This document shows, one piece after another, positions 1 to 64,000 of a stretch of 64,000 bases of DNA. The DNA is from Octopus sinensis (Eukaryota). The DNA lies in contig NC_042999.1 in NCBI RefSeq assembly GCF_006345805.1, positions 139,624,001 to 139,688,000 on the forward strand, written 5' to 3'. Within the stretch, counting starts at the first letter, position 1. Each line of letters opens with the position of its first letter. The translations under genes were made by a program, and so were the position numbers. The notes below the pieces were generated by a model. It did not search any database. It was not told the DNA's origin and saw nothing but the letters and a program-made list of their open reading frames with translations.

Positions 1-8
1 TATTATTT

Positions 9-359
9 GGCTGGAAATGAATTCTGTCATATTTATAAGAAAGCAGAGAGCTAGAAGGATGAAGGTATCAGTGGTGTGGGGTTGTTTGAATTGTCCGGAC
101 ACTATGAAGGTTAGAGGTGAAGTGGATGACAATATAATTCACTTGATAAGGTAGCATCTGGTAAATATCTGTTACCATGGCTGGAAACGAATTTTGTCGT
201 ATTTATAAGAAAGCAGACAGTTAGAAGGATGAAGGTATTAGTGGTGGTATAGTGGTGTGGGGTCGTTTGAATTGTCCATACGCTATGAAGGTTAGAGGTG
301 AAGTGGATGACAATATACTTCACTTGATAAGGTAGCATGTGGTAAATATCTGTTACCAT
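9..359. repeat. Two tandem copies of a ~170-180-bp unit
   Basis: ggctggaaa(t/c)gaatt...tctgttaccat at 9 and 179. Confidence 0.8.
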
Positions 360-879
360 CATCCATTGTCCTGTAGTGAGAAGTAAGTTTTATTTCCCTA
401 TGTTGAGAATGAAATGAGAATGAGATGTAAGGGGACAATGTTTTTGAGATTCCGGTTTGAATGTAAGGAAGGTTTGAAAGTGTTCCCAACAGTTATTAGT
501 TGTAGTGGTAGAGTGTTTATGCCGAATATGTACGTATGCAAGTATATATATGTATGTGTGCCTGTATATATGTACAAAATCCACTGAGAAGGCTTTTGTT
601 GGTCTGAGGCTACAGCAGAAGACACATACCAAGTCACCACACAGTGGGACTGAACCCAGGACCATGTGTTTGGAACGTAGTTTGTTACCACACAGCCACA
701 CCTGCCCCTATGTATGTGTGTGTGTGCTTACATGTGTATGGGTAGATATATTATGCATGTATATATGTGTATATATATGTGTACATATTACATGTACATC
801 TATATATATACATGTACACATAAAATACAAAATACAAAGTTATATCTTGATATCGCTAGTGATAACAATACTCAAAATA

Positions 880-1500
880 TATAACAGACTGGAATTGTAG
901 GCCCGTGTCTTGCAATTTCGATCAATTGGATCTTGTCCTCCCTCTTGTATAGAAGTGTGGCTACAATCCAGCCTACCTCTACTTCTGGGGGTGGGGGTGG
1001 CATTTTAAATTTTTATCCAGGACGTCCTACGTCCCAGATATAAAGGTAAAAATAAAATATTTCCACTTTGCAAGGTTTGAGTCAAGTACTCTCTTGCACA
1101 CTCCGTTGACTCGAACCTTGCTTCTATTGTGGCGAATTTACCGCCTCTGGTTAGATATCTTTCATAGTTGCACCACTTTTCGATGGTGCTTTCCTCCAGG
1201 TGTTCAAATCTTTTATTTTTCTCTATATTGTATACTTTATAGACAATAGTCTTTTCATTAATTTAATTTTTTATTTCGTTTGGTGGTGTTATCCTAGATT
1301 CACCGTCTTTGTCGGTGATCAATCCGTATTTCTTCCATTTTAATTTCAATGAGTTTGTGCCCGCAGATGGCTGCAGCGAAATTCATTTTTGGACTTTCTT
1401 CTATCGAAGGCATTCTAATGAAAATGCTTCCGTGTAAATGGTGAAAATATTGTCAATTTCCCCAAACAGGGACACAATTCAATTTTTAAACAATAACCAA
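880..1500 (-). mobile_element. Fragment of Tx1/L1-like ORF1
   Basis: Minus-strand translation contains EARFES and LPLYLGRRTSWI, matching EAHFES and TYLGRRT in the 43.7-kb LINE ORF1. Confidence 0.55.
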
Positions 1501-2441
1501 AGCTCCTTCTCCCAAAGGGGGAGGGTTACAGTTTACAATTATTCAACAAATGCAACACAACAATGTTTCCTTTACGAGGAACCAACAAACGTGATAACAA
1601 TAGTTAAACAGTAATAATAATAACAACAAACCTTACGATGAGTCAGAAAGCAGTAAGCAGTTGAAGTTCTTTATGTATAAGAAATAAACCAATAGGAGCG
1701 GCTGTTCGAGAAAACAGATATTACATACAGCCAAACTTCATATAGATACTTAATGCTTGCTAATTAGCAGATAATCTAATGTAAAAGCCGTGGTAAAGGG
1801 TATTGCACACCTCCATCTGGACTATTCCATTTCTGCATGCTAATTTTATTTTTAATTTATTCCCATTCATGTGAAACCACTTATTCAAGTTCAAGTCATT
1901 GATGCAATTTTATACCAATTGCTATTTTTACTTTTGTTATGTTACGATTATATTATACTTTAGTTTGATTTTAATTATTACTTACTACATATAATTCAAT
2001 TGTTATTATTATCTCTAATTTTTATTGTTAAAGTGAAAGTAACTGACATAAAATAGAGAAATGTTTTTGTTTCACTTTTAACACGTAATACTGAAATAGT
2101 GGAGAAGATATGATATTGCTATGGGCTCGCTCTAGGCAAGAAGTTGGACATTTTTTTTGCCCATGAAACTACATGGACCCTAAGTAAGGCATGTGTAAAA
2201 TTTGAATGAAATTGGTTGTGTAGTTCTCAAGTTTTAGGGAATCGTAGTGGAGAAGATATGATATTGTTGTGGGCTCGCCCTAGACAAAAAGTTAAAAATT
2301 TTTGTCGTCGACACTCCCTGGACCCTAAGTAAGGCGTGTGTAAAATTTGAATGAAATTAGTTGTGCAGTTCTCAAGTTTTAGGGAAACACACAGACAGAT
2401 AGACACACATTCTCAGTTTTATATATATAGAGATATGTATA

Positions 2442-3605
2442 CTAGCAGTATCACCTGGTGTTGCTTGGGTTTGTTTTGACCCTTTAGAATTGGAATTTTT
2501 GAAAAGTAAAAAAATTGCATTATGCAACTTGTTATTCTCTTCAAGTGAACATTTTTCCAGTTGAAATACACTGAAAAATGGTGACACAGCTGTCAAAAAT
2601 CATAAAAAATAGGGATTTCATAGAAAAAAAGCACCTTTTGATGTAAATAATTTTTGGTGTTATCAGTTGTGGTGTGCAAGAGAGACGTTTGCGCTGGTAT
2701 GGGCATGTGGCGAGAATGGATGAAGATAGTTGTGTGAAAAAGTGCCACACCCTAGCGGTTGAGGGAACCTGTGGAAGAGGCAGACCCAGGAAAACCTGGG
2801 ACGAGGTGGTTAAGCACGACCTTCGAACTTTAGGTCTCACTGAGGAAATGACTAGAGACTGAGACCTCTGGAAGTGTGCTGTGCGCGAGAAGACCCGGCA
2901 GGACAAGTGAGACCATAACCCGTGGCCTTCTACATGGGATGGAGCCAGCCTATGTATGCATACCTTCCCTTCTTGGGACACAAAACTCTACTTGTGAAGA
3001 CCTGTTGAGGCAAGTGAGGATCTGAATAGAAATCGATCAATAGAAATTGCAGATGTGTTACCAGTGCTGGTGGCATGTAAGAGAACCATCCGATCGTGGC
3101 CGTTGCCAGCGCCGCCCCGACTGGCCTAGTGCCGGTGGCATGTAAAAAGCACCATCCGTTCGTGTCCGTTGCCAGCCTCGATGGCCCCCGTGCCGGTGGC
3201 ACATAAAAAGCACCATCCGTTCGTGGCCGTTTGCCAGCTCTGTCTGGCACCTGTGTGGGTGGCATGTAAAAAGCACCCACTACACTCATGGAGTGGTTGG
3301 CGTTAGGAAGGGCATCCAGCCCTAGAAACACTGCCAGATCTGACTAGGCCTGATGAAGCCTTCCGGCTTCACAGACCCCAGTTGAACTGTCCGACCCATG
3401 CTAGCATGGAAAACGGACGCTAAACGATGATGATGATGATGATGGTCCAATTTGAATTTTATCTTCTACAGAATGAAGAGCAAGCCTTCTTCTATTATAC
3501 TCTCAATTTTGGTCAACTTGTGCTGCAGGGTCTCGAAGGAAATAGTGTTATTTGAAGGCTACCAAACCTGCCACACACAGACAACTTCAGCTTTATATAT
3601 ATAGA
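2442..3605 (-). mobile_element. Non-autonomous Helitron (same family as 15759-16150) interrupted by an RTE LINE 3' fragment
   Basis: 5' TC at 3605, CTAG at 2442-2445 with hairpin; the two halves are colinear with the 15759 copy around the insertion. Confidence 0.85.
2663..3441 (+). mobile_element. RTE-clade LINE, 5'-truncated 3' end
   Basis: RRLRWYGHVARMDEDSCVKKC...GRGRPRKTWDEVV; 3' UTR with short internal repeats and a (GAT)n tail. Confidence 0.85.
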
Positions 3606-4197
3606 TTTCTCAACGGGGATTTCAGGGAGTTGCTGGCGATATATTGTGATGATCAAAAATCCGGCCTGCTAAAATTTGGTTAAAGTGATTCAAACTGCAG
3701 ACTCAACGCAAAATGGTCACATTTAATTCAAAGTGTTAAAAATGTTATGAAAACAATTGGTATGTGTTCACAAAGTCCAAACAATTGATACGAAAAACCC
3801 TCCAGGCTACATCCCAAAAATTCATTTCTTGGCCGAATTTCTACAATTTTTACGGTGATTCATTTTTATAACTTGATTTTTTTATTTTTCATGCAATTTA
3901 CGCATGCTTGCACGCGTGGTGAACACAGTTCACGTCAAACAGCTGACTGAGTAAAGTTCACTATTCAATGCATGGGATAAGGCCTAAACAAACACATTAT
4001 CGATTTTTGCAATTGTGAGATGAATTTTGGAACAGAAATAGCGCGGATCAATTTTCATTCGCCTAAACTTTAAGTGACCCATTTTTGGTGGTTCTAGGAG
4101 GAGATGTGCTGGGAAGTTAAACACACAGACACACAAGTTGAGTTTTATATATTTTATATATATAGGTGTATATATATATATGATTTTATATATATGT

Positions 4198-4318
4198 AGG
4201 TGCAGGGGTGGCTGTGTGGTAAGTAGCTTGCTTACCAACCACATGGTTCCGGGTTCATTCCCACTGCGTGGCACCTTGTGAGTGGATTTGGTAGACGGGA
4301 ACTGAAAGAAGCCCGTCG

Positions 4319-4320
<2 letters not shown>
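4198..4320 (+). mobile_element. tRNA-derived SINE, internally deleted
   Basis: A-box-like tggctgtgtgg and B-box-like ggttcattccc, followed by a body shared with copies at ~575-705, ~6130-6290, ~6740-6887 and ~22990-23135 (all minus strand). Confidence 0.7.
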
Positions 4321-4371
<51 letters not shown>

Positions 4372-5632
4372 GTATGTATATATAACTAGTGACGTAACTT
4401 CGGTATACGTACCGGAAGTACCGGATACATTTCAAGAAAGTGTTTTTTTTCATATGGGGGGGGGTAGGATTAGGGTTAAGAGTTTGTGTTAGGGTTAGGG
4501 GTGGGAGAAAAAGGTTTCTGTTATCTTGATAAATGTAAACAAAGCCATGATGAAGCTTCTTTGCTAGAGTCAACATGAGAAAATAAGTACAATATGATTT
4601 TAAACAATGCCAAGATCGACCCATATAAGTTCGATTCCAACTTCTTGGATTTACATCAAATGTGCAAATATTTTTTTTTTATTTAGCACAAAGATAATTG
4701 GATATTTTGACGATATTTCATTTTAGATGCGTTCTTTAGTTAAGGAATTCAAATTCTGAGTATTTGCATTTTAACCTAATCTTGTGATTACTGCTCGTTT
4801 AGTTTGTCAACAGATTGGAACGATTGGGTACTTTACTCATTTTGAAGTCTGAAAATACACTATATATTTTCGTGTTTCATTGAAGTACGTTGATAAAACT
4901 ATTGTTATTAATTTTTGTTTTTATAAAGTCCCTAAGGCTTCGTATTTTATTACCAGAAAGTTTGTTATAAGAAACAATTCGATTACAGAGTTTTTCTTTG
5001 CTAATATTTTAAAAAACGTATTGTGCGTAATGCCGAGTTTTTCTAGATTTTCTATGCATTATATATAATTAAGATATAGCATCACATCTATGTGAAAGAT
5101 AGTTACATGATATAAATATTATTCACTAAAGCACGGCAGGCATGATTAACCAGTCATGGCAAGTAAAAAATATGGATGACTCGGAGGAAACAAAAGAATT
5201 ATGCTATTTAAAATGTGAAAATAACACAACCACATTAAACGATTTTCGAGTATTTCATAATAGCAAAGTGAAGGAAATAAATTAAACCTACCCGAGAAGG
5301 GACAACAGTCGCTGAAATACTCGTTTTCCGTGACTCCAGGTTCGATAACTCTTCTTACTTACTGAATTAGCTTTTTCAACAAACCTCGGATAAACTTCAA
5401 TGATGATGATATCGCCGCTGAGCAAAGCTTCAAATTTCTATAAAATATTATTTAATGTTTATGGATTTGAAATTATTTATATTTAAGTAAATATTTATAT
5501 TCGAGTAAACGAAACCATGAAAATTGGGTGTAATTACGTAGTGTAATCTTTGAAAAAGCAGAAATGATATTATTAACCAGCCCTTGATGCAGACCAATAT
5601 ATCTAGTTATTTGACGCTATAAAAACCTGACG

Positions 5633-5993
5633 GGATCTTTTCCTTTTGATAGGGAGATCGATAAATTAATTTTTTAAACTAAACACTTTCAAACTTCGGA
5701 TACTGGTAGAATGTGTCATATAGAACATCTTTTACTCTTAGCGTTGTTGAGAAAAGTTCGTAATTTCGAAGTTATTTCATGTTAAATTTGTCCTGACAAA
5801 CAGCAGCAGTAATTTTATTCAACTCAACAGACGACAACTTTAATACGAAATAACTTCATAAATAGAAACTTTTCTCAGCAAAGCGAACAGTAAAAGATGT
5901 TCTATATGACACGTTCTACCTGTATACGAAGTTTCAAAGTGTTTAGTTAAAGAAAGTTAATTAATCGAGCTGCCCATGAAAAGGAAAAGATCC
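5633..5993. mobile_element. MITE with GGATCTTTTC TIRs
   Basis: ggatcttttccttttga...aaaaggaaaagatcc; internal inverted arms shared with the 47032 element. Confidence 0.7.
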
Positions 5994-6449
5994 AGTGAAG
6001 GACACTTTGAATGGTGTTGTCCTTGGGTACAGTATGTCTATCCTTTGCCAAACTGTTACATTACAGGGGCATAAACACACCAGCAATGGATGTCAAGCGA
6101 TGTTGTGGGGACAAAGACACACACACATACAATGGGTTTCTTTCAGTTTCTGTCAACCAAATCCACTCACAAGGCTTTGGTCAGCCCAAGGCTATAGTAG
6201 AAGATATTTGCCCAAGGTGACACAGAGTGAAACTGAACCTACAAACATGTGGTTTAGAAGCAAGATTCTTATCACGTACTGACACCTGTGTATCCTTCAC
6301 ATAGTTCTCAGGGAGATTCAGTATGACACAGAATGCAACGAGGCTTGCCCTTTTGAATAAAGAATTTGTGGCGAAAATCTTTTCCAAGGGGGTGGGGAAA
6401 GGACTTCGGAAAATTCACAAGATCCAAGTTTTTCCCTAATTACTGTATA

Positions 6450-6451
6450 TA

Positions 6452-6514
<63 letters not shown>

Positions 6515-6886
6515 ATTTACTCTTTTAATTGTTTCAGTCATTTAACTGCAACCATGCTGAAGCACCGCCATTAGTCGAGCTAATCAACCCTGGGACTTAG
6601 TCTTTGTAAGCCTAGCACTTATTCTATCAGTCTCTTTTGCCAAACTGCTAAGTGACAGGGACATAAACACACCAGCATCGGTTGTCAAGCAAACACAGAC
6701 ACACAAACATACACACACACATATATATACATATATACAACAGGCTTCTTTCAGTTTCCGTCTACGAAATCCACTCACAAGGCTTTGGTCAGCCCGAGGC
6801 TATAGTAGAAGACACTTGCCCAAGGTGCTATGCAGTGGGATTAAACCTGGTAAGCAAGCTACTTACCACACTGCCATTCCTGCACC

Positions 6887-6976
<90 letters not shown>

Positions 6977-7348
6977 ATTTACTCTTTTAATTGTTTCAGT
7001 CATTTAACTGCAACCATGCTGAAGCACCGCCATTAGTCGAGCTAATCAACCCTGGGACTTAGTCTTTGTAAGCCTAGCACTTATTCTATCAGTCTCTTTT
7101 GCCAAACTGCTAAGTGACAGGGACATAAACACACCAGCATCGGTTGTCAAGCAAACACAGACACACAAACATACACACACACATATATATACATATATAC
7201 AACAGGCTTCTTTCAGTTTCCGTCTACGAAATCCACTCACAAGGCTTTGGTCAGCCCGAGGCTATAGTAGAAGACACTTGCCCAAGGTGCTATGCAGTGG
7301 GATTAAACCTGGTAAGCAAGCTACTTACCACACTGCCATTCCTGCACC

Positions 7349-7438
<90 letters not shown>

Positions 7439-7846
7439 ATTTACTCTTTTAATTGTTTCAGTCATTTAACTGCAACCATGCTGAAGCACCGCCATTAGTC
7501 GAGCTAATCAACCCTGGGACTTAGTCTTTGTAAGCCTAGCACTTATTCTATCAGTCTCTTTTGCCAAACTGCTAAGTGACAGGGACATAAACACACCAGC
7601 ATCGGTTGTCAAGCAAACACAGACACACAAACATACACACACACATATATATACATATATACAACAGGCTTCTTTCAGTTTCCGTCTACGAAATCCACTC
7701 ACAAGGCTTTGGTCAGCCCGAGGCTATAGTAGAAGACACTTGCCCAAGGTGCTATGCAGTGGGATTAAACCTGGTAAGCAAGCTACTTACCACACTGCCA
7801 TTCCTGCACCTATATATATGTGTGTGTGTGTGTGTGTGTATGTACA

Positions 7847-7898
<52 letters not shown>

Positions 7899-7905
7899 TA
7901 GATAG
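6450..7905. repeat. Tandem repeat, 462-bp unit x ~3, built from SINE pieces and (TA)n/(TG)n
   Basis: The same sequence recurs at ~6519, ~6981 and ~7443; units differ mainly in microsatellite length. Confidence 0.9.
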
Positions 7906-8109
7906 ATAGAGAAAGAGAGAAAGTAATAACGAGTGAATGAGAATGACGACGAAGGGTTAAAAAAGCATAAAAATAATTGAAAATAAAATAAAATTGAAGC
8001 CAAAACATTAAAAATTATTGAAAGTGGATAGAAATAAGCACTATGTAGTGTAGTAATACTACGCTAGCGTATCTTTAGAAAGTTGAATGTGATTTCGGAA
8101 TATAAAGAG

Positions 8110-8460
8110 AAAAAATTTGGATCTTGGCAATTTTCCGAAGTCCTCTCCCCACCTCAAAATTTTCTGCACAAATTACATTATAGTCACAATGTATGCCATT
8201 TGAAAGGGATTTATATAAAAATTTCATTGCAAAAACCCCATTTCCTAAAAGTTATGAGGGAAAACTCAGATTTTGTGAATTTTCCGAAGTCCTATCCCCA
8301 CCCCCTTGGAAAAGATTTTCCCCACAAATTTCTTTATAATCATAATGTATGCCCTTTGACTGGTATTTCTATAAACTTTCATTGAAAAATTCCCATTTTC
8401 CTAAAAGTTATGAGGGAAAAGCTCGGATCTTGTGAATTTTCCGAAATCCTCTCCCCACCC
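8110..8460. repeat. Degenerate ~155-bp tandem repeat (x ~3)
   Basis: gat(c/t)ttg...aattttccgaa(g/a)tcct(c/a)tccccac at ~8118, ~8268 and ~8425; reverse copy at ~6345-6440. Confidence 0.7.
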
Positions 8461-9354
8461 TCCTGTTGCTTTACGCACATTTTTTTTCATATTCGTTTCT
8501 TCGTTTCCTACACATTGTTTTACACCCATTCCAGTATTTTATATTTTGATTTTCATTCCTGGGACAAGATGTATCTATTAACCGTAAGTTTTATTTGCCT
8601 GTCGTGGTAATGAAATGAGAATAAGATGTAAGGGGACAATGTTTTTGAGATTCCGGTTTGAAAGCATGTCTGAAAGGGTTCCCAACAGTTATTAGTAGCA
8701 GTGGTAGAGTGTTTATGACAAATATGTATGTATGCATGTATATATATGAAGTTATAGTTTTACTATAATAGTGAAAGTATTAAACTGAAAGTAACTCACA
8801 TTGCAATACAGAGATATTGTTTCACTTTTGACACGTAATACTGAAATAGAGTAAGAGATTGCTCTGGCCTTGCATTAGGCAAGAAGTTCAAAATTTTTTG
8901 GGCCCATGATATTGCAAAGACTGTAAGTAAGATTCTTCAATGGTAGGCACAGTGTCAACTAATTATGAATTTATACATGTGCAAACATTGTAATTTGCCA
9001 TATTACCTTACTACACTATTTGTTGTTTGACAGTAATTTGACTTCTCATGGAGATATATGGGAGAGCCTGATATCAAGTTTTACCTCAGTACTTGTTGAT
9101 TCAATATGGTATTTGTATTCAATTCTGTTCATGAACTGGTGCAATAGCTCTGTGAATAAATCAAATAAGTCAAAACCAATCTGAACGAAAACATCTCCGT
9201 ACAGTTTTGACACATCTGTCTTTGTGGTTGTTTGACCTATTAGAAATGCTACCGTATTAAAAGGAATATAACTCTGTATAATGTAGTTCTAAATATATTT
9301 GAAAGTAAAAGTGCTTGGAATAAACACAGACCTTCCCATTTTGGTTAATTCAAA

Positions 9355-9730
9355 ATCATCATCATTTAACATCCAATCTCCATGTTGGCATGAGTTGGAC
9401 TGCAAACTGGCAAGCCACAATGCTGCACCAGGCTCCAATTTGATCTGGCAAGGTTTCTACAGCTGGATGCCATCCTAACACCAACCACTCCAAGATTGTA
9501 GTGGGTGCTTTCTATCTGCCACCGGCATGGGAGCCAGTCAGGCGGCACTGGCATCGACCGTGTTCAGATGGTGCCTTGAATGTGCCACCAGCACAGGAGC
9601 CAGTGGAGGGCACTGGTATCAACTGCATTCAGATGGTGCTTTTACACCCCGCTGGCACGGAGAGCAAGTCACACAGCGTTGGCATCAACCCATGCTTGAA
9701 TGGTGCTTATTCAGTTTCCTTATGTGTTTA
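9355..9730 (-). mobile_element. RTE 3' UTR/tail remnant
   Basis: Reverse complement of the 3' UTR seen at 3050-3441, including the (CAT)n tail; similar remnants at ~24700-24860, ~26600-26830, ~30120-30290 and ~50530-50610. Confidence 0.6.
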
Positions 9731-10099
9731 GTCACAGTGGGTCTATCAGCAGTGTCTCTGTGAACAGGGAGCTATGTCACTGATGATATTCCAATCCAAT
9801 AAAGATCTGAAATTTGTCCAATTGATATTTTCTTTTCTATCCACAAAAATATTGTGGATATATATAGAGAGGTTGCTTACATCTGTCTATTATGTAAAAT
9901 TTTTGCTAAAGATATTTCAAATATCTAAGAATCATTGTCAATGTCTTAAATGTATACACATACTGATCTAACCTAAGGGCGAATATTTAGTAACACAAAG
10001 AACTATTTTCCAAGGCATGTGCCACTAAACTTTAATATACTCAATAACAATAAAAATATTTCTGTACATGTGTCGCCGGTGTGATGTCTTCCTTGAGCT

Positions 10100-10420
10100 G
10101 AAGACAATGGAAAGAGCATAAATTGCATTGTGATTTTCAACACAAAGATATTTAGTTTTATCATAAACAAACTGGCTATCATTATTACTGTAAACGTTGG
10201 AAAAGATATTTACACCATATGACCCACTGGAATGATTTGGTTAATTCCTGCAGCTAGGTAGTTTAGCTGAATAGTCATTGACATTGCCAGCCATTGGTCT
10301 TAATGCTACACTGCTTGCAGCCAACTGGTTTTAAAATGTGCACCTTTACAGCTTGCCAGTGGCAAAAAAAGGCTCTATTTATAGCTATATCTTTCAAAGA
10401 GAAAACAGTGCTAGATGGAA
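10100..10420 (-). mobile_element. Possible highly decayed BEL/Pao integrase remnant
   Basis: CKQC...AKLPSCR*P...YGVNIF / VYSNNDSQFV resembles CxxC...A.LP..R...GVD.F / xYSDNGxxFV, but is fragmentary. Confidence 0.35.
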
Positions 10421-11990
10421 TTGTGAATAAGAACCTGTTTTACAAAATATTTGAGTGGTCAGTTCCTTAATGACATCATCAATAACTGCACAAATCATAT
10501 TCATATAGTTGTTTTTGCATCAGATACAGTGATCCGCATTCAATTTCTAAGTGTGTTCGGACTGCCAAATATTCCTTCAACTTTGTAGTACAGAACAGCA
10601 TTCAAATAAAACACTGCTGACGCTAGCAATTTATTGAGTAAATCAAACTCTTAGATGTCATATAAACTCTGGTATTATTTTGTTTGGCTGATTATTCTAA
10701 TAAAGTCAAAAATTTACAGAAAGGAGCCCATGAGACTAATTTAAAAATCCTTAAATAAAGCATCTCCCCAGTAATCTTTCAACTACCCTTGACAAAAATG
10801 AAGAAGCTGACCAAGTTTTTAATGATACTCATATTGATGATTGCCCATTTACAGAGACAGAGTACGTGAGAGCATGGACATTCCTAAAGACTGGTGAGAG
10901 CTGTGGTAAAGACGGAGTAGTTCTTAGAGTACTGGACTATGCTTTAGTCGACAGCATTATATTAAGTTACCTCAAAAGCAGAGAGGGATCTATTTCAGTT
11001 CCATTCTTAGCAAAAACTGTAACAGAATGTATGTCAACCATTTTCAGCCTGTTAAAACCTCTGCTAGGGTTTCAGCAGAACAAATTTCAAGAGAAACAGA
11101 CAGCCATAAACATATCTTGGTGCTGAGTAGGATCATCAAACAAGTGAGGAACAGAAAGCTCTTAATAATCATGAGTTTCATTGGTTTTAAGAATGTATTT
11201 CTTACACTTCATTGACGAAAACTTGTCTGTATTCTGAAAAGACAATCCTGAGAATCTAGCGCAAGCGACCAAGTCATGCATGAAGGCTCAAGTGAAGATC
11301 AACTTGCTCGACAGTGAAATGAATGTCTCCAACATCTACACCACTTATGTAGCGGGGAGATAGTCATGTTCCCTCCCTCTCTATTACTTAAACGTATTAT
11401 TGAAAATTATGTAGAGAAGCACTGCAGCCAAGAAATGGAATTCATTATGAGTCAGATATTAGTTGTTAATCTTGGTTGTGTCAAAATCACACGTCCCTGA
11501 AATATTGCTGAGCAAGCTTGTAAAATCCTGCTTGCAGTTAATACAGAATACATAAAAGTATAACTATTCTTAAAGAAAACCACTGATCTGAACTTCAAAC
11601 ACCAATGATACAGTCATGGGTAACAGCAATGGAGAAGCCTTCCAGGTAGCAAAGGATTCCAATTCTACAGTGCTTAGATCTCATCTTTCTTTGGCGACTT
11701 CAAGGCAGCAGCACTGCTACCACCACTGTTATTGTTAAATCACCCAACTCCTAGTAGTACAAAGGTAATAAATGAGGATAACAACAGGTTACATCTAGCA
11801 GCAGTAGTCAACAAACAACAAGTTTATGTCAACAATATTGAAATTTATCAACAATTTATCACAAGACAGAAAACTCTTCTGTATTTTTCATTAGAAAATA
11901 AAACAAGGCAGGTATTTCAAAGATTATTTATTACAAAATTAAAGCTCAATTTATTTGTGTGTGTGTGTGTACTGAAAACTATTTCTGATA

Positions 11991-13370
11991 TCAAGTAAGA
12001 CCATCTGTTTTATATAAACCTGTATTTTTGACATTGGTAACTTGTGTTGATGATAATGGTAATCTGTCCCCTTCTGCTGTAAAAAGTCCTACAGGATAGA
12101 CACTTTCACTGCTACCATAAGTCACATTGTTGTCAATTAACGGAGTTGTTATTGTTTGATTTAGTGGTTTAGAAGGGTCTTCTTTTATGAGTCTAGATTG
12201 AGAACACAGTTTTTCTTCACTATATGACACAGGAGATAAGTCAGAAACTGGAGAACTTTCAAATACATTAGATTTTAATTTGGGTGATGTTCCATATATC
12301 TTATTTATTGTTGCTTTGCTATTTGTGTTATCTGAAAATGGTAAGCTAAAATCTGTAGTGGATATAGCTATAGAATTCAAAGGAGTGTTTAGCGCCTGAG
12401 AACTATCAGAAACTGAACTAGATGTGCAAGCTCTTTTATTCATTTGACCATATTTATCATCAGGTCCTACAGGCTCGATTTTTACAGTGGGAAGGATAAC
12501 TGAACCAAATGGAGAGTTGCCACTGTTAGTGTCCAGAGATGCAGCCTCAAACTCTCGCTTAACGGTTCTGACTGTACCTTCTTTAAGCTGTGCTAATTCA
12601 TTCTGGGAAATCTGCTTAATATCCTCTGTAGGAACAGTTGAAACAGAAGATGGCATCTGCCTGGTATCATCAAACGCAGTGACTGTTGAAGTAAGTAGCT
12701 GACATGCTCCACTTGTTGTTGCTTTGCTATTTGTGGTATCTGAAAATGGTAAGCTAAAATCTGTAGTGGATACAGTTATAGAATTCAAAGGAGTGTTTAG
12801 TGCCTGAGAACTATCTGAAACTGAACTAGATGTGCAAGCTCTTTTATTCATTTGACCATATTTGTCATCATCAGGTCCTACAGGCTCGATTTTTACAGTG
12901 GGAAGAATAACAGAACCAAATGGAGAGTTGCCACCGTTAGTGTCCAGAGATGCAGCCTCAAACTCTTGCTTAATGGTTCTGACTGTACCTTCTTTAAGCT
13001 GTGCTAATTCATTCTGAGAAATCTCCTGCTTAATATCCTCAGTAGGAACAGCTGAAACATCAGATGGCATCTGCCTGGTATCATCAAACGCAGTGACTGT
13101 CGAAGCAAGTTGCTGATGTGCTCCACTTTGAAGATGAGCATCACACATATTTTGTAAATCTTTCATGTCTAATTGTTTTGCAATGACTTTTAGCTGTTGT
13201 AAAATATTAAGATCAAGATCTAATAGTCCAGTATACATGTATTCAGTAAAAGCCATTAAAGTTTCTGTGCTTACTTCAGGAAATTTCACTTCATAAAACT
13301 GAGAAGAGATGCATGTACTAATTACTGAGAACAGTTTTGGAGACACAGCAGACAAGACTATTTTATGGAC
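11991..13370 (-). CDS. BTB gene 1, terminal exon (C-terminal part of BTB/POZ domain plus long S/T-rich tail)
   Basis: Acceptor tttcag|GTC CAT AAA at 13370; open for 460 codons to TGA at 11991. VHKIVLSAVSPKLF...EVSTETLMAFTEYMYTGLLDL...AKQLDMKDLQNMC matches the BTB pattern (HKxVL, Y.YTG.L, A..L.M..L...C). AATAAA on minus strand at ~11950-11955. Confidence 0.9.
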   Translation of the reverse strand, partial: VHKIVLSAVSPKLFSVISTCISSQFYEVKFPEVSTETLMAFTEYMYTGLLDLDLNILQQLKVIAKQLDMKDLQNMCDAHLQSGAHQQLASTVTAFDDTRQMPSDVSAVPTEDIKQEISQNELAQLKEGTVRTIKQEFEAASLDTNGGNSPFGSVILPTVKIEPVGPDDDKYGQMNKRACTSSSVSDSSQALNTPLNSITVSTTDFSLPFSDTTNSKATTSGACQLLTSTVTAFDDTRQMPSSVSTVPTEDIKQISQNELAQLKEGTVRTVKREFEAASLDTNSGNSPFGSVILPTVKIEPVGPDDKYGQMNKRACTSSSVSDSSQALNTPLNSIAISTTDFSLPFSDNTNSKATINKIYGTSPKLKSNVFESSPVSDLSPVSYSEEKLCSQSRLIKEDPSKPLNQTITTPLIDNNVTYGSSESVYPVGLFTAEGDRLPLSSTQVTNVKNTGLYKTDGLT

Positions 13371-13848
13371 CTGAAATATAGTAAATGATAACAGTATGTT
13401 TACAGCTTGCCAACAATACATTGATAGACACTTAAGAATCATGTTCATAAAATAGAAAAATGTAAGTTTGTTTTTCCAACTCTTACAAAAGCAATTGACT
13501 ACCAAAAGTCTTAAGTCTCTGGAAGTTGATTTTAAACTTCATTCATTTCAAAGCGTTTCTTTTTCTGTAAAATATTCTATTTTATATTAGTAAACAAATG
13601 TTTCAGTAAAAGCTATTTTCAAGGATTGAATCATAAAATTTTCTGATAATAATAAAACTTAAAGCATATCAGTATTTATATATAACTTGATAAAGGCTAC
13701 ACCTACCTTTAAGAAATATAGAGGGAAGCAGAAGAAAGAATAGCTTGATATTAAGCACATTAGAAATTAAGCATAATTTTTTAATTATCATGATAATGAC
13801 ATTGGAAACAGTTGATAAATGTGAAAAAGTTTACAACTGTATACTTAC

Positions 13849-14194
13849 CATCACAGTAGACGAGCCATTGCTAATACTGGCATCACATAATTTTCTACTT
13901 CTCCACATAGATGCTAGGTTAGACATGACAGAATGTTCATGACTAGTAACTAGCAATTTTTGTTTCGGTAAATCTGTTTTTCTAATTATTGATTTAGATA
14001 CAGTTGTTTGATTTGGATCTTTCACCAGCTTTGATTTGGATGGAGTTATTTCAAATGGTGAAGTCAACACTTGAGCTGGTTTTGTAATATTTTGCGATGC
14101 TTGTGCTAAACTTGAATCTTGCTGGACTGGCGTTTTAGTAGTTAGTTGTACACATTTTGAAATCTTTGGAGTTGGTAAAGCACTGTCCATTTGC
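13849..14194 (-). CDS. BTB gene 1, exon with linker and N-terminal half of BTB (SNLASMWRSRKLCDASISNGSSTVM)
   Basis: Acceptor ttttag|G CAA ATG (phase 2); donor ATG|gtaagt (phase 0) joins in frame to VHK of the next exon; paralogous to exons in genes 2 and 3. Confidence 0.88.
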
Positions 14195-14292
14195 CTAAAA
14201 TGAAAATGTGCAATTCATTGAGAAGAAATATATATAAGAGAAAAACAATAACTCAATAGTATTGTCAAAATACCATTTTAGTCATCACATAC

Positions 14293-14366
14293 CATCTGTC
14301 ATGTGATTGTTGATTTCTTAACCTTTGATTCTTCACGTGTTGCTCCCCAATGTGCTCTACCTTGTT
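14293..14366 (-). CDS. BTB gene 1, putative small exon (NKVEHIGEQHVKNQRLRNQQSHDRW)
   Basis: Phase 0 start, phase 2 end with donor TG|gtatgt, then a 98-bp intron. Same phases and position as the 95-bp exon and 89-bp intron in gene 2. The acceptor (aaaaaaacag) is weak. Confidence 0.5.
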
Positions 14367-15178
14367 CTGTTTTTTTATGTATCATTTTCATTTGAGTGTT
14401 GAGGAAGTGAGGCATGATCAAACAAAGAAATAAAGATTTCAGTTAAGTGGAAATAATTTGGACAGTGATGAATAAATAAATTATGTTAATGAAAATGTCA
14501 ATGATAACTAAAAATTCTTGTTTGTAAGACTAACAAATAATACTGAATTCCCATATTGAAACTTCCACTAAGGAAAAATGGAATCTGTTAGGCACATAAG
14601 TATACGGCAAATCCCAAAAGCATTAAAATCAACATGAACAGAGAATCTCTACAGAATTCTAAAACTGAAATGAGAATGGAGCTGGATGTTATACTTATCC
14701 TATTCTGAAATCTGACATGATGGTAACATGTAATTTGTCTTCAACATCAAATATATAGTAACTGCTGCCACAATTCACACAGATTTTCTATGGTAGCTTT
14801 TACCCAGAAAGGTTTTCAAAATTGTAATTCCTGACTGAATTTATAATTCATTTGACAGTAGTGTCATTACATTTGTATTTTTATCACATACATTGATTCC
14901 AAAATTATACTCAATTGACATGGATAGCGATCCCTCAACACTGTATAGTATTTAACTCATTCTTAATGAAAATTGTGGAGTGGCTACAATACTAAAAGTT
15001 TACATCACAAGAAACTTCATATCATGAGGCTTCTTAATACATTTATCCTACATGTATCTTTGGTTTCTGAAATTAACTGCAATATCAATGACCTTCCAAA
15101 CAAATTCTGGAAGCAAATGTTTGTTCTATTTCTCCTATATGTGTGTGATGCTTAAGAAGGTATACCTGATTTATCTAC

Positions 15179-15311
15179 CTTGAGAGCTGCAAGATGAGTT
15201 TTACTCCACCATTTCTGAGCTTCTAATCTTGCCTGCCTTTGTTCTGCTGTTTCTGCCAGCAAACTTTGGCTTTGGTAAGGAATCAATGGCACTAGACGTG
15301 CTAGGATTGAG
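15179..15311 (-). CDS. BTB gene 1, putative exon with one STPR-like 23-aa unit (ETAEQRQARLEAQKWWSKTHLAA)
   Basis: Acceptor ttttcag|C, open frame SILARLVPLIPYQSQSLLAETAEQRQARLEAQKWWSKTHLAALK, donor AAG|gtagat in phase 0. AETAEQ also occurs in the gene 3 N-terminus. Confidence 0.6.
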
Positions 15312-15758
15312 CTGAAAATTTACACACCTATAGAAGGTGTGGTGTAGTTACGGCCAGAGTAGGTTTTAAGTCTCTATCTCGATAACAAAGCCCGAAACGA
15401 TGCATTTTCTGCGAGCGAGTGGATGTCATACACTATTGCCTTGAGTTGTGTTCACGCAACATGTTGGATTCTATGTATGACTGTGCACGTGTTTGCACGA
15501 ATGCAACAGAAAAATGGGGCGAAAACACATTCAAATTTTGAGCTTTCTGAAAAACAAAATATGAGCATATACGTAGAAAAATTTCCTGAATCGGTTGGAG
15601 CAAGTTTGAATTCTCTAGCTTGAAAAATGCAAATTCTAGCAGTTTTGAGTGTGCCTCTTTAAGGAGTTCTCAGTTGAAAATGGTGTCAAAAAATAGCTCA
15701 AAATGAGAGAATTGTTTTGCAGACTGCTTCAAAAATCGAACGGGAAGTGTTCTTAATA

Positions 15759-16150
15759 TCTTTATATATAAAGCTGAAGTTGTCTGTGTGTGGCAGGTTT
15801 GGCAGCCTTCAACTAACACTATCTCCCCCGAGACCCTGCAGCGCAAGTTGACCAAAATTGAGAGTACGATAGAAGAAAGCTTGCTCTTCATTCCGTAGAA
15901 GATAAAATTCAAATCGGACCATGTTAAGACCAAAAATTATTTACATCAAAAAGCTGCTTTTTTTTCTATGAAAATCCCGATTTTTTATGATTTTTTTTAC
16001 TGCTGTGTCGCCATTTTTCGGTGTATTTCAACCAGAAAAATGTTCACTTAAAGAGAATAACAAGCTACATAATGCAAAATTTTTACTTTTCAAAAATTCC
16101 AATTCTAAACAATTGAAACACACCTGAGCAACGCCAGGCGATACTGCTAG
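15759..16150 (+). mobile_element. Non-autonomous Helitron, intact termini
   Basis: A|TC...CTAG|T termini; 3' hairpin cctg-agcaacgc-cagg just before CTAG; no TSD. Confidence 0.88.
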
Positions 16151-16553
16151 TTTCAATAATATGTTTTGCAAGTTAGAATAAGTAAAAATCAAATGCATGA
16201 ACAGTATGAGGGTAAGGCAAGACATCTCACATTTTCTAATTTTTCTTAGGTACTATTCTACCACATAAGCATACAAAATAATGCATAAATTCAACATTTT
16301 TGCTAGATTTCTGAAACTCTATACAACACAGAGCAGTGGGTGGAAGGACATTGTGATATTGCGCTAGCAGCAATGTAAGGAGAGTAGCGAGGCAAAAAGT
16401 GGAAGGGATGAGAGTAATGGAGAGTGGCTGGAAAGGATAGTGAATTTATGGCGTTGAATTAAATCCATAAATGTGAGGAGAGTGAAGGAGATGGGAGTGA
16501 TGGAGAGACTGACATGAGGATGGCCGGACTGTGGTGGCATTAGTGGAGTTGGC

Positions 16554-19500
16554 TTATTGCAGCGCTTCTTTGTAGACGACGTTTCTTGTTTTTGCGGATT
16601 GCCGCATATGAAGAGGTTTCGCGGATCTCCAATACGTGAGCAACCAACGTAAAGTTGACCATGAGTAAAAACATCTTGGGTCAGGTTTAGTCCAACAACT
16701 TAGAGTGATTGGCCCTGAGCTTTATTTATACTCATGCCAAAACAGACTTTTATTGGAAATTGTTTGCATGTAAACTGGAATGGACTGTCAGACGGACTTA
16801 GACTGATTGGAGTTAGCAGTTTTGTCATGCCTGCAGATGGCCCGCTTAGAATGACTGTTGTGAGAATGCGAGTGCCAATATCTTTGATGATAAGTCTCGT
16901 CCCGTTGCACAGTTCTGGTGGGTCGATGTTTCGAAGCAGCATAACTGGAGTGCCAACTTTGAGTCGGAGGTCATGAGGTGGAAGTCCAGAAATTTGTAAC
17001 GTGTTGAGGAATTCGGTGGGATAGTTGACAGCATCATCAGCGTTGTTTGTAGTGTTGATGGACTTGAATGAGTGTTCGTTCCCAGGAATATGGTTGAGGA
17101 GATTTTGATTAATGGCGTCGACATTTGCATTGTGTGGGGCTAAAATGGCTCTACCTTGCAGCCAGTTGGAATCATGAAATTGAGCTTCAAGATCAGGAAA
17201 AACTACCAAAATTAAATCATCAATACTTTCAACAAAATTTCCGAAGAGAAGACTAATATGGTCTGCATCGATTGCAGTTGCAGTTCCGTTTCCAACATCG
17301 AGTAATTGTCTGCAGAATACTTCAGTATCTGCGTCCCATTGCAAATGTACTCTCATGTTGGTGGTGAGGTGAAGTTTTTCAACATGACGCCAAAGGTAAG
17401 ACGATGTGATGCATGCTTTCACTTCATCTGCTTGTGTGCCCCCAGTGATGACAGGAAGGGTTTGCCGGAAATCTCCAGCCAAAATAACTGTTGCTCCACC
17501 CATAAGTCTTGGATTTCGACGCAAGTCCTTGAGAGCTCAATCCAAAGCCTCAGAAGCCGACTTATTGCTCATTGTTGCCTCATCCCAAATAATTAGACAG
17601 CAATCGGAAAGGAGTTTACCTCTTGGCGTGCCTCGATCTATTTCGCAAGATGGATTCTCTTTCTTTGCAATATCCAAGGGAAATTTGAAGGCTGAATGTG
17701 CTGTGCGACCCCTATGCAACAAAGTTGCAGCAATTCTGCTTGATGCAACTGCCAAAGCAATTCTCCTGTCTTTTCGCAGATTTGCGAGGAGAAGGTTGAT
17801 GGCAAAAGTTTTACCTGTGCCATCAGGTGCATCCAAAAAGAAAAGCATGCCTTCATTTGAAACGGCACTGGTGAAAATTCAGTTGTATGCAAGTTGCTGT
17901 TCAGGCAAAAGTTTTGGTTCATCTCGAGCCACCATTTCAGTCAACTCTTCAATGTTATAGTCCAATTCAGAAATGTATTCTGAATCTAAAACGCCATCTC
18001 TGTAGACAGGGCTTGGAATACCGAAATGACAAACACCATCTAATCCAGCAGCTCTGAGACGTCTGTCGATATCAAGTAGAGCCTCATAGTAGATCTCATC
18101 GTTGTATTCGCGTGCATGCAGTCTTCGCAAAATATCTTCTGACATGCTGTCTTTGTGTGCCTCCCACAGTTGGAGGGGTTCGCTGACATCGCAAAATCGT
18201 AACATACTGCAAAACAATCGCCGCCTTTGTTTTGACAGTTTACAATCAGCAGCCTCAACGCCAGGTACAGATGATTGTCGTCTTCAAGAAGTCCGTGCCT
18301 CACACACACCTCCCAGTAAGTGGGACAAATTGTGCTGTCAAACATTCTGAGGTCAGCAAATGACTTGGGTCCTCTAACTTGATGCAGTAGGGTTCTCAAG
18401 AAGAAGCACTCTTGTGCACGTGGATGAACAGTGAAAAGACGTCCGATTGCATCACTTCTCTTTACACCGGGCCAATTATCGACATCTCCATTTTTCCTTC
18501 GACTATGTGATTTCTTTGACCATGTATAGTAAACTGGTACATCGTCATAGAGAAGTGTTGCAGCAAATGCATCTCAGGAGCAAAGTTTGAAGAATGCCAT
18601 AAGTTTTGTCTCCAGCAGCTGTTGAGCGACAATTTGGGCATTCCGCTCCGTGAAATAGGTGCGCTGCCCATTCTCCAAATGAACATCAATGAACTCGTAA
18701 ATGTCAAAACCGAAAATCCTCCAAGCCGCCACATTGGAAGAAATGTATCACCCCATGACATATTGCTGGATTTCGTCATTTTGATTCATGCCACCGCTGA
18801 TGCCAATCACCACCCTTGTTGATGTATTTGGATATGTATTTGATGCTTCTGACAGAGGTGCAGCTCTCAACGTTGATGTGTGCTTTGAAGATTTTTGCGA
18901 GCAGGGGGCTGTAGGGCACAACCCAGCAGTTGTCAACGAAGTAAGTGACACCGTCTCTCCTTACCTGAACTGCAATGCCACCGAAATCAGGAGCGCGCCA
19001 CCGATAAATGGGATAGCTGTGGGTTCTGGTGCAAGCTGTGCTCACGAAGTCTTTGGGATAATGCTTGCTGCATTTGTTATTCTCCATGCATGCTTTTCTG
19101 GGGTTGAGAGGAACACAAGGTCTGTGCAAAAGATTGGTGAAAACAATGTTATGAAGCTCTGGATCAACGGTGGGATCTGGAAGCTCAGCACTGATAACTA
19201 TCAATGTCTGCAGGTCTAATTTTTTCTTTGCACCAAATAAGAATATGTGCATACGGAAGGCCCCGCTTCCGCCATTCCACAATGTACATCCAGGCATTAA
19301 GAGGACTGTAGATTTTCTCCTTCTTCAGCAAGGACATCAGGAGATTAAGCTTGAGTTTGAAGACTAATTTCATCTCAGGTCTTGAGTTCAAAAACTCTGC
19401 AGCAGTTTTTAGCTCACGGACATAAGGGTGGCTGTAGTGAAGCATTGTTTGAAGCTCTGCAATGATATTGCGACTTAAAGGAGGGTTTTTGCTGCATCTA

Positions 19501-20286
19501 TGAGAAAGTTCTTGCTCATGTCCACCCATGAAGAAAACCTGCATAAATCGTGGCTCCTCTCCTGATTGTGGGAGAAGGCTCCCAATTTTGTGGTAACATT
19601 GACCATGAATTTGGAAAGTAAAAAGCTTTTCTTTGGGCCTTGTAACAGTGGTTTGAGAAGTGCTGGCAACCTCAGTGTTGTCAGTGTTTGTCCTTGTTAT
19701 TCAGCTGTCACTCACACCAAAAGACATCATCGAAAAACATGAGTTGTATCTCTATAAACACTTTCGAAACAGCTTTCCATGGTCAGAGTCACTGGTGAGG
19801 TCCTGGATTATTTTGGGAGGAGCAGCCAGTGCCTCAAGATGAACTTTGCCCCCGGAACAGCAGAGACCTGGAGTCTCCCCTCTCCACTTTTTCGCCCCGC
19901 AGTATTTGCAGACTTGATCCATCTGTCCTATAGAAACGTCGGCTCGCGCAGTCATAAGTAGGATCGTAGTTGAAACCTACCATCAACCAAAAATTTTGTT
20001 CTGGACGATGCCGTTGTTGTCTTCAACGTTGCTGGTCCTGCAAACGAATCTTCCTGGCCTCCTAATTCTCAGTCATACGGGTGAATCGATCCCTTTCGCG
20101 CTGGGCAGAAAGACGTGATTCTCTGGCAGCAGAAGTCTCGCTTCTTCGTGATTGCCTGGTGGATTAGGAGAAGGGGCAACGCTCACATGCCTCATTACTC
20201 TCTTCGATGCATGAAAGGGTCGAACTATCATTTTGTTCAGCAACAGGAAATTCCACTGATTGCGGCGTTTCCTCAGAAGGAAGACC
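16554..20286 (-). pseudogene. Decayed autonomous Helitron RepHel (N-terminal repeats, Cys cluster, Rep, PIF1-like helicase)
   Basis: Fragments in order: GFNYDPTY; SIGQMDQVCKYCGAKKWRGETPGLCCSGGKVHL; YIVEWRKRGLPYAHILIW (Rep motif II); SAELPDPTVDPEL; VDNCWVVPYSP..HINVE..SIKYISKY (Rep motif III); FFLDAPDGTGKT (Walker A); IIWDE; LAGDFRQTLPV; LCNGTRL; MSINKAQGQSL*VVGLNL..FTHGQLYVGCSR; KTRNVVYKEALQ*. Many stops and frameshifts. Confidence 0.93.
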
Positions 20287-20842
20287 CTGTAGAGACGGAT
20301 AGCATCATTCAAAATGGTATAGCTAATGATTATATGGTAAAGCCAATGTAATAGTAGTAGATTGTATTTTTGGATAGTCAAGTCTGGTATACTTCTTAAA
20401 TTAAAAAAAAAAAAAACAGAAAAATCAAGTCATAATTCGAACAAATTGTGCAATTAATTTTTTTTGATAAAGAATAAAATGTGTGACTTATAAGTAATAA
20501 TTATTTTTAGATCGACAGGAATACATTCACTGCCATGGCTTTAATGTTATGTATTAAAAAGTATAATTAAACGAAAATAAAGCAATGGCAAAATTAATGT
20601 GTTAAGTTTTAGCAATCACCTAGTATGTGTTCAATACCAAGATAAGCTGCAAATATTATGGATATTTGGTAGGCAGTCCAACAAACAGTTATTTTACTAA
20701 ACAAATTGTCCAAGAAAACGTCGTAAATATTGACACAAACTCGATTTTTCATGAATGTTTAACAGATTTGAATAATTAAGTTCTGATGTAAACATTGCAG
20801 CCGCTGTTTTTATGGCAATAATAGATTAGATGGTAGAAATAG

Positions 20843-21235
20843 GGATCTTTTCGGTTTGAACGGCAGTTTTTTAAAATAATTTCCACGTAACTAAACACTT
20901 TTAAACTTCGTATACTGGTAGAATGTGTTTATAAAACATCTTTTTCTCTTGGCTTTATTGAGAAAATTCTATAGTTTGTAAGATATTTGTTTTGTTTTTT
21001 TTTTCAATTTCTGCAATTTCAACCAATCGATGACGTCTATTCTGTGCCGTATGAATATGTCCCTCGTTTAAACAACAGATTGGGTTTATTTACATTTGTG
21101 AAGAAAACAAGATACCGCCCCCACCCTAACCCTAAAACAGATTGAAATGCAATAGATCGATACTAGGGTCATAATTATGGGTGACAATTGCATATGACAC
21201 CGCTAGAAAAACTGCCATTCAAACCAAAAAGACCC
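20843..21235. mobile_element. MITE with GG-starting TIRs and 8-bp TSD (Merlin-like by inference)
   Basis: TIR ggatcttttcggtttgaacggcagtttt / aaaactgccattcaaaccaaaaagaccc; TSD AGAAATAG at 20835-20842 and 21236-21243. Confidence 0.8.
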
Positions 21236-21748
21236 AGAAATAGTAATGAATTGTATGTATAAAAATGTCTGGGTAATATTGTAAGTCAATGGAGATATCA
21301 CATTTGCACATTTTAGGTTACTTGTAAATGGGCCGTTTCATTTTAAATATTATGATTATGAAAATATGCTGAATAGAAGAGTTTAAATGAAAAAAAAAAC
21401 GAACCACAACATTGAGACAGAAGCTTTGGCTTGGAATGGGTTCACTTGGCCCTAGGATTTTCTCCAAAAGGAGGTTTTGTTGTTGAATAGCAAGAGAAGT
21501 AGCCTAATTGGGAAAGAGTAAACAAAAAGACTACATCAGGGAAGGTATATAAAGTTTACACTGATGTATGGAAATAGCATTAAAACAAAAAGTCCAATTT
21601 ACAACATTGAATGAAAATGAATAGATCAGAGAAATTCCTTAGATTCAAATGGTCAGCCAGGTTTCAAGTTTTAAATAACGGAACGGAAAAAGAGCAAGTT
21701 CAGCAATATTTCAACGAAAAAATGTAATATTTAGGCAAAAAAACGTAC

Positions 21749-21829
21749 CTGTGCACGGGCCTTCCTTCTTTGCATTTTACGGGTTCTATTTCGCTTATCA
21801 GAAAGATTTGAGCGTTTTCGGTTTGGCAT
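21749..21829 (-). CDS. Putative first coding exon MPNRKRSNLSDKRNRTRKMQRRKARAQ (Helitron RepHel-type N-terminus)
   Basis: ATG at 21829, 27 open codons, donor CAG|gtacgt in phase 0. Joins in frame to acceptor ctctacag|GGT at 20286, where the RepHel frame begins. CpG-rich stretch upstream at ~22180-22330. Confidence 0.6.
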
Positions 21830-22337
21830 ATCGTAAAATATACTACAAAAGAGTGACAAAAGGTTCTTAATTATATTTAAATCAATGATTTATAGCACCT
21901 GTCTGATAAATTTCACTATGTCAATCGATGAACAGCCATTAGACAATATCATGCATCTCATGTTAAGTCCTGAAGCGTGCGAAGATGCTTATATGGTGTA
22001 AAAAATCGAATTTTAGATTAAAATGGGAGTTTAAAAAGAGCAAAAATACAAACAAAAAGTCTGCGTGAGCAAAGCACCTATCAAGAGAACAGAATGTACT
22101 CGAATGAAACGTTGGCAGAAGAGTGTCACAGCAAGTAATAAATCGAAAATTATTTACTTTGCGTTTTATTTACTTCGTTCACCAACATGTATCGTGCACG
22201 TGCGATACAAACATGTATCGCGAATCTATTCATTTGCATACGCGCAAGTCGTTGTAGGATCTACTACTTATGACTAGCTAGCGCGGATGCGCGACTGCGC
22301 GCAGCACCGGGACCGCTGTTCGCTTCGCTAGTAGTAC

Positions 22338-22985
22338 CAAATACACTACGTTAGTTTCGTGTTTCATTGAAGCACGTTGATAAATTATTATTAATTTTTG
22401 TTTTTATAAAGTCCCTAAGGCTTCGTATTTTATTCCCAGAAAGTTTGTTATAAGAAACAATTCGATTACAGAGTTTTTCTTTGCTAATATTTTAAAAAAC
22501 GTATTGTGCGTAATGCCGAGTTTTTCTAGATTTTCTATGCAGTATATATAATTAAGATATAGCATCACATCTATGTAGAAGATAGTTACATGATATAAAT
22601 ATTATTCACTAAAGCACGGCAGGCATGATTAACCAGTTATGGCAAGTAAAAAATATGGATGACTCGGAGGAAACAAAAGAATTATGCTATTTAAGATGTG
22701 AAAATAATAGAACCACATTAAACGATTTTCGAGTATTTCATAATAGCAAAGTGAAGGAAATAAATTAAACCTACCCGAGAAGGGACAACAGTCGCTGAAA
22801 TATTCGTTTTCAGAGACTCCAAGTTCGATAACTCTTCTTACTTATTGAATTAGCTTTTTCAACTAGCCTCGGATAAACATCAATGATGATGATATCTCGG
22901 CTGAGCAAAGCTTCAAATTTCAGTAAAATATTATTTAACGTCAATGGATTTGAAATTATTTATATTTAAGTAAATATTTATACTC
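22338..22985. repeat. ~650-bp dispersed repeat, near-identical to 4853-5505
   Basis: Colinear sequence from aaatacacta to taaatatttata in both places. Confidence 0.85.
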
Positions 22986-23299
22986 AATTTCTGTCTACCA
23001 AATCCACTCACAAGGCTTTGGTCAGCCCAAGGCTATTGTAGAAGATACTTGCCCAAGGTGCCACACAGTGAAACTGAACCCAGAACCATGTGGTTTAGAA
23101 GCAAGATTCTTATCACACACTTACACCTGTGCATGTATAACATAGTTCTCAGGGAGATTCAACATGACATGGAATGCAACAAAGTTTGCCCTTTTAAATT
23201 CGGGTACATACATATACTGAGGCCTATTCCCCATTTTTTTATTTTTCAGGAGTGGGTAGCCACAGCAAGACACACACCAAGCATTCCATTTATTTCCCA

Positions 23300-23830
23300 G
23301 CTCAAAGGGGCAAGTCCCATTCTATGCTTGGGTCAAGGCGTAGAACACAACCTCCAATATCAGCAGTGGGGCCTGACAGCTTATGCTGGTTTACACCCAC
23401 TGTACACTTTTGAGCAACATCAAAATTCACTTATCCATCTACAAACACTCTCCAAACTTTCCTATCATTTATAAACTCTCTTGCCTCTAACACTCCAACA
23501 CCTCTAACTACAAGAACTTTTCTCACTCCATCTATCCTCACAGAGGTCTGCCTCTGGTTCTGCTGCCTACCATTTCAGCTTTCATCACCCTCCTTACCAT
23601 CTGCTCTTCTTCCTCTCCATGTGGCCAAACCACCTCATCATTCATCTATCCAATTTGGTTGTTAGTTTTTCATTCATTCCTGCTCATCATCGCACTTCCT
23701 CATCCTATCCATCCATATCACACACATCATAGCCCTCAGACATCTCATCTCTAACACATCTAGACGTCTCCTTTCCACCTCTCTGCACCATATAACATTG
23801 TTGGCACAATCACAAGAGGACTGAGAATTT
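23300..23830 (-). mobile_element. Old RTE-like LINE 3' fragment
   Basis: Minus strand reads RRLDVLEMRCLRAMM...RWFGHMER. Confidence 0.6.
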
Positions 23831-26800
23831 TCTCCTCCTAATAAATCCATATTCCTGAGGTACAGGTACTATGTGCAACTGAAAGTCTTTGTCAAAATCT
23901 ACAATCTGAAGAGAATCTTTCTGCATTCAACTTTTAGAATTTAGATCAACCTTCCAGAACCTGTAGTTAGGATCATCTCATACTTCAATATTTGATTTCC
24001 TAAATAGCCAGCAGTCATTTTCTTACAGAAACCATGAGCCAGTGACTGACCCTTTCAATTTCCCATCAAGAAGAAAACATGGATAGTCTTTCAGAAAATA
24101 AAGACTATGAAAATTGTCCTTATTTAGAAAAATTTAGTACACCATTTTCTATGTTTGGAAAGGATTGATAGATTAATAAGGAGTTAAGATTATAAATGAA
24201 GACATCAATGGTTAAGATTAAATTTTCCAAGTATATCCATCCTTTTGTTAATCAGTGGAGGCTACTGAGCATACAAATCATTGAAAATAATGTTAGACAC
24301 ATGGACGCAATGACCAATGGTTTGGGGATTTTGTTTAATTATTTTCTATTTTTTATGGGAAAATTTAGAAAACGAAGGAAATGAAATATTCAATTTTGTA
24401 AATAGAAAACTAGAAACAAGACTTGACAATTCAATTCAAATTTTACTTAGTTTTCTTTGTTATTGCCATTTTGTATGGCCAAACTGTTTTTTTTATTAGT
24501 GTAATTGTTTTTACTGATAAATACTCTTCTTACTAATAACCATAACATAAGAGTAGAAAATGTTTTATTTGTCAGGCACTCTGGAGCAACACATTGGCTG
24601 TAGAATTCCGTTTCCACCCACAATAATGTAGTCAGAGACCTAGCACCCTAATATTAGAGCCATTAAGCTTTCATAATATATTTTATAATGTTGTAAATTC
24701 TAAGCATTAGAAGGGTTAGTGTTAGGAAGGACATCCAGCCATAGAAACCAAGCCAAAACAGATTTCCGTACTCGGTGCATCCCCTGGCCTTACCAGTTCT
24801 TGTCAAGGTGTCCAACCCATGCTAGCATCGAAAACAGGCATTAAATGAGGATGATGATCTTTTTTATATTAAAATAAACAATTTAATACAAATTTATACT
24901 GTTATAATTTTATTTAAATTTATATCAAATACAAAAATATCATCAGTACCATTTATACATAAGGCTATCTTACCAGAGACTGGTTGTCATGCTAATATTG
25001 TTCATAAAATAATCAAGAAGATGATATCTTTTTTTGACATGGAATTGCCATTAGGACAGCAGAAATATTTGGTAAATTATCCTTACAAAACGGAAATTTG
25101 TCAACAAACAGCCATGGGACTCGAACCCACAGTCTCTAGGACTCTCACTGACTGCTTTATCATTAAGCTCAACTGCCTGCTGGCAAATTCATATGCAAAT
25201 TTAGATGTGAAATAGGTAATAGAACAACAATCTGTATATAAATATAAACAAACTACTGTTTCTTTTTTATAAGCGTCAAAATGTGTATTGTGCCATACAA
25301 ATAAGAAAATATTTTTCGAATGCTTATAAAAAACAAATGTTGATTTGCTTACATTTATATATATGTAGCTGTTCAATTAGCTATTTAGCGTCTAAATTTG
25401 CTAATGAATTTGTTAGTGGGCAGTTTAGCCTAATAGTAAAGCACTCAACTAGAGTTCTGATTTCCACGGCTGCTTGATGACAAATTTTTCTGTTTTGTAA
25501 GGTTAATTTATCCAGTGTTTCTGCTGTTCTAACAGTAATTCTGCATTTGAAAAAATATCATCTTCTTGTTTGTATTGTACAATATACATTTTGATGCTTA
25601 TAAAAAACAAATGTCGGTTTCTTTATATTTATTTACATATAAATGTTTTCTGATCATTTGAATTGCTGCCTTGAATCAAATATACAATTTCTGTTGACAC
25701 ACCAAATATCATGAAAATCAAATATGTGCAAAACTTAAGTAATTCCATTCAGATTATTACTTCCCTGTATTACTCCCATACTTTTTCTTTGTCTAACTGA
25801 AAGCACATTTATAGTGACCGCAAGAGTTTTAGGTGTTTACGTTTTGTTCACAAAAATAGGAAGATTGGGTACAAAACTGTTTCCTTGATATGTGTAATGA
25901 GTGATTGAGTCTTTGAGTTGTTGAAAGAAACTTGGTTAGCATGTTCCCATAGAAGAGGGTTCTCACAGTCCTTGTTCACAGAAGCATTGTATATCTGGCA
26001 TAAGGGGTTTATGCTGTTTATAGCTGACACTTGTGCACTGAAGATAAAGTATCATCCTACGTAGGACTGCATGTTGTTTAGTGTAACAGCAAATTGATAG
26101 AAAGCAGTGTTCTTTTATATATATTCTTTTACTAGACCCAATAACTGTTTGTGGTCATATGACTCTACTGGTGGATTCCTTCCAAAGGTTTTATTAATAA
26201 TATCAACTCCAGCATTTATTTAAGTCATCTACTTATTTTATCGCAAGACACCATTCACAACCATTTTGTATTGGTAAACACAGAAACACTCTCACTCAAC
26301 TTCAAAGTCAGGAAGGGGGGAGAGAGAGAGTGTGTGTGTGCTTGACAATGAGTGATAGCCTTTCAATTGAAAGCAGTAGAGAAGTTAACTTTCTAACTTA
26401 ATGAGAGCCTCCATTACAGTTATAGACAACCCTGCTATCTAAGATATGTCATCAAAGGATTGGTTAAGAATATCTTGATTATGGTTTCCATTTTTTTCAG
26501 GATAGTGATTTATAAAGTTGCAGTATTAAGTTTATCCCAGTCACCAAGCCATTGACCCTCATATATACACACACACTCATATATATATATATATCATCAT
26601 TTAACACTTTTGTTCCTATTGGAATGAGTTGGACAGTTTGACTGTATACAATGAGTCTAAAGATTACATTCTGTTCCAGTGTCTTCTTTGGCATGGTTCC
26701 TACTCCTGGATATCCTTCCTAATGCTAAACAATACAAACTATACTGGGTGCTATTTTCATGTCACCAACACTAGCGAGGTCACCATGCAGCTGGCAAGAC

Positions 26801-27306
26801 TACAAATTCTAAGGAGAGGATGGTTTTATGTAAGATGAAGGGTTAAACTATCATACTGTAGAGGAGCTACATAGTTACATATTGAAGTCACAATGATTGG
26901 GGGAAGCTGGGAAGAGATGAAATAGTGGTGATAAAGTTATGAGGTGTGTAGAAGTGAGTGGAAACATCTTTGGAATATTGGACAAAATGCTTTGTAATAT
27001 TTCACATTCCAAATTCAAATCTCTACTAGGCTGACACTGCATTTCCTCCTAGCATCCCTTTACACCAAAGATGATCCTAAGTGCAGATGAACATAAAAGC
27101 CCATGACAGAATCACAAGGCATTTCTGTTCACACTGCAATTTCATCATCACCTACTGATACAAAGTTTCCATCGACTAACTTTCCCTCACAAGAAACTGA
27201 AAATGCAGAGCAATGGAAACAAACTCAGAACCACAATTTTGTAAAACGAATATCTTAACATCACAGCCATACCTGCACATGAAAGGTTATTTAGTCATTT
27301 TCTCTA

Positions 27307-28275
27307 TCACATAAGATCATCTGCTTCATATAAACCTACATGTTTAAGATTTGTATGTTGTGTACATAATGGTACGTTGTCCCTTCCTGCTGTAAAAAGT
27401 CTTACAGGATAGACACCTTCATTACTACCAGATGTCATAATGTTCTCAATTGACTGGATAGTTGCTATACTTCGGTGTAGCATTTTAGATGCATCATTTT
27501 GTATGGAAATAGACTGGGAAGACCTTTTCTCTTCAATGCATGACACAGGAGGTAAGTCAGAAACTATAGAGCCTTCAAATACATTAGACTTTAATTTACA
27601 TGTTGGTCCATATATCACATGTGATACTGTATTGCTTGAAACTGGAGTGGATATGTAAGCCTCATTGTTCAGTTGACCATATTTCTCATTATCAAGCCCT
27701 ACAGGTTCAGTTTTCACTCTGAGAACAAAATCAGAATCATTTGAGCAGTCACCATATGTATTAGCATCCAATGAGTCAATTTCAGATTCCTGTTCAATGA
27801 CACCAGCAGTACCATTTTTAACTTGTGCTAATGCAGCCTCACATATCTCTTGTTTAACATCAATGACTTGTGTAATGAAAGATGGAGTAGATTGAGATGT
27901 AACTGATGTGATGGATGATGAAGGCAGAGATGGTTGAACTGTTGGCACTGTAATATTGGTTGGAACTGGCAGACCGGCTTGTGTCTGGTTCTGCCTAAGA
28001 TCAGTCGACGGTTGGTTTATTTTGTTTATAAGATTGTTATCACACATTTCTTCAAATTTTTTCATTTCTAATTGTTTTGCAATGATTTTTAATTGCTGTA
28101 AAATATCTGGATCAAGATCTAAATATCCATTGTACATGTATTCTGCAAATGCATTTAAAGCTTGTGTACTAACTTCTTCTGGAAAGTTTATTTGGAGAAA
28201 CTTCTGAGAGGAAATATTTGTACTAAATACTGACAATAGTTTTGGACACACAGCAGATAGAATAACTTTATGTAC
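27307..28275 (-). CDS. BTB gene 2, terminal exon
   Basis: Acceptor tttcag|GTA CAT AAA; 323 codons to TGA. VHKVILSAVCPKLL...EYMYNGYLDLD...AKQLEMKKFEEMC; tail homologous to genes 1 and 3. Confidence 0.9.
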   Translation of the reverse strand, partial: VHKVILSAVCPKLLSVFSTNISSQKFLQINFPEEVSTQALNAFAEYMYNGYLDLDPDILQQLKIIAKQLEMKKFEEMCDNNLINKINQPSTDLRQNQTQAGLPVPTNITVPTVQPSLPSSSITSVTSQSTPSFITQVIDVKQEICEAALAQVKNGTAGVIEQESEIDSLDANTYGDCSNDSDFVLRVKTEPVGLDNEKYGQLNNEAYISTPVSSNTVSHVIYGPTCKLKSNVFEGSIVSDLPPVSCIEEKRSSQSISIQNDASKMLHRSIATIQSIENIMTSGSNEGVYPVRLFTAGRDNVPLCTQHTNLKHVGLYEADDLM

Positions 28276-29302
28276 CTGAAATACAGAAAATAATGAGAAA
28301 TTTTTTTAGCCATCTAATAATTGAATTGCAAAACATTTTTAAATATTACAACTCAATTAAAACAAAAAATTATTTATTCCAAGAAACTTCATGGAAATAT
28401 CAATTGAAAGGTAAAAAATATATTTATTCATTCATAAATTGTCACTAAAGTTTCTGATACTTTATGTATAAAAATGCTATATTTTGCAGTGAGAAACTTG
28501 ATTCAAACTTCATTTATTCCACTAGGATATTTAATTAATCTCTCTCTATATATATAATAAGCCAAATCATATGGCTTTTTTGTGGGGTTCATCTCTTTCT
28601 GTCACACAACAAAGAGGTAGAAGAAAGTAGTAAAATTTTGCTGGGAGATATGGAAGAAAAGAAATTAAGCATTATAAAGAGAGGTGGATGAGATAGAAAA
28701 ATAGATACATGTCAGACAAATAGAGAAATAGCTACCAGTTAGTTAGCTAGTCTGACAATCAGGTGTAGCCAACAGTGAAATATAGGGAGAGATGAAAGAG
28801 TGAGAGAGGAAGAGATAGTGTGAGTAAAAGAAAAGATGTGCAATAAAGAAAGAAACAGCTCTACAATATAGGCAGGTAAAAAGCTATCATGATGAAATAA
28901 GTAGATAAAGCAGTGACTGTGCTGAGAGAAGTGGAAAAGAGAGTTTTATAAAAAGAGGTGGATTGGATATACAAATAGAAAATGAAGCAGGACTTGAGGA
29001 AAAAGATCATGAATTAGTGAAAGACCAGAAAAGAACATCAATGTTGGTATAAAATAAACTTTACTTTTACTTTGCAAAATATTAACTAATAAACAAGATG
29101 TTTGTCATTAAGAAAATCCAAACATTGCTAAAAATAAAGATCAGTAAAAATTAATAATTTTAACCATCATCTCTGGCATGAAAACAAAGCTTCTTGAAAG
29201 ATGTGTATACTTGAGATATTTTGAACAGTTACATTTTGAAAATTATGATGAGTCAAATAGAAAAAGAGATAAGCATTTTAAATGTCAAGACAAAACACTT
29301 AC

Positions 29303-29570
29303 CATTACAGTTGATGAACCATTACCAATACTAGCATCACACAATTTTTTACTTTTCCACAGTGCTGCCAGGTTGGACATGACATGGAGCTGATGATCAG
29401 CAACAGCAAGTATTCTTTTCCTCTGATGCCAAGGCTTCCTAACACCATTTGGTTTGGGTACAGGTATCTGTGCTGACTGAGCAACATCCATACACTGTTG
29501 GACTGGCATTTGGGAAGCAATTTGAAGAGAATTTGCAATTATCTGAGATACCTGAGTGTTAATCATGTGT
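29303..29570 (-). CDS. BTB gene 2, exon with N-terminal half of BTB (SNLAALWKSKKLCDASIGNGSSTVM)
   Basis: Acceptor tttatttcag|A CAC ATG (phase 2); donor ATG|gtaagt (phase 0). Confidence 0.88.
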
Positions 29571-29659
29571 CTGAAATAAAAGATTATAATTTACTTCAGA
29601 ATAATTTTATGGGTGAAAATGCAAATTCAATCATCAGAATAATTTCAGTTGCAACATAC

Positions 29660-29754
29660 TTATCAGCATCAAACAGTTGATCATCAGTCTGCACCTGCTC
29701 TGTATATTGTTGCTTCATTGATTCTTCCGAATAACATTGATTTGACAATTCTGC
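29660..29754 (-). CDS. BTB gene 2, small exon (AELSNQCYSEESMKQQYTEQVQTDDQLFDADK)
   Basis: Acceptor ctttcag|GCA (phase 0), donor AA|gtatgt (phase 2), 89-bp intron, in frame with the next exon. Confidence 0.7.
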
Positions 29755-31496
29755 CTGAAAGTATAAAGAGATACATGAGTATCATAAAGAATAGTTTGCT
29801 TTGTAATGAATTTAAAAGTGGTGATTATTGACCTAACCAGCCTCTCCAATTCTAAATGAAGCTATGTCACATAAAAGCAGTAGATAAAAAGTGTATAATA
29901 GTAAGAAATGTCTTTCATAATTATTTCATCCACTCACTCATGAAAAATCTTTAGAAAGAAAGCATTTATAAAGGAACATAAGGTTTATTAACAGATCTAA
30001 GAAATATTGTTCCCAGAAAGAAACATTAAATGAAAATAATAACAGGACAGTTACTAAACACAGAAACATCAGATTTTATAAAATTGCTTCAACTTATGTA
30101 AAAAATTCATCATAATAATTGTTTAATGTCCATTTTCTATGCTGGCATAGACTGGACAGTTTGGCAGAGGATAGCACCAGGCTCCAATGTCTGTTTTAGC
30201 ATGGTTTCTATGAGTGGATGCCTTTCCTAACACCAACAACTTGACTGAGTGTACTGAGTACTTTTTACATGCCACTGACACTAATGAGGTCACTAAATAA
30301 TTCACAAAACAAGACTACCTCTAACTTGAAACTAAATTAGTAAATATAGAGTCTGAAAAGTTACCTAGGAATCTAAAAATTTAATAATATTCATTTGTTA
30401 ACTGTTTATTATTATTATTATTATACTAAAAGACAATTTTAAAATGAATACAAAATTACTTTAGTTATGACAAAATGGTGCTGTTTATATCCTCCATTTT
30501 CAGCTTTTCAGAGATTACCTCTTTTAGTAGAATTTTCTATACCTCTTAATTTCTACACAGTTATTGTCCTTGAACTATTGAATAGTCTTGGGTTTATAGA
30601 TGTATGAATGCACCTTTAGATAACGCACAGCAAAATGTAATTAGCGAGAAAAAACATTCCTTTTACTAATACTGATCATCCTCTCACAAAGATTTGTGGA
30701 CAGGAAGATTTGGCTTATTATATATAGAGAGAGAGATTTTTAAATATTACAACTAAATTAAAACAAAAAATTATTTATTCCAAGAAACCTCATGGAAATA
30801 TCCATTGAAAGGTAAAAAATATATTTATTCATTCATAAATTGTCACTAAAGTTTGATACTTTATGTATAAAAATGCTATATTTTGCAGTGGGAATATATA
30901 ATAAGCCAAATCATATGGCCCTTTTGTGGAGTTCATCTCTTTCTGTCACACAGCAAAGAGGTAGAAGAAAGTAGTAAAATTTTTGCTGAGATATGGAAGA
31001 AAAGAAATTAAGCATTATAAAGAGAGGTGGATAAGATAGAAAAATAGATATATGAAAAATTATCAATGAAAAGAAGAAAACTTTCATGTTATTCAGGATG
31101 ACAATCTTTCCTGAAAAAATAGTGATAAAAGTTAGATGCAAAAGTTTACTATCATAATTGATGAAAATACAGACTTTTCAGATGTCCAAATTTTGACTAT
31201 AGGTGTGAAATTTTTGATTTGGATAAACATAATGTCACAAATACATTGTTAGATACTGTAGTTATTGGAAATGGAATGGCTCCATGTCTTTACAATGCAA
31301 CCTTGCATGAAAGACAGATGCCTTAAGAAAATATTATAGGATTCACAAGTAATAATTGTTCTTCCATGATAGGCACTAAAAATAGATTTCACAAATTTTC
31401 AAAAGATAATGTCTTCTATTTTCGTAATAGGATACACCACTCACCCTGGATACTAACCATGTTGTCATGTTCTCCTAGAGACAAGAGTTACTTCAG

Positions 31497-31690
31497 TGGA
31501 GGCACAATGGCCCAGCAGTTAGGGCAGTGGACTTGCGGTCGTAAGAACGCAGTTTTGATACTGGGCATTGTGAATTTCTATTGAGCAAAAGCACCTAAGC
31601 TCCATGAGACTCTAGCGGGGGGAGGGGGGAATGAACCCTGCTGTACTCTTTCACCACAACTTTCTCTCTTTCTTCCTACTTCTGCCACAA
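31497..31690 (+). mobile_element. tRNA-derived SINE, second family, decayed
   Basis: ggaggcacaatggcccagcagttagggcagtggact tRNA-like head followed by a non-tRNA body. Confidence 0.55.
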
Positions 31691-34600
31691 AGCAGAGGAA
31701 CCATGGTGTAACCCACTATGGTGTGGAAAACTTTCAGACCCTAGTCTAGATTGCAAATCCTCTGTACCCCAGGATGGTTCAGCCCTCCACCCGTTAAAAG
31801 CCACCGTTTACGGAATGAGGATAACAACGTAGCTTTCGCGTCCGTGCAACTGCCAGTCTATCACATGTGGTGGGTGGATCTTCAAGTTGCCACACGCATT
31901 CTTAGTAGCTTAGAGTAGGCTCGAATTAGAGATTATTCTTTGTGGCTAATGGCGTGAATCTTGATTGGAAGAAGACGAAGAAGAAGAAGAGTTACTTCAT
32001 TCACAGCAGCAGTACACTATAGGAGACTTATTCAAGGAATTGTTGCATCAAGTCAACACAAAATGCCTAAACAAAGTGGTTTTCTTGAGAAACAGTTATT
32101 ACAATGATAGCAGAATAATTGAATACTTTATTTTCAAAGTGAATGAAAAGTTGATAAAGTTGATGTTGCCAGAATAGAACCAAGCACATATGACTTTATC
32201 ATCAGTAGGTGCTACAAAAGAAGCACATACTAAAGATAAAGATGTGTGTATAGAAGGTGAATTTGCTGAATGTTGTATTTCAATCTGAGCATTTCAATTT
32301 ACATTCTCCTTGTCTAATATCATTAGAATACAAAAATCACAATTAAAAATAAAAAATTTATTGAAGATGAATTACTGAAGAACATTACGTAATTACTGAA
32401 GAACATAAAGTAATTACAAAAACATTAACGGTGTTTACTTTGGGAGAAAGACAACAGCATATTTACAAAATTTAATTTTTGATGATGAAAGCCATGTTAG
32501 AAGATTTTAAACTTTTTGAAATTCCTAGTGGAATTCAAGTAAGTAAAAGGTTTTTCTATTTAGTGAAGATGAAATTATTGCTAAGTTAAAGATATTAGAT
32601 CCCAGTATATAGCTTACATCTACCATTTCAGTAGCTGTTCGTTTTCCATACATCTACTGTGTCAGCAAGTAGTCTAATGCTTTAGCATTTAAACCAGCCA
32701 TATCTATCTCAAATATTTTACCTTTTTTATGTTAACACTGGTCACATCCAGCCTCTCATACCGGGGTTCAGACAAAAGCCCCACGATTATATTTTTCGTT
32801 TTTAGAATTTTCTGTTGAATGTATTGACCCCAGAATTTTTTAAAACTTTTTCTACTTAACAATGCTGGGACGCCACCCTGAAGAATATTTAGATGGCTGT
32901 ATGGATCCCAGAATTTCTTTTTAAGCTTGATCAATACCACTTCTGTGATATAATTCATTTTTGTTTTTCTTTTTACTTGTTGCAGTTAATAAACTGCGGC
33001 TATGCTGGGACACCACCTTGAGGAATTTTCAGTTAACTGTATCGACCCCCAAATTTTTTTTTAGATGATTTTAAACCAGCGCATTAAGTTAAACCTGAAA
33101 AGTCTCTCAACATGCTAGAAATAACACCCAAATCGCTTGAAAACTTTATACCCCCCCCCCACCGTTATATATTTTGGTTATTCCTCCTTTTTTTTTATTT
33201 TCTAAAAATCTTTTTACTTGCTTCAGTCACTGAACTGCAGCCATGCTGGGTCACTGCCTTAAAGAATTTTTAGGCGGGTGTATCGACCCCAGAATCATTT
33301 TTAAATGATTTTCAACCAGCACGCAGTTGAACCTAGGTCTCTAGATATGTTAGCAATAACAGCCAAATGTTACAAATTTTTGGCGATGCTTCGGTATAGG
33401 TACACACGTGACTTTGTTTACATTTCTGAAGATAACAGAAACCCTTTTCTCACACCCCTAACCCTAACCCCCCACCCCATATATAAAAAAACACTTTTTT
33501 GAGATGTATCCGGTACTTCCGGAAGTACACCGGTACTTATACCGTAACATCGCCAAAGTTATTTTCCAAAATTCCAATTTTTAAGTAAACAAACTATATT
33601 CAATCGAAAAACGGTGTCAAAACATCTATGCCTCTCACAATGGTATGCTCCGTGTGTGTCAATTATGTCCCTCGTTTTTAGAATAATTTCAAAGTTCGAA
33701 ACTGAAAATAAATCAACCATAGCATCAATAATAGAATAACAGAACACAAGACTCATTACTAATCAGCGTACATATTGTCTGAATTCCAACAGAAGGGAAA
33801 GTATTTACTTCAAGAAATGTGTAGAAACATAAAAACAATAAGTACGTTTGAATGACTATATAGACACATACATAAAATGCAAGTAAATATTACACATGTC
33901 ACTGACTTTTTTTTTTCCTAACAAAAACCAGAATTTGTCATTTTTATAGAGAAACACCCATCTCCCTATTTGGGCTAACGATAAAAGTACATGAGTGACT
34001 AGCCTTCTGTGAGACTTTCAACAGCCGCAGAAAGTTCAAAAGGCCAACTTATTCTCATTAATCTGTAAGTGCTGAGAGAAGAAAAAAGACTTTAAATACA
34101 TATTTTAAAATGCTGATTTTTCTGCGACCAAAAATTCTTGAAGCTGGTGCCTCAGCTTGGCTGCAGTCCAATGACTGAAACAAGTAAGGGGTCATAAAAA
34201 ATTTCAAGAGATTTGGCTGTTATTTCTAGCATGTGAAGATACCTTCTAGTCTTAACTTCATGCGCTGGTTGAAAATCATTTAAAAATTTCTGGGGTTGTT
34301 TCATCCGACTAAAAATTCTTCAAGTTGGTGCCACAACATAGCCGCAGTAAAAGGTGAAAGGAAAAAAAAAACGAATAATCGAAAAATGTAACCGTGGGGC
34401 TTTTGTCCACTTTCACTATGGGGCTTTTGTCCTACACGCCTCATACCTACCATTCAATGTCATTCTAAAATTAATCACATCATCAAAATCTCAAAGCTAT
34501 GAGATAATGCATGATTATTTCAAAACAATGTGAATAAAGAAGCATTATATTTGACAGAGATATCTGAATGCTAAAGAGTTGGATGATCAATGAACTTCTC

Positions 34601-35131
34601 ATATTGCAGCACACAATTTTCCTAACTCTACAGAAAATATTCCTGAATACTGGTTGGTACAAGTTAAAAGACGTAAAAGATAGACTTCATAACGAAAAAT
34701 ACGATTTGCTTTCATATTTCATAACAAATTTACCTACAGTACCACGTTTGCCAGCATTCGTTCTACGTATAAAGCTAAGTAAAATACAGCTATTTCTATT
34801 TCAAACGATATCTTTACTATCTAGGTTTTTTCCCCCCAAACCTTAACTGGAGTTATGTTAAAGGTTTCAATTGCAGCCCTGCTTAAAGTTACAAGTATAT
34901 CTGGAAAACTCAGCCACTTACACCAAAAATGAGAAGTTAATTCGGTTATATAACTTGTAAACTCGTCAATCTCGACACACACACACATTTTTATTCTGCC
35001 TCTGTACATCTGAAGATATAGGCATGTATCTGCATCTATGAAACTGTAAGTAATGTGGAGCTGAGTCAATAAGTTATTAAATATTTACAACACCTCAACG
35101 GATGAGAGCTGATTCACCTGTATATACTTAC

Positions 35132-35536
35132 AAACATTCTTTGCTGATTTCTAGCGTTCTCATTCCTGGTCATCTGTTTCCTTCTCATCTTCCTCTTTTG
35201 GTCTTTAGCCAGCAAACCCTGCCCTTCGTCAGTAAGTCGTGCCAGCTTTTTTCTGGCGAATCTTAGCCTATTCTTGACCAGTAGTTCCTTTCTCTCTTCA
35301 TCAGTCATCGCCTTCCTCCTTTTCGCCATTCTTAGCCTTTCCTTGTCTCGTACCTCCTGTCTTTTTTCAACAGACATCGCCTGTCTTATTCTGGCAATTC
35401 TTTGCCTTTCCTTGGCTAATCGCTCTGTCCTTTCTTCAGGAGACATCGCTTGCTTTTTCTTGGCCCTTCGTTGTCTATCTTTCGTTCTCTCCTGCTCTCT
35501 CTCCTCGGCAGACATCTCATGTCTTTTTCTGCTCAT
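35132..35536 (-). CDS. Putative first coding exon of BTB gene 2: four to five tandem 23-aa charged repeats
   Basis: MSAEEREQERTKDRQRRAKKKQA / MSPEERTERLAKERQRIARIRQA / MSVEKRQEVRDKERLRMAKRRKA / MTDEERKELLVKNRLRFARKKLA. ATG at 35536; consensus donor TTT|gtaagt in phase 0, matching the phase-0 acceptor at 29754. Confidence 0.65.
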
Positions 35537-36624
35537 CTTGTCCAAATATTTAGCGTGTACCTCCACTTTGAATGTGGGTGATAAATTTTTATATACTTCT
35601 TTTTTTATTTTATTTTACTAGTGTCTGCCTTTACCGATGTCAAATCTTTTACAACAAATGTAATTTATACTCTCAAGGACTTGACTTGTTATTGTAACAA
35701 TCTAACGGTGCAGAGCTATTCGCTTGATCCACTAAAAAACTTTTCCGCATTTTTCACTGTTAAAAGTCTACAGTAGATTATTACAGAAAACAGTTTTGTT
35801 CTCTTATTACATCAGCCGGTAATACCAATCTCTTTTAAATTTCCTTCAAATCACATCCTACCTTCTTAAATAAGGAAAGGATGCTTTATATTAAGTAAAC
35901 CTATTATAAGCCTATACTTCTTAAAAGATGGAACGATCCTTACCCTGAATGTTTCAGATCATAGACCTCCTGGTCATAGTTGACTTGGGACTGAACGACA
36001 ATCATTAAAAAAAAAAGAAAAAAGAATTTGTAGGGTTACATTTCGAGATATTATCCTATTGCTGACCAACTGTTAACCTTTCTTTTTACGATCTATTTCA
36101 GGTCAATTTCGTTGCTTACTATCAACACTTTGCTGAGTTGGTGAGATGCGTGAAAAAAACAAACTCACCTTTCCACACTTTCAGAATAAAACAATCTTGG
36201 TAAATTCATATTTTAATTAGTAGTACCGTAGTACTTAGTTATATAATAAATATTTTAACAGTTGCCACTTTGGCGATCCTTCAGTATAAGTACACACGTG
36301 ACTTTGTTTACATTTCTGAAGATAACAGAACCCCCCCCCCCATATATAAAAAAAAACACTACTTACACCGGTACTTATACCGAAGTTACGCCCTTTTATT
36401 TATTATTTACTTTTTAGCCTGGAAAATATTCTAAATCGGAACTTTAAATTCCTGCGGCCGCCCACGATGATTTCACGACTTCAAATGACATTCAGATTAT
36501 TTACACTTTAGCTCTTACTTCAAATATGTGAATTATCTACCTCTCTCCGTAGAATGGCCATATTCGAAACTTTAGAATTCGTGTTTTCTTTATGAAAAAC
36601 AAACTTACTTCGCACATCATGAAC

Positions 36625-36769
36625 GAAAGGCTAAGAATGGCGAAAAGGAGGAAGGCGATGACTGATGAAGAGAGAAAGGAACTACTGGTCAAGAATAGGC
36701 TAAGATTCGCCAGAAAAAAGCTGGCACGACTTACTGACGAAAGGCAGGGTTTGCTGGCTAAAGACCAAA
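36625..36769 (+). repeat. 145-bp inverted copy of gene 2 exon sequence (35197-35341) with 8-bp flanking direct repeat
   Basis: One mismatch against the reverse complement of 35197-35341; TCATGAAC at 36617-36624 and 36770-36777. Confidence 0.9.
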
Positions 36770-37264
36770 TCATGAACTGATTTTTGCTGAAGCAGATCGT
36801 CACTAGTTCCCGAGATTATTAGTCTGTTTAAATCAGTGATTCTCAACAATTTTTTTTCTTCTGTATTCTTTTGATATGACTCGACAGAATCAAAACACTT
36901 CAATTCGGCTGTTTCCGTGAAAGCACGTGTCTGTGTCTTGTCAAATGAAGTAGAAGAAAGCTAATGGGTTGTACGTACGTGCGTACCTATTCTTGTCTAT
37001 GCCTGTTCTATTTTTATGTATTTATGTATTTATCTATCTATCTATCTCTGGACAGACAGACGCAAGCCAAATGGGCTCCAAGTAAGTTGGTCATTTTGTA
37101 CGTTCAAAAGTGTTTATTGTCAAATATTTTGTGTTTAAAAGTTGTGTAACAACATCCACTGCAAACCTTGATTAATATCTACACAAAATTTCGTCCCTTG
37201 TGGGCAAAATTTTTAAAATTCTCATAGGCCTCGTGTTGTATTTTAGCCATTTTTATTTTCAAAA

Positions 37265-40200
37265 ATGGCTACTGGTCACTACGAGGCTAAGGCGCAAGTC
37301 AAGCGTGACGCCAAAACAAAAAAGCAGGATTCCCTGTCACCATGCGCTGAACTTGACAGTTTGAACGCTACTAACACCACCATCAGCATCGACAACAGCA
37401 ACAACTACATAACAAAGGTCGCAAGGCCAAGCACCGTCACCGCCACCAATGATTCCACCATCAACACCGACACCACCACCATGGCAGCTTCTGCTACCTC
37501 TGCTAACGATACCACTAACAACAACAACAAAACCAAGGTCGCAAGGCCAATCCCTGTCACCGCAACCAATGATTCTACCAACACCGACACCCTCCTTGAC
37601 AACGCTTACGACGTTGAGTTCCCCATACTGCTTTCACCACAATTTCATAAAGCAGGGGAAATGGGGAAAAACAACACGAACACAGATGTGAGCATGAACG
37701 CTAACATCGCGACCTCCACTCAAAAACTGGTAAACAACCCTACTTCACAGTTATCTACTACTACGAACGACTCTGCCACAAACATCACCACCACCACCAC
37801 CTCCACAAAAAACAATTTCGTGGAAGCCATACGACCGAAAAGAAGAATCCTAAAATTTACTCACCAACAAATACAAGACACAAAGTCCTTGCTCACCAAA
37901 GAAGGTGACACAATGCATTTAAATATTCCATAGAAGAAACACAAAAGAAGACCATCATTTACAGAATACTCAACACCAAAACAAAAAGACCAGAAAGCCT
38001 ACTTAAAGGAAAAATTGAAAAGTGCCTCTCTTCCGTGTGGAAATTCCGAAATTATGTGAATTGGGGAAGTAAATTTGCTACCGTGCAAGTTCGCTTTCAT
38101 ACGGAAGAACTAGCAAAAAAGTTTTCAACCCTTACTCTGCGCACAGGCCAGGTAACAATGGTTACGAAAGTTACGCAGAGTTACGAAAGTTACAATATAC
38201 AATGTGCCGCCAGTAGTGAATACCTAGTGGCTGGTATCGGCCATCTGCTTCGATATAGAAGAAGCAGATATTTTAGAAATAGCTGATATTCCATAGGAAA
38301 GCTGGACTGGTAAAAAAACTCGAAATATTGCTTCAAATCTCCCAAGAAGCAATAAACAATTTACCAACCAGTGTTCAACTGGCAAAAGGTCAAAAATTGT
38401 ATGTAGTGGTGGAGGACAGGAGGCCAAGATGCTATTTATGCAACAGTGAGGCACACCTTAGATATGAGTGCCCAACTGCTGTCAGAAATAGGCAACAGCA
38501 ACCACTCCCCAAACCTGGAAGGAGACCCGTGCTACCCACACCACCTTCAACCCAAAAGACAGGAAAAACAGCGGACGATACAAAAACTGTTTCCCCCTCA
38601 CCAACCACATCACCAAGAAGAGAATTACCTCCGACATCACAACCAACAAAAGAAACAACATCACCACCAACATCAGAAGACAGACCAACACCAGCACCAA
38701 GAACAACAACCAAAAAAACAAATAACAATGACGAAAAGACAAATTCTGCCCCTAATACCCCAACAACACAAACAGCACACAAAACAACAACACCTTCTAC
38801 AAACACACATATAGATCCAAACGCTTTGCCTTTACCCCCTTCTGATTCGTCGTCCAACGACGAAAGTTCGACGGAATGGCAAATAGCCACAGGGGGTAAA
38901 AGGAAAAGACCAAAAAAGCCCACCAAACAAGTAAGTAAAGCAGGGAGATATTTAACTTCGGACAGCATCCCCTTAGACAATGAAAAAAAATCAATCACCC
39001 CGCAAAACCACACACACAACTAACAGCAATAGACACGGACAATAAAAAACTAATGGATTACATTGCATCCAACACGAACATCTGCGAAGATGACTTTAAG
39101 ACAATCATCCACGCACCACTCCACCGAAACACATAAGAATTGTACACATAACACAAACACAACACCATACACTGAAAACCATATTTCAAAATGCGGTTGG
39201 GGGGTTTCAAAAATACCTCTCAAAAAAACTATTCAAACACCTCCGCAAAGACACTACAAAAGATGAAGAAAAAACTGAAACTTTCGAAATGAGTAAGTCA
39301 CCTTCCCTCTTGCCTCTTGTCTCTTCCAGTGTAGTGTGTGAAACACAAATTTCTTAAACGTCAATTATGCTTAAATTAGGTTGTGTGAATGCGCGTGGCT
39401 TGGCATCGGCTTGGAAACAAGGTTACCTTCTAAACAACATCAAGTCACTGAACGTGGATATGGTAGCTATCAGTGAAACCAGACTCAGCAAGCCGCGGGT
39501 CCTCGCGTGCATGTTTGGCGACCAATTTGACATTTATTTTTCTCCCTGTCTGCCGAACATGGGTGGTGGAGGTACCGTGGTGCTTTTTCGAAAGAATCTA
39601 AATGTAAAAGTAAGAACAATATTCCTAGGTTGGTTGTCTTGGACGTGGATGGCAGAAATGTGTGTGCATTCTGTCTGATGGCAGTTTATGCACCGTCCTT
39701 AACGGGTCGGGCGGATTTCTTCAGACGTCTAGAGGTTTTCCTGGGTACGTCTAGACCTTTACTGTTAGTGGGGGATTGGAACGCTACCTTGGACACGCAT
39801 ATAGATTATGTGGGAATGGATAGGAATAGAAGGGGGTGTAAGTGCCTCAAAGACCTACTCAGACGTTTCCATTTGTCTGACAGGTTCCGACTCCACCATC
39901 CGAACGTGGACTTGGACAAACCGTGTCGGATCGTCGAGATCTTATCTAGATAGAATTCTATGCAGGACAGCGGATAGGGATAGTGTAGGATGTCCACAAT
40001 TTAAAATAGTCAGCTACACAGATCACAAATTTGTGACGTGTACGCTCGACTTAGATAAGACACATAGACAGGGTCCCGGTTACTGGAAATTGAACACGTC
40101 GCTCTTAGCGCGACAGGTTTACAAGAACCGGATTAGCGAGCTAATTAAGAGGGCGCTGGCGGGAGCCGTCGTTAACAACCGCTGGTGGTTCGCCCTGAAA

Positions 40201-42859
40201 ATGGCAATAAAATCGGAATCAATTAGGTTTAGCAAGGAATTAGCGATAGATCGAAATAGAGTAGAGGGAGACCTGGTTAAGAAACTAGAAGAGGCACTTA
40301 CCACTGGCAGCACAACCAACGTGCTGGCTGCGAGGATGGCCCTCGACCAATACCTCAACGCCAAGCACGAAGGTTGTGTCGTCAGAGCTAAAATGCGTGC
40401 CTTAAGGAACGAAGCTGTGCGAGAGGCCCGGGTAGCGGAGGCGCAGCGTGGCAACAGAGCCACCATTCGGTCTCTAATAGATCAACAGGGATGCAGTTTA
40501 CTCGAACCCGAAAGGATGTGTGAGGCCTTTCAACAGCACTTTGCTCGACTGTTTTGTGCGAGTGGTGGGTCGGAACGCGGGATGGATTTCAGTGCCTACC
40601 TGACCGACCTGCCGCGGCTCTCGGCAAAAGAAGCGGAGTGTTGTGAAAGTCCCATCACAGCCGCTGACGTGCGGGCTGCGCGAGTGATAAGTCGCCTGGA
40701 TTGGATGGTTTACCCTACGAGCTGTATTGTCAAATGCCAGACTTGTTTGGCGACCTCTTGGCATCAGTCTACTGCAACTGGCAACAAAACGAGAGAATCC
40801 CTGGTTTCGTGAGCCGAGGTGCAGTGACGTTGCTGAAGAAAGACCCAAACAAGGGGAATTTTATAGATAATTTCAGGCCCATCACTCTGCTCAACGCAGA
40901 TTTGAAAAAGTAATAGCCGAGAGGTTGGCGCTTGTCATTGGTAAACTGGTCGACAGGGCGCAAACATGCACCGTGCCGGGCAGAACCATACATGACAATC
41001 TCCATCTGATGCGCTACATTGTGGACAGGGTAGTTAAGGATTCTGACATGGGTGGGGCGCTGATCAATTTGGATCAGTCTAAAGCCTTCGATAGGGTCGA
41101 CCATCGGTACTTGGCGGCTGGCTTCGGTCCCGTCTTCCGCGGTTGGATCGCTGCCTTGTATAGCGGCATCCGATCGGTGATTCGGGCGAACGGCCACCTG
41201 TCGAAACCGTTTGACATCACGCGTTCGGTCCGTCAGGGGTGTCCCCTGTCGGCGCTTCTGTATGTATTGACTCTCGAGCCGCTACTGCGGAAGCTGGCGA
41301 CACTGAGGGGCATCCCATGGGAACTGGGTTGCGGGACGAGCGTGTCGGCATATGCGGACGATGTCACCGTCATACTGTCGAGCGAAAAACACATCCAGAT
41401 GATAGGCGAGACACTAAGAAAATACGAAACGGTGACGGGAGCGAGGATTAACCCGGAAAAGTCAGTGGGTTTGCTACTCGGCACCTAGAGAAGCAAGCCC
41501 ATGCCGTCCGACTGCGGCTCAGTAGTGGGACGCTGGACGGACGGACCGGTTAAATTGCTCGGGGTCTGGTTCAGTCCGAACCTCCAAATGGATAAGAACT
41601 GGAACGAGATCACGAGTAGAGTGGTCGCTCTCAGCCAAACATGGGCCGAGAGAAAGCTGTCTCTAAAAGGTCAGGCGGAGGTGGCGAACGCGTACATCGC
41701 ATCCGTCATCGATTACCGCCTGACCGTCGTGCCTTGTCCCGGCGCCACCATCACCAAACTGGAACGCATACTCTTCCGCTTCCTGTGGAAGGGTGGGGTT
41801 CCAATGGTGAGGAGGTCCATTTGCTGTCAATATCCGTTGAATGGAGGACTGGGCATGCCGTGGTTGATGATGCGCTGAGACTGCGACATCTCTGGAACTT
41901 CATCGATGACGGTGAACAGGTGTGGGCGCCGTTTGTGAGGCGCGCCTTCCCGTAGCACGTCTCACTGACCGAAGTGCAAACGTGGATCAAGAAGAGACCG
42001 AAACTGGGCGATTGGCACCAAGAGTGTCGCCAAGCTCTACAGCAGCTCTGCCGACCGGGGTCAAACTTGTGCAACTTACAAACGACTAAAGCGTTCTATA
42101 GAGGACTAGTGGAGGGGAGGTCCGACGACACACTCGGGGCAAATCTGGTCGTCGACGAGAAATTCCTAACCCGCCTGTTCAGGACGACGTTCGGGCCGGG
42201 GCTTATGGATAACTTCCAGAAATCCCTGGCTTGGCAATGCTATCGAGACGCACTACCTGTTCGAGAGAAGAGCTACAGGCACGGTTCGAAAACCATCACC
42301 GGACCATCCTGCCCGAGATGCAGTCAGAGCGATGAAACCGTTCTGCACGCACTCGTGCAGTGTCCAGATATTTCAGAGCTGTGGACCTTTGTCGAACAGC
42401 TGTTGTCGCGTGTAGGACGGGCCCGCTTATCGGCCGAGTCTATCGTGAATATTGTTCCACCACCTTCCTTTAAACGGGAAGGGAAAACGGTTTTCGTTAC
42501 CCTGATGGCTATGGCGAAAGAATGTGTGTGGTGGACGCGTTTGAAAGGACTGCAAACAAACACCTTCCTCTGGTTAGTCTCTCGTCAACTTTTTCAAGTA
42601 CCACTTGAAAAGGAGGATGAGAATAGAGAGGAAGGCTTTGTCGAACGAATGTTTTAATAAAAAGTGGGTAAAAGTGGCAAAAATGGTCAGTATGAAAGAC
42701 GACACTATTTTAAGCGTAAATCTGTAACCAAAACAGACAACGAGAGGTAAGGTGACTTACTCGTGTTCATTTTCGAACTGTCTGAGGTGACCTTGGTCTT
42801 TTTTGTAGGTTTTTCTTTCCAGGGCTACACCTAACTGTGAACTTTATATATATATATAT

Positions 42860-42944
<85 letters not shown>

Positions 42945-43093
42945 TTTATACACCACACAACCCACAGATCCCTATTAATCGAACGTTTTTTTTTTCTTTG
43001 TGTCCCACCCATCCCACTTCGAAAAGAAAAAACTCTACATTGTATTTCGTCCATTTTTATTCTGTGTTTAGCCCTGTGTGGCCACAATAAAAA
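37265..43093 (+). mobile_element. Tx1/L1-like non-LTR retrotransposon, near full length, decayed
   Basis: ORF1 remnant with CYLCNSEAHLRYEC knuckle. ORF2 from 39367: APE endonuclease (LGCVNARG, VGDWNA, YLDRIL, TDHK), RT (FRPITLLNAD, LDQSKAFDRVDH, VRQGCPLS, AYADD), CPRC...HALVQC. 3' UTR with (TA)n and AATAAA near 43086. Confidence 0.9.
42845..42940. repeat. (TA)n microsatellite, one of many (TA)n/(TG)n/(GATA)n tracts in the window
   Basis: Direct inspection. Confidence 0.95.
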
Positions 43094-43351
43094 GTCATGT
43101 ATTTATGTGTTGTGGAATATAACGAAATTATGCCAGCAATGTCTCATTTTAAACTGCTTTCGGTTGCTTTATTCTCAATGCTCGTATATTTCAATTGATG
43201 CCTATTTGTTATTGTAAGTTCGTTTCTGTGTGTGTTTTTTTATTATTATTTGAACTGTTATCTTGCGACAAACAGTAATTTTCGCCCTACGGGGCAGAAA
43301 ATTTCTGCATTTGTAAAATTTATTTCTTGTCATTTGTGACAAGTTCCCTTT

Positions 43352-46300
43352 TTGTACTACCATGGAGTGCGACCTCGCATCGAGAAAAGATTTTCCGGCA
43401 ATAACAAAGGAAATGAAAAGGACAAAAAAAGTTTTTCGGCAGCCGTAGGAGGCAATGTCATTGAACTGGAAGTAGCAATGGACAAGCTCTTTCAGTTCAG
43501 AAAATTAATTGTAAAAAATGGTGATGAAACCAAGTTGGAACCGCCCCCGGAAACTGTACAGGCAATACGGGAAAAGACAGTGGTGTAAAAAGTTTTTAAC
43601 GTCAAGGAAAAAAGAATCTCCGAGGTGAAAAATCAAATGGTGGAGCAATGTATGACTCCAATATGGAACAAAGTGCGCTACGTTAACCGAGGTGTACGAA
43701 GTGCTACAGTAGAAGCACATTTCGAGTCTGCTAACATAGCAAAAGAGATTTCAACGCAGAGGAAATCATGTTGCTGCTGACATACTTAGGCCGGCGAACA
43801 GCGAAAATATTTGTGGAAGACATACCAGCAGGGTATGATGTAATGTGGGCAGCAACGGCAGTGATATACGACGTGGAGTGCAAGATTACAATCCTGAACA
43901 TGAGGATGAAGGAAGCCACAAACTGGAGGGGACAGAGTTTAGAGATGGTTGTCCAAGGGGACAACCAGACACTCGAAAGTTTGCCCGATAGGGTCTCCGT
44001 AGGCGAAGGAATACATTCGTGTATCGGTGGAGGGATGTAGGCCCAGATGCTTTAAGTGCGGGGAGAAGGGTCATGTACGCTCTACCTTCACGAAAAAAAA
44101 ATAGTCGAGGTCCCTCCCCAAAACGAAGTGAGACAGGAGAGCGTTGCTCAAAAAAAAAAAGCAAAAAGAACAAAGTGAAAAACAAAATGAAGAACAGTAG
44201 AAAGAAGGAAAACGACCAAACGGTGATGAAATTTACAACTGTGACATATAAACGCAAAAAAGAAAGCACCCCGGACTCCCCTCCCCAAATAAAAAAAAAA
44301 CAGCAAACACGCAAGAACAACACCAAAAAATTCCCCAATCCCTCCCAGCTAACACTACATTTGGAGGTCAGCTTTTTAATAAACCCACCCCACTGTGCTA
44401 AAAAGTTTTAAAAAGACTAACAAAATAATTTCGTTCAATGATAAGAACGAAAAAGTACTTCGTTTAATCAGGGCTAATCGCCGCATAAAATTTTTTTAAT
44501 GACTGGCGGGGAGCCCGACACACGTTACGCAAAAGTCGGAGAGGAGGAGTGGAAGGGAAAGCTCCTCCAGGAACACGTAAACAACAAAACTATAAAAGAT
44601 GTTACTCAGGAAGTAATAGCTGGGAAGCTAATTATCAGCCCGGCAGCCACTCCAAACCAGAGCCCGGTGAAAAGCCCAGCAGCTACGGGGAGTGCTGGGG
44701 AAGCTGGTAGACAAAAACTGCCATACTCCTTCTCACAACAGTGAGTAAATTATTTTCTTTTCTTCAATGATTAAGTTAAGTTGTTTAAATGTGCGTGGAA
44801 TTGGGTCGAGATGGAAACAAGCTTGTTTTCTGAACGACCTCATGACATAGAATAGATGTTGTTATTGTAACCGAGTCCAAGATGAGTGGACCTCAAGCGT
44901 TCTCGCTTCTTCTGAGTAGTTACGAGAAATTTATTTCTCCGAGCCGAGGAGGGGGTGCAGGCGTAGTGGTTCTTGTCAGGAAGAACTTGGACTTACAGAT
45001 AAGTACTGTCTTTCTGGACCCAGAAAGCAGGCTGGTTGTACTAGATGTGACTCATGTGAGTAAACAGTCCTTCAGGTTGGTAGCTGTCTACACTCCTGAG
45101 AAGTGTAGGCAGTCTGGTTTTTACGAGAACCTGGAGCACTTTCTAGTGACGTCTAAAACGTTAGTTTTGGTAGGGGACGTCAACACTATCCTCGATGCAC
45201 GGGTCGATAGTGTGGGCTCAACTGATAGGAAAGGGAATCCTTGCCTCAAGGGTCTACTAGAGAGCTATAATCTAGTAGACCGTTACCGACTGGATGAGCT
45301 GAACGTTCCACAGTGGACGTGGAGTAACAACGACGGCTCACACAGATCGTACCTAGATAGGGTATTTATTAAGGAAAGAGATAAGAATAGTGTTAGTTGT
45401 CCACAATTCTGTATTGTGCCTTACACGGATCACAAACTTGTGAAGGTGGAGGCCATAGTACAGAAGTTGTCTGGAAGGCCTCTGTCCTTGAAGGGCAGGA
45501 CGGAGGTGGTGCAGGTGTTTATAGCATCTGTAATCACCTACCGCCTGTCCGTGGTACCTTGCCCCGATTTGTGGCTAAACAAGTTGGAACGACTCCTCTT
45601 CCGCTTTTTGTGGAAGGGAGGACATCCACTTGTGAAGCGCTCCATTTGCTGCCAGGAACCATTAAAGGGTGGACTGGGGATACCCTGGCTGAAGATGCGC
45701 ATATATGCATTGAGGCTGAGACATCTCTAGTGCCACCTGGAGGGTGATAGGGTGTGGAGTCCGCTGGCGGAGGAGTTCTTGCCGCAACCGGCCTCTTTGG
45801 AGAGATTTAAACCCAGTCTCATTAAAAGATATAACCTGACTTCATGGCAGAAGGAGTACCGTCAGGCACTCTGGCTGATCCACAAAACGAGCAAGGCTGG
45901 CAGCAGGAATACCACCTCAGTGTTCTATAGAGGGCTGGTAGAGGCAAAAAACAATGACGTCCTAGGAGGGGCTCTGGGGTTTAATGAGAACCAACTTGCC
46001 AACCTGTTCAAAAAAACTTTCAGGCCGAGGTACTTGGATAACTTCCCAAAATCCCTGACCTGGCAGTGCTATAGGAACGCTTTACCTGTTCAAGATAAGT
46101 TAGCCAGGCACGGAGTACCAGTGTCACCAACGTGTCCAAGATGTGGGTTGGACAATGAAACTGTCCAGCACGTTTTTGTACAATGTCGGGAGCTATCCAG
46201 CTTGATAAGTTACGTCGAACACGTGCTGTTGCATCTAGGACGAGTACAGCTGTCAGCTGAATCTATAATAAAGATGATACCGCCAACTGGACTCACAAAG

Positions 46301-46790
46301 AAAGGTAAGGCATGTTTTTACTGTACGGTTGCAGTACTGAAAGAGTGTGTTTGGAGGACGAGAATGGAAGGTTCTGTGAAAGGGTCCTTCATCTCTGCTG
46401 TCTTACTTCAGATACCATCTGAAGAGCAAGATGGGGTTGGAGAGGAAATCCCTGCCACCGAGAGAATATGAGAAACGATGGAAGGATGTGATGAGAAAGT
46501 TGGGTGTTAGTAACCCAGCTTAATCATTGCTGAAAGGAAAAGATAGTTGCTGGGCCTTATAGGCTGCCGGGTTTCGATCTTTTAAACTTTTATTCGTTTT
46601 CTTTCTTTGTTTTATTTTATTTTTAAAAAGTTCTAGTTTAAAGGGAATTAATCATTGTATAAAATATTTTTAAGTAAATTTTTAAAACGATATTCATACG
46701 AACTCATATAACATTTTTTGTTTTTGTTTGTCTTGTAATGTCCCTTTCTATGTAAGATCATTTTTTATCATAACAGTTTCGTTTTAAACT
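43352..46790 (+). mobile_element. Second Tx1/L1-like LINE, internally deleted (no RT)
   Basis: ORF1 remnant (EAHFES, TYLGRRT). ORF2 from 44767 (MIKLSCLNVRG, VGDVN, YLDRVF, TDHKLVKV) jumps at ~45450 straight to the post-RT region (LSLKGRTEV...CPRCGLDNETVQHVFVQC); about 1.6 kb is missing relative to the first LINE. Confidence 0.85.
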
Positions 46791-47031
46791 TCAAGAAAGA
46801 AAGCCTTCAAGTTTATAATGAGACATTGCTGGCATAATTTCGTTATATCTATATACCACAACATAAATACATTCGGTACTATTTAAGAAGAGCAGTCCCG
46901 GTGAGCGCACTTGCGCTAGTTAGTCGTGACCAGTTGACCCTACAACGACTACCTATCCTATAACAAATGTTCGTACAAATTCGGTTGAAAGTTATTAGAA
47001 GAACGTAAAATAACGTTTTAAGGGTATGATG

Positions 47032-47667
47032 GGATCTTTTTCTTTTGAACGGCAGTTTTCAACACAATTTCTAGTCAACTAAACACTTTTAAACTTCGTA
47101 TACTGGTAGAATGTGTCAAAATAAAACATTTTTTTCTCTTGGCTTTCTTGAGAAAATTGTAATTTGTAAGTTTAACGTAGTTTAATTTTTCGAATTTTAA
47201 CCAATCCTATGCCCTGTATTGAGCTAAAATCATTTGCTGCATCTAAAACTGAGAAAACATCCTGTCACTAACCCTAACCCTAAATTTTAGCCTTTCGTTT
47301 TTTTTTTCTTAATTGTTAAATTAATTTAAGGATAACAATTAAGGAAAAAAAAAAGAAAGCAAAAGCTCAAAACAAAAACAAAACGAATAATTTTAGACAC
47401 ACACGTAACAATTAAATTAATTTAACAATTAAGAAAAAAAAACCCAAAAGGCTAAAATTTAGGGTTAGTGACAGGATGTTGTCTCAGTTTTAGATGCAGC
47501 AAATTCGAAAAATTAAACTACGTTAAACTTACAAATTACAATTTTTTCAAGAAAGCCAAGAGAAAAAAAATGTTTTATTTTGACACATTCTATCAGTATA
47601 CGAAGTTTAAAAGTGTTTAGTTAACTAGAAATTGTGTTGAAAACTGCCGTTCAAAAGGAAAAGATCC
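47032..47667. mobile_element. Foldback MITE, related TIR family, 8-bp TSD
   Basis: Almost fully palindromic; ends GGATCTTTTC...GAAAAGATCC; TSD GTATGATG at 47024-47031 and 47668-47675. Confidence 0.85.
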
Positions 47668-48061
47668 GTATGATGAGGGTACCAAAAACAGGTAGTATGT
47701 TATTTTTAAAAAAGGATTTCGATTTCAGGAACAATGAATTGCGGTCCTGCTGGTCTTGCACATACCATTCTGTTCAATTCCAAAGTAAATATCCGGTATT
47801 TATGCTGACTTATGTATGTCCTTTTACTAGTTAAACCCCACCACCCCAATTTTTATTTACTTTTTAAAACTGAACAATTACCCTAATTTTATAGATACTT
47901 CTTTCAAAATTACCGTTTTCATCACTTTTATAGGCTGAACAATGTAAAACGTTAAAGATAGAAGCCTCGTTTAAATCTAACACAAGCTAGGTTCAATGTT
48001 GTATCTATATCTTGGTCTTGTAGTATAATACCATTCATATCTGGGATGCTTTATAAGAATA

Positions 48062-48455
48062 CTAGCAATATCGCCCGGCGTTGCTCGGGTTGTAAGGGAA
48101 ATAACTATATAAGCATTTTTAGAGAGTTATAGCCAAAAAATAGCAAAAAAATGCATTAAAAATTGAAAAAAAATTAAGGTAAATTTTTTTTAAATCGTTG
48201 ACACATCGTAGATATTTTTAGAGAGTTACTTCCCTTTTATAAAAGCGAAAAAAATGCATTAAAATGGAAAAATATGATGGTAAATTTATTTTAAATCGTA
48301 GACTCATCGTAGACGCACGCTAATACCCAGAAGGGCTCGATATGAATCACGACTATAAGATACCCGCTTTTGGTTAAACTGCACCGCAAAATGTGGGAGT
48401 AGTTAGGAATCTAAATCGTAGGAGACAGACACACAACTTCACTCTTATACAAAGA
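48062..48455 (-). mobile_element. Non-autonomous Helitron, second family
   Basis: A|TC 5' end at 48455; 3' hairpin cccgagcaacgccggg then CTAG|T at 48062. Confidence 0.85.
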
Positions 48456-49849
48456 TGCTTTTTTTTTTCAGTCATAGAGTTAGATTTATGAAGGTCTTCA
48501 GTAGAAAATCCTTCGAATTCTGACTCGCTGCTTGATATAATGAAATTCGTATCCATTTTTTGTCAGAATTACAAATTTTGAAAACACAATAGGAACAAAT
48601 TTCGGAAAAAAATCTCCCATAATTCACGGAATTAAAATTACACTTCGATTTTTGTACAAAACTGTAGTTGAAGTGTTTACGAAGTATAATACGTGTTTTC
48701 ACGAATGTACTAAAGAGATTTGCTCTGATATTCTCATTTAAATATGAATAGGTAAATTCGGGCGGCTTGGTAACTATATATAAGTGTCGTCTGTTTATAC
48801 ATAAACACTGGTTCATACTGCAATTATATATACATATATATCTATATATAATATTATATAATAAAATATATACAGAGTAAAATAAAAACCAATTTACCTT
48901 TTCTGTCCGTCCGTGTGTCTTTGCAAATGTGTTGGAATGATAAGTGAGTTGAGTTTTGGCGCCTTTTTTACTAATAACAAACACACACGTGTTTGTATGT
49001 AGTTGTATGTGTATGTAGTTGTGTGTAGTTGTATATGTATGTGTATGCGTGTGTGTGAGGAATGACACACACACACTCACGCACGCACACATGTACATCA
49101 ATGCTTTCGGAGTGATATGTTAAAATATTGAGTTTTCTCGAATTTTGTCTTAATTGGTGGTAAAATTGAAAGAAATTTTTTATGGCATCACCCACTGAAG
49201 TACTCTGAAAAATCTTAGGTAAATTCTAATTGAAGAAATTGTGTGAGGAGTAATTGGTTATGTATTTATTTGTTTCTGTTTGCTGTGTTTTTTTATTTTT
49301 TGAGTAGTGGTTGAAATACTTTCAGTTTAGTCTTCCTCAAATCACTCTGTCGCTATTTACTTTCATTTTATTCGTTGCCCACTGTGTGTGTGCGTTTGCG
49401 TGTGGTGTAAACCAGACTAAGAAAAGCATTTGACACACACACCAGAATGTGAGTTTTCTGTAAATTTTGCTTAATTGGAGTTTAAATTTTAAAAACTGGA
49501 CCTGGCATGACGCGATGCATTGTACTCTCAAAAATGCTAGGTAAATTGTAATTGAAGAAATGCTATATTGTAGATTTGTATAACTCCCAAAGGGAGGCAG
49601 ATAATATCTGCCTTTTATAATAAGAGATTAAATTGACCGAAACACTTACACTTTATTGATCCTTTTTCATCTGAAAGGCAAAATTGACATTGGTGGGGTT
49701 TGAACCCAGAAAATAACTATATACCATGCCAACAAAAGCCAGGTACAGGGGCTTATCTTTGGTTAGGTATTTCTCCTGCAGTTGTCGAACCAGGAATATG
49801 GTATTAGTGGTGCTTCCACCTGGCACAAAACTGAACTACCTCTCATCTA

Positions 49850-50478
49850 AGCAGACTCTGTCCCTGATGAGATGGGCTATGACCCACCTCCGTGACCTTC
49901 GTTACCTGATCCAGCAGTTTGATACCTCTGTAGTTATTTCTATCTAGAGCATCACCTTTACCCTTGTAGTAGTTGACCATGGTGCTGCTACGCCAGTCGT
50001 TGGGTATGATTCCATCATGAACTACCTGGTTTACAATGTGGGTGACTAGGCCATAGCCTACAGCAACAGATGTTTTAAGCATCTCAGCAGTGATTTCTGA
50101 TGGGCTGGGGGCTTTTCCTGGCTTCATACCCTTAATTGCTTTATCTACTAGGGAGCTGTCTATACGGATAGCTGGTCCTTCTACTGGGTGAACATTTGGC
50201 AGGCTCTCCTCCTCCCATTCATTCTCCACATTCAGCAGTCTTTCATAATCGCTTCTCCAAGCCTCTTTCTTTTCAGAATCATTAAAAGCAAGTGCACCAT
50301 CATCCATTCGGACACATTTCTCTCCTGTGACATCACAATTTTCTCTCACACACTGTCTTGCAATCTGAAATGGCTCAGTTCTTTGGTCCTCATGTTCCTG
50401 GACACTGGCAAACTTCTTTTCTGCTTCGCTCTTGGCTATGTATACCGGCCACCCAATCTCCCTCTTGGCTGGGTGGCA
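49850..50478 (-). mobile_element. RTE LINE ORF fragment (linker to start of RT)
   Basis: KEAWRSDYERLLNVENEW...KAIKGMKPGKAPSPSEIT...KGKGDALDRNNYRGIKLL. Confidence 0.8.
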
Positions 50479-50486
50479 GGTATACA

Positions 50487-50529
<43 letters not shown>

Positions 50530-51074
50530 TTTTATGTGGCATGTAAGAGCAGCCCTGGTCAAATTGTTCAACTCATGCAAGCCTGGGCAATGGACATTAA
50601 ATGATGATGATGTGCATGTGTATATATGTATATATATATACATAGACACTTTTTTTTATGGGTCAACAAGGCTACTAATGATTTCATAGAAAGAGGGATA
50701 GCTTTTGCCTCCATTTTGGATGAGAATACACGAATTTACACAATACTGTATAGAATTTTGGGATAAATTTACAGATCATGGTTGATAACTTATAAAGAAA
50801 TCTTGTTTTCTTATAAACAGTTTGTGCAAAGGCTTTATGGATTTAGGTATTCTATAGAAAAATCCAACAATAAAGTAATCTGGTTGTTAGCTATTGAATT
50901 TGTAAAGAGATTCTTACAAAACAAAAAAAGGTTTTTTTTTCAGAGAAATCAAACAAAACAATTATTTTGGAAATTTTTAATATACAAATATAATTATTTA
51001 TCAAAATATAAATACTCAGTCAGATATATATATATATATATATATGCACAATCGAAAGATTAATTTTTATGGTG

Positions 51075-52031
51075 TCAAGTAAGGTCATTTGCTTTATATA
51101 AACTTATACTTTTGACATTGGTAACTTGTGTTGATGATAATGGTAAACTGTCCCCTCCTGCTGTAAAAAGTCCTACAGGATAGACACCTTCATTGCTACC
51201 AGAAGTCACATTGCTGTCAATTGACTGAGTTGTTATAGTTTGATTTAGTGGTTTTGAAGGGTCTTCTCTTATGGGACTGGACTGAGAACACATCTGTTCT
51301 AAAATACATGATGCAAGGGATAAGTTAGAAACTAGAGAACTTTCAAATACATTAGATTTTAATTTAGCTGTTATTCCATGTATTATATCTGTTGCTGCTT
51401 CATTTGAAACTGTAGATGTATCAAAATGTTTATTCAGGTGACCGTATTCGTTATCTTCAGGCCCTACAGGCTCGATTTTCAAACTAGGGGCCATGCAAAA
51501 ATTTTCAGAAAAGTTATTTTTTGTACTACTACTCAGTGATCCAATCTCAGATTCTTGTCTGAAGACATTAACTTTATCCTTCTTAGCCAGTGGTAATTCA
51601 GTCTCAAAAGGCTCTTGTTTAATATCAAATGCTTGTGTAGTGATGGATGGAGTAGACTGAGATGTAACTGAAATGATAGATGATGATGATGGTAGAGGTG
51701 GTTGAACTGATAGTTCGGTCTGTGTGTTGTAATGGTCACCTAAGACAGTAGATGTTGAAATATGTGGTTGAGATTCTTCATATGGAAGACAACTATCACA
51801 CAGTTGTTCAAATTCTTTCATGTCCAAACGTTTTGCAATGATTTTCAACTGATGTAAAATATCTGGATCAAGATCTAATAATCCATTGTACATGTATTCA
51901 GCAAAGGCATTTAAAGCTTGTGTACTTACTTCCTCTGGAAAGTTAATTTCAAGAAAATTGCGAGAGGGGATATTTGTACTAAATACTGACAACAGTTTTG
52001 GACACACAGCAGACAGGACAACTTTATGTAC
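51075..52031 (-). CDS. BTB gene 3, terminal exon
   Basis: Acceptor tttcag|GTA CAT AAA; 319 codons to TGA. VHKVVLSAVCPKLL...EYMYNGLLDLD...AKRLDMKEFEQLC. Confidence 0.9.
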   Translation of the reverse strand, partial: VHKVVLSAVCPKLLSVFSTNIPSRNFLEINFPEEVSTQALNAFAEYMYNGLLDLDPDILHQLKIIAKRLDMKEFEQLCDSCLPYEESQPHISTSTVLGDHYNTQTELSVQPPLPSSSSIISVTSQSTPSITTQAFDIKQEPFETELPLAKKDKVNVFRQESEIGSLSSSTKNNFSENFCMAPSLKIEPVGPEDNEYGHLNKHFDTSTVSNEAATDIIHGITAKLKSNVFESSLVSNLSLASCILEQMCSQSSPIREDPSKPLNQTITTQSIDSNVTSGSNEGVYPVGLFTAGGDSLPLSSTQVTNVKSISLYKANDLT

Positions 52032-52278
52032 CTGAAACAAAGTAAATGATAAAACATGCTAATAACTTAACTTAAATCAAGGAGTAAGTCTTTATTTCTT
52101 GTTTTTCTCCCCCAAAATATTCAATTCCAAACAGGAAAGCAATTGTCTCTAATGAAAGATTAGTAAAATTCAAAAGTTATTTTGATCTGTGTATCTTTAT
52201 TAGCAATTTGAAAAAAATTATATCAATATGATGTACAGGTAACTTTAAAAATCTTAAGAAACTGTTTGATAAATATTA

Positions 52279-55200
52279 TGTGGTTTTAGTAGTGTTATGG
52301 GCTGTGATGGAGCTATGTGGTGTTGGTGGAAGGGATTGCAGATGAGGTGGACGGAAGTAAGGCTTGCAGGGGCCGGCGGAAGAGTCACAGGGGTGTGCGT
52401 GTGAAGGAACCACGTGTGGTCAGCAAGCACATGTGGCCAGTTTGAGCAAAGATGGCAGAGAGACAAGACATGTTTAATTCATGAGAGTGACCGCTGATTT
52501 CACCGAGGTCAACAGGTAAGACCTTTTGTATTTCTTTCTCTCGTTTGCTTCTTTTTCTGTTGTCCTTTTCCTTCATCACACTACAAGCTATTTCGGTCCA
52601 TAACAAAAAAAAAAAAAAAAGAATGATGAGTGTTGTCCGTATTTTGAATGATATGATCAAACCATTTTGCAGTGACACAGATGTAGTCGCTTGGTTGAAG
52701 AAGATGAAGTTGGTGGTGAAGCTCCACGGTATAAGTGACTTATAGAGTTTTATACCGCTGTACTTGGATGGTTCGGCGTTGGCGCTGTACCTAGAAATGG
52801 AAGAGAGGGACCGACTTAGCGTGGAGAAAATAGAAATCCGTTTGATGGAGGCCTTTGCAGAGGGAATGTTCGAGGCATACGCTCGCCTGGGGAAAACAAA
52901 ATGGACTGGGGAACAGGTTGACGTATTTGCAAACGAACTCAGGAGATTGGCTAAACTGGCGGGATATGAGGGAGAATCGCTGGACCGAACGGTTAAGTTG
53001 GTGTTTGTGACTGGCTTTCCTGACCACATGTCGGTCGAGTTGCAGAAGCTGCCGAATATTCACTCGATGGTGATGGCAGACATTGTATCTCGGGCTCGCG
53101 TGCTAGTTTCGTGCTGCAGAACAACGTTGGTAGCAGCGACTTCAACAATTAAAAGTGGCCATGGAAAGAGCAGCAGAGAGGGGTCAAAGAAAGAACATGT
53201 GCGATCATTCAAAGGACAGAGTTTCCGGTGTCAGGGCCCGCACATGGTATGAGACTGCGAGTCACCCAAGCCTGAGGTCATTTGCTACTGGTGTCGAGAA
53301 ACGGGACATATAGCCAGCGAATGTTTGCGGGGAAATGGTCTGAGGGAGACTACTGCACTGGTAGTTGTCCCTTTGGATCAATAGAGGTGCGTTTATCGTC
53401 ATTACCTGTAGTCGACATTCTGGTGGAGTGGAAGATGTCGCAAGCCCTTGCGAACACGGGCTGTACAACGACCCTGATGACTCCAAAAGTGGTAGAGACG
53501 TGGAGTGCAGAAAGCAGTGTAAGTGCAGTCAACGGAAGAGAAGTACACTGTGAAGGCATTACAGATGCGCAGATTGTGGTGCAGGGAATAAGGCTGACGC
53601 TACGAGCAATTGTAGTTGGCCACTTGGTGGACGAGATTGACGTGGTGATGGGGATGGATGCAATCACCCGTTTGGGAGGTGTCACTGTTAACAAGGCCAG
53701 TGTAACGTTCAGGTTTGCGGGGAACCCATGTATGGGCGAGACTGTGCACTGATGAGAACCATGAAGAAAAGTATGCTGCACACGCCATTGAAGACCAGGA
53801 TTTTCGGGCTGTTTTCGATGGCCAGAGGTGGACAGTGGAGTGGCACTGGAAGGGAGAGCCCCCGACATTAAAAAATAAAGTGGGCTGCTATCAGCATACC
53901 CTAAAAGGAGATGCCAGAAGTGAGTTTGAGGGGGATGTGGAGCAGTGGATTAAGGAGGGCATACTGATCCCTTGGGATCAAGAAGAGAGCAGAGTCCTGC
54001 CACTGATGGCGGTGGTACAGACCACAAAGCATAAGGTCAGGCCAGTGCTTGACTTCCGAGAGCTGAACAACCACGTATCATGTCATACAGGCGGCGAGGC
54101 CACAGATGTCTGCAGAGACACCTTGCGAGTGTGGAGACAGATGACAGGGGCCTCCACGATCGTCGATTTGAAGTCGGCATACTTGCAGGTACATGTGGCT
54201 GAGAAACTGTGGAAGTATCAGCTTGTCAGGTATAAGGGCCGGACATACTGTCTGATCAGGTTGGGGTTCGAGCTGAATTCAGCGCCAAAAATCATGGCAA
54301 CAATTCTCAAGGCCATCCTGGGAAAGGTGGACAGAGTTAAAAAGGCCACCAATTCGTACATTAATGACATTCTGGTGGATGAAACTGTAATGCCAGCAGC
54401 GGAGGTCATAGGCCACTTGAAGAATATGGGACTGATCGCCAAGCTACCAGAGGCAATAGAGGAAGGTGCTGCACTGAGCCTCAAGCTATGGAGAGATAAG
54501 GCCGGCACATTGGTGTTCCAGCGAGGGAACGAGATCCTCGAACTGAGTGCCAGCATGAGTAGACAGGATCTGTTCTTGGTGTGTGGGAAGCTGGTGGGAC
54601 ACTACCCGATTGCAGGATGGCTCCGGACAACATGTAGCTTCATCAAGAGACGAGCCGAAGGAGTGAAGTGGAACGATAGAGTGGGGGAGAAGACGACCGA
54701 CATGATACAGGAAGTCTTGATCAGAGTGAGAGCAGAGGATCCAGTGAGGGGCAGTTGGTATGTTCCCAAATCAAAGAGTGGGATTGTATGGTGTGATGCC
54801 AGTAGCATCGCAATAGGGGTTGTCTTGGAAGTGGGAGGCGTCATGGTGGAAGATGCAGCCTGGCTCAGGAAGACGGATGACTGCAATTATACCAATGTGG
54901 CGGAGTTGGATGCTGTGTTGAAGGGAGTGAACCTAGCCTTGAAGTGGGGGCTGCACACCATAGAAATCAGGACTGATTTGGCCACTGTACTTGGTTGGGT
55001 GACAGCAGTCATCACCATTGAGCGGAGGGTGCGAACCAAAGGGGCCGCAGAGATGCTGGTAAAGCGTAAACTAACCACTGAGTTCAATCTGTAGCTGATC
55101 TTTGTGCCTTCCGAGAACAAGGCAGACGTCCTGACCAGGGTAAAGCGAGTCTGGTTGCAGGTGCCAGAGGATGCAGAGCAGGCTGTGGCCGCAGTATGCC

Positions 55201-56483
55201 ATCTGAGTGACTTGGAGTTGAGGAGATTGCATACCATGCATCACATGGGGGTGGACAGGATGTTGTTCCTAGCTAGGAAAGTTGACTCTGATGTAACAAG
55301 ATGGAGCGTGGTTAGCAGCTGTGACAGGTGGCAGTCCATCGACTCTGCTCCGGGCGAACATGAGGCAGGAAGTATTCCAGTGGATCACGACTGGCGGTGG
55401 ACATAACACACTACTGGCAGGGGACATACCTCTCAATGGTTGACTGCGGACCGGGGCGGTTGGCCATATGGAGGAGATGAAGACAGGGACCGCAGAGGAA
55501 ATTGTGAAAGTATTAAATGAGATATTCCTGGAACGAGACCCCGTGGATGAACTGCTTCTGGATAATGGCACTGCATTTCGCTTGGAGGTGCTGAAAGAAA
55601 TGCTTGATGGGTGGCAGGTGAACCCCTTCATCAGGATGGCATACCGGCTGAGTGGAAATGGGGTGGTGGAAAGGCATCATCGTACCATCAAGACCATGGC
55701 AGAGAGGGGCCACATTTCACCAATCGAGGCTGTATTTTGGTACAATATGTCGCCCAAGTCAGGACAGGCTGAGGAGTTGGTGCCACACGGAAATATTCAG
55801 GTACGAGTGGAGGCATCCATGTACTGCATCAATGTGACCCGGAACAGAGGAAGAGCATGCCTTTGTGCAGGTCGGAGAAGAAGTTTGGGTAAAACCCCCA
55901 AACGTATGGTGTACATCACGATGGGGAAAGGGAATAACCTCCATCAATTCGAAGAACAACGTCTCTGTCAATGGTGTGCCACGCTACATTTTGGATGTAC
56001 GGAAGATTGTCCATGCCTCAGTAGGCAAGAAGATGAAGCAAGCAGCAGCATGCCAGGAACTCAGGCTAGTCCCGGGGTCGCACGGTGACCACAGAGGGAG
56101 CGGCACCCTCCTCCCTGGTTGGCTGATTATGAAACCAGTTAAGGTGTGAGTTTGGGAGCGAGGAGTGAGTGGGAAAGCCAGTTGTAGGGGGCATGTGGTG
56201 TTAGTAGTGTTATGGGCTGTGATGGAGCTATGTGGTGTTGGTGGAGGGGATTGCAAATGAGGTGGACAGAGGTAAGGCTTGCAGGGGCCGGCAGAAGAGT
56301 CACAGGGGCATGCATGGGCAGGAAGCATGTGTGGCCAGTTTGAGCAAAGACAGCAGAGAGACAAGACGTGTTTAATTCGTGAGAGTGACTGCTGATTTCG
56401 CCAAGGTCAACAGGTAAGGCCTTTTGTATTTTTTTCTCCTGTTTGCTTCTTTTTCTGTTGCCCTTATCCTCCATCACACTACA
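52279..56483 (+). mobile_element. Full-length decayed Ty3/Gypsy LTR retrotransposon
   Basis: LTRs 52279-52585 and 56194-56483 (TG...CA, roughly 90% identical by eye); 5-bp TSD TATTA at 52274-52278 and 56484-56488; purine-rich PPT before the 3' LTR. Gag with CYWCRETGHIASEC knuckle, degenerate protease (ALANTG), RT (DLKSAYLQ, YIND), RNase H (WCDAS), integrase (SGNGVVER) in RT-RH-IN order. Confidence 0.93.
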
Positions 56484-56931
56484 TATTATAAAACACACTG
56501 AGAAAGAGAAACTTGTGTTACTGGACACTTGGAACTAACATATTTTTTATGGCATATAAGATGTACTTTTTTACCAAAAAAAAAATGTTTCAAAAAGTTG
56601 GGCCTCCCATAAGCTTGTATTTTCTCGTATGTTTTATTACTGTAATCATGTAGAATATTTTCACTAGCATGATTCCTGAATTTCGGTTGAGTTGCACTGC
56701 TAACTTACTTTTTATATACAGTGATGTTTTCTGCTATAGCTAAAATATTTCTCTAATCTTTTGTAACATATACTAGATTACTTTAAATATTACATGCTTT
56801 TATGCACTAAAACTCTTTTTCTTGAATATGCACTATGGAAATTGTGGGGGGCATCTATTTGTTCTATCAAGTGCAGCAACTATGTTGGAGGCATTTCTAA
56901 ATACTAAAGTTTTAAAAAGCAATATACTTAC

Positions 56932-57381
56932 CATCACAGCAGATGAACCGTTACTAATACTAGCATCACACAGTTTTCTATTCCTCCACAACGAAGCAAT
57001 GTTAGACATCACATGGCGCTGATAATTAGCAATTACAAATATCTGTTTCCGTGGAGTTTTTCCCACAGAACGGCGGGCTTGTGTTTGTTCTGCGGTTTCA
57101 GCTGCCCTTGCGTTGGCTGTGGCAGCGGCATCTAGAGAATGGCGGGCCTGTTTTTGTTTTGCAGTTTTGGCTGCCCTTGCATTGGCCATGGCAGCGGCAT
57201 TTCGTGAACGGCGGGCCTGTGTTTGTTCTGCGGTTTCAGCTGCCCTTGCGTTGGCCAAGGCAGCGGCATTCAGAGCTAATCGAGTAGCTCTGTCTTGGAG
57301 TGCCTCTTTGGCCCTTTTGGCCCTATGAGCCTCTGCACCAGCCGTCCTTCTTCCAATGCGGACCCTCTTCTTTGGGGGCAT
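56932..57381 (-). CDS. BTB gene 3, first coding exon: basic N-terminus, about 3.5 23-aa repeats, then N-terminal half of BTB
   Basis: aaaATG start; MPPKKRVRIGRRT...; 69-bp DNA repeat at 57071/57140/57209; ends SNIASLWRNRKLCDASISNGSSAVM|gtaagt in phase 0, in frame with the 52031 exon (468-aa product). Confidence 0.88.
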
Positions 57382-58961
57382 TTTGGCAATTTATTGAAAT
57401 AAGTGAACTTTAAATGGATTTAATTTTTGTGGACTAAGTGAGATAGTTTGGGGCAACCGATAAGCACACGATTTTAAGTAATGGCAAAGCAATAATCAAA
57501 ACGATAATGGCAGAAACGGTACCCAAATGGAAAACAAAGGGCTATTTAAAAACAGTAAAAAAAATCGTAGACAGGTTTCAGGTTTTCAAGCACAAAAACT
57601 GTTTACTGTGCTTGTAGGTTGGTGAAAAAAACGTTGGCTGCTCAAGAGAAGCAGTAATCAAAAAGTGATATCAAACACGAAAACGTCTATTTTTTACTCA
57701 AAAAATGATGCTGAACTACAAATTCTCTAATTAATACTTTGGTTAATCAAATCTTGAACTGATATCGAGCACAAAAAGACCAAAAAAATTGGTGTCAAAC
57801 TGCAGAAGATGCTTTAAGTAAGTGTTAATTTATGAGTTGATAGGCAAAAATATAACCGGGCAACCCAAGTAAAAGTGATAGGTAAAATGGAATTTTATGA
57901 ACAAAACTTGTGGTCAGTAACGGAAATCGAGTCACGAAGCGTAATTGTGAAAAGCGTTTGAGTTTGGTCGCCAAAGCATGCATCCTCATGCTTAATTAAC
58001 GCATCGAATCTTAATTTATAATTATCTAGTACGCGCAAATCCAAGGCCGCGCATCCAACGTCAGATGTTTACGTATGTCCCTCAGCAGCATTGGCCAGTA
58101 CACGCACGCATGCATATACGCACACGTTCAAGGTCAAACGCAGTGCCATGTTCACGCACAGGATGACTAAGTGCCTACACGGGAAAAGGCTTTTTGTGGT
58201 GTTTGATGCACGGGCTAATTAATTAGTGGAAAGTGGATTCAAGTTAGAAAAACATAGGGCATTTGTGAAGTGAGAAAACCCAATCTATTTGCGGTAGCAA
58301 ACAAAGAGCTTATTATGTGGAAGTTAAGGCTAAAAGAAAGCGGTTGTAATTCAATTTGAATGGGGAAGCCCGTAAGGTATTTTTATGGGCAAACTCTAAT
58401 CAAATTAAGATTTCACGCACCATAAGTAATAATCTGAGTACCCTTGTCACCTGCTATGTAGATAGCGAACGATTCGACCTCATGCTGAATGCGAACTCAA
58501 CAAACAATGGTTATGTGTATTTTCAAAATCATGCTGTGGTACGGTCAAAATTCGAGTTTTTCGCATTCTTCTTCCTCCTTTTTTTTGTCCGACTATGACA
58601 TGTGCACAGTCCTGCTAACTGAAAGCTTCATATTATGTGCTTGTTGTTCGTTTCCGGTGTTTCAATAAAAAGTTCTTACTTAATCAAGGTAGTGCAGAAA
58701 CACTGTATGACTCGTGAGTTCTAGCCTTGAATTGTCTTAGGTACCGGTGTGCTTACCTATAAAATGGGGTAAGAACAAGACTCAAGCTTTTTACAGATAA
58801 AGATTTCTTCGTTTTGTGCTAAATCCCTTTCTTTGTTTTCGGAAATTATGTTCGCCTTTCCTGTCTGCAAACGCGCACGCGCATGCAACTGATAAGGGTA
58901 AAATTATCTCCGTCCAATCAAAAAACAGCTAGCAGTCTATTCGGCGTATCTAGCTGTACGC

Positions 58962-59136
58962 CACTGACCATTCAGAGACGAAGAGGCCGACCAAGAATCC
59001 GCTGGCTTGACACCATCAAGAGTGATACCGGAATAGACATAGCCAATCTGAAAGAAGCGGCCCAGGAAAGAACTGACTGGAGGACACTGATCCAACGAGT
59101 AACCGAGAGTCGACTTCGACTGAGCGGATAGATAGA
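58962..59136 (+). mobile_element. Short 5'-truncated RTE (BovB-like C-terminus) insertion
   Basis: RGRPRIRWLDTIKSD...DWRTLIQRVTESRLRLSG*; (GATA)n tail; 11-bp TSD TAGCTGTACGC at 58951-58961 and 59137-59147. Confidence 0.8.
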
Positions 59137-59276
59137 TAGCTGTACGCACGCACCGCGTACAAATTTCTATGTTTTAGCGATTTTGAACGGATATGCCCAT
59201 AACTTATGGGCATAAGGAATCGGTTTATCGATTTTTTTTAATGGCTTTCTGGGGTGACGGGGGAAATGAAAAGATC

Positions 59277-59680
59277 GGATCTTTTCGGTTTGACCAGCAG
59301 TTTTTAAAAATACTTTCCACGTAAACTTTTAAACTTCGTATACTGGTAGAATGTGTTTATAAAACATCTTTTTCTCTTGGCCTTATTGAGAAAATTCTAT
59401 AGCTTGTAAGATATTTGTTGTTTTTTTTCTTCAATTTCTGCTATTTCAACCAATCAATGACGTCTATTGAGGTGAAAATATTCTGTGCCGTATGAATATG
59501 CCCTTCGTTTAAGAAACAGATTGGGTTTATTTACATTTGTGAAGAAAAACAAGATACCCTCCCCCCCACTCTAACCCTAAAACAGATTGAAATGCAATAG
59601 ATCAATACTAGGGTCATAATTATGGGTGACAATTTCATATGACACCGCTAGAAAAAACTGCCCTCAAACTGAAAAGATCC
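59277..59680. mobile_element. MITE copy, same family as 20843-21235
   Basis: Colinear and highly similar to 20843-21235 with the same TIRs; no TSD recognisable. Confidence 0.8.
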
Positions 59681-61046
59681 TATTTTATACTAAAAAATAA
59701 AACACGGCACTTCTGAATATCAACAAACATGTCAGCCGATACAAGGGGCGGTAACTTGTATTAGATATTATTAATGATAGGAGAGGCCCGACAATAACGT
59801 TTGCAACTTCTTGATTATTTTTAATCAGATTTTTTACTGCGCACACTGATAAGGGTTAGTATTGCACGTGCTGTTACCATGTAACAGCTATTTGCAAATA
59901 TCTGTTCAGTGGTAACAGGACGTGCTAGAAATACCAGCCAAATTAGTTAATGTTTAGAAGTACACCTGCACGTCAAACCACACCTCTGTTCTATCTTGTA
60001 TATATACATTATAGCCTCTGGCCCACCAAAGCCTTGTGAGTGGATTTCGTACACGGAAACTGAAAGAACACTGTCGTATATATGTTTATATGCCCCCACC
60101 TTTGCTTTACAACCGATGTTGGTGTGTCTACATACCTATAACTTAGCAGTTCGGCAAAAGGCACTGATAGAATAATTAGTAGGCAGTGCTCCAGCATGGC
60201 TGCAGTCACCTGACTGAAACGAGTAAAACAATAAAGAACTATACCATTTTAATCCCGAGCAAGGCCAGGTATCTTTGCTAGTATATATAAAACAAAGAAT
60301 GTCTGTGTAATACATATGCATTTCTACAGTTTTCAACTGATTATCGCCAAACGTTACACACACATCACTTGTGTGCCAAGGATGGTCATGCACTATAATT
60401 TTTTGCCCAGCGCTCCTGCGTAAAGGGAGAAACAGGGAATAAAGGTGTTTTACATGGGTTTTATTTTTCTAACAACTGCAGTTTTCAACCGATTCTCTCC
60501 CTTTTCTCTTGCATATAATTTCTCTCACCTTTGGTAATAGTTTCTCTTTTAGTCTGTCTTCTTTCTTTTCTCCATCCCTCCCTTTCTTTATTTCTCCTTC
60601 CCTCTTTCTTCCCTTTCTTTCATTCTTTTTCCCTCCCACCCGCTTTCTTTCTGTTTGAGTAAATGCAGTGGTCCAGTATGGCCACAGTCAAATAACTGAA
60701 ACAAGTAAAAAAAATTTTTTAAACTGTCATTTTAATCCCAAGCAATGCCAGATTATCTCTGCTATTTCTAAATAGATTTGTAAAATTATGTTATGCAATA
60801 TTTAAATAAATTTTAACTTTTACTGTAAGAAAAATGGGCATAATGACAGATGCCAATATGCGCCTTATGAATACATTTCAACACCATACAGACCAGGCCG
60901 AAAGGAGCGTAGGCTCGAAACGTAAAAGACTTGTTTTATTTATATTCCTGAGCACCATACTAATACAATTGTTTGTTTGTCTTCCACCTGCCTTCGTCTT
61001 TTGTCTATTTTCATAAAGCTTCTCGTTATATATATATATATATATA

Positions 61047-61508
61047 TTATATAAAAGGGCTTAGTAAAATAAATTACTTTGCCGCATACTGAACTCATTA
61101 GAAATAGCAGCTAAAAAACTTTTTTAAGGCTATTTCTAATACTTAAAGAAAATCTCTCTCATATATAGTGTTTGCATAATTTAACTCACAAAAGTTTGGG
61201 GGTAATGACATCGAAAATCAAATGCTAAGGTTATTCGAGAACGTACGTTTCAAGATTAGTCAAAACAACATTTCTATCATAGAAATGTTGTTTGACTAAT
61301 CTTGAAACGTACGTTCTCGAATAACTTAGCATTTGATTTTTCGATGTCATTACCCCCAAACTTTTGTGAGTTAAATTATGCAAACACTATATATGAGAGA
61401 GATTTTCTTTAAGTATTAGAAATAGCCTTAAAAAAGTTTTTTAGCTGCTATTTCTAATGAGTTCAGTATGCGGCAAAGTAATTTATTTTACTAAGCCCTT
61501 TTATATAA
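61047..61508. repeat. Near-perfect ~460-bp palindrome (foldback element)
   Basis: Arms of ~230 bp with only a few 1-nt indels; centre catttcta-tca-tagaaatg. Confidence 0.9.
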
Positions 61509-62106
61509 TGTAATAATTTGAATTCGCCTTGAATGGTCCCTTTGCATACTGAACACTTGGTGAAATTGATTAATAATTAATTATTTTGCCCTCAATTGTT
61601 GAAATTATATATATATATTATATATATATATTATATATATAAAGCTGAAGTGGTCTGTGTGTGTGTGGCAGGTTTGGTAGCCTTCAACTAACACTATCTC
61701 CTCCGAGACCCTGCGGCACAAGTTGACCAAAATTGAGAATATGATAGTAAAAGGCTTGCTCTTCATTCCGTAGAAGAAAAAATTCAAATCGGACCATGTT
61801 AACACCAAAAATTATTTACATCAAAAAAGCAGTGCAGTTCGAAATTTGAGCTTCAACTTGATGCAAGGGAGATAACTAATGTCAATAAAAAAAGACATTA
61901 TCCATGTCAGTGCTTCACTTGCAGGAGTCATGTTTCTCATATGGACAATTATACGTTGGATGTTCCTGAGTCGGTAGTCAGAACAACCTATTTGCTTTGG
62001 TTCCATCTGGAAGAACAAAGAACGTCTATCGCGAAGTGCTGTAACCATATTTCATCAACGACTATACTATATCGGCTATCTTATATTAACTGTGTTTATA
62101 AATGAA

Positions 62107-62679
62107 TCTATATATATAAAGCTGAAGTTGTCTGTGTGTGTGTGGCAGGTTTAGTGGCCTTCAACTAACACTATCTCCCCCGACACCCTGCAGTGCAAGT
62201 TGACCAAAATTGAGAGTATAAGAGGTTTGCTAGTATATATTCCATAGAAGAAAAAATTCAAATTGGACCATGTTAAGACCAAAAATTACTTACATCAAAA
62301 AGGTGCTTTTTTTCAATGAAAATTCCTATTTTTTAACGATTTTTTGACTGCTGTGTACTCTTTCTTAATGAATACTGTTGCAGCGTTAACTTCTTAATAG
62401 ATTTTCAGTGCAGTTCGAAACTTGAGCTTCATTTTGCTTTAAATCTATGTGTAATTTTTTTCTCCATAATGCTAATAGAAGGAATATTAACCAACAATAC
62501 CAACAATTGAAGTCGGCATTACACATTTGCAGCACATTCAAAGCAAACTCGAGCATCGCCACACTATACTTTTATTCATAGATTGAAACCATGTCAAAAC
62601 TTTGTTAATGCGACATCTAAGTCTGCCATTTTAAGCACAACTAAAAAACAAACCTGAGCAATGCTGGGTTATACTGCTA

Positions 62680-62680
<1 letters not shown>
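62107..62680 (+). mobile_element. Non-autonomous Helitron (partial second copy at ~61630-61830)
   Basis: A|TCTATATATATAAAGCTGAAG start; cctgagcaatgctggg...CTAG|T end; high similarity to the 15759 copy. Confidence 0.8.
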
Positions 62681-62722
<42 letters not shown>

Positions 62723-62819
62723 AGGTTGGCCAAAAGTTTAATTCCAAGATTAAAACAAAATATTATTTTATATGAGAATTTGCTAATAAATAGACAAATG
62801 TTGAAAAAAAATATATATA

Positions 62820-64000
62820 TAGGGTACATATGAAATCAGAGTAAAAGTAAGGGTTCACCAAGGATCGGTCATCAGCCTCCTTTGGTCATCATAGTCCTTA
62901 AGAGGAATTTAAGTCAGGCTGCCCCTGGGATCTCCTCTACACTGATGACCTTGTTCTTCTTGCTGTATGGACTGTATGATGCCTGTGTGCAAACAGCTGT
63001 GCTACATGGGCTGTGATAGGCTTGAAAGAAACAAAGCTAGCATGCTTCACTGGATGTGCACGTACAACAGAGTGTAAGCACCTTGAGAGAAATGTTGAGC
63101 ACAAGAGGCATCAGATGTGTGCAAGAGAGAAGACTGCAATGGTATAGTCATGTGATGCATAAGGACAAGGACAGCTGTATAAAGAAGTGCTGATCTCTAA
63201 CCATGGAGGGCATCTGTGGAAAAGGTAGACCCAGGAAGACATGGGACAAGGTGGTGAAGCATGATCTTCGAACAATGGGCCTCATGGAGGCAATGACTAG
63301 TGACCAAAACCTTTGGTGATATGCCGTGCTCAAGAAGACCCGTCAAGTTAAGTGAAATCGTAGTTATGGCCGATGCCAGTGTCACATAATAAGCACCTGT
63401 TAAGCATTGGGCCTCACAGAGGCAATATGCCCGGTGCCAGTGTTGCGTAACTGGTACATCAAAGCACTTTTCGAGCATTAGGCCTAACAATGACACATGA
63501 CCAATACCTTTAGCAATATGCCATGCTTGAGATGCAGACGCACTGGTATCTTAACTACAATTTCCATTTGATGGTGTTGACGTACTTGACTCAATAGGTC
63601 TCCTCAAGTAGAGCGGATCACTCTACGATCCAAGGTCAGCACAGCAGGCCATCCTGCGAGCATGAGCTCACATCATTTGTCAGGTCTTCGCAGTCACAGC
63701 ATATCTCATAGGTCTCAGTCTTTCGTTATTTCCTCTGTGAGGCCCAATGTGCCACCGGCACAGGTATTACAACTAAAATAATCTATTTGATTTTTATTTT
63801 GATGTACTTGACTCAACAGGTCTCCTCAAGCACAGCAGGTTGCCCTAAAAACCAAGGTTAGCACAGCAGGCTGTCCTGCAAGACATGAACTCACTTCATT
63901 TGTCGGTTTTTGAAGTCACAGCATATCTCCAGAGGTCTTGGTCTTTCGTCATAGCCTGTGTGAGGCCCAGCGTACGGAGGTCATGCTTGACCACCTCATC
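62820..64000. mobile_element. Cluster of RTE LINE 3' fragments (plus strand to ~63500, then two minus-strand copies)
   Basis: VHQGS..DLLYTDDLV; RRLQWYSHVM..GRPRKTWDKVVKHDLRT; duplicated reverse fragments starting near 63580 and 63800. Confidence 0.7.

Follow-up and report, generated by a model that had tools for sequence, protein, structure and literature searches.

Three co-oriented BTB genes lie on the minus strand of a 64-kb stretch of Octopus sinensis DNA (the window), and 23-residue repeats or a trace of them precede the BTB domain in each. The locus raises the question of whether these repeats are a genuine STPR module that belongs to the proteins, and where such a module might have come from. 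We judge it moderately probable that the genes are tandem cephalopod BTB paralogues with an N-terminal STPR module, a dimerising BTB domain and regulatory products, and that the module is of a Helitron-type source.

Pfam identifies the BTB domain in the three genes with E-values of 7e-11, 2e-12 and 2e-12. A phase-0 GT..AG intron cuts the domain at an identical point in all three, between ...GSS(A/T)VM and VHK(V/I)(V/I)LSAV... (junctions 13849/13370, 29303/28275 and 56932/52031), and the long, predicted disordered C-terminal tails are homologous. These results bear out the preliminary description of paralogues with a common orientation, intron and tail, and the five junctions that it named are all canonical GT..AG. 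The gene models remain predictions. All gene exons below are on the minus strand.

In gene 2, the repeats occupy a separate, alternative first exon (35132–35536; ATG at 35536, 135 codons, phase-0 donor after 35132) with four strong and one weak 23-residue STPR-type units (MS.EER...) and, at the DNA level, three 69-nt copies. It is followed by a linker exon with canonical junctions (29660–29754), an exon with more linker and the first half of the BTB (29303–29570; Pfam BTB, junctions) and a last exon with the second half, tail and stop codon (27307–28275; open frame, junctions). RefSeq XP_029634347.1 has exactly the junctions first proposed for this gene, and the spliced model is identical to RefSeq protein P0014 at every residue. 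Annotated proteins of O. bimaculoides (P0101) and O. vulgaris (P0012) have this architecture as well. In RefSeq, read-through isoforms with a start in gene 3 or in the gene upstream of the window also use the linker exon as acceptor. An inverted 155-nt copy of part of the first exon (35190–35344; 97% complementary) lies 1.3 kb upstream of it on the plus strand (36622–36776) and is absent at the orthologous O. bimaculoides site.

In gene 3, repeats and BTB lie together in exon 1 (56932–57381; ATG at 57381, donor after 56932). Its 5' part (57381–57067, 57% GC) encodes a lead MPPKKRVRIG... and 3.5 units of 23 residues, which are Ala-rich and only moderately basic; the repeat has a 69-nt period with 3.0 copies and 82% matches (57067–57275). 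The remainder (57066–56932, 40% GC) encodes the first half of the BTB. Because array and BTB are in one exon and frame, any translated transcript with this exon must encode the array. The exon is identical to residues 1–150 of RefSeq P0103. Exon 2 (51075–52031; open frame, O. vulgaris match) carries the second half of the BTB, the disordered tail and the stop codon, and its 318 encoded residues show no difference from O. vulgaris P0001. The splice 56932/52031, proposed earlier, agrees with the O. vulgaris annotation P0001 but not with O. sinensis RefSeq isoform X3 (P0103), which joins donor 56932 to the gene 2 exon at 29754. Most of the BTB intron is occupied by an LTR-type retroelement on the plus strand, antisense to the gene (52278–56483; direct repeats, RNase H-like RVT_3 and DUF7047). 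Its LTRs (about 52278–52585 and 56193–56483) are about 90% alike, and it is absent from the O. bimaculoides intron. Homology of gene 3 to its O. bimaculoides parent gene starts mid-exon, exactly at 57068, where the ATG and STPR segment ends. By this sequence comparison, gene 3 appears to be a lineage-specific partial duplicate whose GC-rich ATG and STPR part is of foreign origin.

Gene 1 retains little of the module. A single 23-residue unit, ETAEQRQARLEAQKWWSKTHLAA, lies at about 15247–15179 within a stretch of about 1.3 units (15179–15256, ...AETAEQRQARLEAQKWWSKTHLAALK) that keeps the ancestral donor and lacks the 5' part, i.e. the lead and first unit. Since alignment with the homologous O. 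bimaculoides exon begins only at 15256, this is a 5'-truncated relic. The O. sinensis RefSeq model (P0015) bypasses it and uses instead 5' coding exons at 21829–21749 (MPNRKRSNLSDKRNRTRKMQRRKARAQ) and 21503–21405, which sit inside a 7.1-kb segment without counterpart in O. bimaculoides. The gene continues with a linker exon (14293–14366; canonical junctions, RefSeq comparison), an exon with linker and the first half of the BTB (13849–14194; Pfam BTB, junctions) and a last exon with the second half and tail (11991–13370; open frame), in which about 411 nt are duplicated in tandem and in frame (12305–12714 and 12713–13128). The fusion of repeats and BTB proposed for all three genes thus stands in the gene models of genes 2 and 3, but not in gene 1. 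The reversed layout, with a DNA-binding-type module before the BTB, is real in the gene models.

The three genes are part of a larger, uncharacterised BTB family whose members known so far all come from cephalopods. A BTB domain is present in 38 of 39 homologues, and the tail of about 230 residues is disordered with short conserved motifs, including a nearly invariant K-x-E-P. Of 48 family proteins from three Octopus species, 17 have STPR-like units ahead of the BTB. Other members have THAP, FLYWCH, CENP-B/Tc5, FAR1-like or C2H2 modules, always N-terminal, a variety missed in the preliminary description. The O. bimaculoides gene LOC106877732 alone has at least 18 isoforms that place THAP, FLYWCH or CENP-B modules on a common BTB and tail. 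The association of THAP and of CENPB with BTB in Octopus is already in print (Mukherjee and Moroz, 2023, PMC10027918) and automatic RefSeq models of the STPR-BTB proteins exist; we found no description of the STPR-BTB architecture in the literature, as had been supposed.

The STPR exons could be incidental exonised transposon fragments or prediction chimeras that have no function, the real proteins consisting of BTB and tail and starting downstream. Isoforms without STPR are indeed annotated at the same loci (P0013, P0100, P0102, P0107 and P0108), the gene 1 exon has decayed, and the two annotations conflict over the splice partner of the gene 3 first exon. Gene 3 also seems very young, its surroundings are transposon-rich, and all three residues at which its model differs from O. 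vulgaris P0001 fall within the STPR part. For the gene 2 exon, dN/dS between O. sinensis and O. bimaculoides is 0.65 (6 synonymous and 16 non-synonymous changes), which is not lower than in the disordered tail and alone not significantly below 1. Yet this exon is open over 135 codons with no indel relative to O. bimaculoides (L002 7005–7409; 88% amino acid and 94.6% nucleotide identity), and many of its substitutions preserve charge (K/R). At least five distinct STPR-type first exons have kept their frame among the paralogues of three species, and STPR regions of other paralogues are 87–90% identical across species, comparable to the BTB. The gene 3 array shares exon and frame with its BTB. 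Intact THAP, FLYWCH or CENP-B modules at the same position in other family members argue that an N-terminal DNA-binding module is the rule. On balance we regard functionless exons as unlikely, and we retain the reading in which the module is part of the proteins.

Evidence that the module is of STPR type comes from profile and single-sequence searches. Using a single-unit HMM trained solely on non-cephalopod STPR proteins, the N-termini of the three genes score z = 9.3, 8.4 and 6.9 over composition-matched shuffles, and a six-frame scan with a unit HMM finds repeats at only four sites in the 64 kb: genes 1–3 and the inverted copy. With a cut-off of E<=1e-3, a search of 1.84e9 sequences with a profile of the repeats in genes 2 and 3 (A2) yielded 30 proteins. 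Two are members of the octopus family, and 22 of the 28 non-octopus matches pass the Pfam STPRs threshold (best 4.9e-33). Searching the whole library with single sequences, the gene 3 and gene 2 N-termini (g3N and g2N) reach an annotated STPR protein at 1e-12 and 5e-7, which together with the A2 matches supports the STPR assignment made earlier. Profile A2 has no direct match to the FMBP-1 chain; the gene 3 N-terminus matches P0040 at 1e-12, and P0040 in turn matches FMBP-1 at 9e-4 (PDB 5d23, the FMBP-1 STPR bound to DNA).

Could the repeats instead be generic charged single helices or coiled coils, acting as spacers or oligomerisation elements, with only a compositional resemblance to STPR? 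The window repeats do fall below the Pfam STPRs gathering score (gene 3, 17.5 bits against 27; gene 2, no match), automatic annotation calls the gene 2 N-terminus ‘stress response protein NST1-like’, and AlphaFold2 draws a single long helix (residues 14–84). Conservation of Glu1 and Arg9 is poor in gene 2, where Met replaces Glu1 and Arg9 is kept in only one of four units. However, the period is exactly 23 residues, which is no heptad multiple, and the scores exceed those of composition-matched shuffles by 7–9 SD. STPRs is the sole Pfam family reported for the gene 3 N-terminus alone (E 0.0057), with nothing meaningful for the gene 2 N-terminus alone, and the STPR core, ET.EQR.ARL, can be read in the gene 1 unit and in units of the paralogues. 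The comparison with generic coiled coils that had been proposed also favours STPR: A2 retrieves almost solely genuine STPR proteins and no coiled-coil proteins. Generic helices are therefore very unlikely, and we treat the repeats as STPR units.

Two of the non-octopus A2 matches, P0046 and P0056 (the latter from Branchiostoma), are RepHel proteins of Helitrons and have an STPR array at the N-terminus. Helitrons are reported to carry STPRs stably at the RepHel N-terminus (HELIANO paper, PMC11417382), so the likeness to RepHel N-termini noted in the preliminary description holds, and the gene 3 start, MPPKKR..., resembles those of Helitron-linked STPR ORFs. The long 5' intron of gene 1 contains, on the strand of the gene, a degenerate Helitron with Rep and PIF1 helicase (16700–20400, minus strand). 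It is 53% identical over 72 residues to nematode P0044, whose start is an MPPKR-STPR array; possible STPR remnants at 20139–20002 are not significant, and no octopus Helitron recovered has an intact array. By sequence, a Helitron origin of the octopus modules, rather than a host STPR gene, is plausible, not proven. Binding of the modules to Helitron DNA, suggested earlier, is conjectural.

The BTB itself matches NS1-BP, BCL6, ZBTB17 and SLX4 in sequence. AlphaFold2 models it with a pLDDT of about 90, including an N-terminal strand and helix (tail below 40), and Foldseek aligns this model to BCL6, NS1-BP, KEAP1, BACH, LRF and Miz-1 at TM 0.72–0.80. MATH-BTB adaptors such as SPOP place a recognition module first and the BTB second. 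The least probable reading, in which the octopus genes encode CUL3 substrate adaptors tethered to DNA and not classical transcription factors, fits this domain order, the best PDB sequence match (NS1-BP, a KLHL-type BTB) and KEAP1 among the top structural matches, but Pfam detects no BACK or 3-box, the stretch after the BTB is predicted to be disordered, and the transcription-factor BTBs BCL6, Miz-1, LRF, BACH and PATZ1 match equally well.

In the STPR-BTB explanation that we prefer, a family protein begins with a DNA-binding module that varies among members and continues through a linker rich in Q and S into a long-form, presumably dimerising BTB (BCL6/ZBTB/KLHL type), which is followed by a disordered tail. 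Here the module is an STPR array of tandem 23-residue basic helices of the Helitron-carried kind, supplied by an alternative first exon in gene 2 and by in-frame fusion with the first half of the BTB in gene 3, and mostly lost in gene 1. By analogy with FMBP-1, the helices may bind DNA along the major groove with a footprint of about 4 bp per helix. Homo- or heterodimers probably form among paralogues through the BTB, and such dimers would present two arrays together. The tail may recruit partners or undergo modification, and the products would regulate chromatin or transcription with selectivity for DNA sequence or shape. Gene 3 probably arose once the O. bimaculoides lineage had split off, when a mid-exon partial duplicate of the upstream gene would have been joined to a foreign ATG and STPR segment.

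Like FMBP-1 of Bombyx mori and human ZNF821 (PDB 5d23, 5d2q, 5d2s), the octopus genes encode exact 23-residue basic helical tandem units, several with the ET.EQR.ARL core, and the homology is traced via intermediates. Neither of these proteins has a BTB, and in ZNF821 the STPR is accompanied by C2H2 fingers; the octopus units have diverged, with Met1 in gene 2 and an abundance of Ala in gene 3, and score below the Pfam threshold. Helitron and Helentron RepHel proteins (P0046, P0056, PMC11417382) likewise have the array at the extreme N-terminus and an MPPK(K/R)... start as in gene 3, and a related Helitron is present in the gene 1 intron. In contrast, the octopus genes lack Rep and helicase, contain introns and lie in a syntenic host gene cluster; transfer from element to host and from host to element are both possible. 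The Octopus THAP-BTB and CENPB-BTB genes (PMC10027918) are the same gene family as the window genes, but that paper makes no mention of STPR, a tandem cluster or alternative 5' exons, and treats the BTB itself as transposon-derived. Vertebrate ZBTB/POK proteins (BCL6, Miz-1, LRF, PATZ1) share the long-form dimeric BTB fold by the structural model, whereas in the octopus genes the order is reversed, the tail is disordered and none of the three has a C2H2 array. KRAB–transposase fusions join a transposon-borne DNA-binding module to a host effector domain; the octopus genes differ in fusing an accessory DNA-binding repeat, with a transposon origin that we infer, rather than a transposase domain. 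In Drosophila mod(mdg4) and lola, beside whose BTBs we set the octopus BTB without assigning it to the arthropod TTK type, the BTB is at the N-terminus, with variable 3' exons that are partly trans-spliced, whereas the octopus family has variable 5' exons (alternative first exons or promoters) and tandem gene duplication. The modules of mod(mdg4) are FLYWCH, which is one among several in the octopus family, and both systems combine a single BTB body with alternative DNA-binding modules.

The three BTB genes of the preliminary description all lie on the minus strand and match the Pfam BTB profile (E 7e-11 to 2e-12; 42.8–47.6 bits against a cut-off of 20.5). It had also proposed that the genes share a BTB-splitting intron and a tail, and both hold. 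In each gene a phase-0 GT..AG intron interrupts the domain at the same codon boundary, between ...NGSS(A/T)VM and VHK..., and a single exon encodes the second BTB half and the homologous tail. The five splice junctions that it listed are all canonical.

The 64-kb window, Octopus sinensis nuclear DNA, is AT-rich (38.5% GC) and full of transposons. A Helitron occupies about 16700-20400 on the minus strand (Helitron_like_N 1e-9, PIF1 9e-20). LINE fragments with AP endonuclease and RVT_1 matches lie on the plus strand at 39367-42657 and 44882-46471, and an RT-like ORF of LINE type, with no Pfam match, lies on the minus strand at 49843-50649. The stretch between genes 3 and 2, with its LINE-type fragments, is ~13.5 kb longer in O. 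sinensis than in O. bimaculoides. An LTR-type retroelement (52278-56483, plus strand; RNase H-like and DUF7047 matches) sits antisense in the BTB intron of gene 3; the similarity of its LTRs is about 90%, and the O. bimaculoides intron lacks the element. Elsewhere, three tandem copies with a period of ~462 nt span about 6500-7800. Their sequence is also dispersed in O. bimaculoides loci (about 7838-8086, 20760-20935 and 26423-26668 of L001, the locus compared with gene 1), and the array looks like a tandemly amplified interspersed repeat. A 400-nt interspersed repeat occurs at 59277-59680, upstream of the gene 3 ATG, and at 20843-21235, between the new 5' exons of gene 1 and the Helitron (88% identity, same orientation). 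It is a common element, with partial copies near 47028-47668 and 5685-5940, and so is not specific evidence of anything.

Upstream of the BTB domains the preliminary description placed 23-residue repeats, which it likened to STPR and Helitron sequences. An HMM of the unit, run on the six-frame translation, finds such repeats at only four places in the window: the gene 2 exon 35536-35132 and the gene 3 exon 57381-57067 (both minus strand), ~15256-15179 upstream of gene 1 (minus strand) and a 155-nt inverted copy from gene 2 at 36622-36776 (plus strand). The matches are in register with the repeats. The DNA carries the same period: TRF reports 3.0 copies of 69 nt with 82% matches in gene 3, and gene 2 has three 69-nt copies at 68–71%. 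The HMM sites and the DNA period together establish a real pattern rather than a chance one.

Evidence that repeat and BTB exons are joined comes from annotation and conservation. A single exon of gene 3 encodes both the array and the first BTB half, which makes a splice between them unnecessary. The junction that follows, 56932/52031, is used in the O. vulgaris annotation (P0001); in O. sinensis, RefSeq isoform X3 (P0103) joins donor 56932 to the gene 2 exon at 29754 instead. For gene 2, junctions 35132/29754 and 29660/29570 reproduce a RefSeq protein residue for residue (XP_029634347.1, P0014, LOC115209901 isoform X4). The same architecture is found in O. vulgaris (P0012) and in O. bimaculoides (P0101, LOC106877744 X1, once 'NST1-like'). 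The O. bimaculoides repeat exon (7005-7409 of the gene 2 locus L002) has the same 135 codons with 0 indels, at 94.6% nucleotide and 88% amino acid identity. Its dN/dS of 0.65 (6 synonymous and 16 non-synonymous changes), which alone is not significantly below 1, resembles that of the gene 2 tail (0.64) and linker (0.60).

Given this conservation, we think it unlikely that the repeat exons are non-functional exonised fragments, or that the models containing them are chimeras. The models do offer some material for such a reading. First exons of gene 2 are annotated both with and without the repeats. Isoforms X1, X2, X3 and X5 of LOC115209901 begin in upstream paralogues and splice to the gene 2 exon at 29754. 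Several models (P0010, P0103, P0104 and P0105) carry a first-half-BTB exon of an upstream paralogue into the gene 2 linker exon, so that half a BTB is predicted before a whole one. These isoforms reflect either read-through splicing across tandem paralogues or chimeric predictions.

Part of the gene 2 repeat exon (35190-35344) is also present as the inverted 155-nt copy at 36622-36776, which is 97% complementary, lies 1.3 kb upstream of the exon and is absent from the orthologous O. bimaculoides site. If both arms were transcribed together, for example by read-through from upstream paralogues, they would form a long dsRNA stem over coding sequence. RNA editing is known to be heavy in this animal, and such a stem would be, speculatively, a candidate ADAR substrate.

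For gene 1 the claim of an upstream repeat stands only in part. A unit is present, but it is a relic at ~15256-15179 that the RefSeq model (P0015) skips. Homology to the O. bimaculoides STPR exon (L001 14614-14763) begins only at 15256, the lead and the first unit are missing, and basic residues have been lost from the later half of the remaining unit (QKQRT.. to QKWWS..). In place of this exon P0015 has 5' exons at 21829-21749 and 21503-21405. That 21829-21749 could be a piece of the old STPR exon, split off by Helitron insertion, is unsupported, since a nucleotide comparison with the O. bimaculoides exon shows no homology. The O. bimaculoides orthologue (P0016) runs from THAP through ~1.4 STPR units to BTB. 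A 7.1-kb O. sinensis segment (22339-15256, including the Helitron at 16700-20400) stands for 5.1 kb of O. bimaculoides that hold the THAP exon, a small exon and the 5' half of the STPR exon. Through this replacement, the THAP module seems to have disappeared from O. sinensis gene 1, and two new 5' exons to have been acquired.

Two smaller changes affect the same gene. Its last exon (12305-13128, minus strand) contains an in-frame tandem duplication of ~411 nt (137 codons, 91–96% identity) in tail-coding sequence, part of which P0015 splices out. In O. bimaculoides, a C-to-T change within L001 14740-14770 (GGCAGGCAAG to GGCAGGTAAG) falls inside the second STPR unit and creates the donor of that species' model, truncating that unit. 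The ancestral donor, ~50 nt downstream, is intact in both species.

We compared the repeats with the STPR family as defined by Pfam (PF21107, gathering threshold 27 bits) and by Yu et al. (2016, PMC4856987). STPR units are basic, have exactly 23 residues with Glu1, Thr/Ser2 and Arg9, and occur in arrays of at least three, usually four. The octopus repeats are strict 23-residue tandem units. Gene 2 (4–5 units) and gene 3 (3.5) have arrays of at least three; gene 1 alone, with ~1.3, falls short. Units 2 and 4 of gene 3 have E1, T2 and R9 complete and units 1 and 3 have them in part; all are Ala-rich, with only about 4 basic residues each. Gene 2 units are very basic, with Ser or Thr at position 2 and R6 in 4/4 and Arg9 in 1/4, and with Met in place of Glu1 in all four. 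The gene 1 unit has E1, T2, R6, R9 and L10, and it and units 2 and 4 of gene 3 conform to the published features.

The gene 3 N-terminus stays below the Pfam STPRs threshold (17.5 bits against 27, E 0.0057), with the model covered over positions 1-74 of 74, and the gene 2 N-terminus has no Pfam STPRs match up to E = 10. A word-indexed search with the gene 2 repeat exon alone gave 41 candidates, none significant, and even missed the RefSeq protein that contains the exon. This failure is probably a low-complexity effect of the index, and we replaced it with an exhaustive profile search of 1.84e9 representative proteins. The profile, A2, was built from overlapping 3-unit pieces of genes 2 and 3, gapless and in register; a first MAFFT alignment of both arrays (A1) was out of register.

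This search found 30 proteins at E<=1e-3. Two are the octopus family members P0012 and P0001, and 22 of the other 28 pass Pfam STPRs (best 4.9e-33); BTB is found in none of those 28. Searched as single sequences, with the database size set to the whole library, the N-termini of gene 3 (9.7e-13) and gene 2 (5.4e-7) both match P0040, which comes from a hookworm and is called 'STPR domain-containing' in UniProt. P0040 in turn matches the FMBP-1 chain of the STPR–DNA complex 5d23 in register (9e-4). A2 has no match among PDB sequences even at E = 10, and the link to FMBP-1 is made solely via P0040.

It is very unlikely that the repeats are generic charged helices. Their scores against the curated Pfam model are low or absent. 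Against an HMM of 145 foreign STPR units (consensus ETPEQREARLEKNRARMAASRAA), all three N-termini exceed composition-matched shuffles by 7–9 SD, and an unrelated charged linker does no better than chance. Homology to STPR comes from the profile search and the P0040 chain. At the level of sequence the repeats are thus best classed as divergent STPR-type: homologous to the family, yet under its curated threshold.

The history of gene 3 bears on how such a module arrives. O. bimaculoides has a single gene upstream of its gene 2 orthologue (LOC106877741, locus L003). Window 63453-60414 aligns to the 3' flank of that gene (L003 20535-22907), and the following 3.3 kb (60414-57069) have no counterpart at L003. 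Homology resumes exactly at window 57068, equal to L003 18070, in the middle of the linker/BTB exon, between the S and V of ...SV(G/E)K(T/N)PRKQIF. It then spans the intron, which the LTR element interrupts here, and the last exon (window 52279-50550 equals L003 18631-20414), and continues for 590 nt beyond the stop codon. GC content is 57% in the 314 nt of STPR-coding sequence immediately upstream of the breakpoint, against 40% in the rest of the exon and 33% in the upstream DNA. The breakpoint and the GC step mark gene 3 as a partial duplicate of recent date, with introns retained, that begins within an exon and has been joined in frame to a foreign segment carrying the ATG and the STPR array. 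We rejected a simple tandem duplication extending into the 3' flank, because no second copy of that flank follows gene 3. One mechanism that may have operated is the capture of a gene fragment in the Helitron manner. No other single argument for the recent recruitment of a mobile STPR module is as strong as this fusion, and its exact breakpoint makes it a dated birth event, rare material on how host–transposon fusion genes arise.

The resemblance of the repeats to the N-terminus of Helitron RepHel proteins is real and documented. Among the A2 matches, P0046 (2069 aa) combines an N-terminal array with DUF6570, OTU, Helitron_like_N and PIF1. The Branchiostoma protein P0056 (1905 aa) likewise begins with the array, with DUF6570, Helitron_like_N, PIF1 and an endonuclease. 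The Ancylostoma protein P0044 starts MPPKRK..., continues with STPR units and then runs into a stretch that shares 53% identity (1.6e-16) with the window Helitron. An MPPK(K/R)... start is shared by P0040, P0041, P0044 and gene 3 (MPPKKRVRIG...). STPRs are among the domains stably carried by Helitron-like elements (HELIANO paper, PMC11417382). RepHel proteins are defined by an HUH Rep and a PIF1-type helicase; Pfam finds neither Rep nor PIF1 in the three BTB genes, and in the window they occur solely in the separate Helitron at 16700-20400.

Derivation from a transposon has four points in its favour: the MPPKKR start, the Helitron proteins among the closest relatives, and, for gene 3, the foreign GC-rich segment and a breakpoint that coincides exactly with the edge of the module. 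Host factors such as FMBP-1 and ZNF821 have STPR arrays too, and other arrays accompany C2H2 or THAP domains (P0043, P0053). With the Rep ORF of the window Helitron as query, only 16 short fragments were recovered, none from Octopus by name, and no octopus Helitron with an intact STPR array. Within the window Helitron, 20139-20002 shows by eye E1, T2, R6, R9 and L10 and a second unit in register, with two stop codons; 293 of 1000 shuffles score as high, so these putative remnants are not evidence. For these reasons the resemblance leaves the direction of transfer unproven. Octopus STPR exon types score lower against each other than each does against canonical foreign arrays. This would fit independent captures. 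It would be no less expected if higher scores simply reflect a target with several near-consensus units, and we did not use it as evidence.

The BTB part belongs to a larger family. The full gene 3 protein as query finds only cephalopod proteins (Octopus species, Argonauta, Acanthosepion and other assemblies), and 38 of 39 family proteins have a BTB. The modules N-terminal to it include THAP (4), FLYWCH (3), CENP-B_N with HTH_Tnp_Tc5 (2), ZSWIM3_N/FAR1-like (1) and THAP with C2H2 (1). One O. bimaculoides gene, LOC106877732, has at least 18 isoforms with identical linker, BTB and tail that differ only in the N-terminal module (THAP, FLYWCH or CENP-B). Of 48 family proteins from three Octopus species, 17 contain STPR-type units that score above 5 bits, always before the BTB. 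At least five STPR exon types can be told apart by their starts (MSRKRHEMSAEERE..., MRPKRSSLSSLTKEARRAREKRKRETTEERQ..., MNEEERELYLQNRR..., MMPRSRSTSVEQRR... and MPPKKRVRIG...). Between O. bimaculoides and O. vulgaris or O. sinensis, paralogue pairs are 87–90% identical in the STPR, 89–93% in the BTB and 81–83% in the tail.

For the gene 3 protein, AlphaFold2 with the family alignment predicts a helix at residues 14-84 (pLDDT 62–84), a BTB at 112-231 (pLDDT about 90) with the strand and helix that dimeric long-form BTBs typically have at the N-terminus, and a disordered tail (pLDDT <50 over almost all of 236-468). The DNA-binding-type module thus comes first and the BTB is internal, the reversed layout that had been described. 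Foldseek (TM 0.72–0.80) and sequence searches group the BTB with BCL6, NS1-BP, KEAP1, BACH1/2, LRF, PATZ1 and Miz-1, with Foldseek E about 1e-7 for BCL6, NS1-BP, KEAP1 and Miz-1. In the tail, a K-x-E-P motif (VKIEP/VKTEP; ~335-338 in gene 3) is nearly invariant across 39 family members (alignment A4), and IKQE-type motifs recur. Both resemble the SUMO-acceptor consensus, and K-x-E-P may be a SUMO-type site.

We regard the proteins as probable DNA-binding regulators, a reading we hold with moderate confidence. By analogy with FMBP-1 (PMC4856987), the STPR array would contact the major groove, favour AT-rich DNA and cover ~4 bp with each helix; the BTB would form homo- or heterodimers within the family; and the tail would carry interaction or modification motifs. 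That they are instead DNA-tethered CUL3 adaptors is highly improbable. KEAP1 among the BTB matches speaks for such a role; against it, Pfam detected no BACK or 3-box.

BTB factors, STPR domains, Helitron-borne STPRs and transposon-derived DNA-binding domains are all already known, and octopus THAP and CENPB factors mostly carry a BTB (Mukherjee and Moroz 2023, PMC10027918). In the literature we found no paper on STPR combined with BTB in this sense, or on this cluster. Automatic RefSeq models of the proteins exist under uninformative or misleading names; the labels 'uncharacterized', 'NST1-like', 'Ken-like' and 'ZBTB11' all mislead. Cephalopods are well known for having greatly expanded other families of regulatory genes. 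A lineage-restricted family that systematically sets transposon-type DNA-binding modules ahead of the BTB, and varies them through alternative first exons and tandem duplication, would build regulators in a new way. The family could also matter for genome defence, should the STPR arrays of these putative regulators prove to recognise Helitron-related or AT-rich DNA.

The layout differs from that of ZBTB/POK factors, in which an N-terminal BTB is followed by C2H2 fingers; the three octopus genes have an internal BTB and no C2H2. More tentatively, and with the odds clearly against it, the cluster might be a cephalopod counterpart of mod(mdg4)/lola or of a protocadherin variable-exon locus, run from the 5' end. 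STPR, THAP, FLYWCH, CENP-B/Tc5 and FAR1-like first exons, each with its own promoter, would be combined with BTB bodies by alternative promoters and by splicing across neighbouring paralogues, as LOC115209901 X1–X5 suggest. BTB heterodimerisation would then multiply DNA-binding specificities. Recruitment of Helitron-borne STPRs would be ongoing, with gene 3 as an example younger than the divergence from the O. bimaculoides lineage and perhaps produced by gene-fragment capture of the Helitron type. Like mod(mdg4) and lola, the octopus family joins a common BTB body to many alternative DNA-binding exons (LOC106877732 and gene 2). In mod(mdg4) and lola, however, the BTB is N-terminal and the variable exons lie 3' and are partly trans-spliced, whereas in octopus the variable exons lie 5' of the BTB.

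Follow-up and report, generated by a model that had tools for sequence, protein, structure and literature searches.

Introduction

Transposase DNA-binding domains borrowed by host genes are a recognised source of new transcription factors. To our knowledge, the intermediate stage, in which the donor transposon is still attached, is rarely seen, and the documented cases are cut-and-paste transposases. Cosby and colleagues reportedly described, in 2021, host-transposase fusion genes formed through splicing capture of transposase DNA-binding domains. At the BTB loci mod(mdg4) and lola of Drosophila, variable DNA-binding exons are attached to one common BTB core, and there are many alternative TE-derived heads or tails. 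Among host-transposase fusions, a concept cited in PMC12062965, those of BTB/POZ with TE-derived domains form the largest class.

For Helitrons, an exon trap has been described in vespertilionid bats, namely HelibatN3 (Grabundzija et al. 2016, PMC4778049; Thomas et al. 2014, PMC4224331). Additionally, the STPR DNA-binding domain, known from Bombyx FMBP-1, human ZNF821 and Pfam PF21107 (PMC4856987), is a known accessory domain of canonical Helitrons (HELIANO, PMC11417382).

In this study, we analysed a window of 64,000 nucleotides from Octopus sinensis (NC_042999.1, positions 139,624,001 to 139,688,000), which matches GCA_006345805.1 at 100% and holds a tandem BTB gene cluster on the minus strand. 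A dead Helitron sits within the 5' part of BTB gene 1 (LOC115209898) in the same orientation. As with HelibatN3, the Helitron offers a splice donor preceded by a few N-terminal codons and a putative promoter, and it is oriented so that chimeric splicing to the next host acceptors would result. However, the promoter, exon and donor of HelibatN3 are a captured host NUBPL fragment on a non-autonomous Helitron, whereas here they would be the 5' exons of the element's own RepHel gene. HelibatN3 products are mostly N-terminally truncated or carry novel 5' UTRs, while the annotated octopus product is an in-frame fusion; the bat chimeric transcripts were shown experimentally, and the octopus chimera is predicted by gene models.

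Similar to host-transposase fusions, a multicopy host domain (BTB) appears to gain a transposon N-terminal or DNA-binding part by splicing, but the source is the N-terminus of Helitron RepHel (leader and STPR) and not a cut-and-paste transposase. In gene 1 itself, the leader and exon 2 are fused and the STPR repeats are not. The octopus repeats resemble those of FMBP-1 and ZNF821 in being tandem, 23 residues long and rich in basic residues, with Glu1, Thr/Ser2 and Arg9; in contrast to them, the octopus BTB modules score 17–26 bits, under the Pfam cut-off of 27. The common BTB core with variable DNA-binding exons recalls mod(mdg4) and lola, except that in the octopus it is mostly the tandem paralogs that differ from one another, and they do so at the N-terminus. 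The literature searched yielded no Helitron-derived host fusion and no paper on a Helitron-BTB fusion in cephalopods.

Results

Exons of BTB gene 1

The host exons of gene 1 are listed below in window coordinates; here and later, a slash within a sequence marks an exon boundary or a breakpoint.

15179–15300, minus strand: relic of the ancestral STPR module exon of gene 1, ending ...LLAETAEQRQARLEAQKWWSKTHLAALK/gt, found by tblastn with paralog and ortholog N-termini and by DNA alignments
14293–14366, minus strand: exon 3, 74 nt, NKVEHIGEQHVKNQRLRNQQSHDRW, a remnant of ancestral exon 2
13849–14194, minus strand: exon A, start of the BTB domain, with an internal in-frame ATG at 14190
11991–13370, minus strand: exon B, remaining BTB domain and a long tail, with the stop codon at its end

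Pfam BTB (PF00651) is found in exon B of gene 1 (8e-10), gene 2 (2.5e-09) and gene 3 (2.4e-08), and the tail of gene 1 exon B carries an in-frame tandem duplication. The 5' two-thirds of the old module exon, including its start codon, are gone, and both available gene models skip the truncated relic, which is all that is left of it. A preliminary description of this DNA had stated that gene 1 has no other visible start exon. This is correct for an intact N-module start exon, but an ATG exists at 14190, immediately 3' of the exon A acceptor.

A lineage-specific block in the 5' part of gene 1

Upstream of the relic, the sequence is occupied by a block with the following features.

15301–22338, minus strand: lineage-specific block, a decayed autonomous Helitron with two nested small repeats
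22274–22338, minus strand: Helitron 3'-end-like piece, a GC-rich hairpin, 7 nt, then CTAGCTAG, abutting the TC at 22273–22272
21830–22273, minus strand: Helitron 5' leader, presumed promoter, within the block and 5' of the Helitron ATG, with a TC start if 22273 is the true 5' end
21749–21829, minus strand: coding part of Helitron exon 1, 81 nt, MPNRKRSNLSDKRNRTRKMQRRKARAQ, ATG at 21829, donor CAG/gtacgt
21405–21503, minus strand: Helitron exon 2, 99 nt, phase 0, ATSLAIQQQNLLLEKILGPSEPIPSQSFCLNVV, aattag/GCT...GTG/gttcgt
20839–21235, no strand assigned: nested repeat in Helitron intron 2, found by self-BLAST, with other copies at 59277–59680 and at 47.0–47.7 kb
16554–20286, minus strand: Helitron exon 3, decayed RepHel ORF, stop codon 16556–16554
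20139–20002, ~19990–19850 and 18256–16607, within exon 3: two STPR repeats, a zinc-finger-like part and a Pif1-like helicase, respectively
15301–16553, minus strand: Helitron 3' region, with a nested repeat at 15756–16151, a 7-bp hairpin (cacacct/aggtgtg, the two arms) and CTAG at 15304–15301

Homology to the O. bimaculoides locus (located via P0136) and to a paralogous copy at window positions 4630–5502 ends at 22339/22338 and starts again within the old module exon, at ~15300–15256. The block is present in O. sinensis and O. vulgaris, where it is colinear at 99.2%. It is absent from the positional ortholog of O. bimaculoides, which has ~5.1 kb of different sequence between the same flanks and keeps the old STPR module exon with no Helitron. 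Based on this presence and absence and on the divergence times of PMC10700109, the block is 2.5–34 My old, a range that fits the Helitron burst at ~25 My (PMC13282606).

The flanks read ...GTATTT/GG on the left and CTAG/CACG on the right; there is no A/T target, and both junctions are non-canonical. The junctions are probably secondary, because ~5.1 kb between the breakpoints has been replaced relative to O. bimaculoides. With ~5 kb of ancestral sequence missing, the event was therefore not a simple insertion. The block holds two candidate Helitron 3' ends, which are unrelated to each other: the CTAG at the right edge, with the 7-bp hairpin 22 nt upstream, and the hairpin with CTAGCTAG at the left, whose fold under RNA parameters gives −16.3 kcal/mol. 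The left piece has the appearance of a junction between head-to-tail Helitrons or of an upstream copy that has been truncated. Neither this 65-bp piece nor the 5' region (22338–21830) is matched in the remainder of the window, in the rest of L001, in L003 (the O. bimaculoides locus) or in L004. Moreover, 15000–22600 contains no tRNA or Rfam match, and the nested repeats are therefore not recognisable tRNA-derived SINEs.

The two BTB paralogs that come next also have Helitron fragments on their 5' side, and these share the orientation. The Helitron copies of units A and B differ by 17–33%, whereas the flanking BTB sequence differs by 8–14%. A single segmental duplication of both units was considered and fits poorly, since the Helitron parts are 67–83% identical and the flanks and BTB gene 86–92%; candidate histories of the two copies are duplication, independent insertion and gene conversion. 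Separately, the annotation of the cluster has visible problems: the RefSeq protein of gene 1, XP_036357295.1, is wrong at its 3' end, with a ~36-kb jump into another paralog, and NCBI models the Helitron exons of unit B as a separate gene of 140 aa.

Identity and decay of the Helitron

The element is a decayed autonomous Helitron, with the RepHel domains of the canonical (HLE1) kind. Pfam detects Helitron_like_N (8.2e-09), PIF1 (3.7e-59) and Pif1_2B (7.2e-19), and the RepHel protein is 44–60% identical to intact Helitron proteins. An N-terminal zinc-finger-like motif, IGQMDQVCKYCGAKKWRGETPGLCCSGGKV, precedes Rep and aligns with its counterpart in Helitron proteins from insects and octopus. The preliminary description had placed such an element directly upstream of gene 1; the element is as described, in fact inside the 5' part of the gene. 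Its exon at 21829–21749, its acceptor at 20286 and the peptides quoted from it, including their three in-frame stops, were all found again.

The RepHel gene consists of three exons (81 nt, 99 nt and the large exon from 20286), all in phase 0, separated by introns of 245 bp and 1,118 bp, the longer of which holds a nested repeat of ~400 bp. The acceptor of exon 3 reads ctctacag/GGT, with 20286 as the first exon base, and leads into the RepHel frame in phase 0. Seven codons further upstream this frame is closed by a stop, and it lacks an ATG. Joining exon 1 to 20286 across one intron of 1,462 bp, as proposed before, preserves phase 0, but the intron is not single, as exon 2 at 21503–21405 had been overlooked. 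The contrast drawn earlier between an open first exon and a RepHel full of stops is borne out. RepHel contains at least 10 stops (seven within alignments to intact Helitron protein and three in the N-terminal part) and at least four frameshifts, and Rep residues ~155–415 (~260 aa) are deleted. In contrast to exon 3, the 5' region has stayed intact, as have the ATG and the two small exons with their splice donors. The exon 2 donor, GTG/gttcgt, is weak.

By comparison with related elements, the 81-bp exon is the true N-terminus of the Helitron RepHel protein, in agreement with its earlier assignment to the Helitron. In a second, diverged octopus copy (P0160, XP_036357300.1), exon 1 is likewise 81 nt long, is 67% identical in DNA and has its donor at the same codon; the N-terminus of this copy matches that of the window Helitron at 24/44 aa (E 9e-10). 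The copy continues with a 96-nt exon 2 at the matching position, where BLASTP covered the first ~17 residues only and the remainder was matched by eye, and then with a zinc-finger exon. Insect Helitron proteins begin MPRPRRSNLSRQ..., and the MPxRKRSNLS leader is found again at their Met1 as well as in the second octopus copy. A 22-aa leader HMM gave 8.0 bits on the window exon, a score that 3 of 500 shuffles reached. A 45-aa Helitron-leader HMM was not significant on exons 1 and 2 (2.9 bits); exon 1 encodes just 27 aa, and it is exon 3 that carries the STPR part. The basic residues of exon 1 are laid out like a bipartite nuclear localisation signal, and they could serve in nuclear import.

Gene models that begin in the Helitron

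XP_036357295.1 starts at the Helitron ATG and takes in both small Helitron exons, with Helitron exon 1 annotated as the first coding exon of gene 1. Its route runs from 21749 to 21503, from 21405 to 14366 and then to 14194, skipping the dead RepHel. The protein begins MPNRKRSNLSDKRNRTRKMQRRKARAQ/ATSLAIQQQ.../NKVEHIGEQ.../MDSAL, and its first three exons are 100% identical to the window. By this route the chimeric ORF is an intact 659 aa in the window, the splice sites are canonical and the frame set by the Helitron ATG is maintained when the 74-nt exon 3 is retained. The pyrimidine tract of the acceptor before 14366 is poor. The O. vulgaris model, MLWQ/MDSAL, has an ATG 8 nt before the same donor (21405) and is joined straight to exon A. 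The O. vulgaris annotation was built from Iso-Seq and RNA-seq with PASA/EVM (PMC10700109), and its 8-nt initial coding exon, 7.2 kb upstream, presumably came from assembled transcripts. The two models are not fully independent, because the O. vulgaris pipeline also used cephalopod protein alignments. Collectively, two computational annotations suggest that gene 1 uses the Helitron start. The earlier proposal that gene 1 uses the promoter and first exon of the Helitron thus agrees with XP_036357295.1 and the O. vulgaris donor at the level of gene models, while promoter activity of the 5' leader (21830–22273) is a prediction from its position.

An annotation artefact would be a different explanation: gene 1 transcripts would start near exon A, at the ATG at 14190, and the Helitron exons would be silent or separately transcribed and chained to gene 1 by a chance fit of phase. 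Exon A has its own in-frame ATG, XP_036357295.1 is chimeric at its 3' end, the unit B exons form a separate NCBI gene, and the O. vulgaris model of the neighbouring paralog gene 1' (P0137) lacks Helitron exons. However, two different pipelines in two species share a donor 7.2 kb upstream, and a model would hardly arrive at an 8-nt initial coding exon unless a transcript lay behind it. Exon A and exon 3 each open with a good acceptor, and an exon further upstream is thereby implied; moreover, the native first exon has been cut short, and a frameshift affects the gene 1 counterpart of the alternative start that gene 1' uses. We therefore regard an artefact as unlikely.

The preliminary description had suggested another route, from exon 1 through 20286–20187 to a cryptic donor near 20190 (T/gtgagc, after 20187) and on to an acceptor at 15300, which would keep one relic STPR repeat. 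Assembled in this way, the CDS stays in frame without interruption until the normal stop is reached; the GT of the donor is followed by gagc, and a good donor in phase 0 closes the relic exon. The intact ORF thus stands, but neither annotation uses this route, and it skips the conserved Helitron exon 2. The proposed acceptor, cctag/CA, is the right edge of the inserted block with its Helitron-style CTAG; it has no pyrimidine tract beyond tcaatcc, and no annotation splices there. As the main isoform, this route appears very unlikely.

Constraint on gene 1

A chimeric transcript may be real and yet be a neutral by-product, if the Helitron wrecked the STPR exon of a gene that is now decaying. The dN/dS of the gene 1 BTB exons against the O. 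bimaculoides ortholog is 0.59–0.71, which suggests at most weak constraint. No STPR repeats are left in the chimeric protein, stops and a frameshift interrupt ancestral exon 2 in its 5' part, and many near-identical paralogs lie close by. In contrast, the ORFs of exons A and B (1.7 kb) are intact in both species, as is the 659-aa chimeric ORF, and exon B shows a modest excess of synonymous changes (39 observed, 27 expected). Between O. sinensis and O. vulgaris, Helitron exons 1 and 2 differ by no substitution and one indel, an in-frame 18-bp insertion in O. vulgaris exon 2; exon 1 is identical. A decaying paralog is in our view a somewhat improbable reading, though the chimeric product has no full STPR domain and gene 1 could accordingly be a paralog in decay instead of an innovation.

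The STPR module and the origin of the BTB heads

The preliminary description had recognised an N-terminal module common to the Helitron and the BTB genes. From its residue pattern, this module is the 23-residue STPR repeat, for which PMC4856987 gives exactly 23 residues, Glu1, Thr/Ser2 and Arg9. This register holds in gene 3, P0140, Helitron exon 3 and the relic exon, and in gene 3 it corresponds to a 69-bp tandem period of the DNA (self-BLAST). STPR (PF21107) is the top Pfam match in four BTB modules, at 17.4, 18.1, 25.8 and 17.8 bits against a gathering cut-off of 27; the same search found no match for gene 2, the decayed Helitron exon 3 or the leader of the third Helitron. Gene 2 keeps the 23-residue period, with Met at position 1. 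For its module a Helitron origin is not claimed, since it matches neither the leader HMM nor Pfam STPR and shares the period alone. In the octopus BTB modules, the STPR repeats would be expected to bind DNA.

The leader preceding these repeats also points to Helitrons. An HMM built from non-octopus Helitron leaders alone gave 27–33 bits on the BTB module exons; in its shuffle control, the maximum was ~5 bits in most sets of 300 and 15.5 bits at most. Over 3,582 background ORFs, only the BTB module exons and one Helitron leader exceeded 15 bits. When the gene 3 leader was searched exhaustively, the best non-self matches were Helitron N-termini, the top one 47% identical over residues 1–105, and another match was a cuttlefish Helitron protein. 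In the other BTB paralogs, the N-terminal module consists of STPR repeats preceded by a Helitron leader, and because of this arrangement the DNA-binding heads of the BTB family were most likely acquired earlier in the same way, as far as sequence comparison can tell.

The opposite direction of transfer, in which leader and module are host BTB sequence captured by a Helitron, is extremely improbable. Capture of host exons and promoters by Helitrons has been documented (PMC4778049), and the module does occur in both the Helitron and the BTB genes. However, the MPxRRSN(I/L)(G/S)R leader and STPR stand at Met1 of insect, crustacean, rotifer and cuttlefish RepHel proteins, none of which has BTB, and STPR is listed as a stable canonical Helitron domain (PMC11417382). 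Furthermore, the BTB family has varied heads in other cephalopods; in O. bimaculoides, THAP, FLYWCH or CENP-B/Tc5 HTH domains are present in the various isoforms of the BTB paralogs.

The window Helitron was also considered as donor of the family module, in line with the earlier suggestion that the locus records how the repeat-BTB fusion arose. This does not hold: an older module relic lies 3' of the Helitron, and the O. bimaculoides ortholog has the exon with no Helitron. The locus therefore repeats the process and is not the founding event.

Discussion

Based on these observations, we consider it probable that the dead Helitron in the 5' part of gene 1 serves as a promoter, first-exon and splice-donor trap. 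The inserted block took the place of the old upstream region of gene 1 and of the first two-thirds of its old first coding exon, which was itself a Helitron-type STPR module. Transcription would begin in the 5' region of the Helitron and pass through the dead RepHel, whose exon 3 is wrecked. Splicing of the exon 2 donor (21405/gt) to the BTB exons at 14366 and 14194, rather than to the Helitron acceptor at 20286, would make the element such a trap. With the 74-nt exon 3, the Helitron ATG would lead a 659-aa protein composed of the Helitron leader and the BTB protein; without it, the start would have to be an ATG inside Helitron exon 2 or that at 14190.

A broader reading is tentative, and we place it just on the doubtful side of an even balance: the cluster would be a BTB-STPR transcription factor family built by repeated splicing capture of RepHel 5' exons. 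Different Helitron families would have supplied at least two distinct leader types (MRTKRSSLGRLT... and MPPKKRVRIGRRT...), and gene 1 would be a young (2.5–34 My) third event with the Helitron still in place. If this capture of STPR by BTB genes is true, it would add a Helitron-derived class of host-transposase fusion genes. If transcripts bear out the gene 1 chimera, Helitrons would join the transposons that donate protein domains, beyond promoters.

Collectively, the gene 1 locus probably illustrates how the BTB family gained a transposon-type DNA-binding head. A Helitron with its own introns still lies between its first exons and the BTB exons to which the annotations splice them, and the neighbouring paralogs would be older, tidied-up forms of the same Helitron-type head of leader and STPR repeats. 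If transcripts confirm the chimera, the locus would provide a concrete mechanism by which a cephalopod-specific BTB family gains and exchanges its DNA-binding heads.

Organization of the BTB cluster

The Octopus sinensis assembly GCA_006345805.1 (record CM016861.1) is identical to the window, and positions 1-31829 of the fetched O. sinensis locus (L001) correspond to window 31829-1 at 100%. The window contains tandem BTB-domain genes, every one on the minus strand:

Gene 3: 57381-56932 (-), first exon; 52033-51078 (-), exon B
Gene 2: 35536-35123 (-), module exon; a mini-exon; from ~29572 (-), exon A; 28287-27310 (-), exon B
Gene 1: 14194-13849 (-), exon A; 13370-11991 (-), exon B

In gene 1, exon B contains ~410 bp duplicated in tandem and in frame (12305-13128, minus strand, 93.5% identical), which doubles a tail segment of ~136 aa, and both copies of this segment are also present in the O. 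bimaculoides ortholog. Part of the gene 2 module exon recurs 1.3 kb upstream as a 148-bp inverted copy (36622-36769 (+) vs 35197-35344 (-), 98.6%). At 6444-7881, a 462-bp unit is repeated in tandem in ~3 copies at 97-98% identity, each closed by a TA/CA microsatellite. The intron of gene 3 holds an LTR-retrotransposon-like insert (52278-56483, plus strand), a call made from BLAST self-matches and ORF lists. Its direct repeats (52278-52585 and 56193-56483) are 85.7% identical and enclose long plus-strand ORFs resembling gag, protease, reverse transcriptase and integrase; the insert region is GC-rich (0.46-0.52). Between gene 2 and gene 3 lie two non-LTR retrotransposon-like ORF sets (39358-42654 and 44846-46468, both plus strand), each with an endonuclease-like N-terminus and a reverse-transcriptase-like body; their mutual similarity is weak, at 70-76%.

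Exon structure and decay of the Helitron

On the minus strand, exon 1 of the Helitron starts with an ATG at 21829, spans 81 nt, encodes MPNRKRSNLSDKRNRTRKMQRRKARAQ and ends in CAG/gtacgt. A frame that reaches the RepHel protein across three stops is entered in phase 0 from the acceptor ctctacag/GGT at 20286. The exon, acceptor and frame of the preliminary description are all present. The single intron that it placed between these two ends did not hold, as exon 2 had been missed. This exon (21503-21405, 99 nt, phase 0) is bounded by aattag/GCT and GTG/gttcgt and encodes ATSLAIQQQNLLLEKILGPSEPIPSQSFCLNVV. The gene thus comprises three exons that join in frame, with introns of 245 bp (between exons 1 and 2) and 1,118 bp (between exons 2 and 3). 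A nested repeat (20839-21235) lies inside the 1,118-bp intron. In the O. vulgaris locus, exon 2 has 18 additional bases (six codons, AFAEHS) relative to O. sinensis 21405-21503; because a second Helitron copy also reads EPA there, the O. sinensis exon probably carries an in-frame deletion.

Pfam recognizes Helitron_like_N, PIF1 and Pif1_2B in the element, and the closest database relatives are animal Helitron proteins. The frame is broken by seven stops within alignments to an intact Helitron protein, three further stops in the N-terminal part and at least four frameshifts, and the Rep region lacks ~260 residues. The element is dead.

A search with the first 220 residues of the N-terminus recovered XP_036357300.1, a 140-aa NCBI model from this cluster at a distance of 40 kb, which starts MPMRKRSNLSNHRARMRKLRKRKAHAR and continues into the Helitron zinc-finger motif. 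At the DNA level, this second Helitron copy has an 81-nt exon 1 with the donor at the identical codon, a 96-nt exon 2 and an exon 3 beginning just before AFNYDP. The exon 1 sequences of the two copies are 67% identical and their introns do not align, while the two N-termini share 24 of 44 residues (BLASTP, E 9e-10). Exon 2 also matches its counterpart, with the BLASTP alignment covering the first ~17 residues. Moreover, insect Helitron fragments from the same search begin MPRPRRSNLSRQS..., and half of the 30 full-length animal Helitron proteins examined begin with the motif MP(P/R)x(R/K)Rxx(I/L)(G/S)R, after which charged repeats come. Collectively, these sequence comparisons identify the 81-bp exon as the N-terminus of the Helitron itself.

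Helitron fragments also lie upstream of each of the two next downstream paralogs in the same orientation, with the second copy in one of these units (unit B). The third fragment (L001 34023-35506), just past window position 1, is separated by 2.7 kb from the BTB paralog that follows it and belongs to a different family, with an intronless alanine-rich leader (MPRRKTSSIGCKTAKAARTS...) and a zinc finger. This leader resembles that of gene 3 (local alignment z = 6.5; 0/300 shuffles reach the score). A short fragment at 61892-62041 (+) encodes the last 50 residues of a Helitron helicase (51% identity to protein P0002). The repeats around it also occur downstream of the main RepHel, at 15756-16151, where their relative orientation is reversed.

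Gene models place the start of gene 1 in the Helitron exons

The NCBI model of gene 1 (XP_036357295.1, LOC115209898) reads MPNRKRSNLSDKRNRTRKMQRRKARAQ, ATSLAIQQQ...CLNVV, NKVEHIGEQHVKNQRLRNQQSHDRW and QMDSALPT..., and these pieces match the window at 100% at 21829-21749, 21503-21405, 14366-14293 and 14194 onward. An intact ORF of 659 aa results when exon 1, exon 2, 14366-14293, 14194-13849 and 13370-11991 of the window are joined. This model agrees with the earlier proposal that gene 1 uses the Helitron first exon. Its 3' half (model span L001 10001-55808) leaves exon B after '...KYGQM', skips one entire gene (LOC115209899) and ends in a paralog exon B ~36 kb downstream; near-identical paralogs were probably joined here in error.

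An independent O. vulgaris model (P0138) starts MLWQ/MDSAL, from an ATG 8 nt before the donor at 21405, with a direct join to exon A. Without the 74-nt exon (14366-14293), the Helitron ATG is out of frame and reaches a stop after 79 aa; the odd start of P0138 is therefore explained by skipping of this exon, which suggests that the model derives from a real transcript. Iso-Seq, RNA-seq and PASA/EVM all went into the O. vulgaris annotation (PMC10700109). The splice route first suggested, from GCAT/gtgagc after 20187 to 15300 and through the relic exon to 15179, does give an intact ORF but is used by neither model; it omits the conserved exon 2, and its 'acceptor' is the edge of the Helitron-bearing block.

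The shared module is an STPR repeat

The BTB paralogs start with a module exon of 71-72 aa (MRTKRSSLGRLT...ETPEQRQARLEAQKQR...LK), after which come a short exon (IKMTQEKKNK...) and then exon A. That the Helitron and the BTB genes share an N-terminal module had been claimed at the outset; HMM, database search, Pfam and repeat register all bear this out and identify the module as the STPR repeat. Trained solely on 15 Helitron leaders from outside octopus, an HMM scored the BTB module exons at 27-33 bits, a score reached by 0/300 shuffles per set (maxima ~5, one set 15.5). The background comprised 3,582 ORFs of the window and loci, of which none but these module exons and one Helitron leader exceeded 15 bits. 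A 22-aa version of the HMM gave 15-18 bits (0/500 shuffles reach the score). Furthermore, when the 105-aa leader of gene 3 was compared with 1.84 billion representative proteins, Helitron N-termini were among the best non-self matches; the top one was 47% identical over residues 1-105, from Met1, and others included a cuttlefish Helitron protein and sequences with Helitron_like_N.

Pfam PF21107 (STPRs) is the top match of the octopus BTB modules, at 17-26 bits, under the cut-off of 27. The 23-residue register with Glu1, Thr/Ser2 and Arg9 is the definition of STPR in the FMBP-1 structure paper (PMC4856987), and it is kept in gene 3 (as a 69-bp DNA period), the paralog exons, the relic exon and two repeats of Helitron exon 3. 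Canonical Helitrons are already listed with STPR as a stable additional domain (PMC11417382), and Helraiser is described as carrying a nuclear localization signal at its N-terminus, plus an N-terminal domain that binds DNA (PMC4778049).

Lineage and boundaries of the insertion

In gene 1, the last third alone remains of the module exon (15300-15179), and the next exon has stops and a frameshift in its 5' part. The positional ortholog in O. bimaculoides (LOC106877737), with which gene 1 has the derived 'gtagataaatcagg' signature in common, retains the module exon, and no Helitron-like sequence was found at that locus (L003). Homology between the two species ends at 22339/22338 and restarts at ~15300-15256; the O. 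bimaculoides sequence between these breakpoints is different, spans 5.1 kb and includes a THAP-like exon. This 5-kb replacement means that the insertion was not clean. The whole block is present in O. vulgaris at 99.2% identity. Dated with the divergence times of PMC10700109, the event took place 34 to 2.5 My ago, compatible with the O. vulgaris Helitron burst reported at ~25 My (PMC13282606).

The left junction reads ...gtattt/GGTACTACTAGCG, followed by a GC-rich hairpin, 7 nt, CTAGCTAG and directly TC (22273-22272), a pattern resembling the 3' end of one Helitron placed against the 5' end of another. On the right, the block closes with CTAG (15304-15301), 22 nt beyond a 7-bp hairpin. The two candidate 3' ends are unrelated to each other, the A/T target is absent at both junctions, and no additional copy of the ends was found in the window and fetched loci.

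At L003 10001-10267, the O. bimaculoides ortholog model has an extra N-terminal exon of 89 aa (MSPKKTRKYCSICRHY...) absent from the window; it resembles a THAP zinc finger by eye, and the precomputed Pfam entry shows BTB alone. FLYWCH or CENP-B/Tc5 HTH domains occur in isoforms of further O. bimaculoides paralogs. The BTB cluster appears to gather transposon-derived DNA-binding heads generally.

A proposed Helitron trap and Helitron-type BTB heads

In the best-supported reading of this locus, the Helitron would trap the BTB gene by supplying its promoter, first exon and splice donor, and the trapping element would have destroyed gene 1's own Helitron-type head. The closest known case is bat HelibatN3, in which a captured NUBPL promoter, six codons and a splice donor trap downstream exons (PMC4778049); the trapping exons there were captured from NUBPL, whereas in octopus they would be the Helitron's own. 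No account of this locus, or of a Helitron-BTB fusion in cephalopods, turned up in our literature search. Since the gene 1 fusion lacks STPR repeats, it may be a decaying copy instead of a gain, and the weak constraint on gene 1 (dN/dS 0.6-0.7) points the same way. Beyond the trap proposed for gene 1, the BTB genes headed by a Helitron-type leader and STPR fit a host-transposase fusion by splicing, with a Helitron as the source.

Follow-up and report, generated by a model that had tools for sequence, protein, structure and literature searches.

We consider it likely that gene 3, one of three paralogous BTB genes (genes 1, 2 and 3) on the minus strand of the Octopus sinensis window, is a young chimera in which the 5' piece of a Helitron Rep/Hel gene was fused on the DNA to a partial copy of another BTB gene, gene 4. 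The window is the whole stretch of DNA analysed, 64,000 nucleotides of contig NC_042999.1 (positions 139,624,001 to 139,688,000), with a G+C content of 38.5%. Gene 4 (P0002), the fourth BTB gene, is located just past the end of the window, ~7.8 kb upstream of gene 3 in the O. vulgaris locus (L002). The two pieces of gene 3 have separate origins and meet in the middle of an exon.

Structure of gene 3

The features of gene 3 are as follows.

57381-56932, minus strand: coding exon 1 (150 codons), with the start codon, the Helitron-type N-terminus, the STPR repeats and the initial stretch of BTB sequence in an open frame
57381-57343, minus strand: MPPKKRVRIGRRT, the start codon and a basic NLS-like motif as at the starts of Helitron Rep/Hel proteins
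57306-57067, minus strand: STPR-type array, with units 57306-57238, 57237-57169 and 57168-57100 and a partial fourth unit 57099-57067 (ETAEQTQARRS)
57069-57067, minus strand: breakpoint codon TCT (Ser105), of which CT at 57068-57067 is common to the repeat unit and gene 4; the frame is kept
57066-56932, minus strand: final 45 codons of the ancestral linker/BTB exon (VGKTPRKQIF...SSAVM), covering BTB beta1, alpha1 and the two strands after them; 93% identity to gene 4
56931-52032, minus strand: intron (GT 56931-56930, AG 52033-52032), with a nested LTR retrotransposon
52278-56483, plus strand: LTR retrotransposon in the gene 3 intron, with LTRs 52278-52585 and 56193-56483 (85.7% identical) and pol-like ORFs on the plus strand
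52031-51075, minus strand: coding exon 2, with the remaining BTB sequence and a Ser/Thr-rich C-terminal region; stop codon 51077-51075
51074-50379, minus strand: duplicated 3' flank, paralogous to L002 14115-14708 and broken by a ~120 bp repeat/microsatellite insertion

Translation of 57381-56900 on the minus strand gave, in order, MPPKKRVRIGRRT AGAEAHRAKRAK, the repeats EALQDRATRLALNAAALANARAA / ETAEQTQARRSRNAAAMANARAA / KTAKQKQARHSLDAAATANARAA / ETAEQTQARRS and then VGKTPRKQIFVIANYQRHVMSNIASLWRNRKLCDASISNGSSAVM, and contained no stop codon in the exon 1 frame. A GTAAGT donor begins at 56931, which makes 56932 the final base of the exon. Hence, the single open exon that the first-pass annotation had described is real and ends at the position it implied. 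The peptide order given there also reads as stated, except that the 12 residues AGAEAHRAKRAK had been left out.

The spliced product is 468 aa long. Its Pfam BTB match covers residues 131-232 (profile 4-106 of 110, 42.8 bits at a cut-off of 20.5), and the BTB domain therefore straddles the splice junction. The O. vulgaris protein CAI9720170.1 (P0001), which was annotated independently, has an identical two-exon layout, the same length of 468 aa and 99% identity to gene 3. It was the top match in the protein search with gene 3, which returned cephalopod BTB proteins only.

Tandem Repeats Finder placed a repeat array at 57067-57275 with a period of 69, 3.0 copies, 82% matches, 0% indels and a score of 313, in agreement with the exact 69-bp period noted previously. 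In the protein, the units begin at residues 26, 49, 72 and 95, an exact 23-residue period. The units show an A-B-A' pattern. Units 2 and 4 were the closest pair (31 of 33 nt equal), the adjacent units 2 and 3 shared 57 of 69 nt, and unit 1 shared 43 of 69 nt with the remaining units. Identity of 57275-57206 to 57137-57068 reached 91.4% over 70 nt, such that the earlier wording 'nearly identical' was slightly overstated. Because the number of repeat units in O. vulgaris equals that in the window, and the units differ by 6-38%, the recent repeat expansion that had been read from this likeness is weakly supported and not demonstrated. Residues 1-105 are basic, with 24 K+R versus 8 D+E.

Partial duplication of gene 4

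The paralogues of gene 3 were laid out as follows.

14190-13849 (linker exon 14184-13849) and 13505-11991, minus strand: gene 1
35536-35123 (STPR exon), 29754-29653 (small exon), 29572-29303 (linker/BTB exon) and last exon to 27307, minus strand: gene 2
L002 9361-9642 (STPR exon), small exon, 11582-12136 (linker/BTB exon) and last exon, all separate exons: gene 4 in O. vulgaris

Like genes 1, 2 and 4 (and isoform X1 of O. bimaculoides LOC106877741, P0086), gene 3 encodes the same BTB and C-terminal region, in which it shares 96% of its residues with gene 4. The order of parts is also that of the paralogues, with a basic N-terminus, STPR-type repeats and a BTB domain. In contrast to gene 3, the paralogues devote a separate exon to the repeats, after which come a small exon and a linker of 90-110 residues. 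The small exon and the linker had been reported as missing from gene 3, and this was confirmed by the separate STPR, small and linker/BTB exons of gene 2 and by the linker exon of gene 1. All 313 residues of the last exon of gene 2 agreed with O. sinensis proteins, and 311 of the 313 with the O. vulgaris protein.

Comparison by blastn showed that gene 3 and gene 4 are paralogous from 57068 (L002 12000) to 50379 (L002 14708), at 93-97% identity. The paralogy sets in abruptly within an exon, 45 codons before the end of the gene 4 linker/BTB exon. The copied block contains the gene 4 intron, its last exon and ~0.7 kb of 3' flank, and leaves out the exons of gene 4 that lie further upstream. DNA identity between gene 3 exon 2 and the gene 4 exon was 97%. 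The flanks of the gene 3 intron are paralogous to the 1.08-kb intron of gene 4. Two elements break the paralogy on the gene 3 side, the LTR retrotransposon at 52278-56483 and a small repeat. This retrotransposon, whose ORF 53715-55094 matches DUF7047 and RVT_3, is missing from the gene 4 intron.

The joint was resolved by aligning three sequences with one another: gene 3, gene 4 (L002 11938-12048) and the repeat units ahead of the joint. It reads ...GCCCGCCGTTCT|GTGGGAAAAACTCC in gene 3 and ...AGAAAACCT|GTGGAAAAAACTCC in gene 4. The repeat register explains the bases through TTCT, and therefore the shared microhomology is CT only (2 nt), with the frame preserved. The G+C content is 57.2% in the STPR part of exon 1, drops to 40.1% over the remainder of the exon, and amounts to 32.6% in the upstream DNA. 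The mid-exon start of the paralogy, the microhomology and the G+C step bear out the proposal of the first-pass annotation that the fusion formed by DNA-level recombination or insertion rather than by exon capture. The alignments thus identify gene 3 as a partial duplicate of gene 4, and not as a gene of the gene 1 or gene 2 type that lost its linker by deletion.

Age and lineage specificity

The orthologous O. bimaculoides locus (L003) contains one gene of the gene 3/4 type, at 6.5 kb from the STPR exon of the gene 2 ortholog. No sequence resembling gene 3 was found within this 6.5-kb interval. Colinearity between the window and L003 stops near 60414-60181 and restarts near 37030, which places gene 3 within a lineage-specific block of ~23 kb that consists in large part of LINE and LTR sequence. 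The O. bimaculoides LOC106877741 isoform X1 has the layout STPR, small exon, linker and BTB, and none of the four isoforms of LOC106877741 contains the MPPKK/Ala-rich N-terminus. Genes 3 and 4 shared 31 residue states against O. bimaculoides, versus 4 and 8 for the other groupings. By these comparisons, gene 3 is young and specific to the Octopus vulgaris/sinensis lineage, and the corresponding site in O. bimaculoides is empty.

A simple tandem duplication followed by later insertions was considered, as the 3' flank of gene 3 runs into a LINE fragment where that of gene 4 stops, and was ruled out by the O. bimaculoides locus. Ancestral intergenic DNA is present between genes 4 and 3, which implies that the partial copy landed ~5.5 kb downstream of its source and did not abut it.

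Predicted protein structure

AlphaFold2 was run on residues 1-258 of gene 3 with the family alignment. It predicted helices at residues 14-24, 28-47 and 51-97, with a pLDDT of 81-93 over residues 11-70 and helix breaks at two borders of STPR units (residues 26 and 49). The residues around the joint (95-109) were of low confidence. The full BTB fold was predicted from a strand at 113-115 to a helix at 222-231, with block pLDDT values of ~64-92. It starts with the N-terminal beta1/alpha1 extension (strand 113-115, helix 119-135), followed by the core fold, including strands 140-143 and 148-151. Foldseek matched this model to the BTB domains of PLZF, BCL6, Miz-1, Bach1 and NS1-BP with a probability of 1.00 and a target TM of ~0.7. 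The breakpoint lies 8 residues before BTB beta1 and leaves the BTB domain whole. The predicted product would be a nuclear protein that may dimerise via its ZBTB-type BTB domain and contact DNA via tandem STPR helices, in the manner proposed for its older paralogues but with another, Helitron-type set of repeats; the MPPKKRVRIGRRT basic motif is a putative NLS.

Selection and coding potential

The fused exon could be real and yet belong to a dead-on-arrival chimera, a non-functional partial duplicate whose frame is open only through youth and which makes no protein. We regard this as possible but rather unlikely. The searched collection contained no O. sinensis protein with the gene 3 sequence, though the window matches O. 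sinensis proteins exactly, and the O. sinensis isoform P0010 runs from gene 4 into gene 2 by splicing over gene 3. Furthermore, the O. vulgaris model of gene 3 has no UTRs, and the intron contains a 4.2-kb LTR retrotransposon. Between the window and O. vulgaris, 5 of the 1407 nt of gene 3 differ, too few for a selection test; four of these five differences lie within the repeats and three of the four are non-synonymous.

Against a non-functional locus, two assemblies show an open frame of 468 codons with both splice sites intact, and the breakpoint retains the entire BTB fold. Over their shared coding sequence, genes 3 and 4 had a dS of 0.054 and a dN of 0.018 (12 synonymous and 14 non-synonymous differences), giving a dN/dS of 0.33. 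The gene 3 branch accumulated ~8 residue changes in ~340 residues, compared with ~20 under neutral drift by a rough estimate that splits dS equally. Every one of these arguments might lose force through gene conversion between the two genes.

STPR identity of the repeats

The Pfam family STPRs (PF21107) matched gene 3 over the complete profile (1-74 of 74) with 17.5 bits and an E-value of 0.0057, under the 27-bit cut-off. The relatives of the gene 3 N-terminus gave indirect support to the homology, and with it to the STPR assignment made previously: STPRs matched 18 of the 32 relatives at E <= 0.001, and the cut-off was passed by five of the ten relatives that were scanned singly. Moreover, a profile (A3) built from the gene 3 double unit and the repeats of the relatives retrieved the FMBP-1 STPR structure 5d23 with an E-value of 1.7e-10, as the sole significant PDB family. 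When the gene 3 N-terminus was compared directly with PDB by phmmer, the only matches were to mycothiol synthase, Ala-rich and due to chance, and the profile was required to reach FMBP-1. In the protein search, the A3 profile matched only fragments of 38-81 aa, too short to show a combination of STPR and BTB beyond cephalopods.

In FMBP-1, Glu1, Thr/Ser2 and Arg9 are conserved in each unit (PMC4856987). All of these positions are conserved in units 2 and 4 of gene 3 (ETAEQTQAR), and some of them in unit 3 (KTAKQKQAR, with E1 in O. vulgaris) and unit 1 (EALQDRATR, with A at position 2). Gene 3 resembles the FMBP-1 STPR of Bombyx mori (PDB 5d23; PMC4856987) in its strict 23-residue period, in the Glu1, Thr2, Gln5 and Arg9 of units 2 and 4, and in predicted helices that break at the unit borders. 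It differs from FMBP-1 in that its units are Ala-rich in their second half, and in having 3.5 units instead of four. The phosphate contacts of the FMBP-1 STPR are made by Arg6, Arg9, Leu10, Tyr16 and Arg20 (PMC4856987). The units of gene 3 carry T6, R9, R10, A16 and A20, such that only Arg9 of the five contacts is retained.

Probable Helitron origin of the 5' piece

Residues 1-113 of gene 3 were searched exhaustively with phmmer against 1.84 billion representative proteins (E <= 0.001). This yielded 32 non-self relatives, largely N-termini that start with MPPKKR...GRxT and continue into 23-aa repeats. A word-indexed homologue search with the same residues returned no matches, missing even the 97%-identical P0001. 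The best relative, P0040, had an E-value of 1.2e-13 and 47% identity, in an alignment that started at residue 1. A start of the MPPK(K/R)R type was present in 17 of the 32 relatives, for example P0040 (MPPKKRVCLGRRT) and P0047 (MPPKKRPRIGRQS).

Several relatives continue into Helitron sequence. Pfam assigned STPRs to 18 of the 32, Helitron_like_N to four, DUF6570 to four and PIF1 to two. The region past the repeats contains FQMTSFG and FKVQGQV in P0040, P0052 and P0056, while Helitron_like_N is present in P0046 and P0056. Two of the relatives, P0046 and P0052, come from cuttlefish and bear the name 'Helitron helicase-like domain-containing protein', and P0049 is a Rep/Hel protein of 2069 aa with STPRs, DUF6570, OTU, Helitron_like_N and PIF1. 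These relatives substantiate the label 'Helitron-like' that the repeats had been given, and they support the identification of residues 1-105 as a homologue of the Helitron Rep/Hel N-terminus. The link between Helitrons and STPRs is itself already known, since the HELIANO paper (PMC11417382) names STPRs as one of the domains that HLE1 Helitrons stably carry. As in the N-terminal STPR module of HLE1 Helitrons (PMC11417382), the MPPKKR...GRRT start of gene 3 is followed directly by 23-residue repeats, which fit ETxEQxxxRxxxNAxxxAxxRA with E-values of 1e-13 to 1e-5. Unlike HLE1 Rep/Hel proteins, the Helitron-type sequence of gene 3 ends within the fourth repeat and lacks a zinc-finger-like region, a Rep domain and a PIF1 helicase, and the fragment serves as a host coding exon instead of a transposon.

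Neither Rep (Helitron_like_N) nor PIF1-like helicase domains were found in gene 3 or its surroundings; gene 3 is therefore not a Helitron, but the carrier of a Helitron-derived fragment. Helitrons start with 5'-TC, end with a 3' hairpin followed by CTRR, and insert between A and T. No Helitron body or recognisable termini could be identified beside gene 3, where nested repeats lie upstream and no further copies define the ends. The 1.5 kb upstream of the gene 3 ATG had no match in the sequences compared. The upstream DNA contains the following features.

60181-57382, minus strand: upstream DNA, lineage-specific in comparison with O. bimaculoides; candidate 5' UTR/promoter, which may also include a Helitron 5' region
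58883-59131, plus strand: LINE tail nested in the gene 3 upstream DNA
59277-59680: MITE-like copy nested in the gene 3 upstream DNA

Beyond these repeat copies, the upstream DNA resembled neither the region upstream of gene 4, nor the rest of the window, nor L003. The segment 59277-59680 is 88% identical to 20843-21235, located upstream of a Helitron remnant in the window, and was considered as a shared Helitron 5' region. Because further copies of it, in both orientations, lie at 47028-47161, 47537-47668 and 5685-5940, it was rejected as such and assigned to a separate MITE-like repeat.

The Helitron remnant itself spans 16700-20004, with Helitron_like_N, PIF1 and Pif1_2B at 16700-19544, and is unrelated to gene 3. 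Decayed STPR-like repeats occur in it near 20250-20050, just before an 'FW..GFNYDP' region and ahead of Rep. Apart from 16700-20004, no Rep/Hel remnants were found elsewhere in the window, nor in L002 or L003.

The MPPKKR-STPR segment could also stem from a cellular STPR gene, either FMBP-1/ZNF821-like or an uncharacterised STPR protein, instead of a Helitron. Several relatives are short and contain STPR repeats only, such as the 'STPR domain-containing protein' P0042 from Ancylostoma; the closest Helitron-type relative is just 47% identical; and the body and ends of a Helitron were not found beside gene 3. We nevertheless judge a cellular source improbable. Those relatives that reach beyond the repeats (P0040, P0046, P0052, P0056, P0049 and P0044) enter Helitron-specific sequence, the cephalopod relatives carry Helitron protein annotation, and the short STPR-only relatives would most simply be truncated models of the same transposon ORFs.

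Derivation of the repeats from the family's own STPR exon, joined to the BTB exon by deletion of the introns, small exon and linker, is disfavoured and highly improbable: every older family member has an STPR exon upstream of its BTB exon, and the STPR exon of O. bimaculoides gene 4 aligned to the gene 3 repeats at 39.7% identity (tblastn without composition correction), but no DNA similarity was found between 57069-59000 and the STPR exons of the paralogues or the region upstream of that of gene 4, the gene 3 N-terminus scored 42-68 bits against Helitron-type N-termini and only 21 and 6.5 bits against the STPR exons of O. bimaculoides gene 4 and gene 2, respectively (phmmer, common scoring frame), the MPPKKRVRIGRRT start is of the Helitron type, unlike MMPRSRSM, MSRKRHEM and MRTKRSS, the G+C content is 57% in the STPR part of gene 3 versus 45% in the gene 2 STPR exon, and the upstream exons of gene 4 are absent from the duplicate. 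The STPR exon of gene 1 was absent among the listed phmmer matches of the gene 3 N-terminus. The repeats of the paralogues are thus not near relatives of those in gene 3, and the latter appear to be an independent, Helitron-type acquisition unrelated to the STPR exons of the family.

Origin model

In the origin that we favour, a Helitron fragment joined to a partial copy of gene 4, the 5' piece (57381-57069) would be the start of a Helitron Rep/Hel frame, with its own start codon, the MPPKKR motif and 3.5 STPR repeats. The 3' piece (57068 to ~50379) would be a partial genomic copy of gene 4. Joining of the two in frame at a 2-nt microhomology would have produced a single exon in which transposon repeats lead on to an entire BTB domain. 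The joining probably took place on the DNA and not by splicing, and could have followed either of two routes. Microhomology-mediated repair or template switching may have copied part of gene 4 beside a resident Helitron 5' fragment. Alternatively, a Helitron derivative may have captured a fragment of gene 4 and then inserted nearby.

Capture of gene fragments by Helitrons, and the chimeric genes that result, are known from maize and bats. Such capture is also mentioned in the HELIANO paper (PMC11417382). In gene 3, as in Helitron gene capture, an intron-bearing genomic fragment adjoins Helitron-derived sequence, with a copy at the DNA level and a chimeric frame. Unlike the usual captures, gene 3 uses the start codon of the transposon, and the DNA-binding-type repeats of the latter read in frame into a whole host domain.

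New transcription factors are known to arise when transposon and host domains are fused. To our knowledge, most of the fusions described are old, have a DDE transposase or a retroelement as their source, and came together through splicing. Host-transposase fusion genes have reportedly been described by Cosby and colleagues in 2021. Fusions of BTB to the zinc-binding domain of an integrase and of an F-box to an HTH domain have been reported (PMC12062965). Like the host-transposase fusions and those of PMC12062965, gene 3 joins a nucleic-acid-binding-type module of a transposon to a multicopy host interaction domain, in this case BTB. In contrast to those fusions, its donor is a Helitron and not a DDE transposon or retroelement, and, unlike in host-transposase fusions, the joint lies within an exon on the DNA and does not depend on splicing to a transposase exon. 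There is thus a precedent for each ingredient: STPR modules in Helitrons, gene capture by Helitrons, and transposon-host fusions including BTB. No published report connecting octopus, Helitron and BTB was found in the literature searched. What gene 3 would add is a Helitron-derived STPR module fused on the DNA, in frame and within a single exon, to a duplicated BTB gene.

A broader and more speculative scenario, which we think quite unlikely, is that octopod BTB genes recruited Helitron STPR modules repeatedly. The STPR exons of genes 1, 2 and 4 would then be ancient Helitron-derived sequences, gene 3 a recent independent replacement, and its product possibly a repressor directed at Helitrons. 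The start of gene 1 in O. bimaculoides, MRTKRSSLGRLT, resembles the Helitron start MPPKRKSIGRST. If recruitment did occur repeatedly, the combination of Helitron recognition repeats with BTB repression and dimerisation could repress Helitrons, comparable to transposase-derived repressors.

In the gene 3 fusion, the parent gene is adjacent, the site is empty in an outgroup and the breakpoint is resolved to a 2-nt microhomology, such that the birth of the gene can be read base by base. If gene 3 is not expressed, it would still document the raw-material stage of gene birth. If it is expressed, the DNA binding of a Helitron STPR module, its target sequences and the making of a BTB-based regulator, possibly of Helitrons, would become testable.

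Age of the duplication and possible rearrangement near gene 4

The two long terminal repeats (LTRs) of the retrotransposon in the intron of gene 3 (52278-52585 and 56193-56483) were just 85.7% identical, with ~9% mismatches. The non-coding DNA of gene 3 and of gene 4, the neighbouring BTB gene just past the window end, differed by only 4-5% mismatches, less than the LTR pair. Yet the insertion was found in gene 3 and not in gene 4, despite this greater LTR divergence. Either gene conversion holds genes 3 and 4 similar, which would imply that the duplication is older than it appears, or the intron retrotransposon is a recombinant.

In O. vulgaris, the DNA that follows gene 4 holds an inverted copy of a segment with 70% identity (O. 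vulgaris locus L002 14851-15915 versus O. bimaculoides locus L003 20644-21662), and a copy in direct orientation sits nearby (L002 16322-16807). Such an arrangement, so near to where the duplicated segment ends, suggests that the DNA here was rearranged in a complex way or forms a foldback repeat.

Repeats and mobile elements

LINE-type elements, which also bear endonuclease/RT-like ORFs, take up most of the lineage-specific block that separates genes 2 and 3:

37265-42657, plus strand, LINE-type sequence
38328-39023, gag-like ORF with CCHC knuckle, within this stretch
40925-41488, RVT_1, within the same stretch
44882-46471, plus strand, LINE-type sequence
49843-50649, minus strand, LINE-type sequence

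A 462-bp unit is repeated at 6452-7875 (3.1 copies, 98% identity), flanked by TG/TA microsatellites. The intron of gene 4 (L002 12623-12974) also carries members of this repeat family, as does the intergenic region of O. bimaculoides.

STPR exons of genes 1 and 2

Besides its genuine STPR exon (35536-35123), gene 2 has a partial inverted copy of this exon ~1.1 kb further upstream (36625-36768, plus strand); the copy spans 48 residues and is 98% identical to residues 66-113 of protein P0012. O. bimaculoides also has an inverted STPR-exon copy, at L003 26516-26660, which matches that in the window.

In gene 1, the STPR exon (15167-15274, minus strand) is apparently cut to ~1.5 units (AETAEQRQARLEAQKWWSKTHLAALKV), with stops upstream and no in-frame ATG. 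The STPR N-terminus is longer in the O. bimaculoides protein P0034 (MRTKRSSLGRLT...), and the exon may be decaying in the window species. The last exon of gene 1 (11991-13505, minus strand) contains an internal duplication of ~170 residues; QLASTVTAFDDTRQMP...SDTTNSKAT is present twice in its 504-aa ORF.

Upstream of the gene 1 exons, and in the same orientation, we observed a decayed Helitron Rep/Hel remnant (16700-20250, minus strand; Helitron_like_N, PIF1, Pif1_2B). STPR-like repeats with interrupting stops, near 20250-20050, precede its Rep region.

Isoforms of another neighbouring BTB gene

Numerous isoforms were found for another neighbouring BTB gene (LOC106877732 in O. bimaculoides; L002 1-8934; proteins P0004-P0009). 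The LOC106877732 isoforms vary in their C-terminal DNA-binding domain (THAP, FLYWCH or CENP-B_N/HTH_Tnp_Tc5). Furthermore, in the O. sinensis isoform P0010 the BTB-start exon of gene 4 is spliced to the small exon of gene 2, skipping over gene 3. The octopus BTB cluster resembles the complex BTB loci mod(mdg4) and lola of insects.
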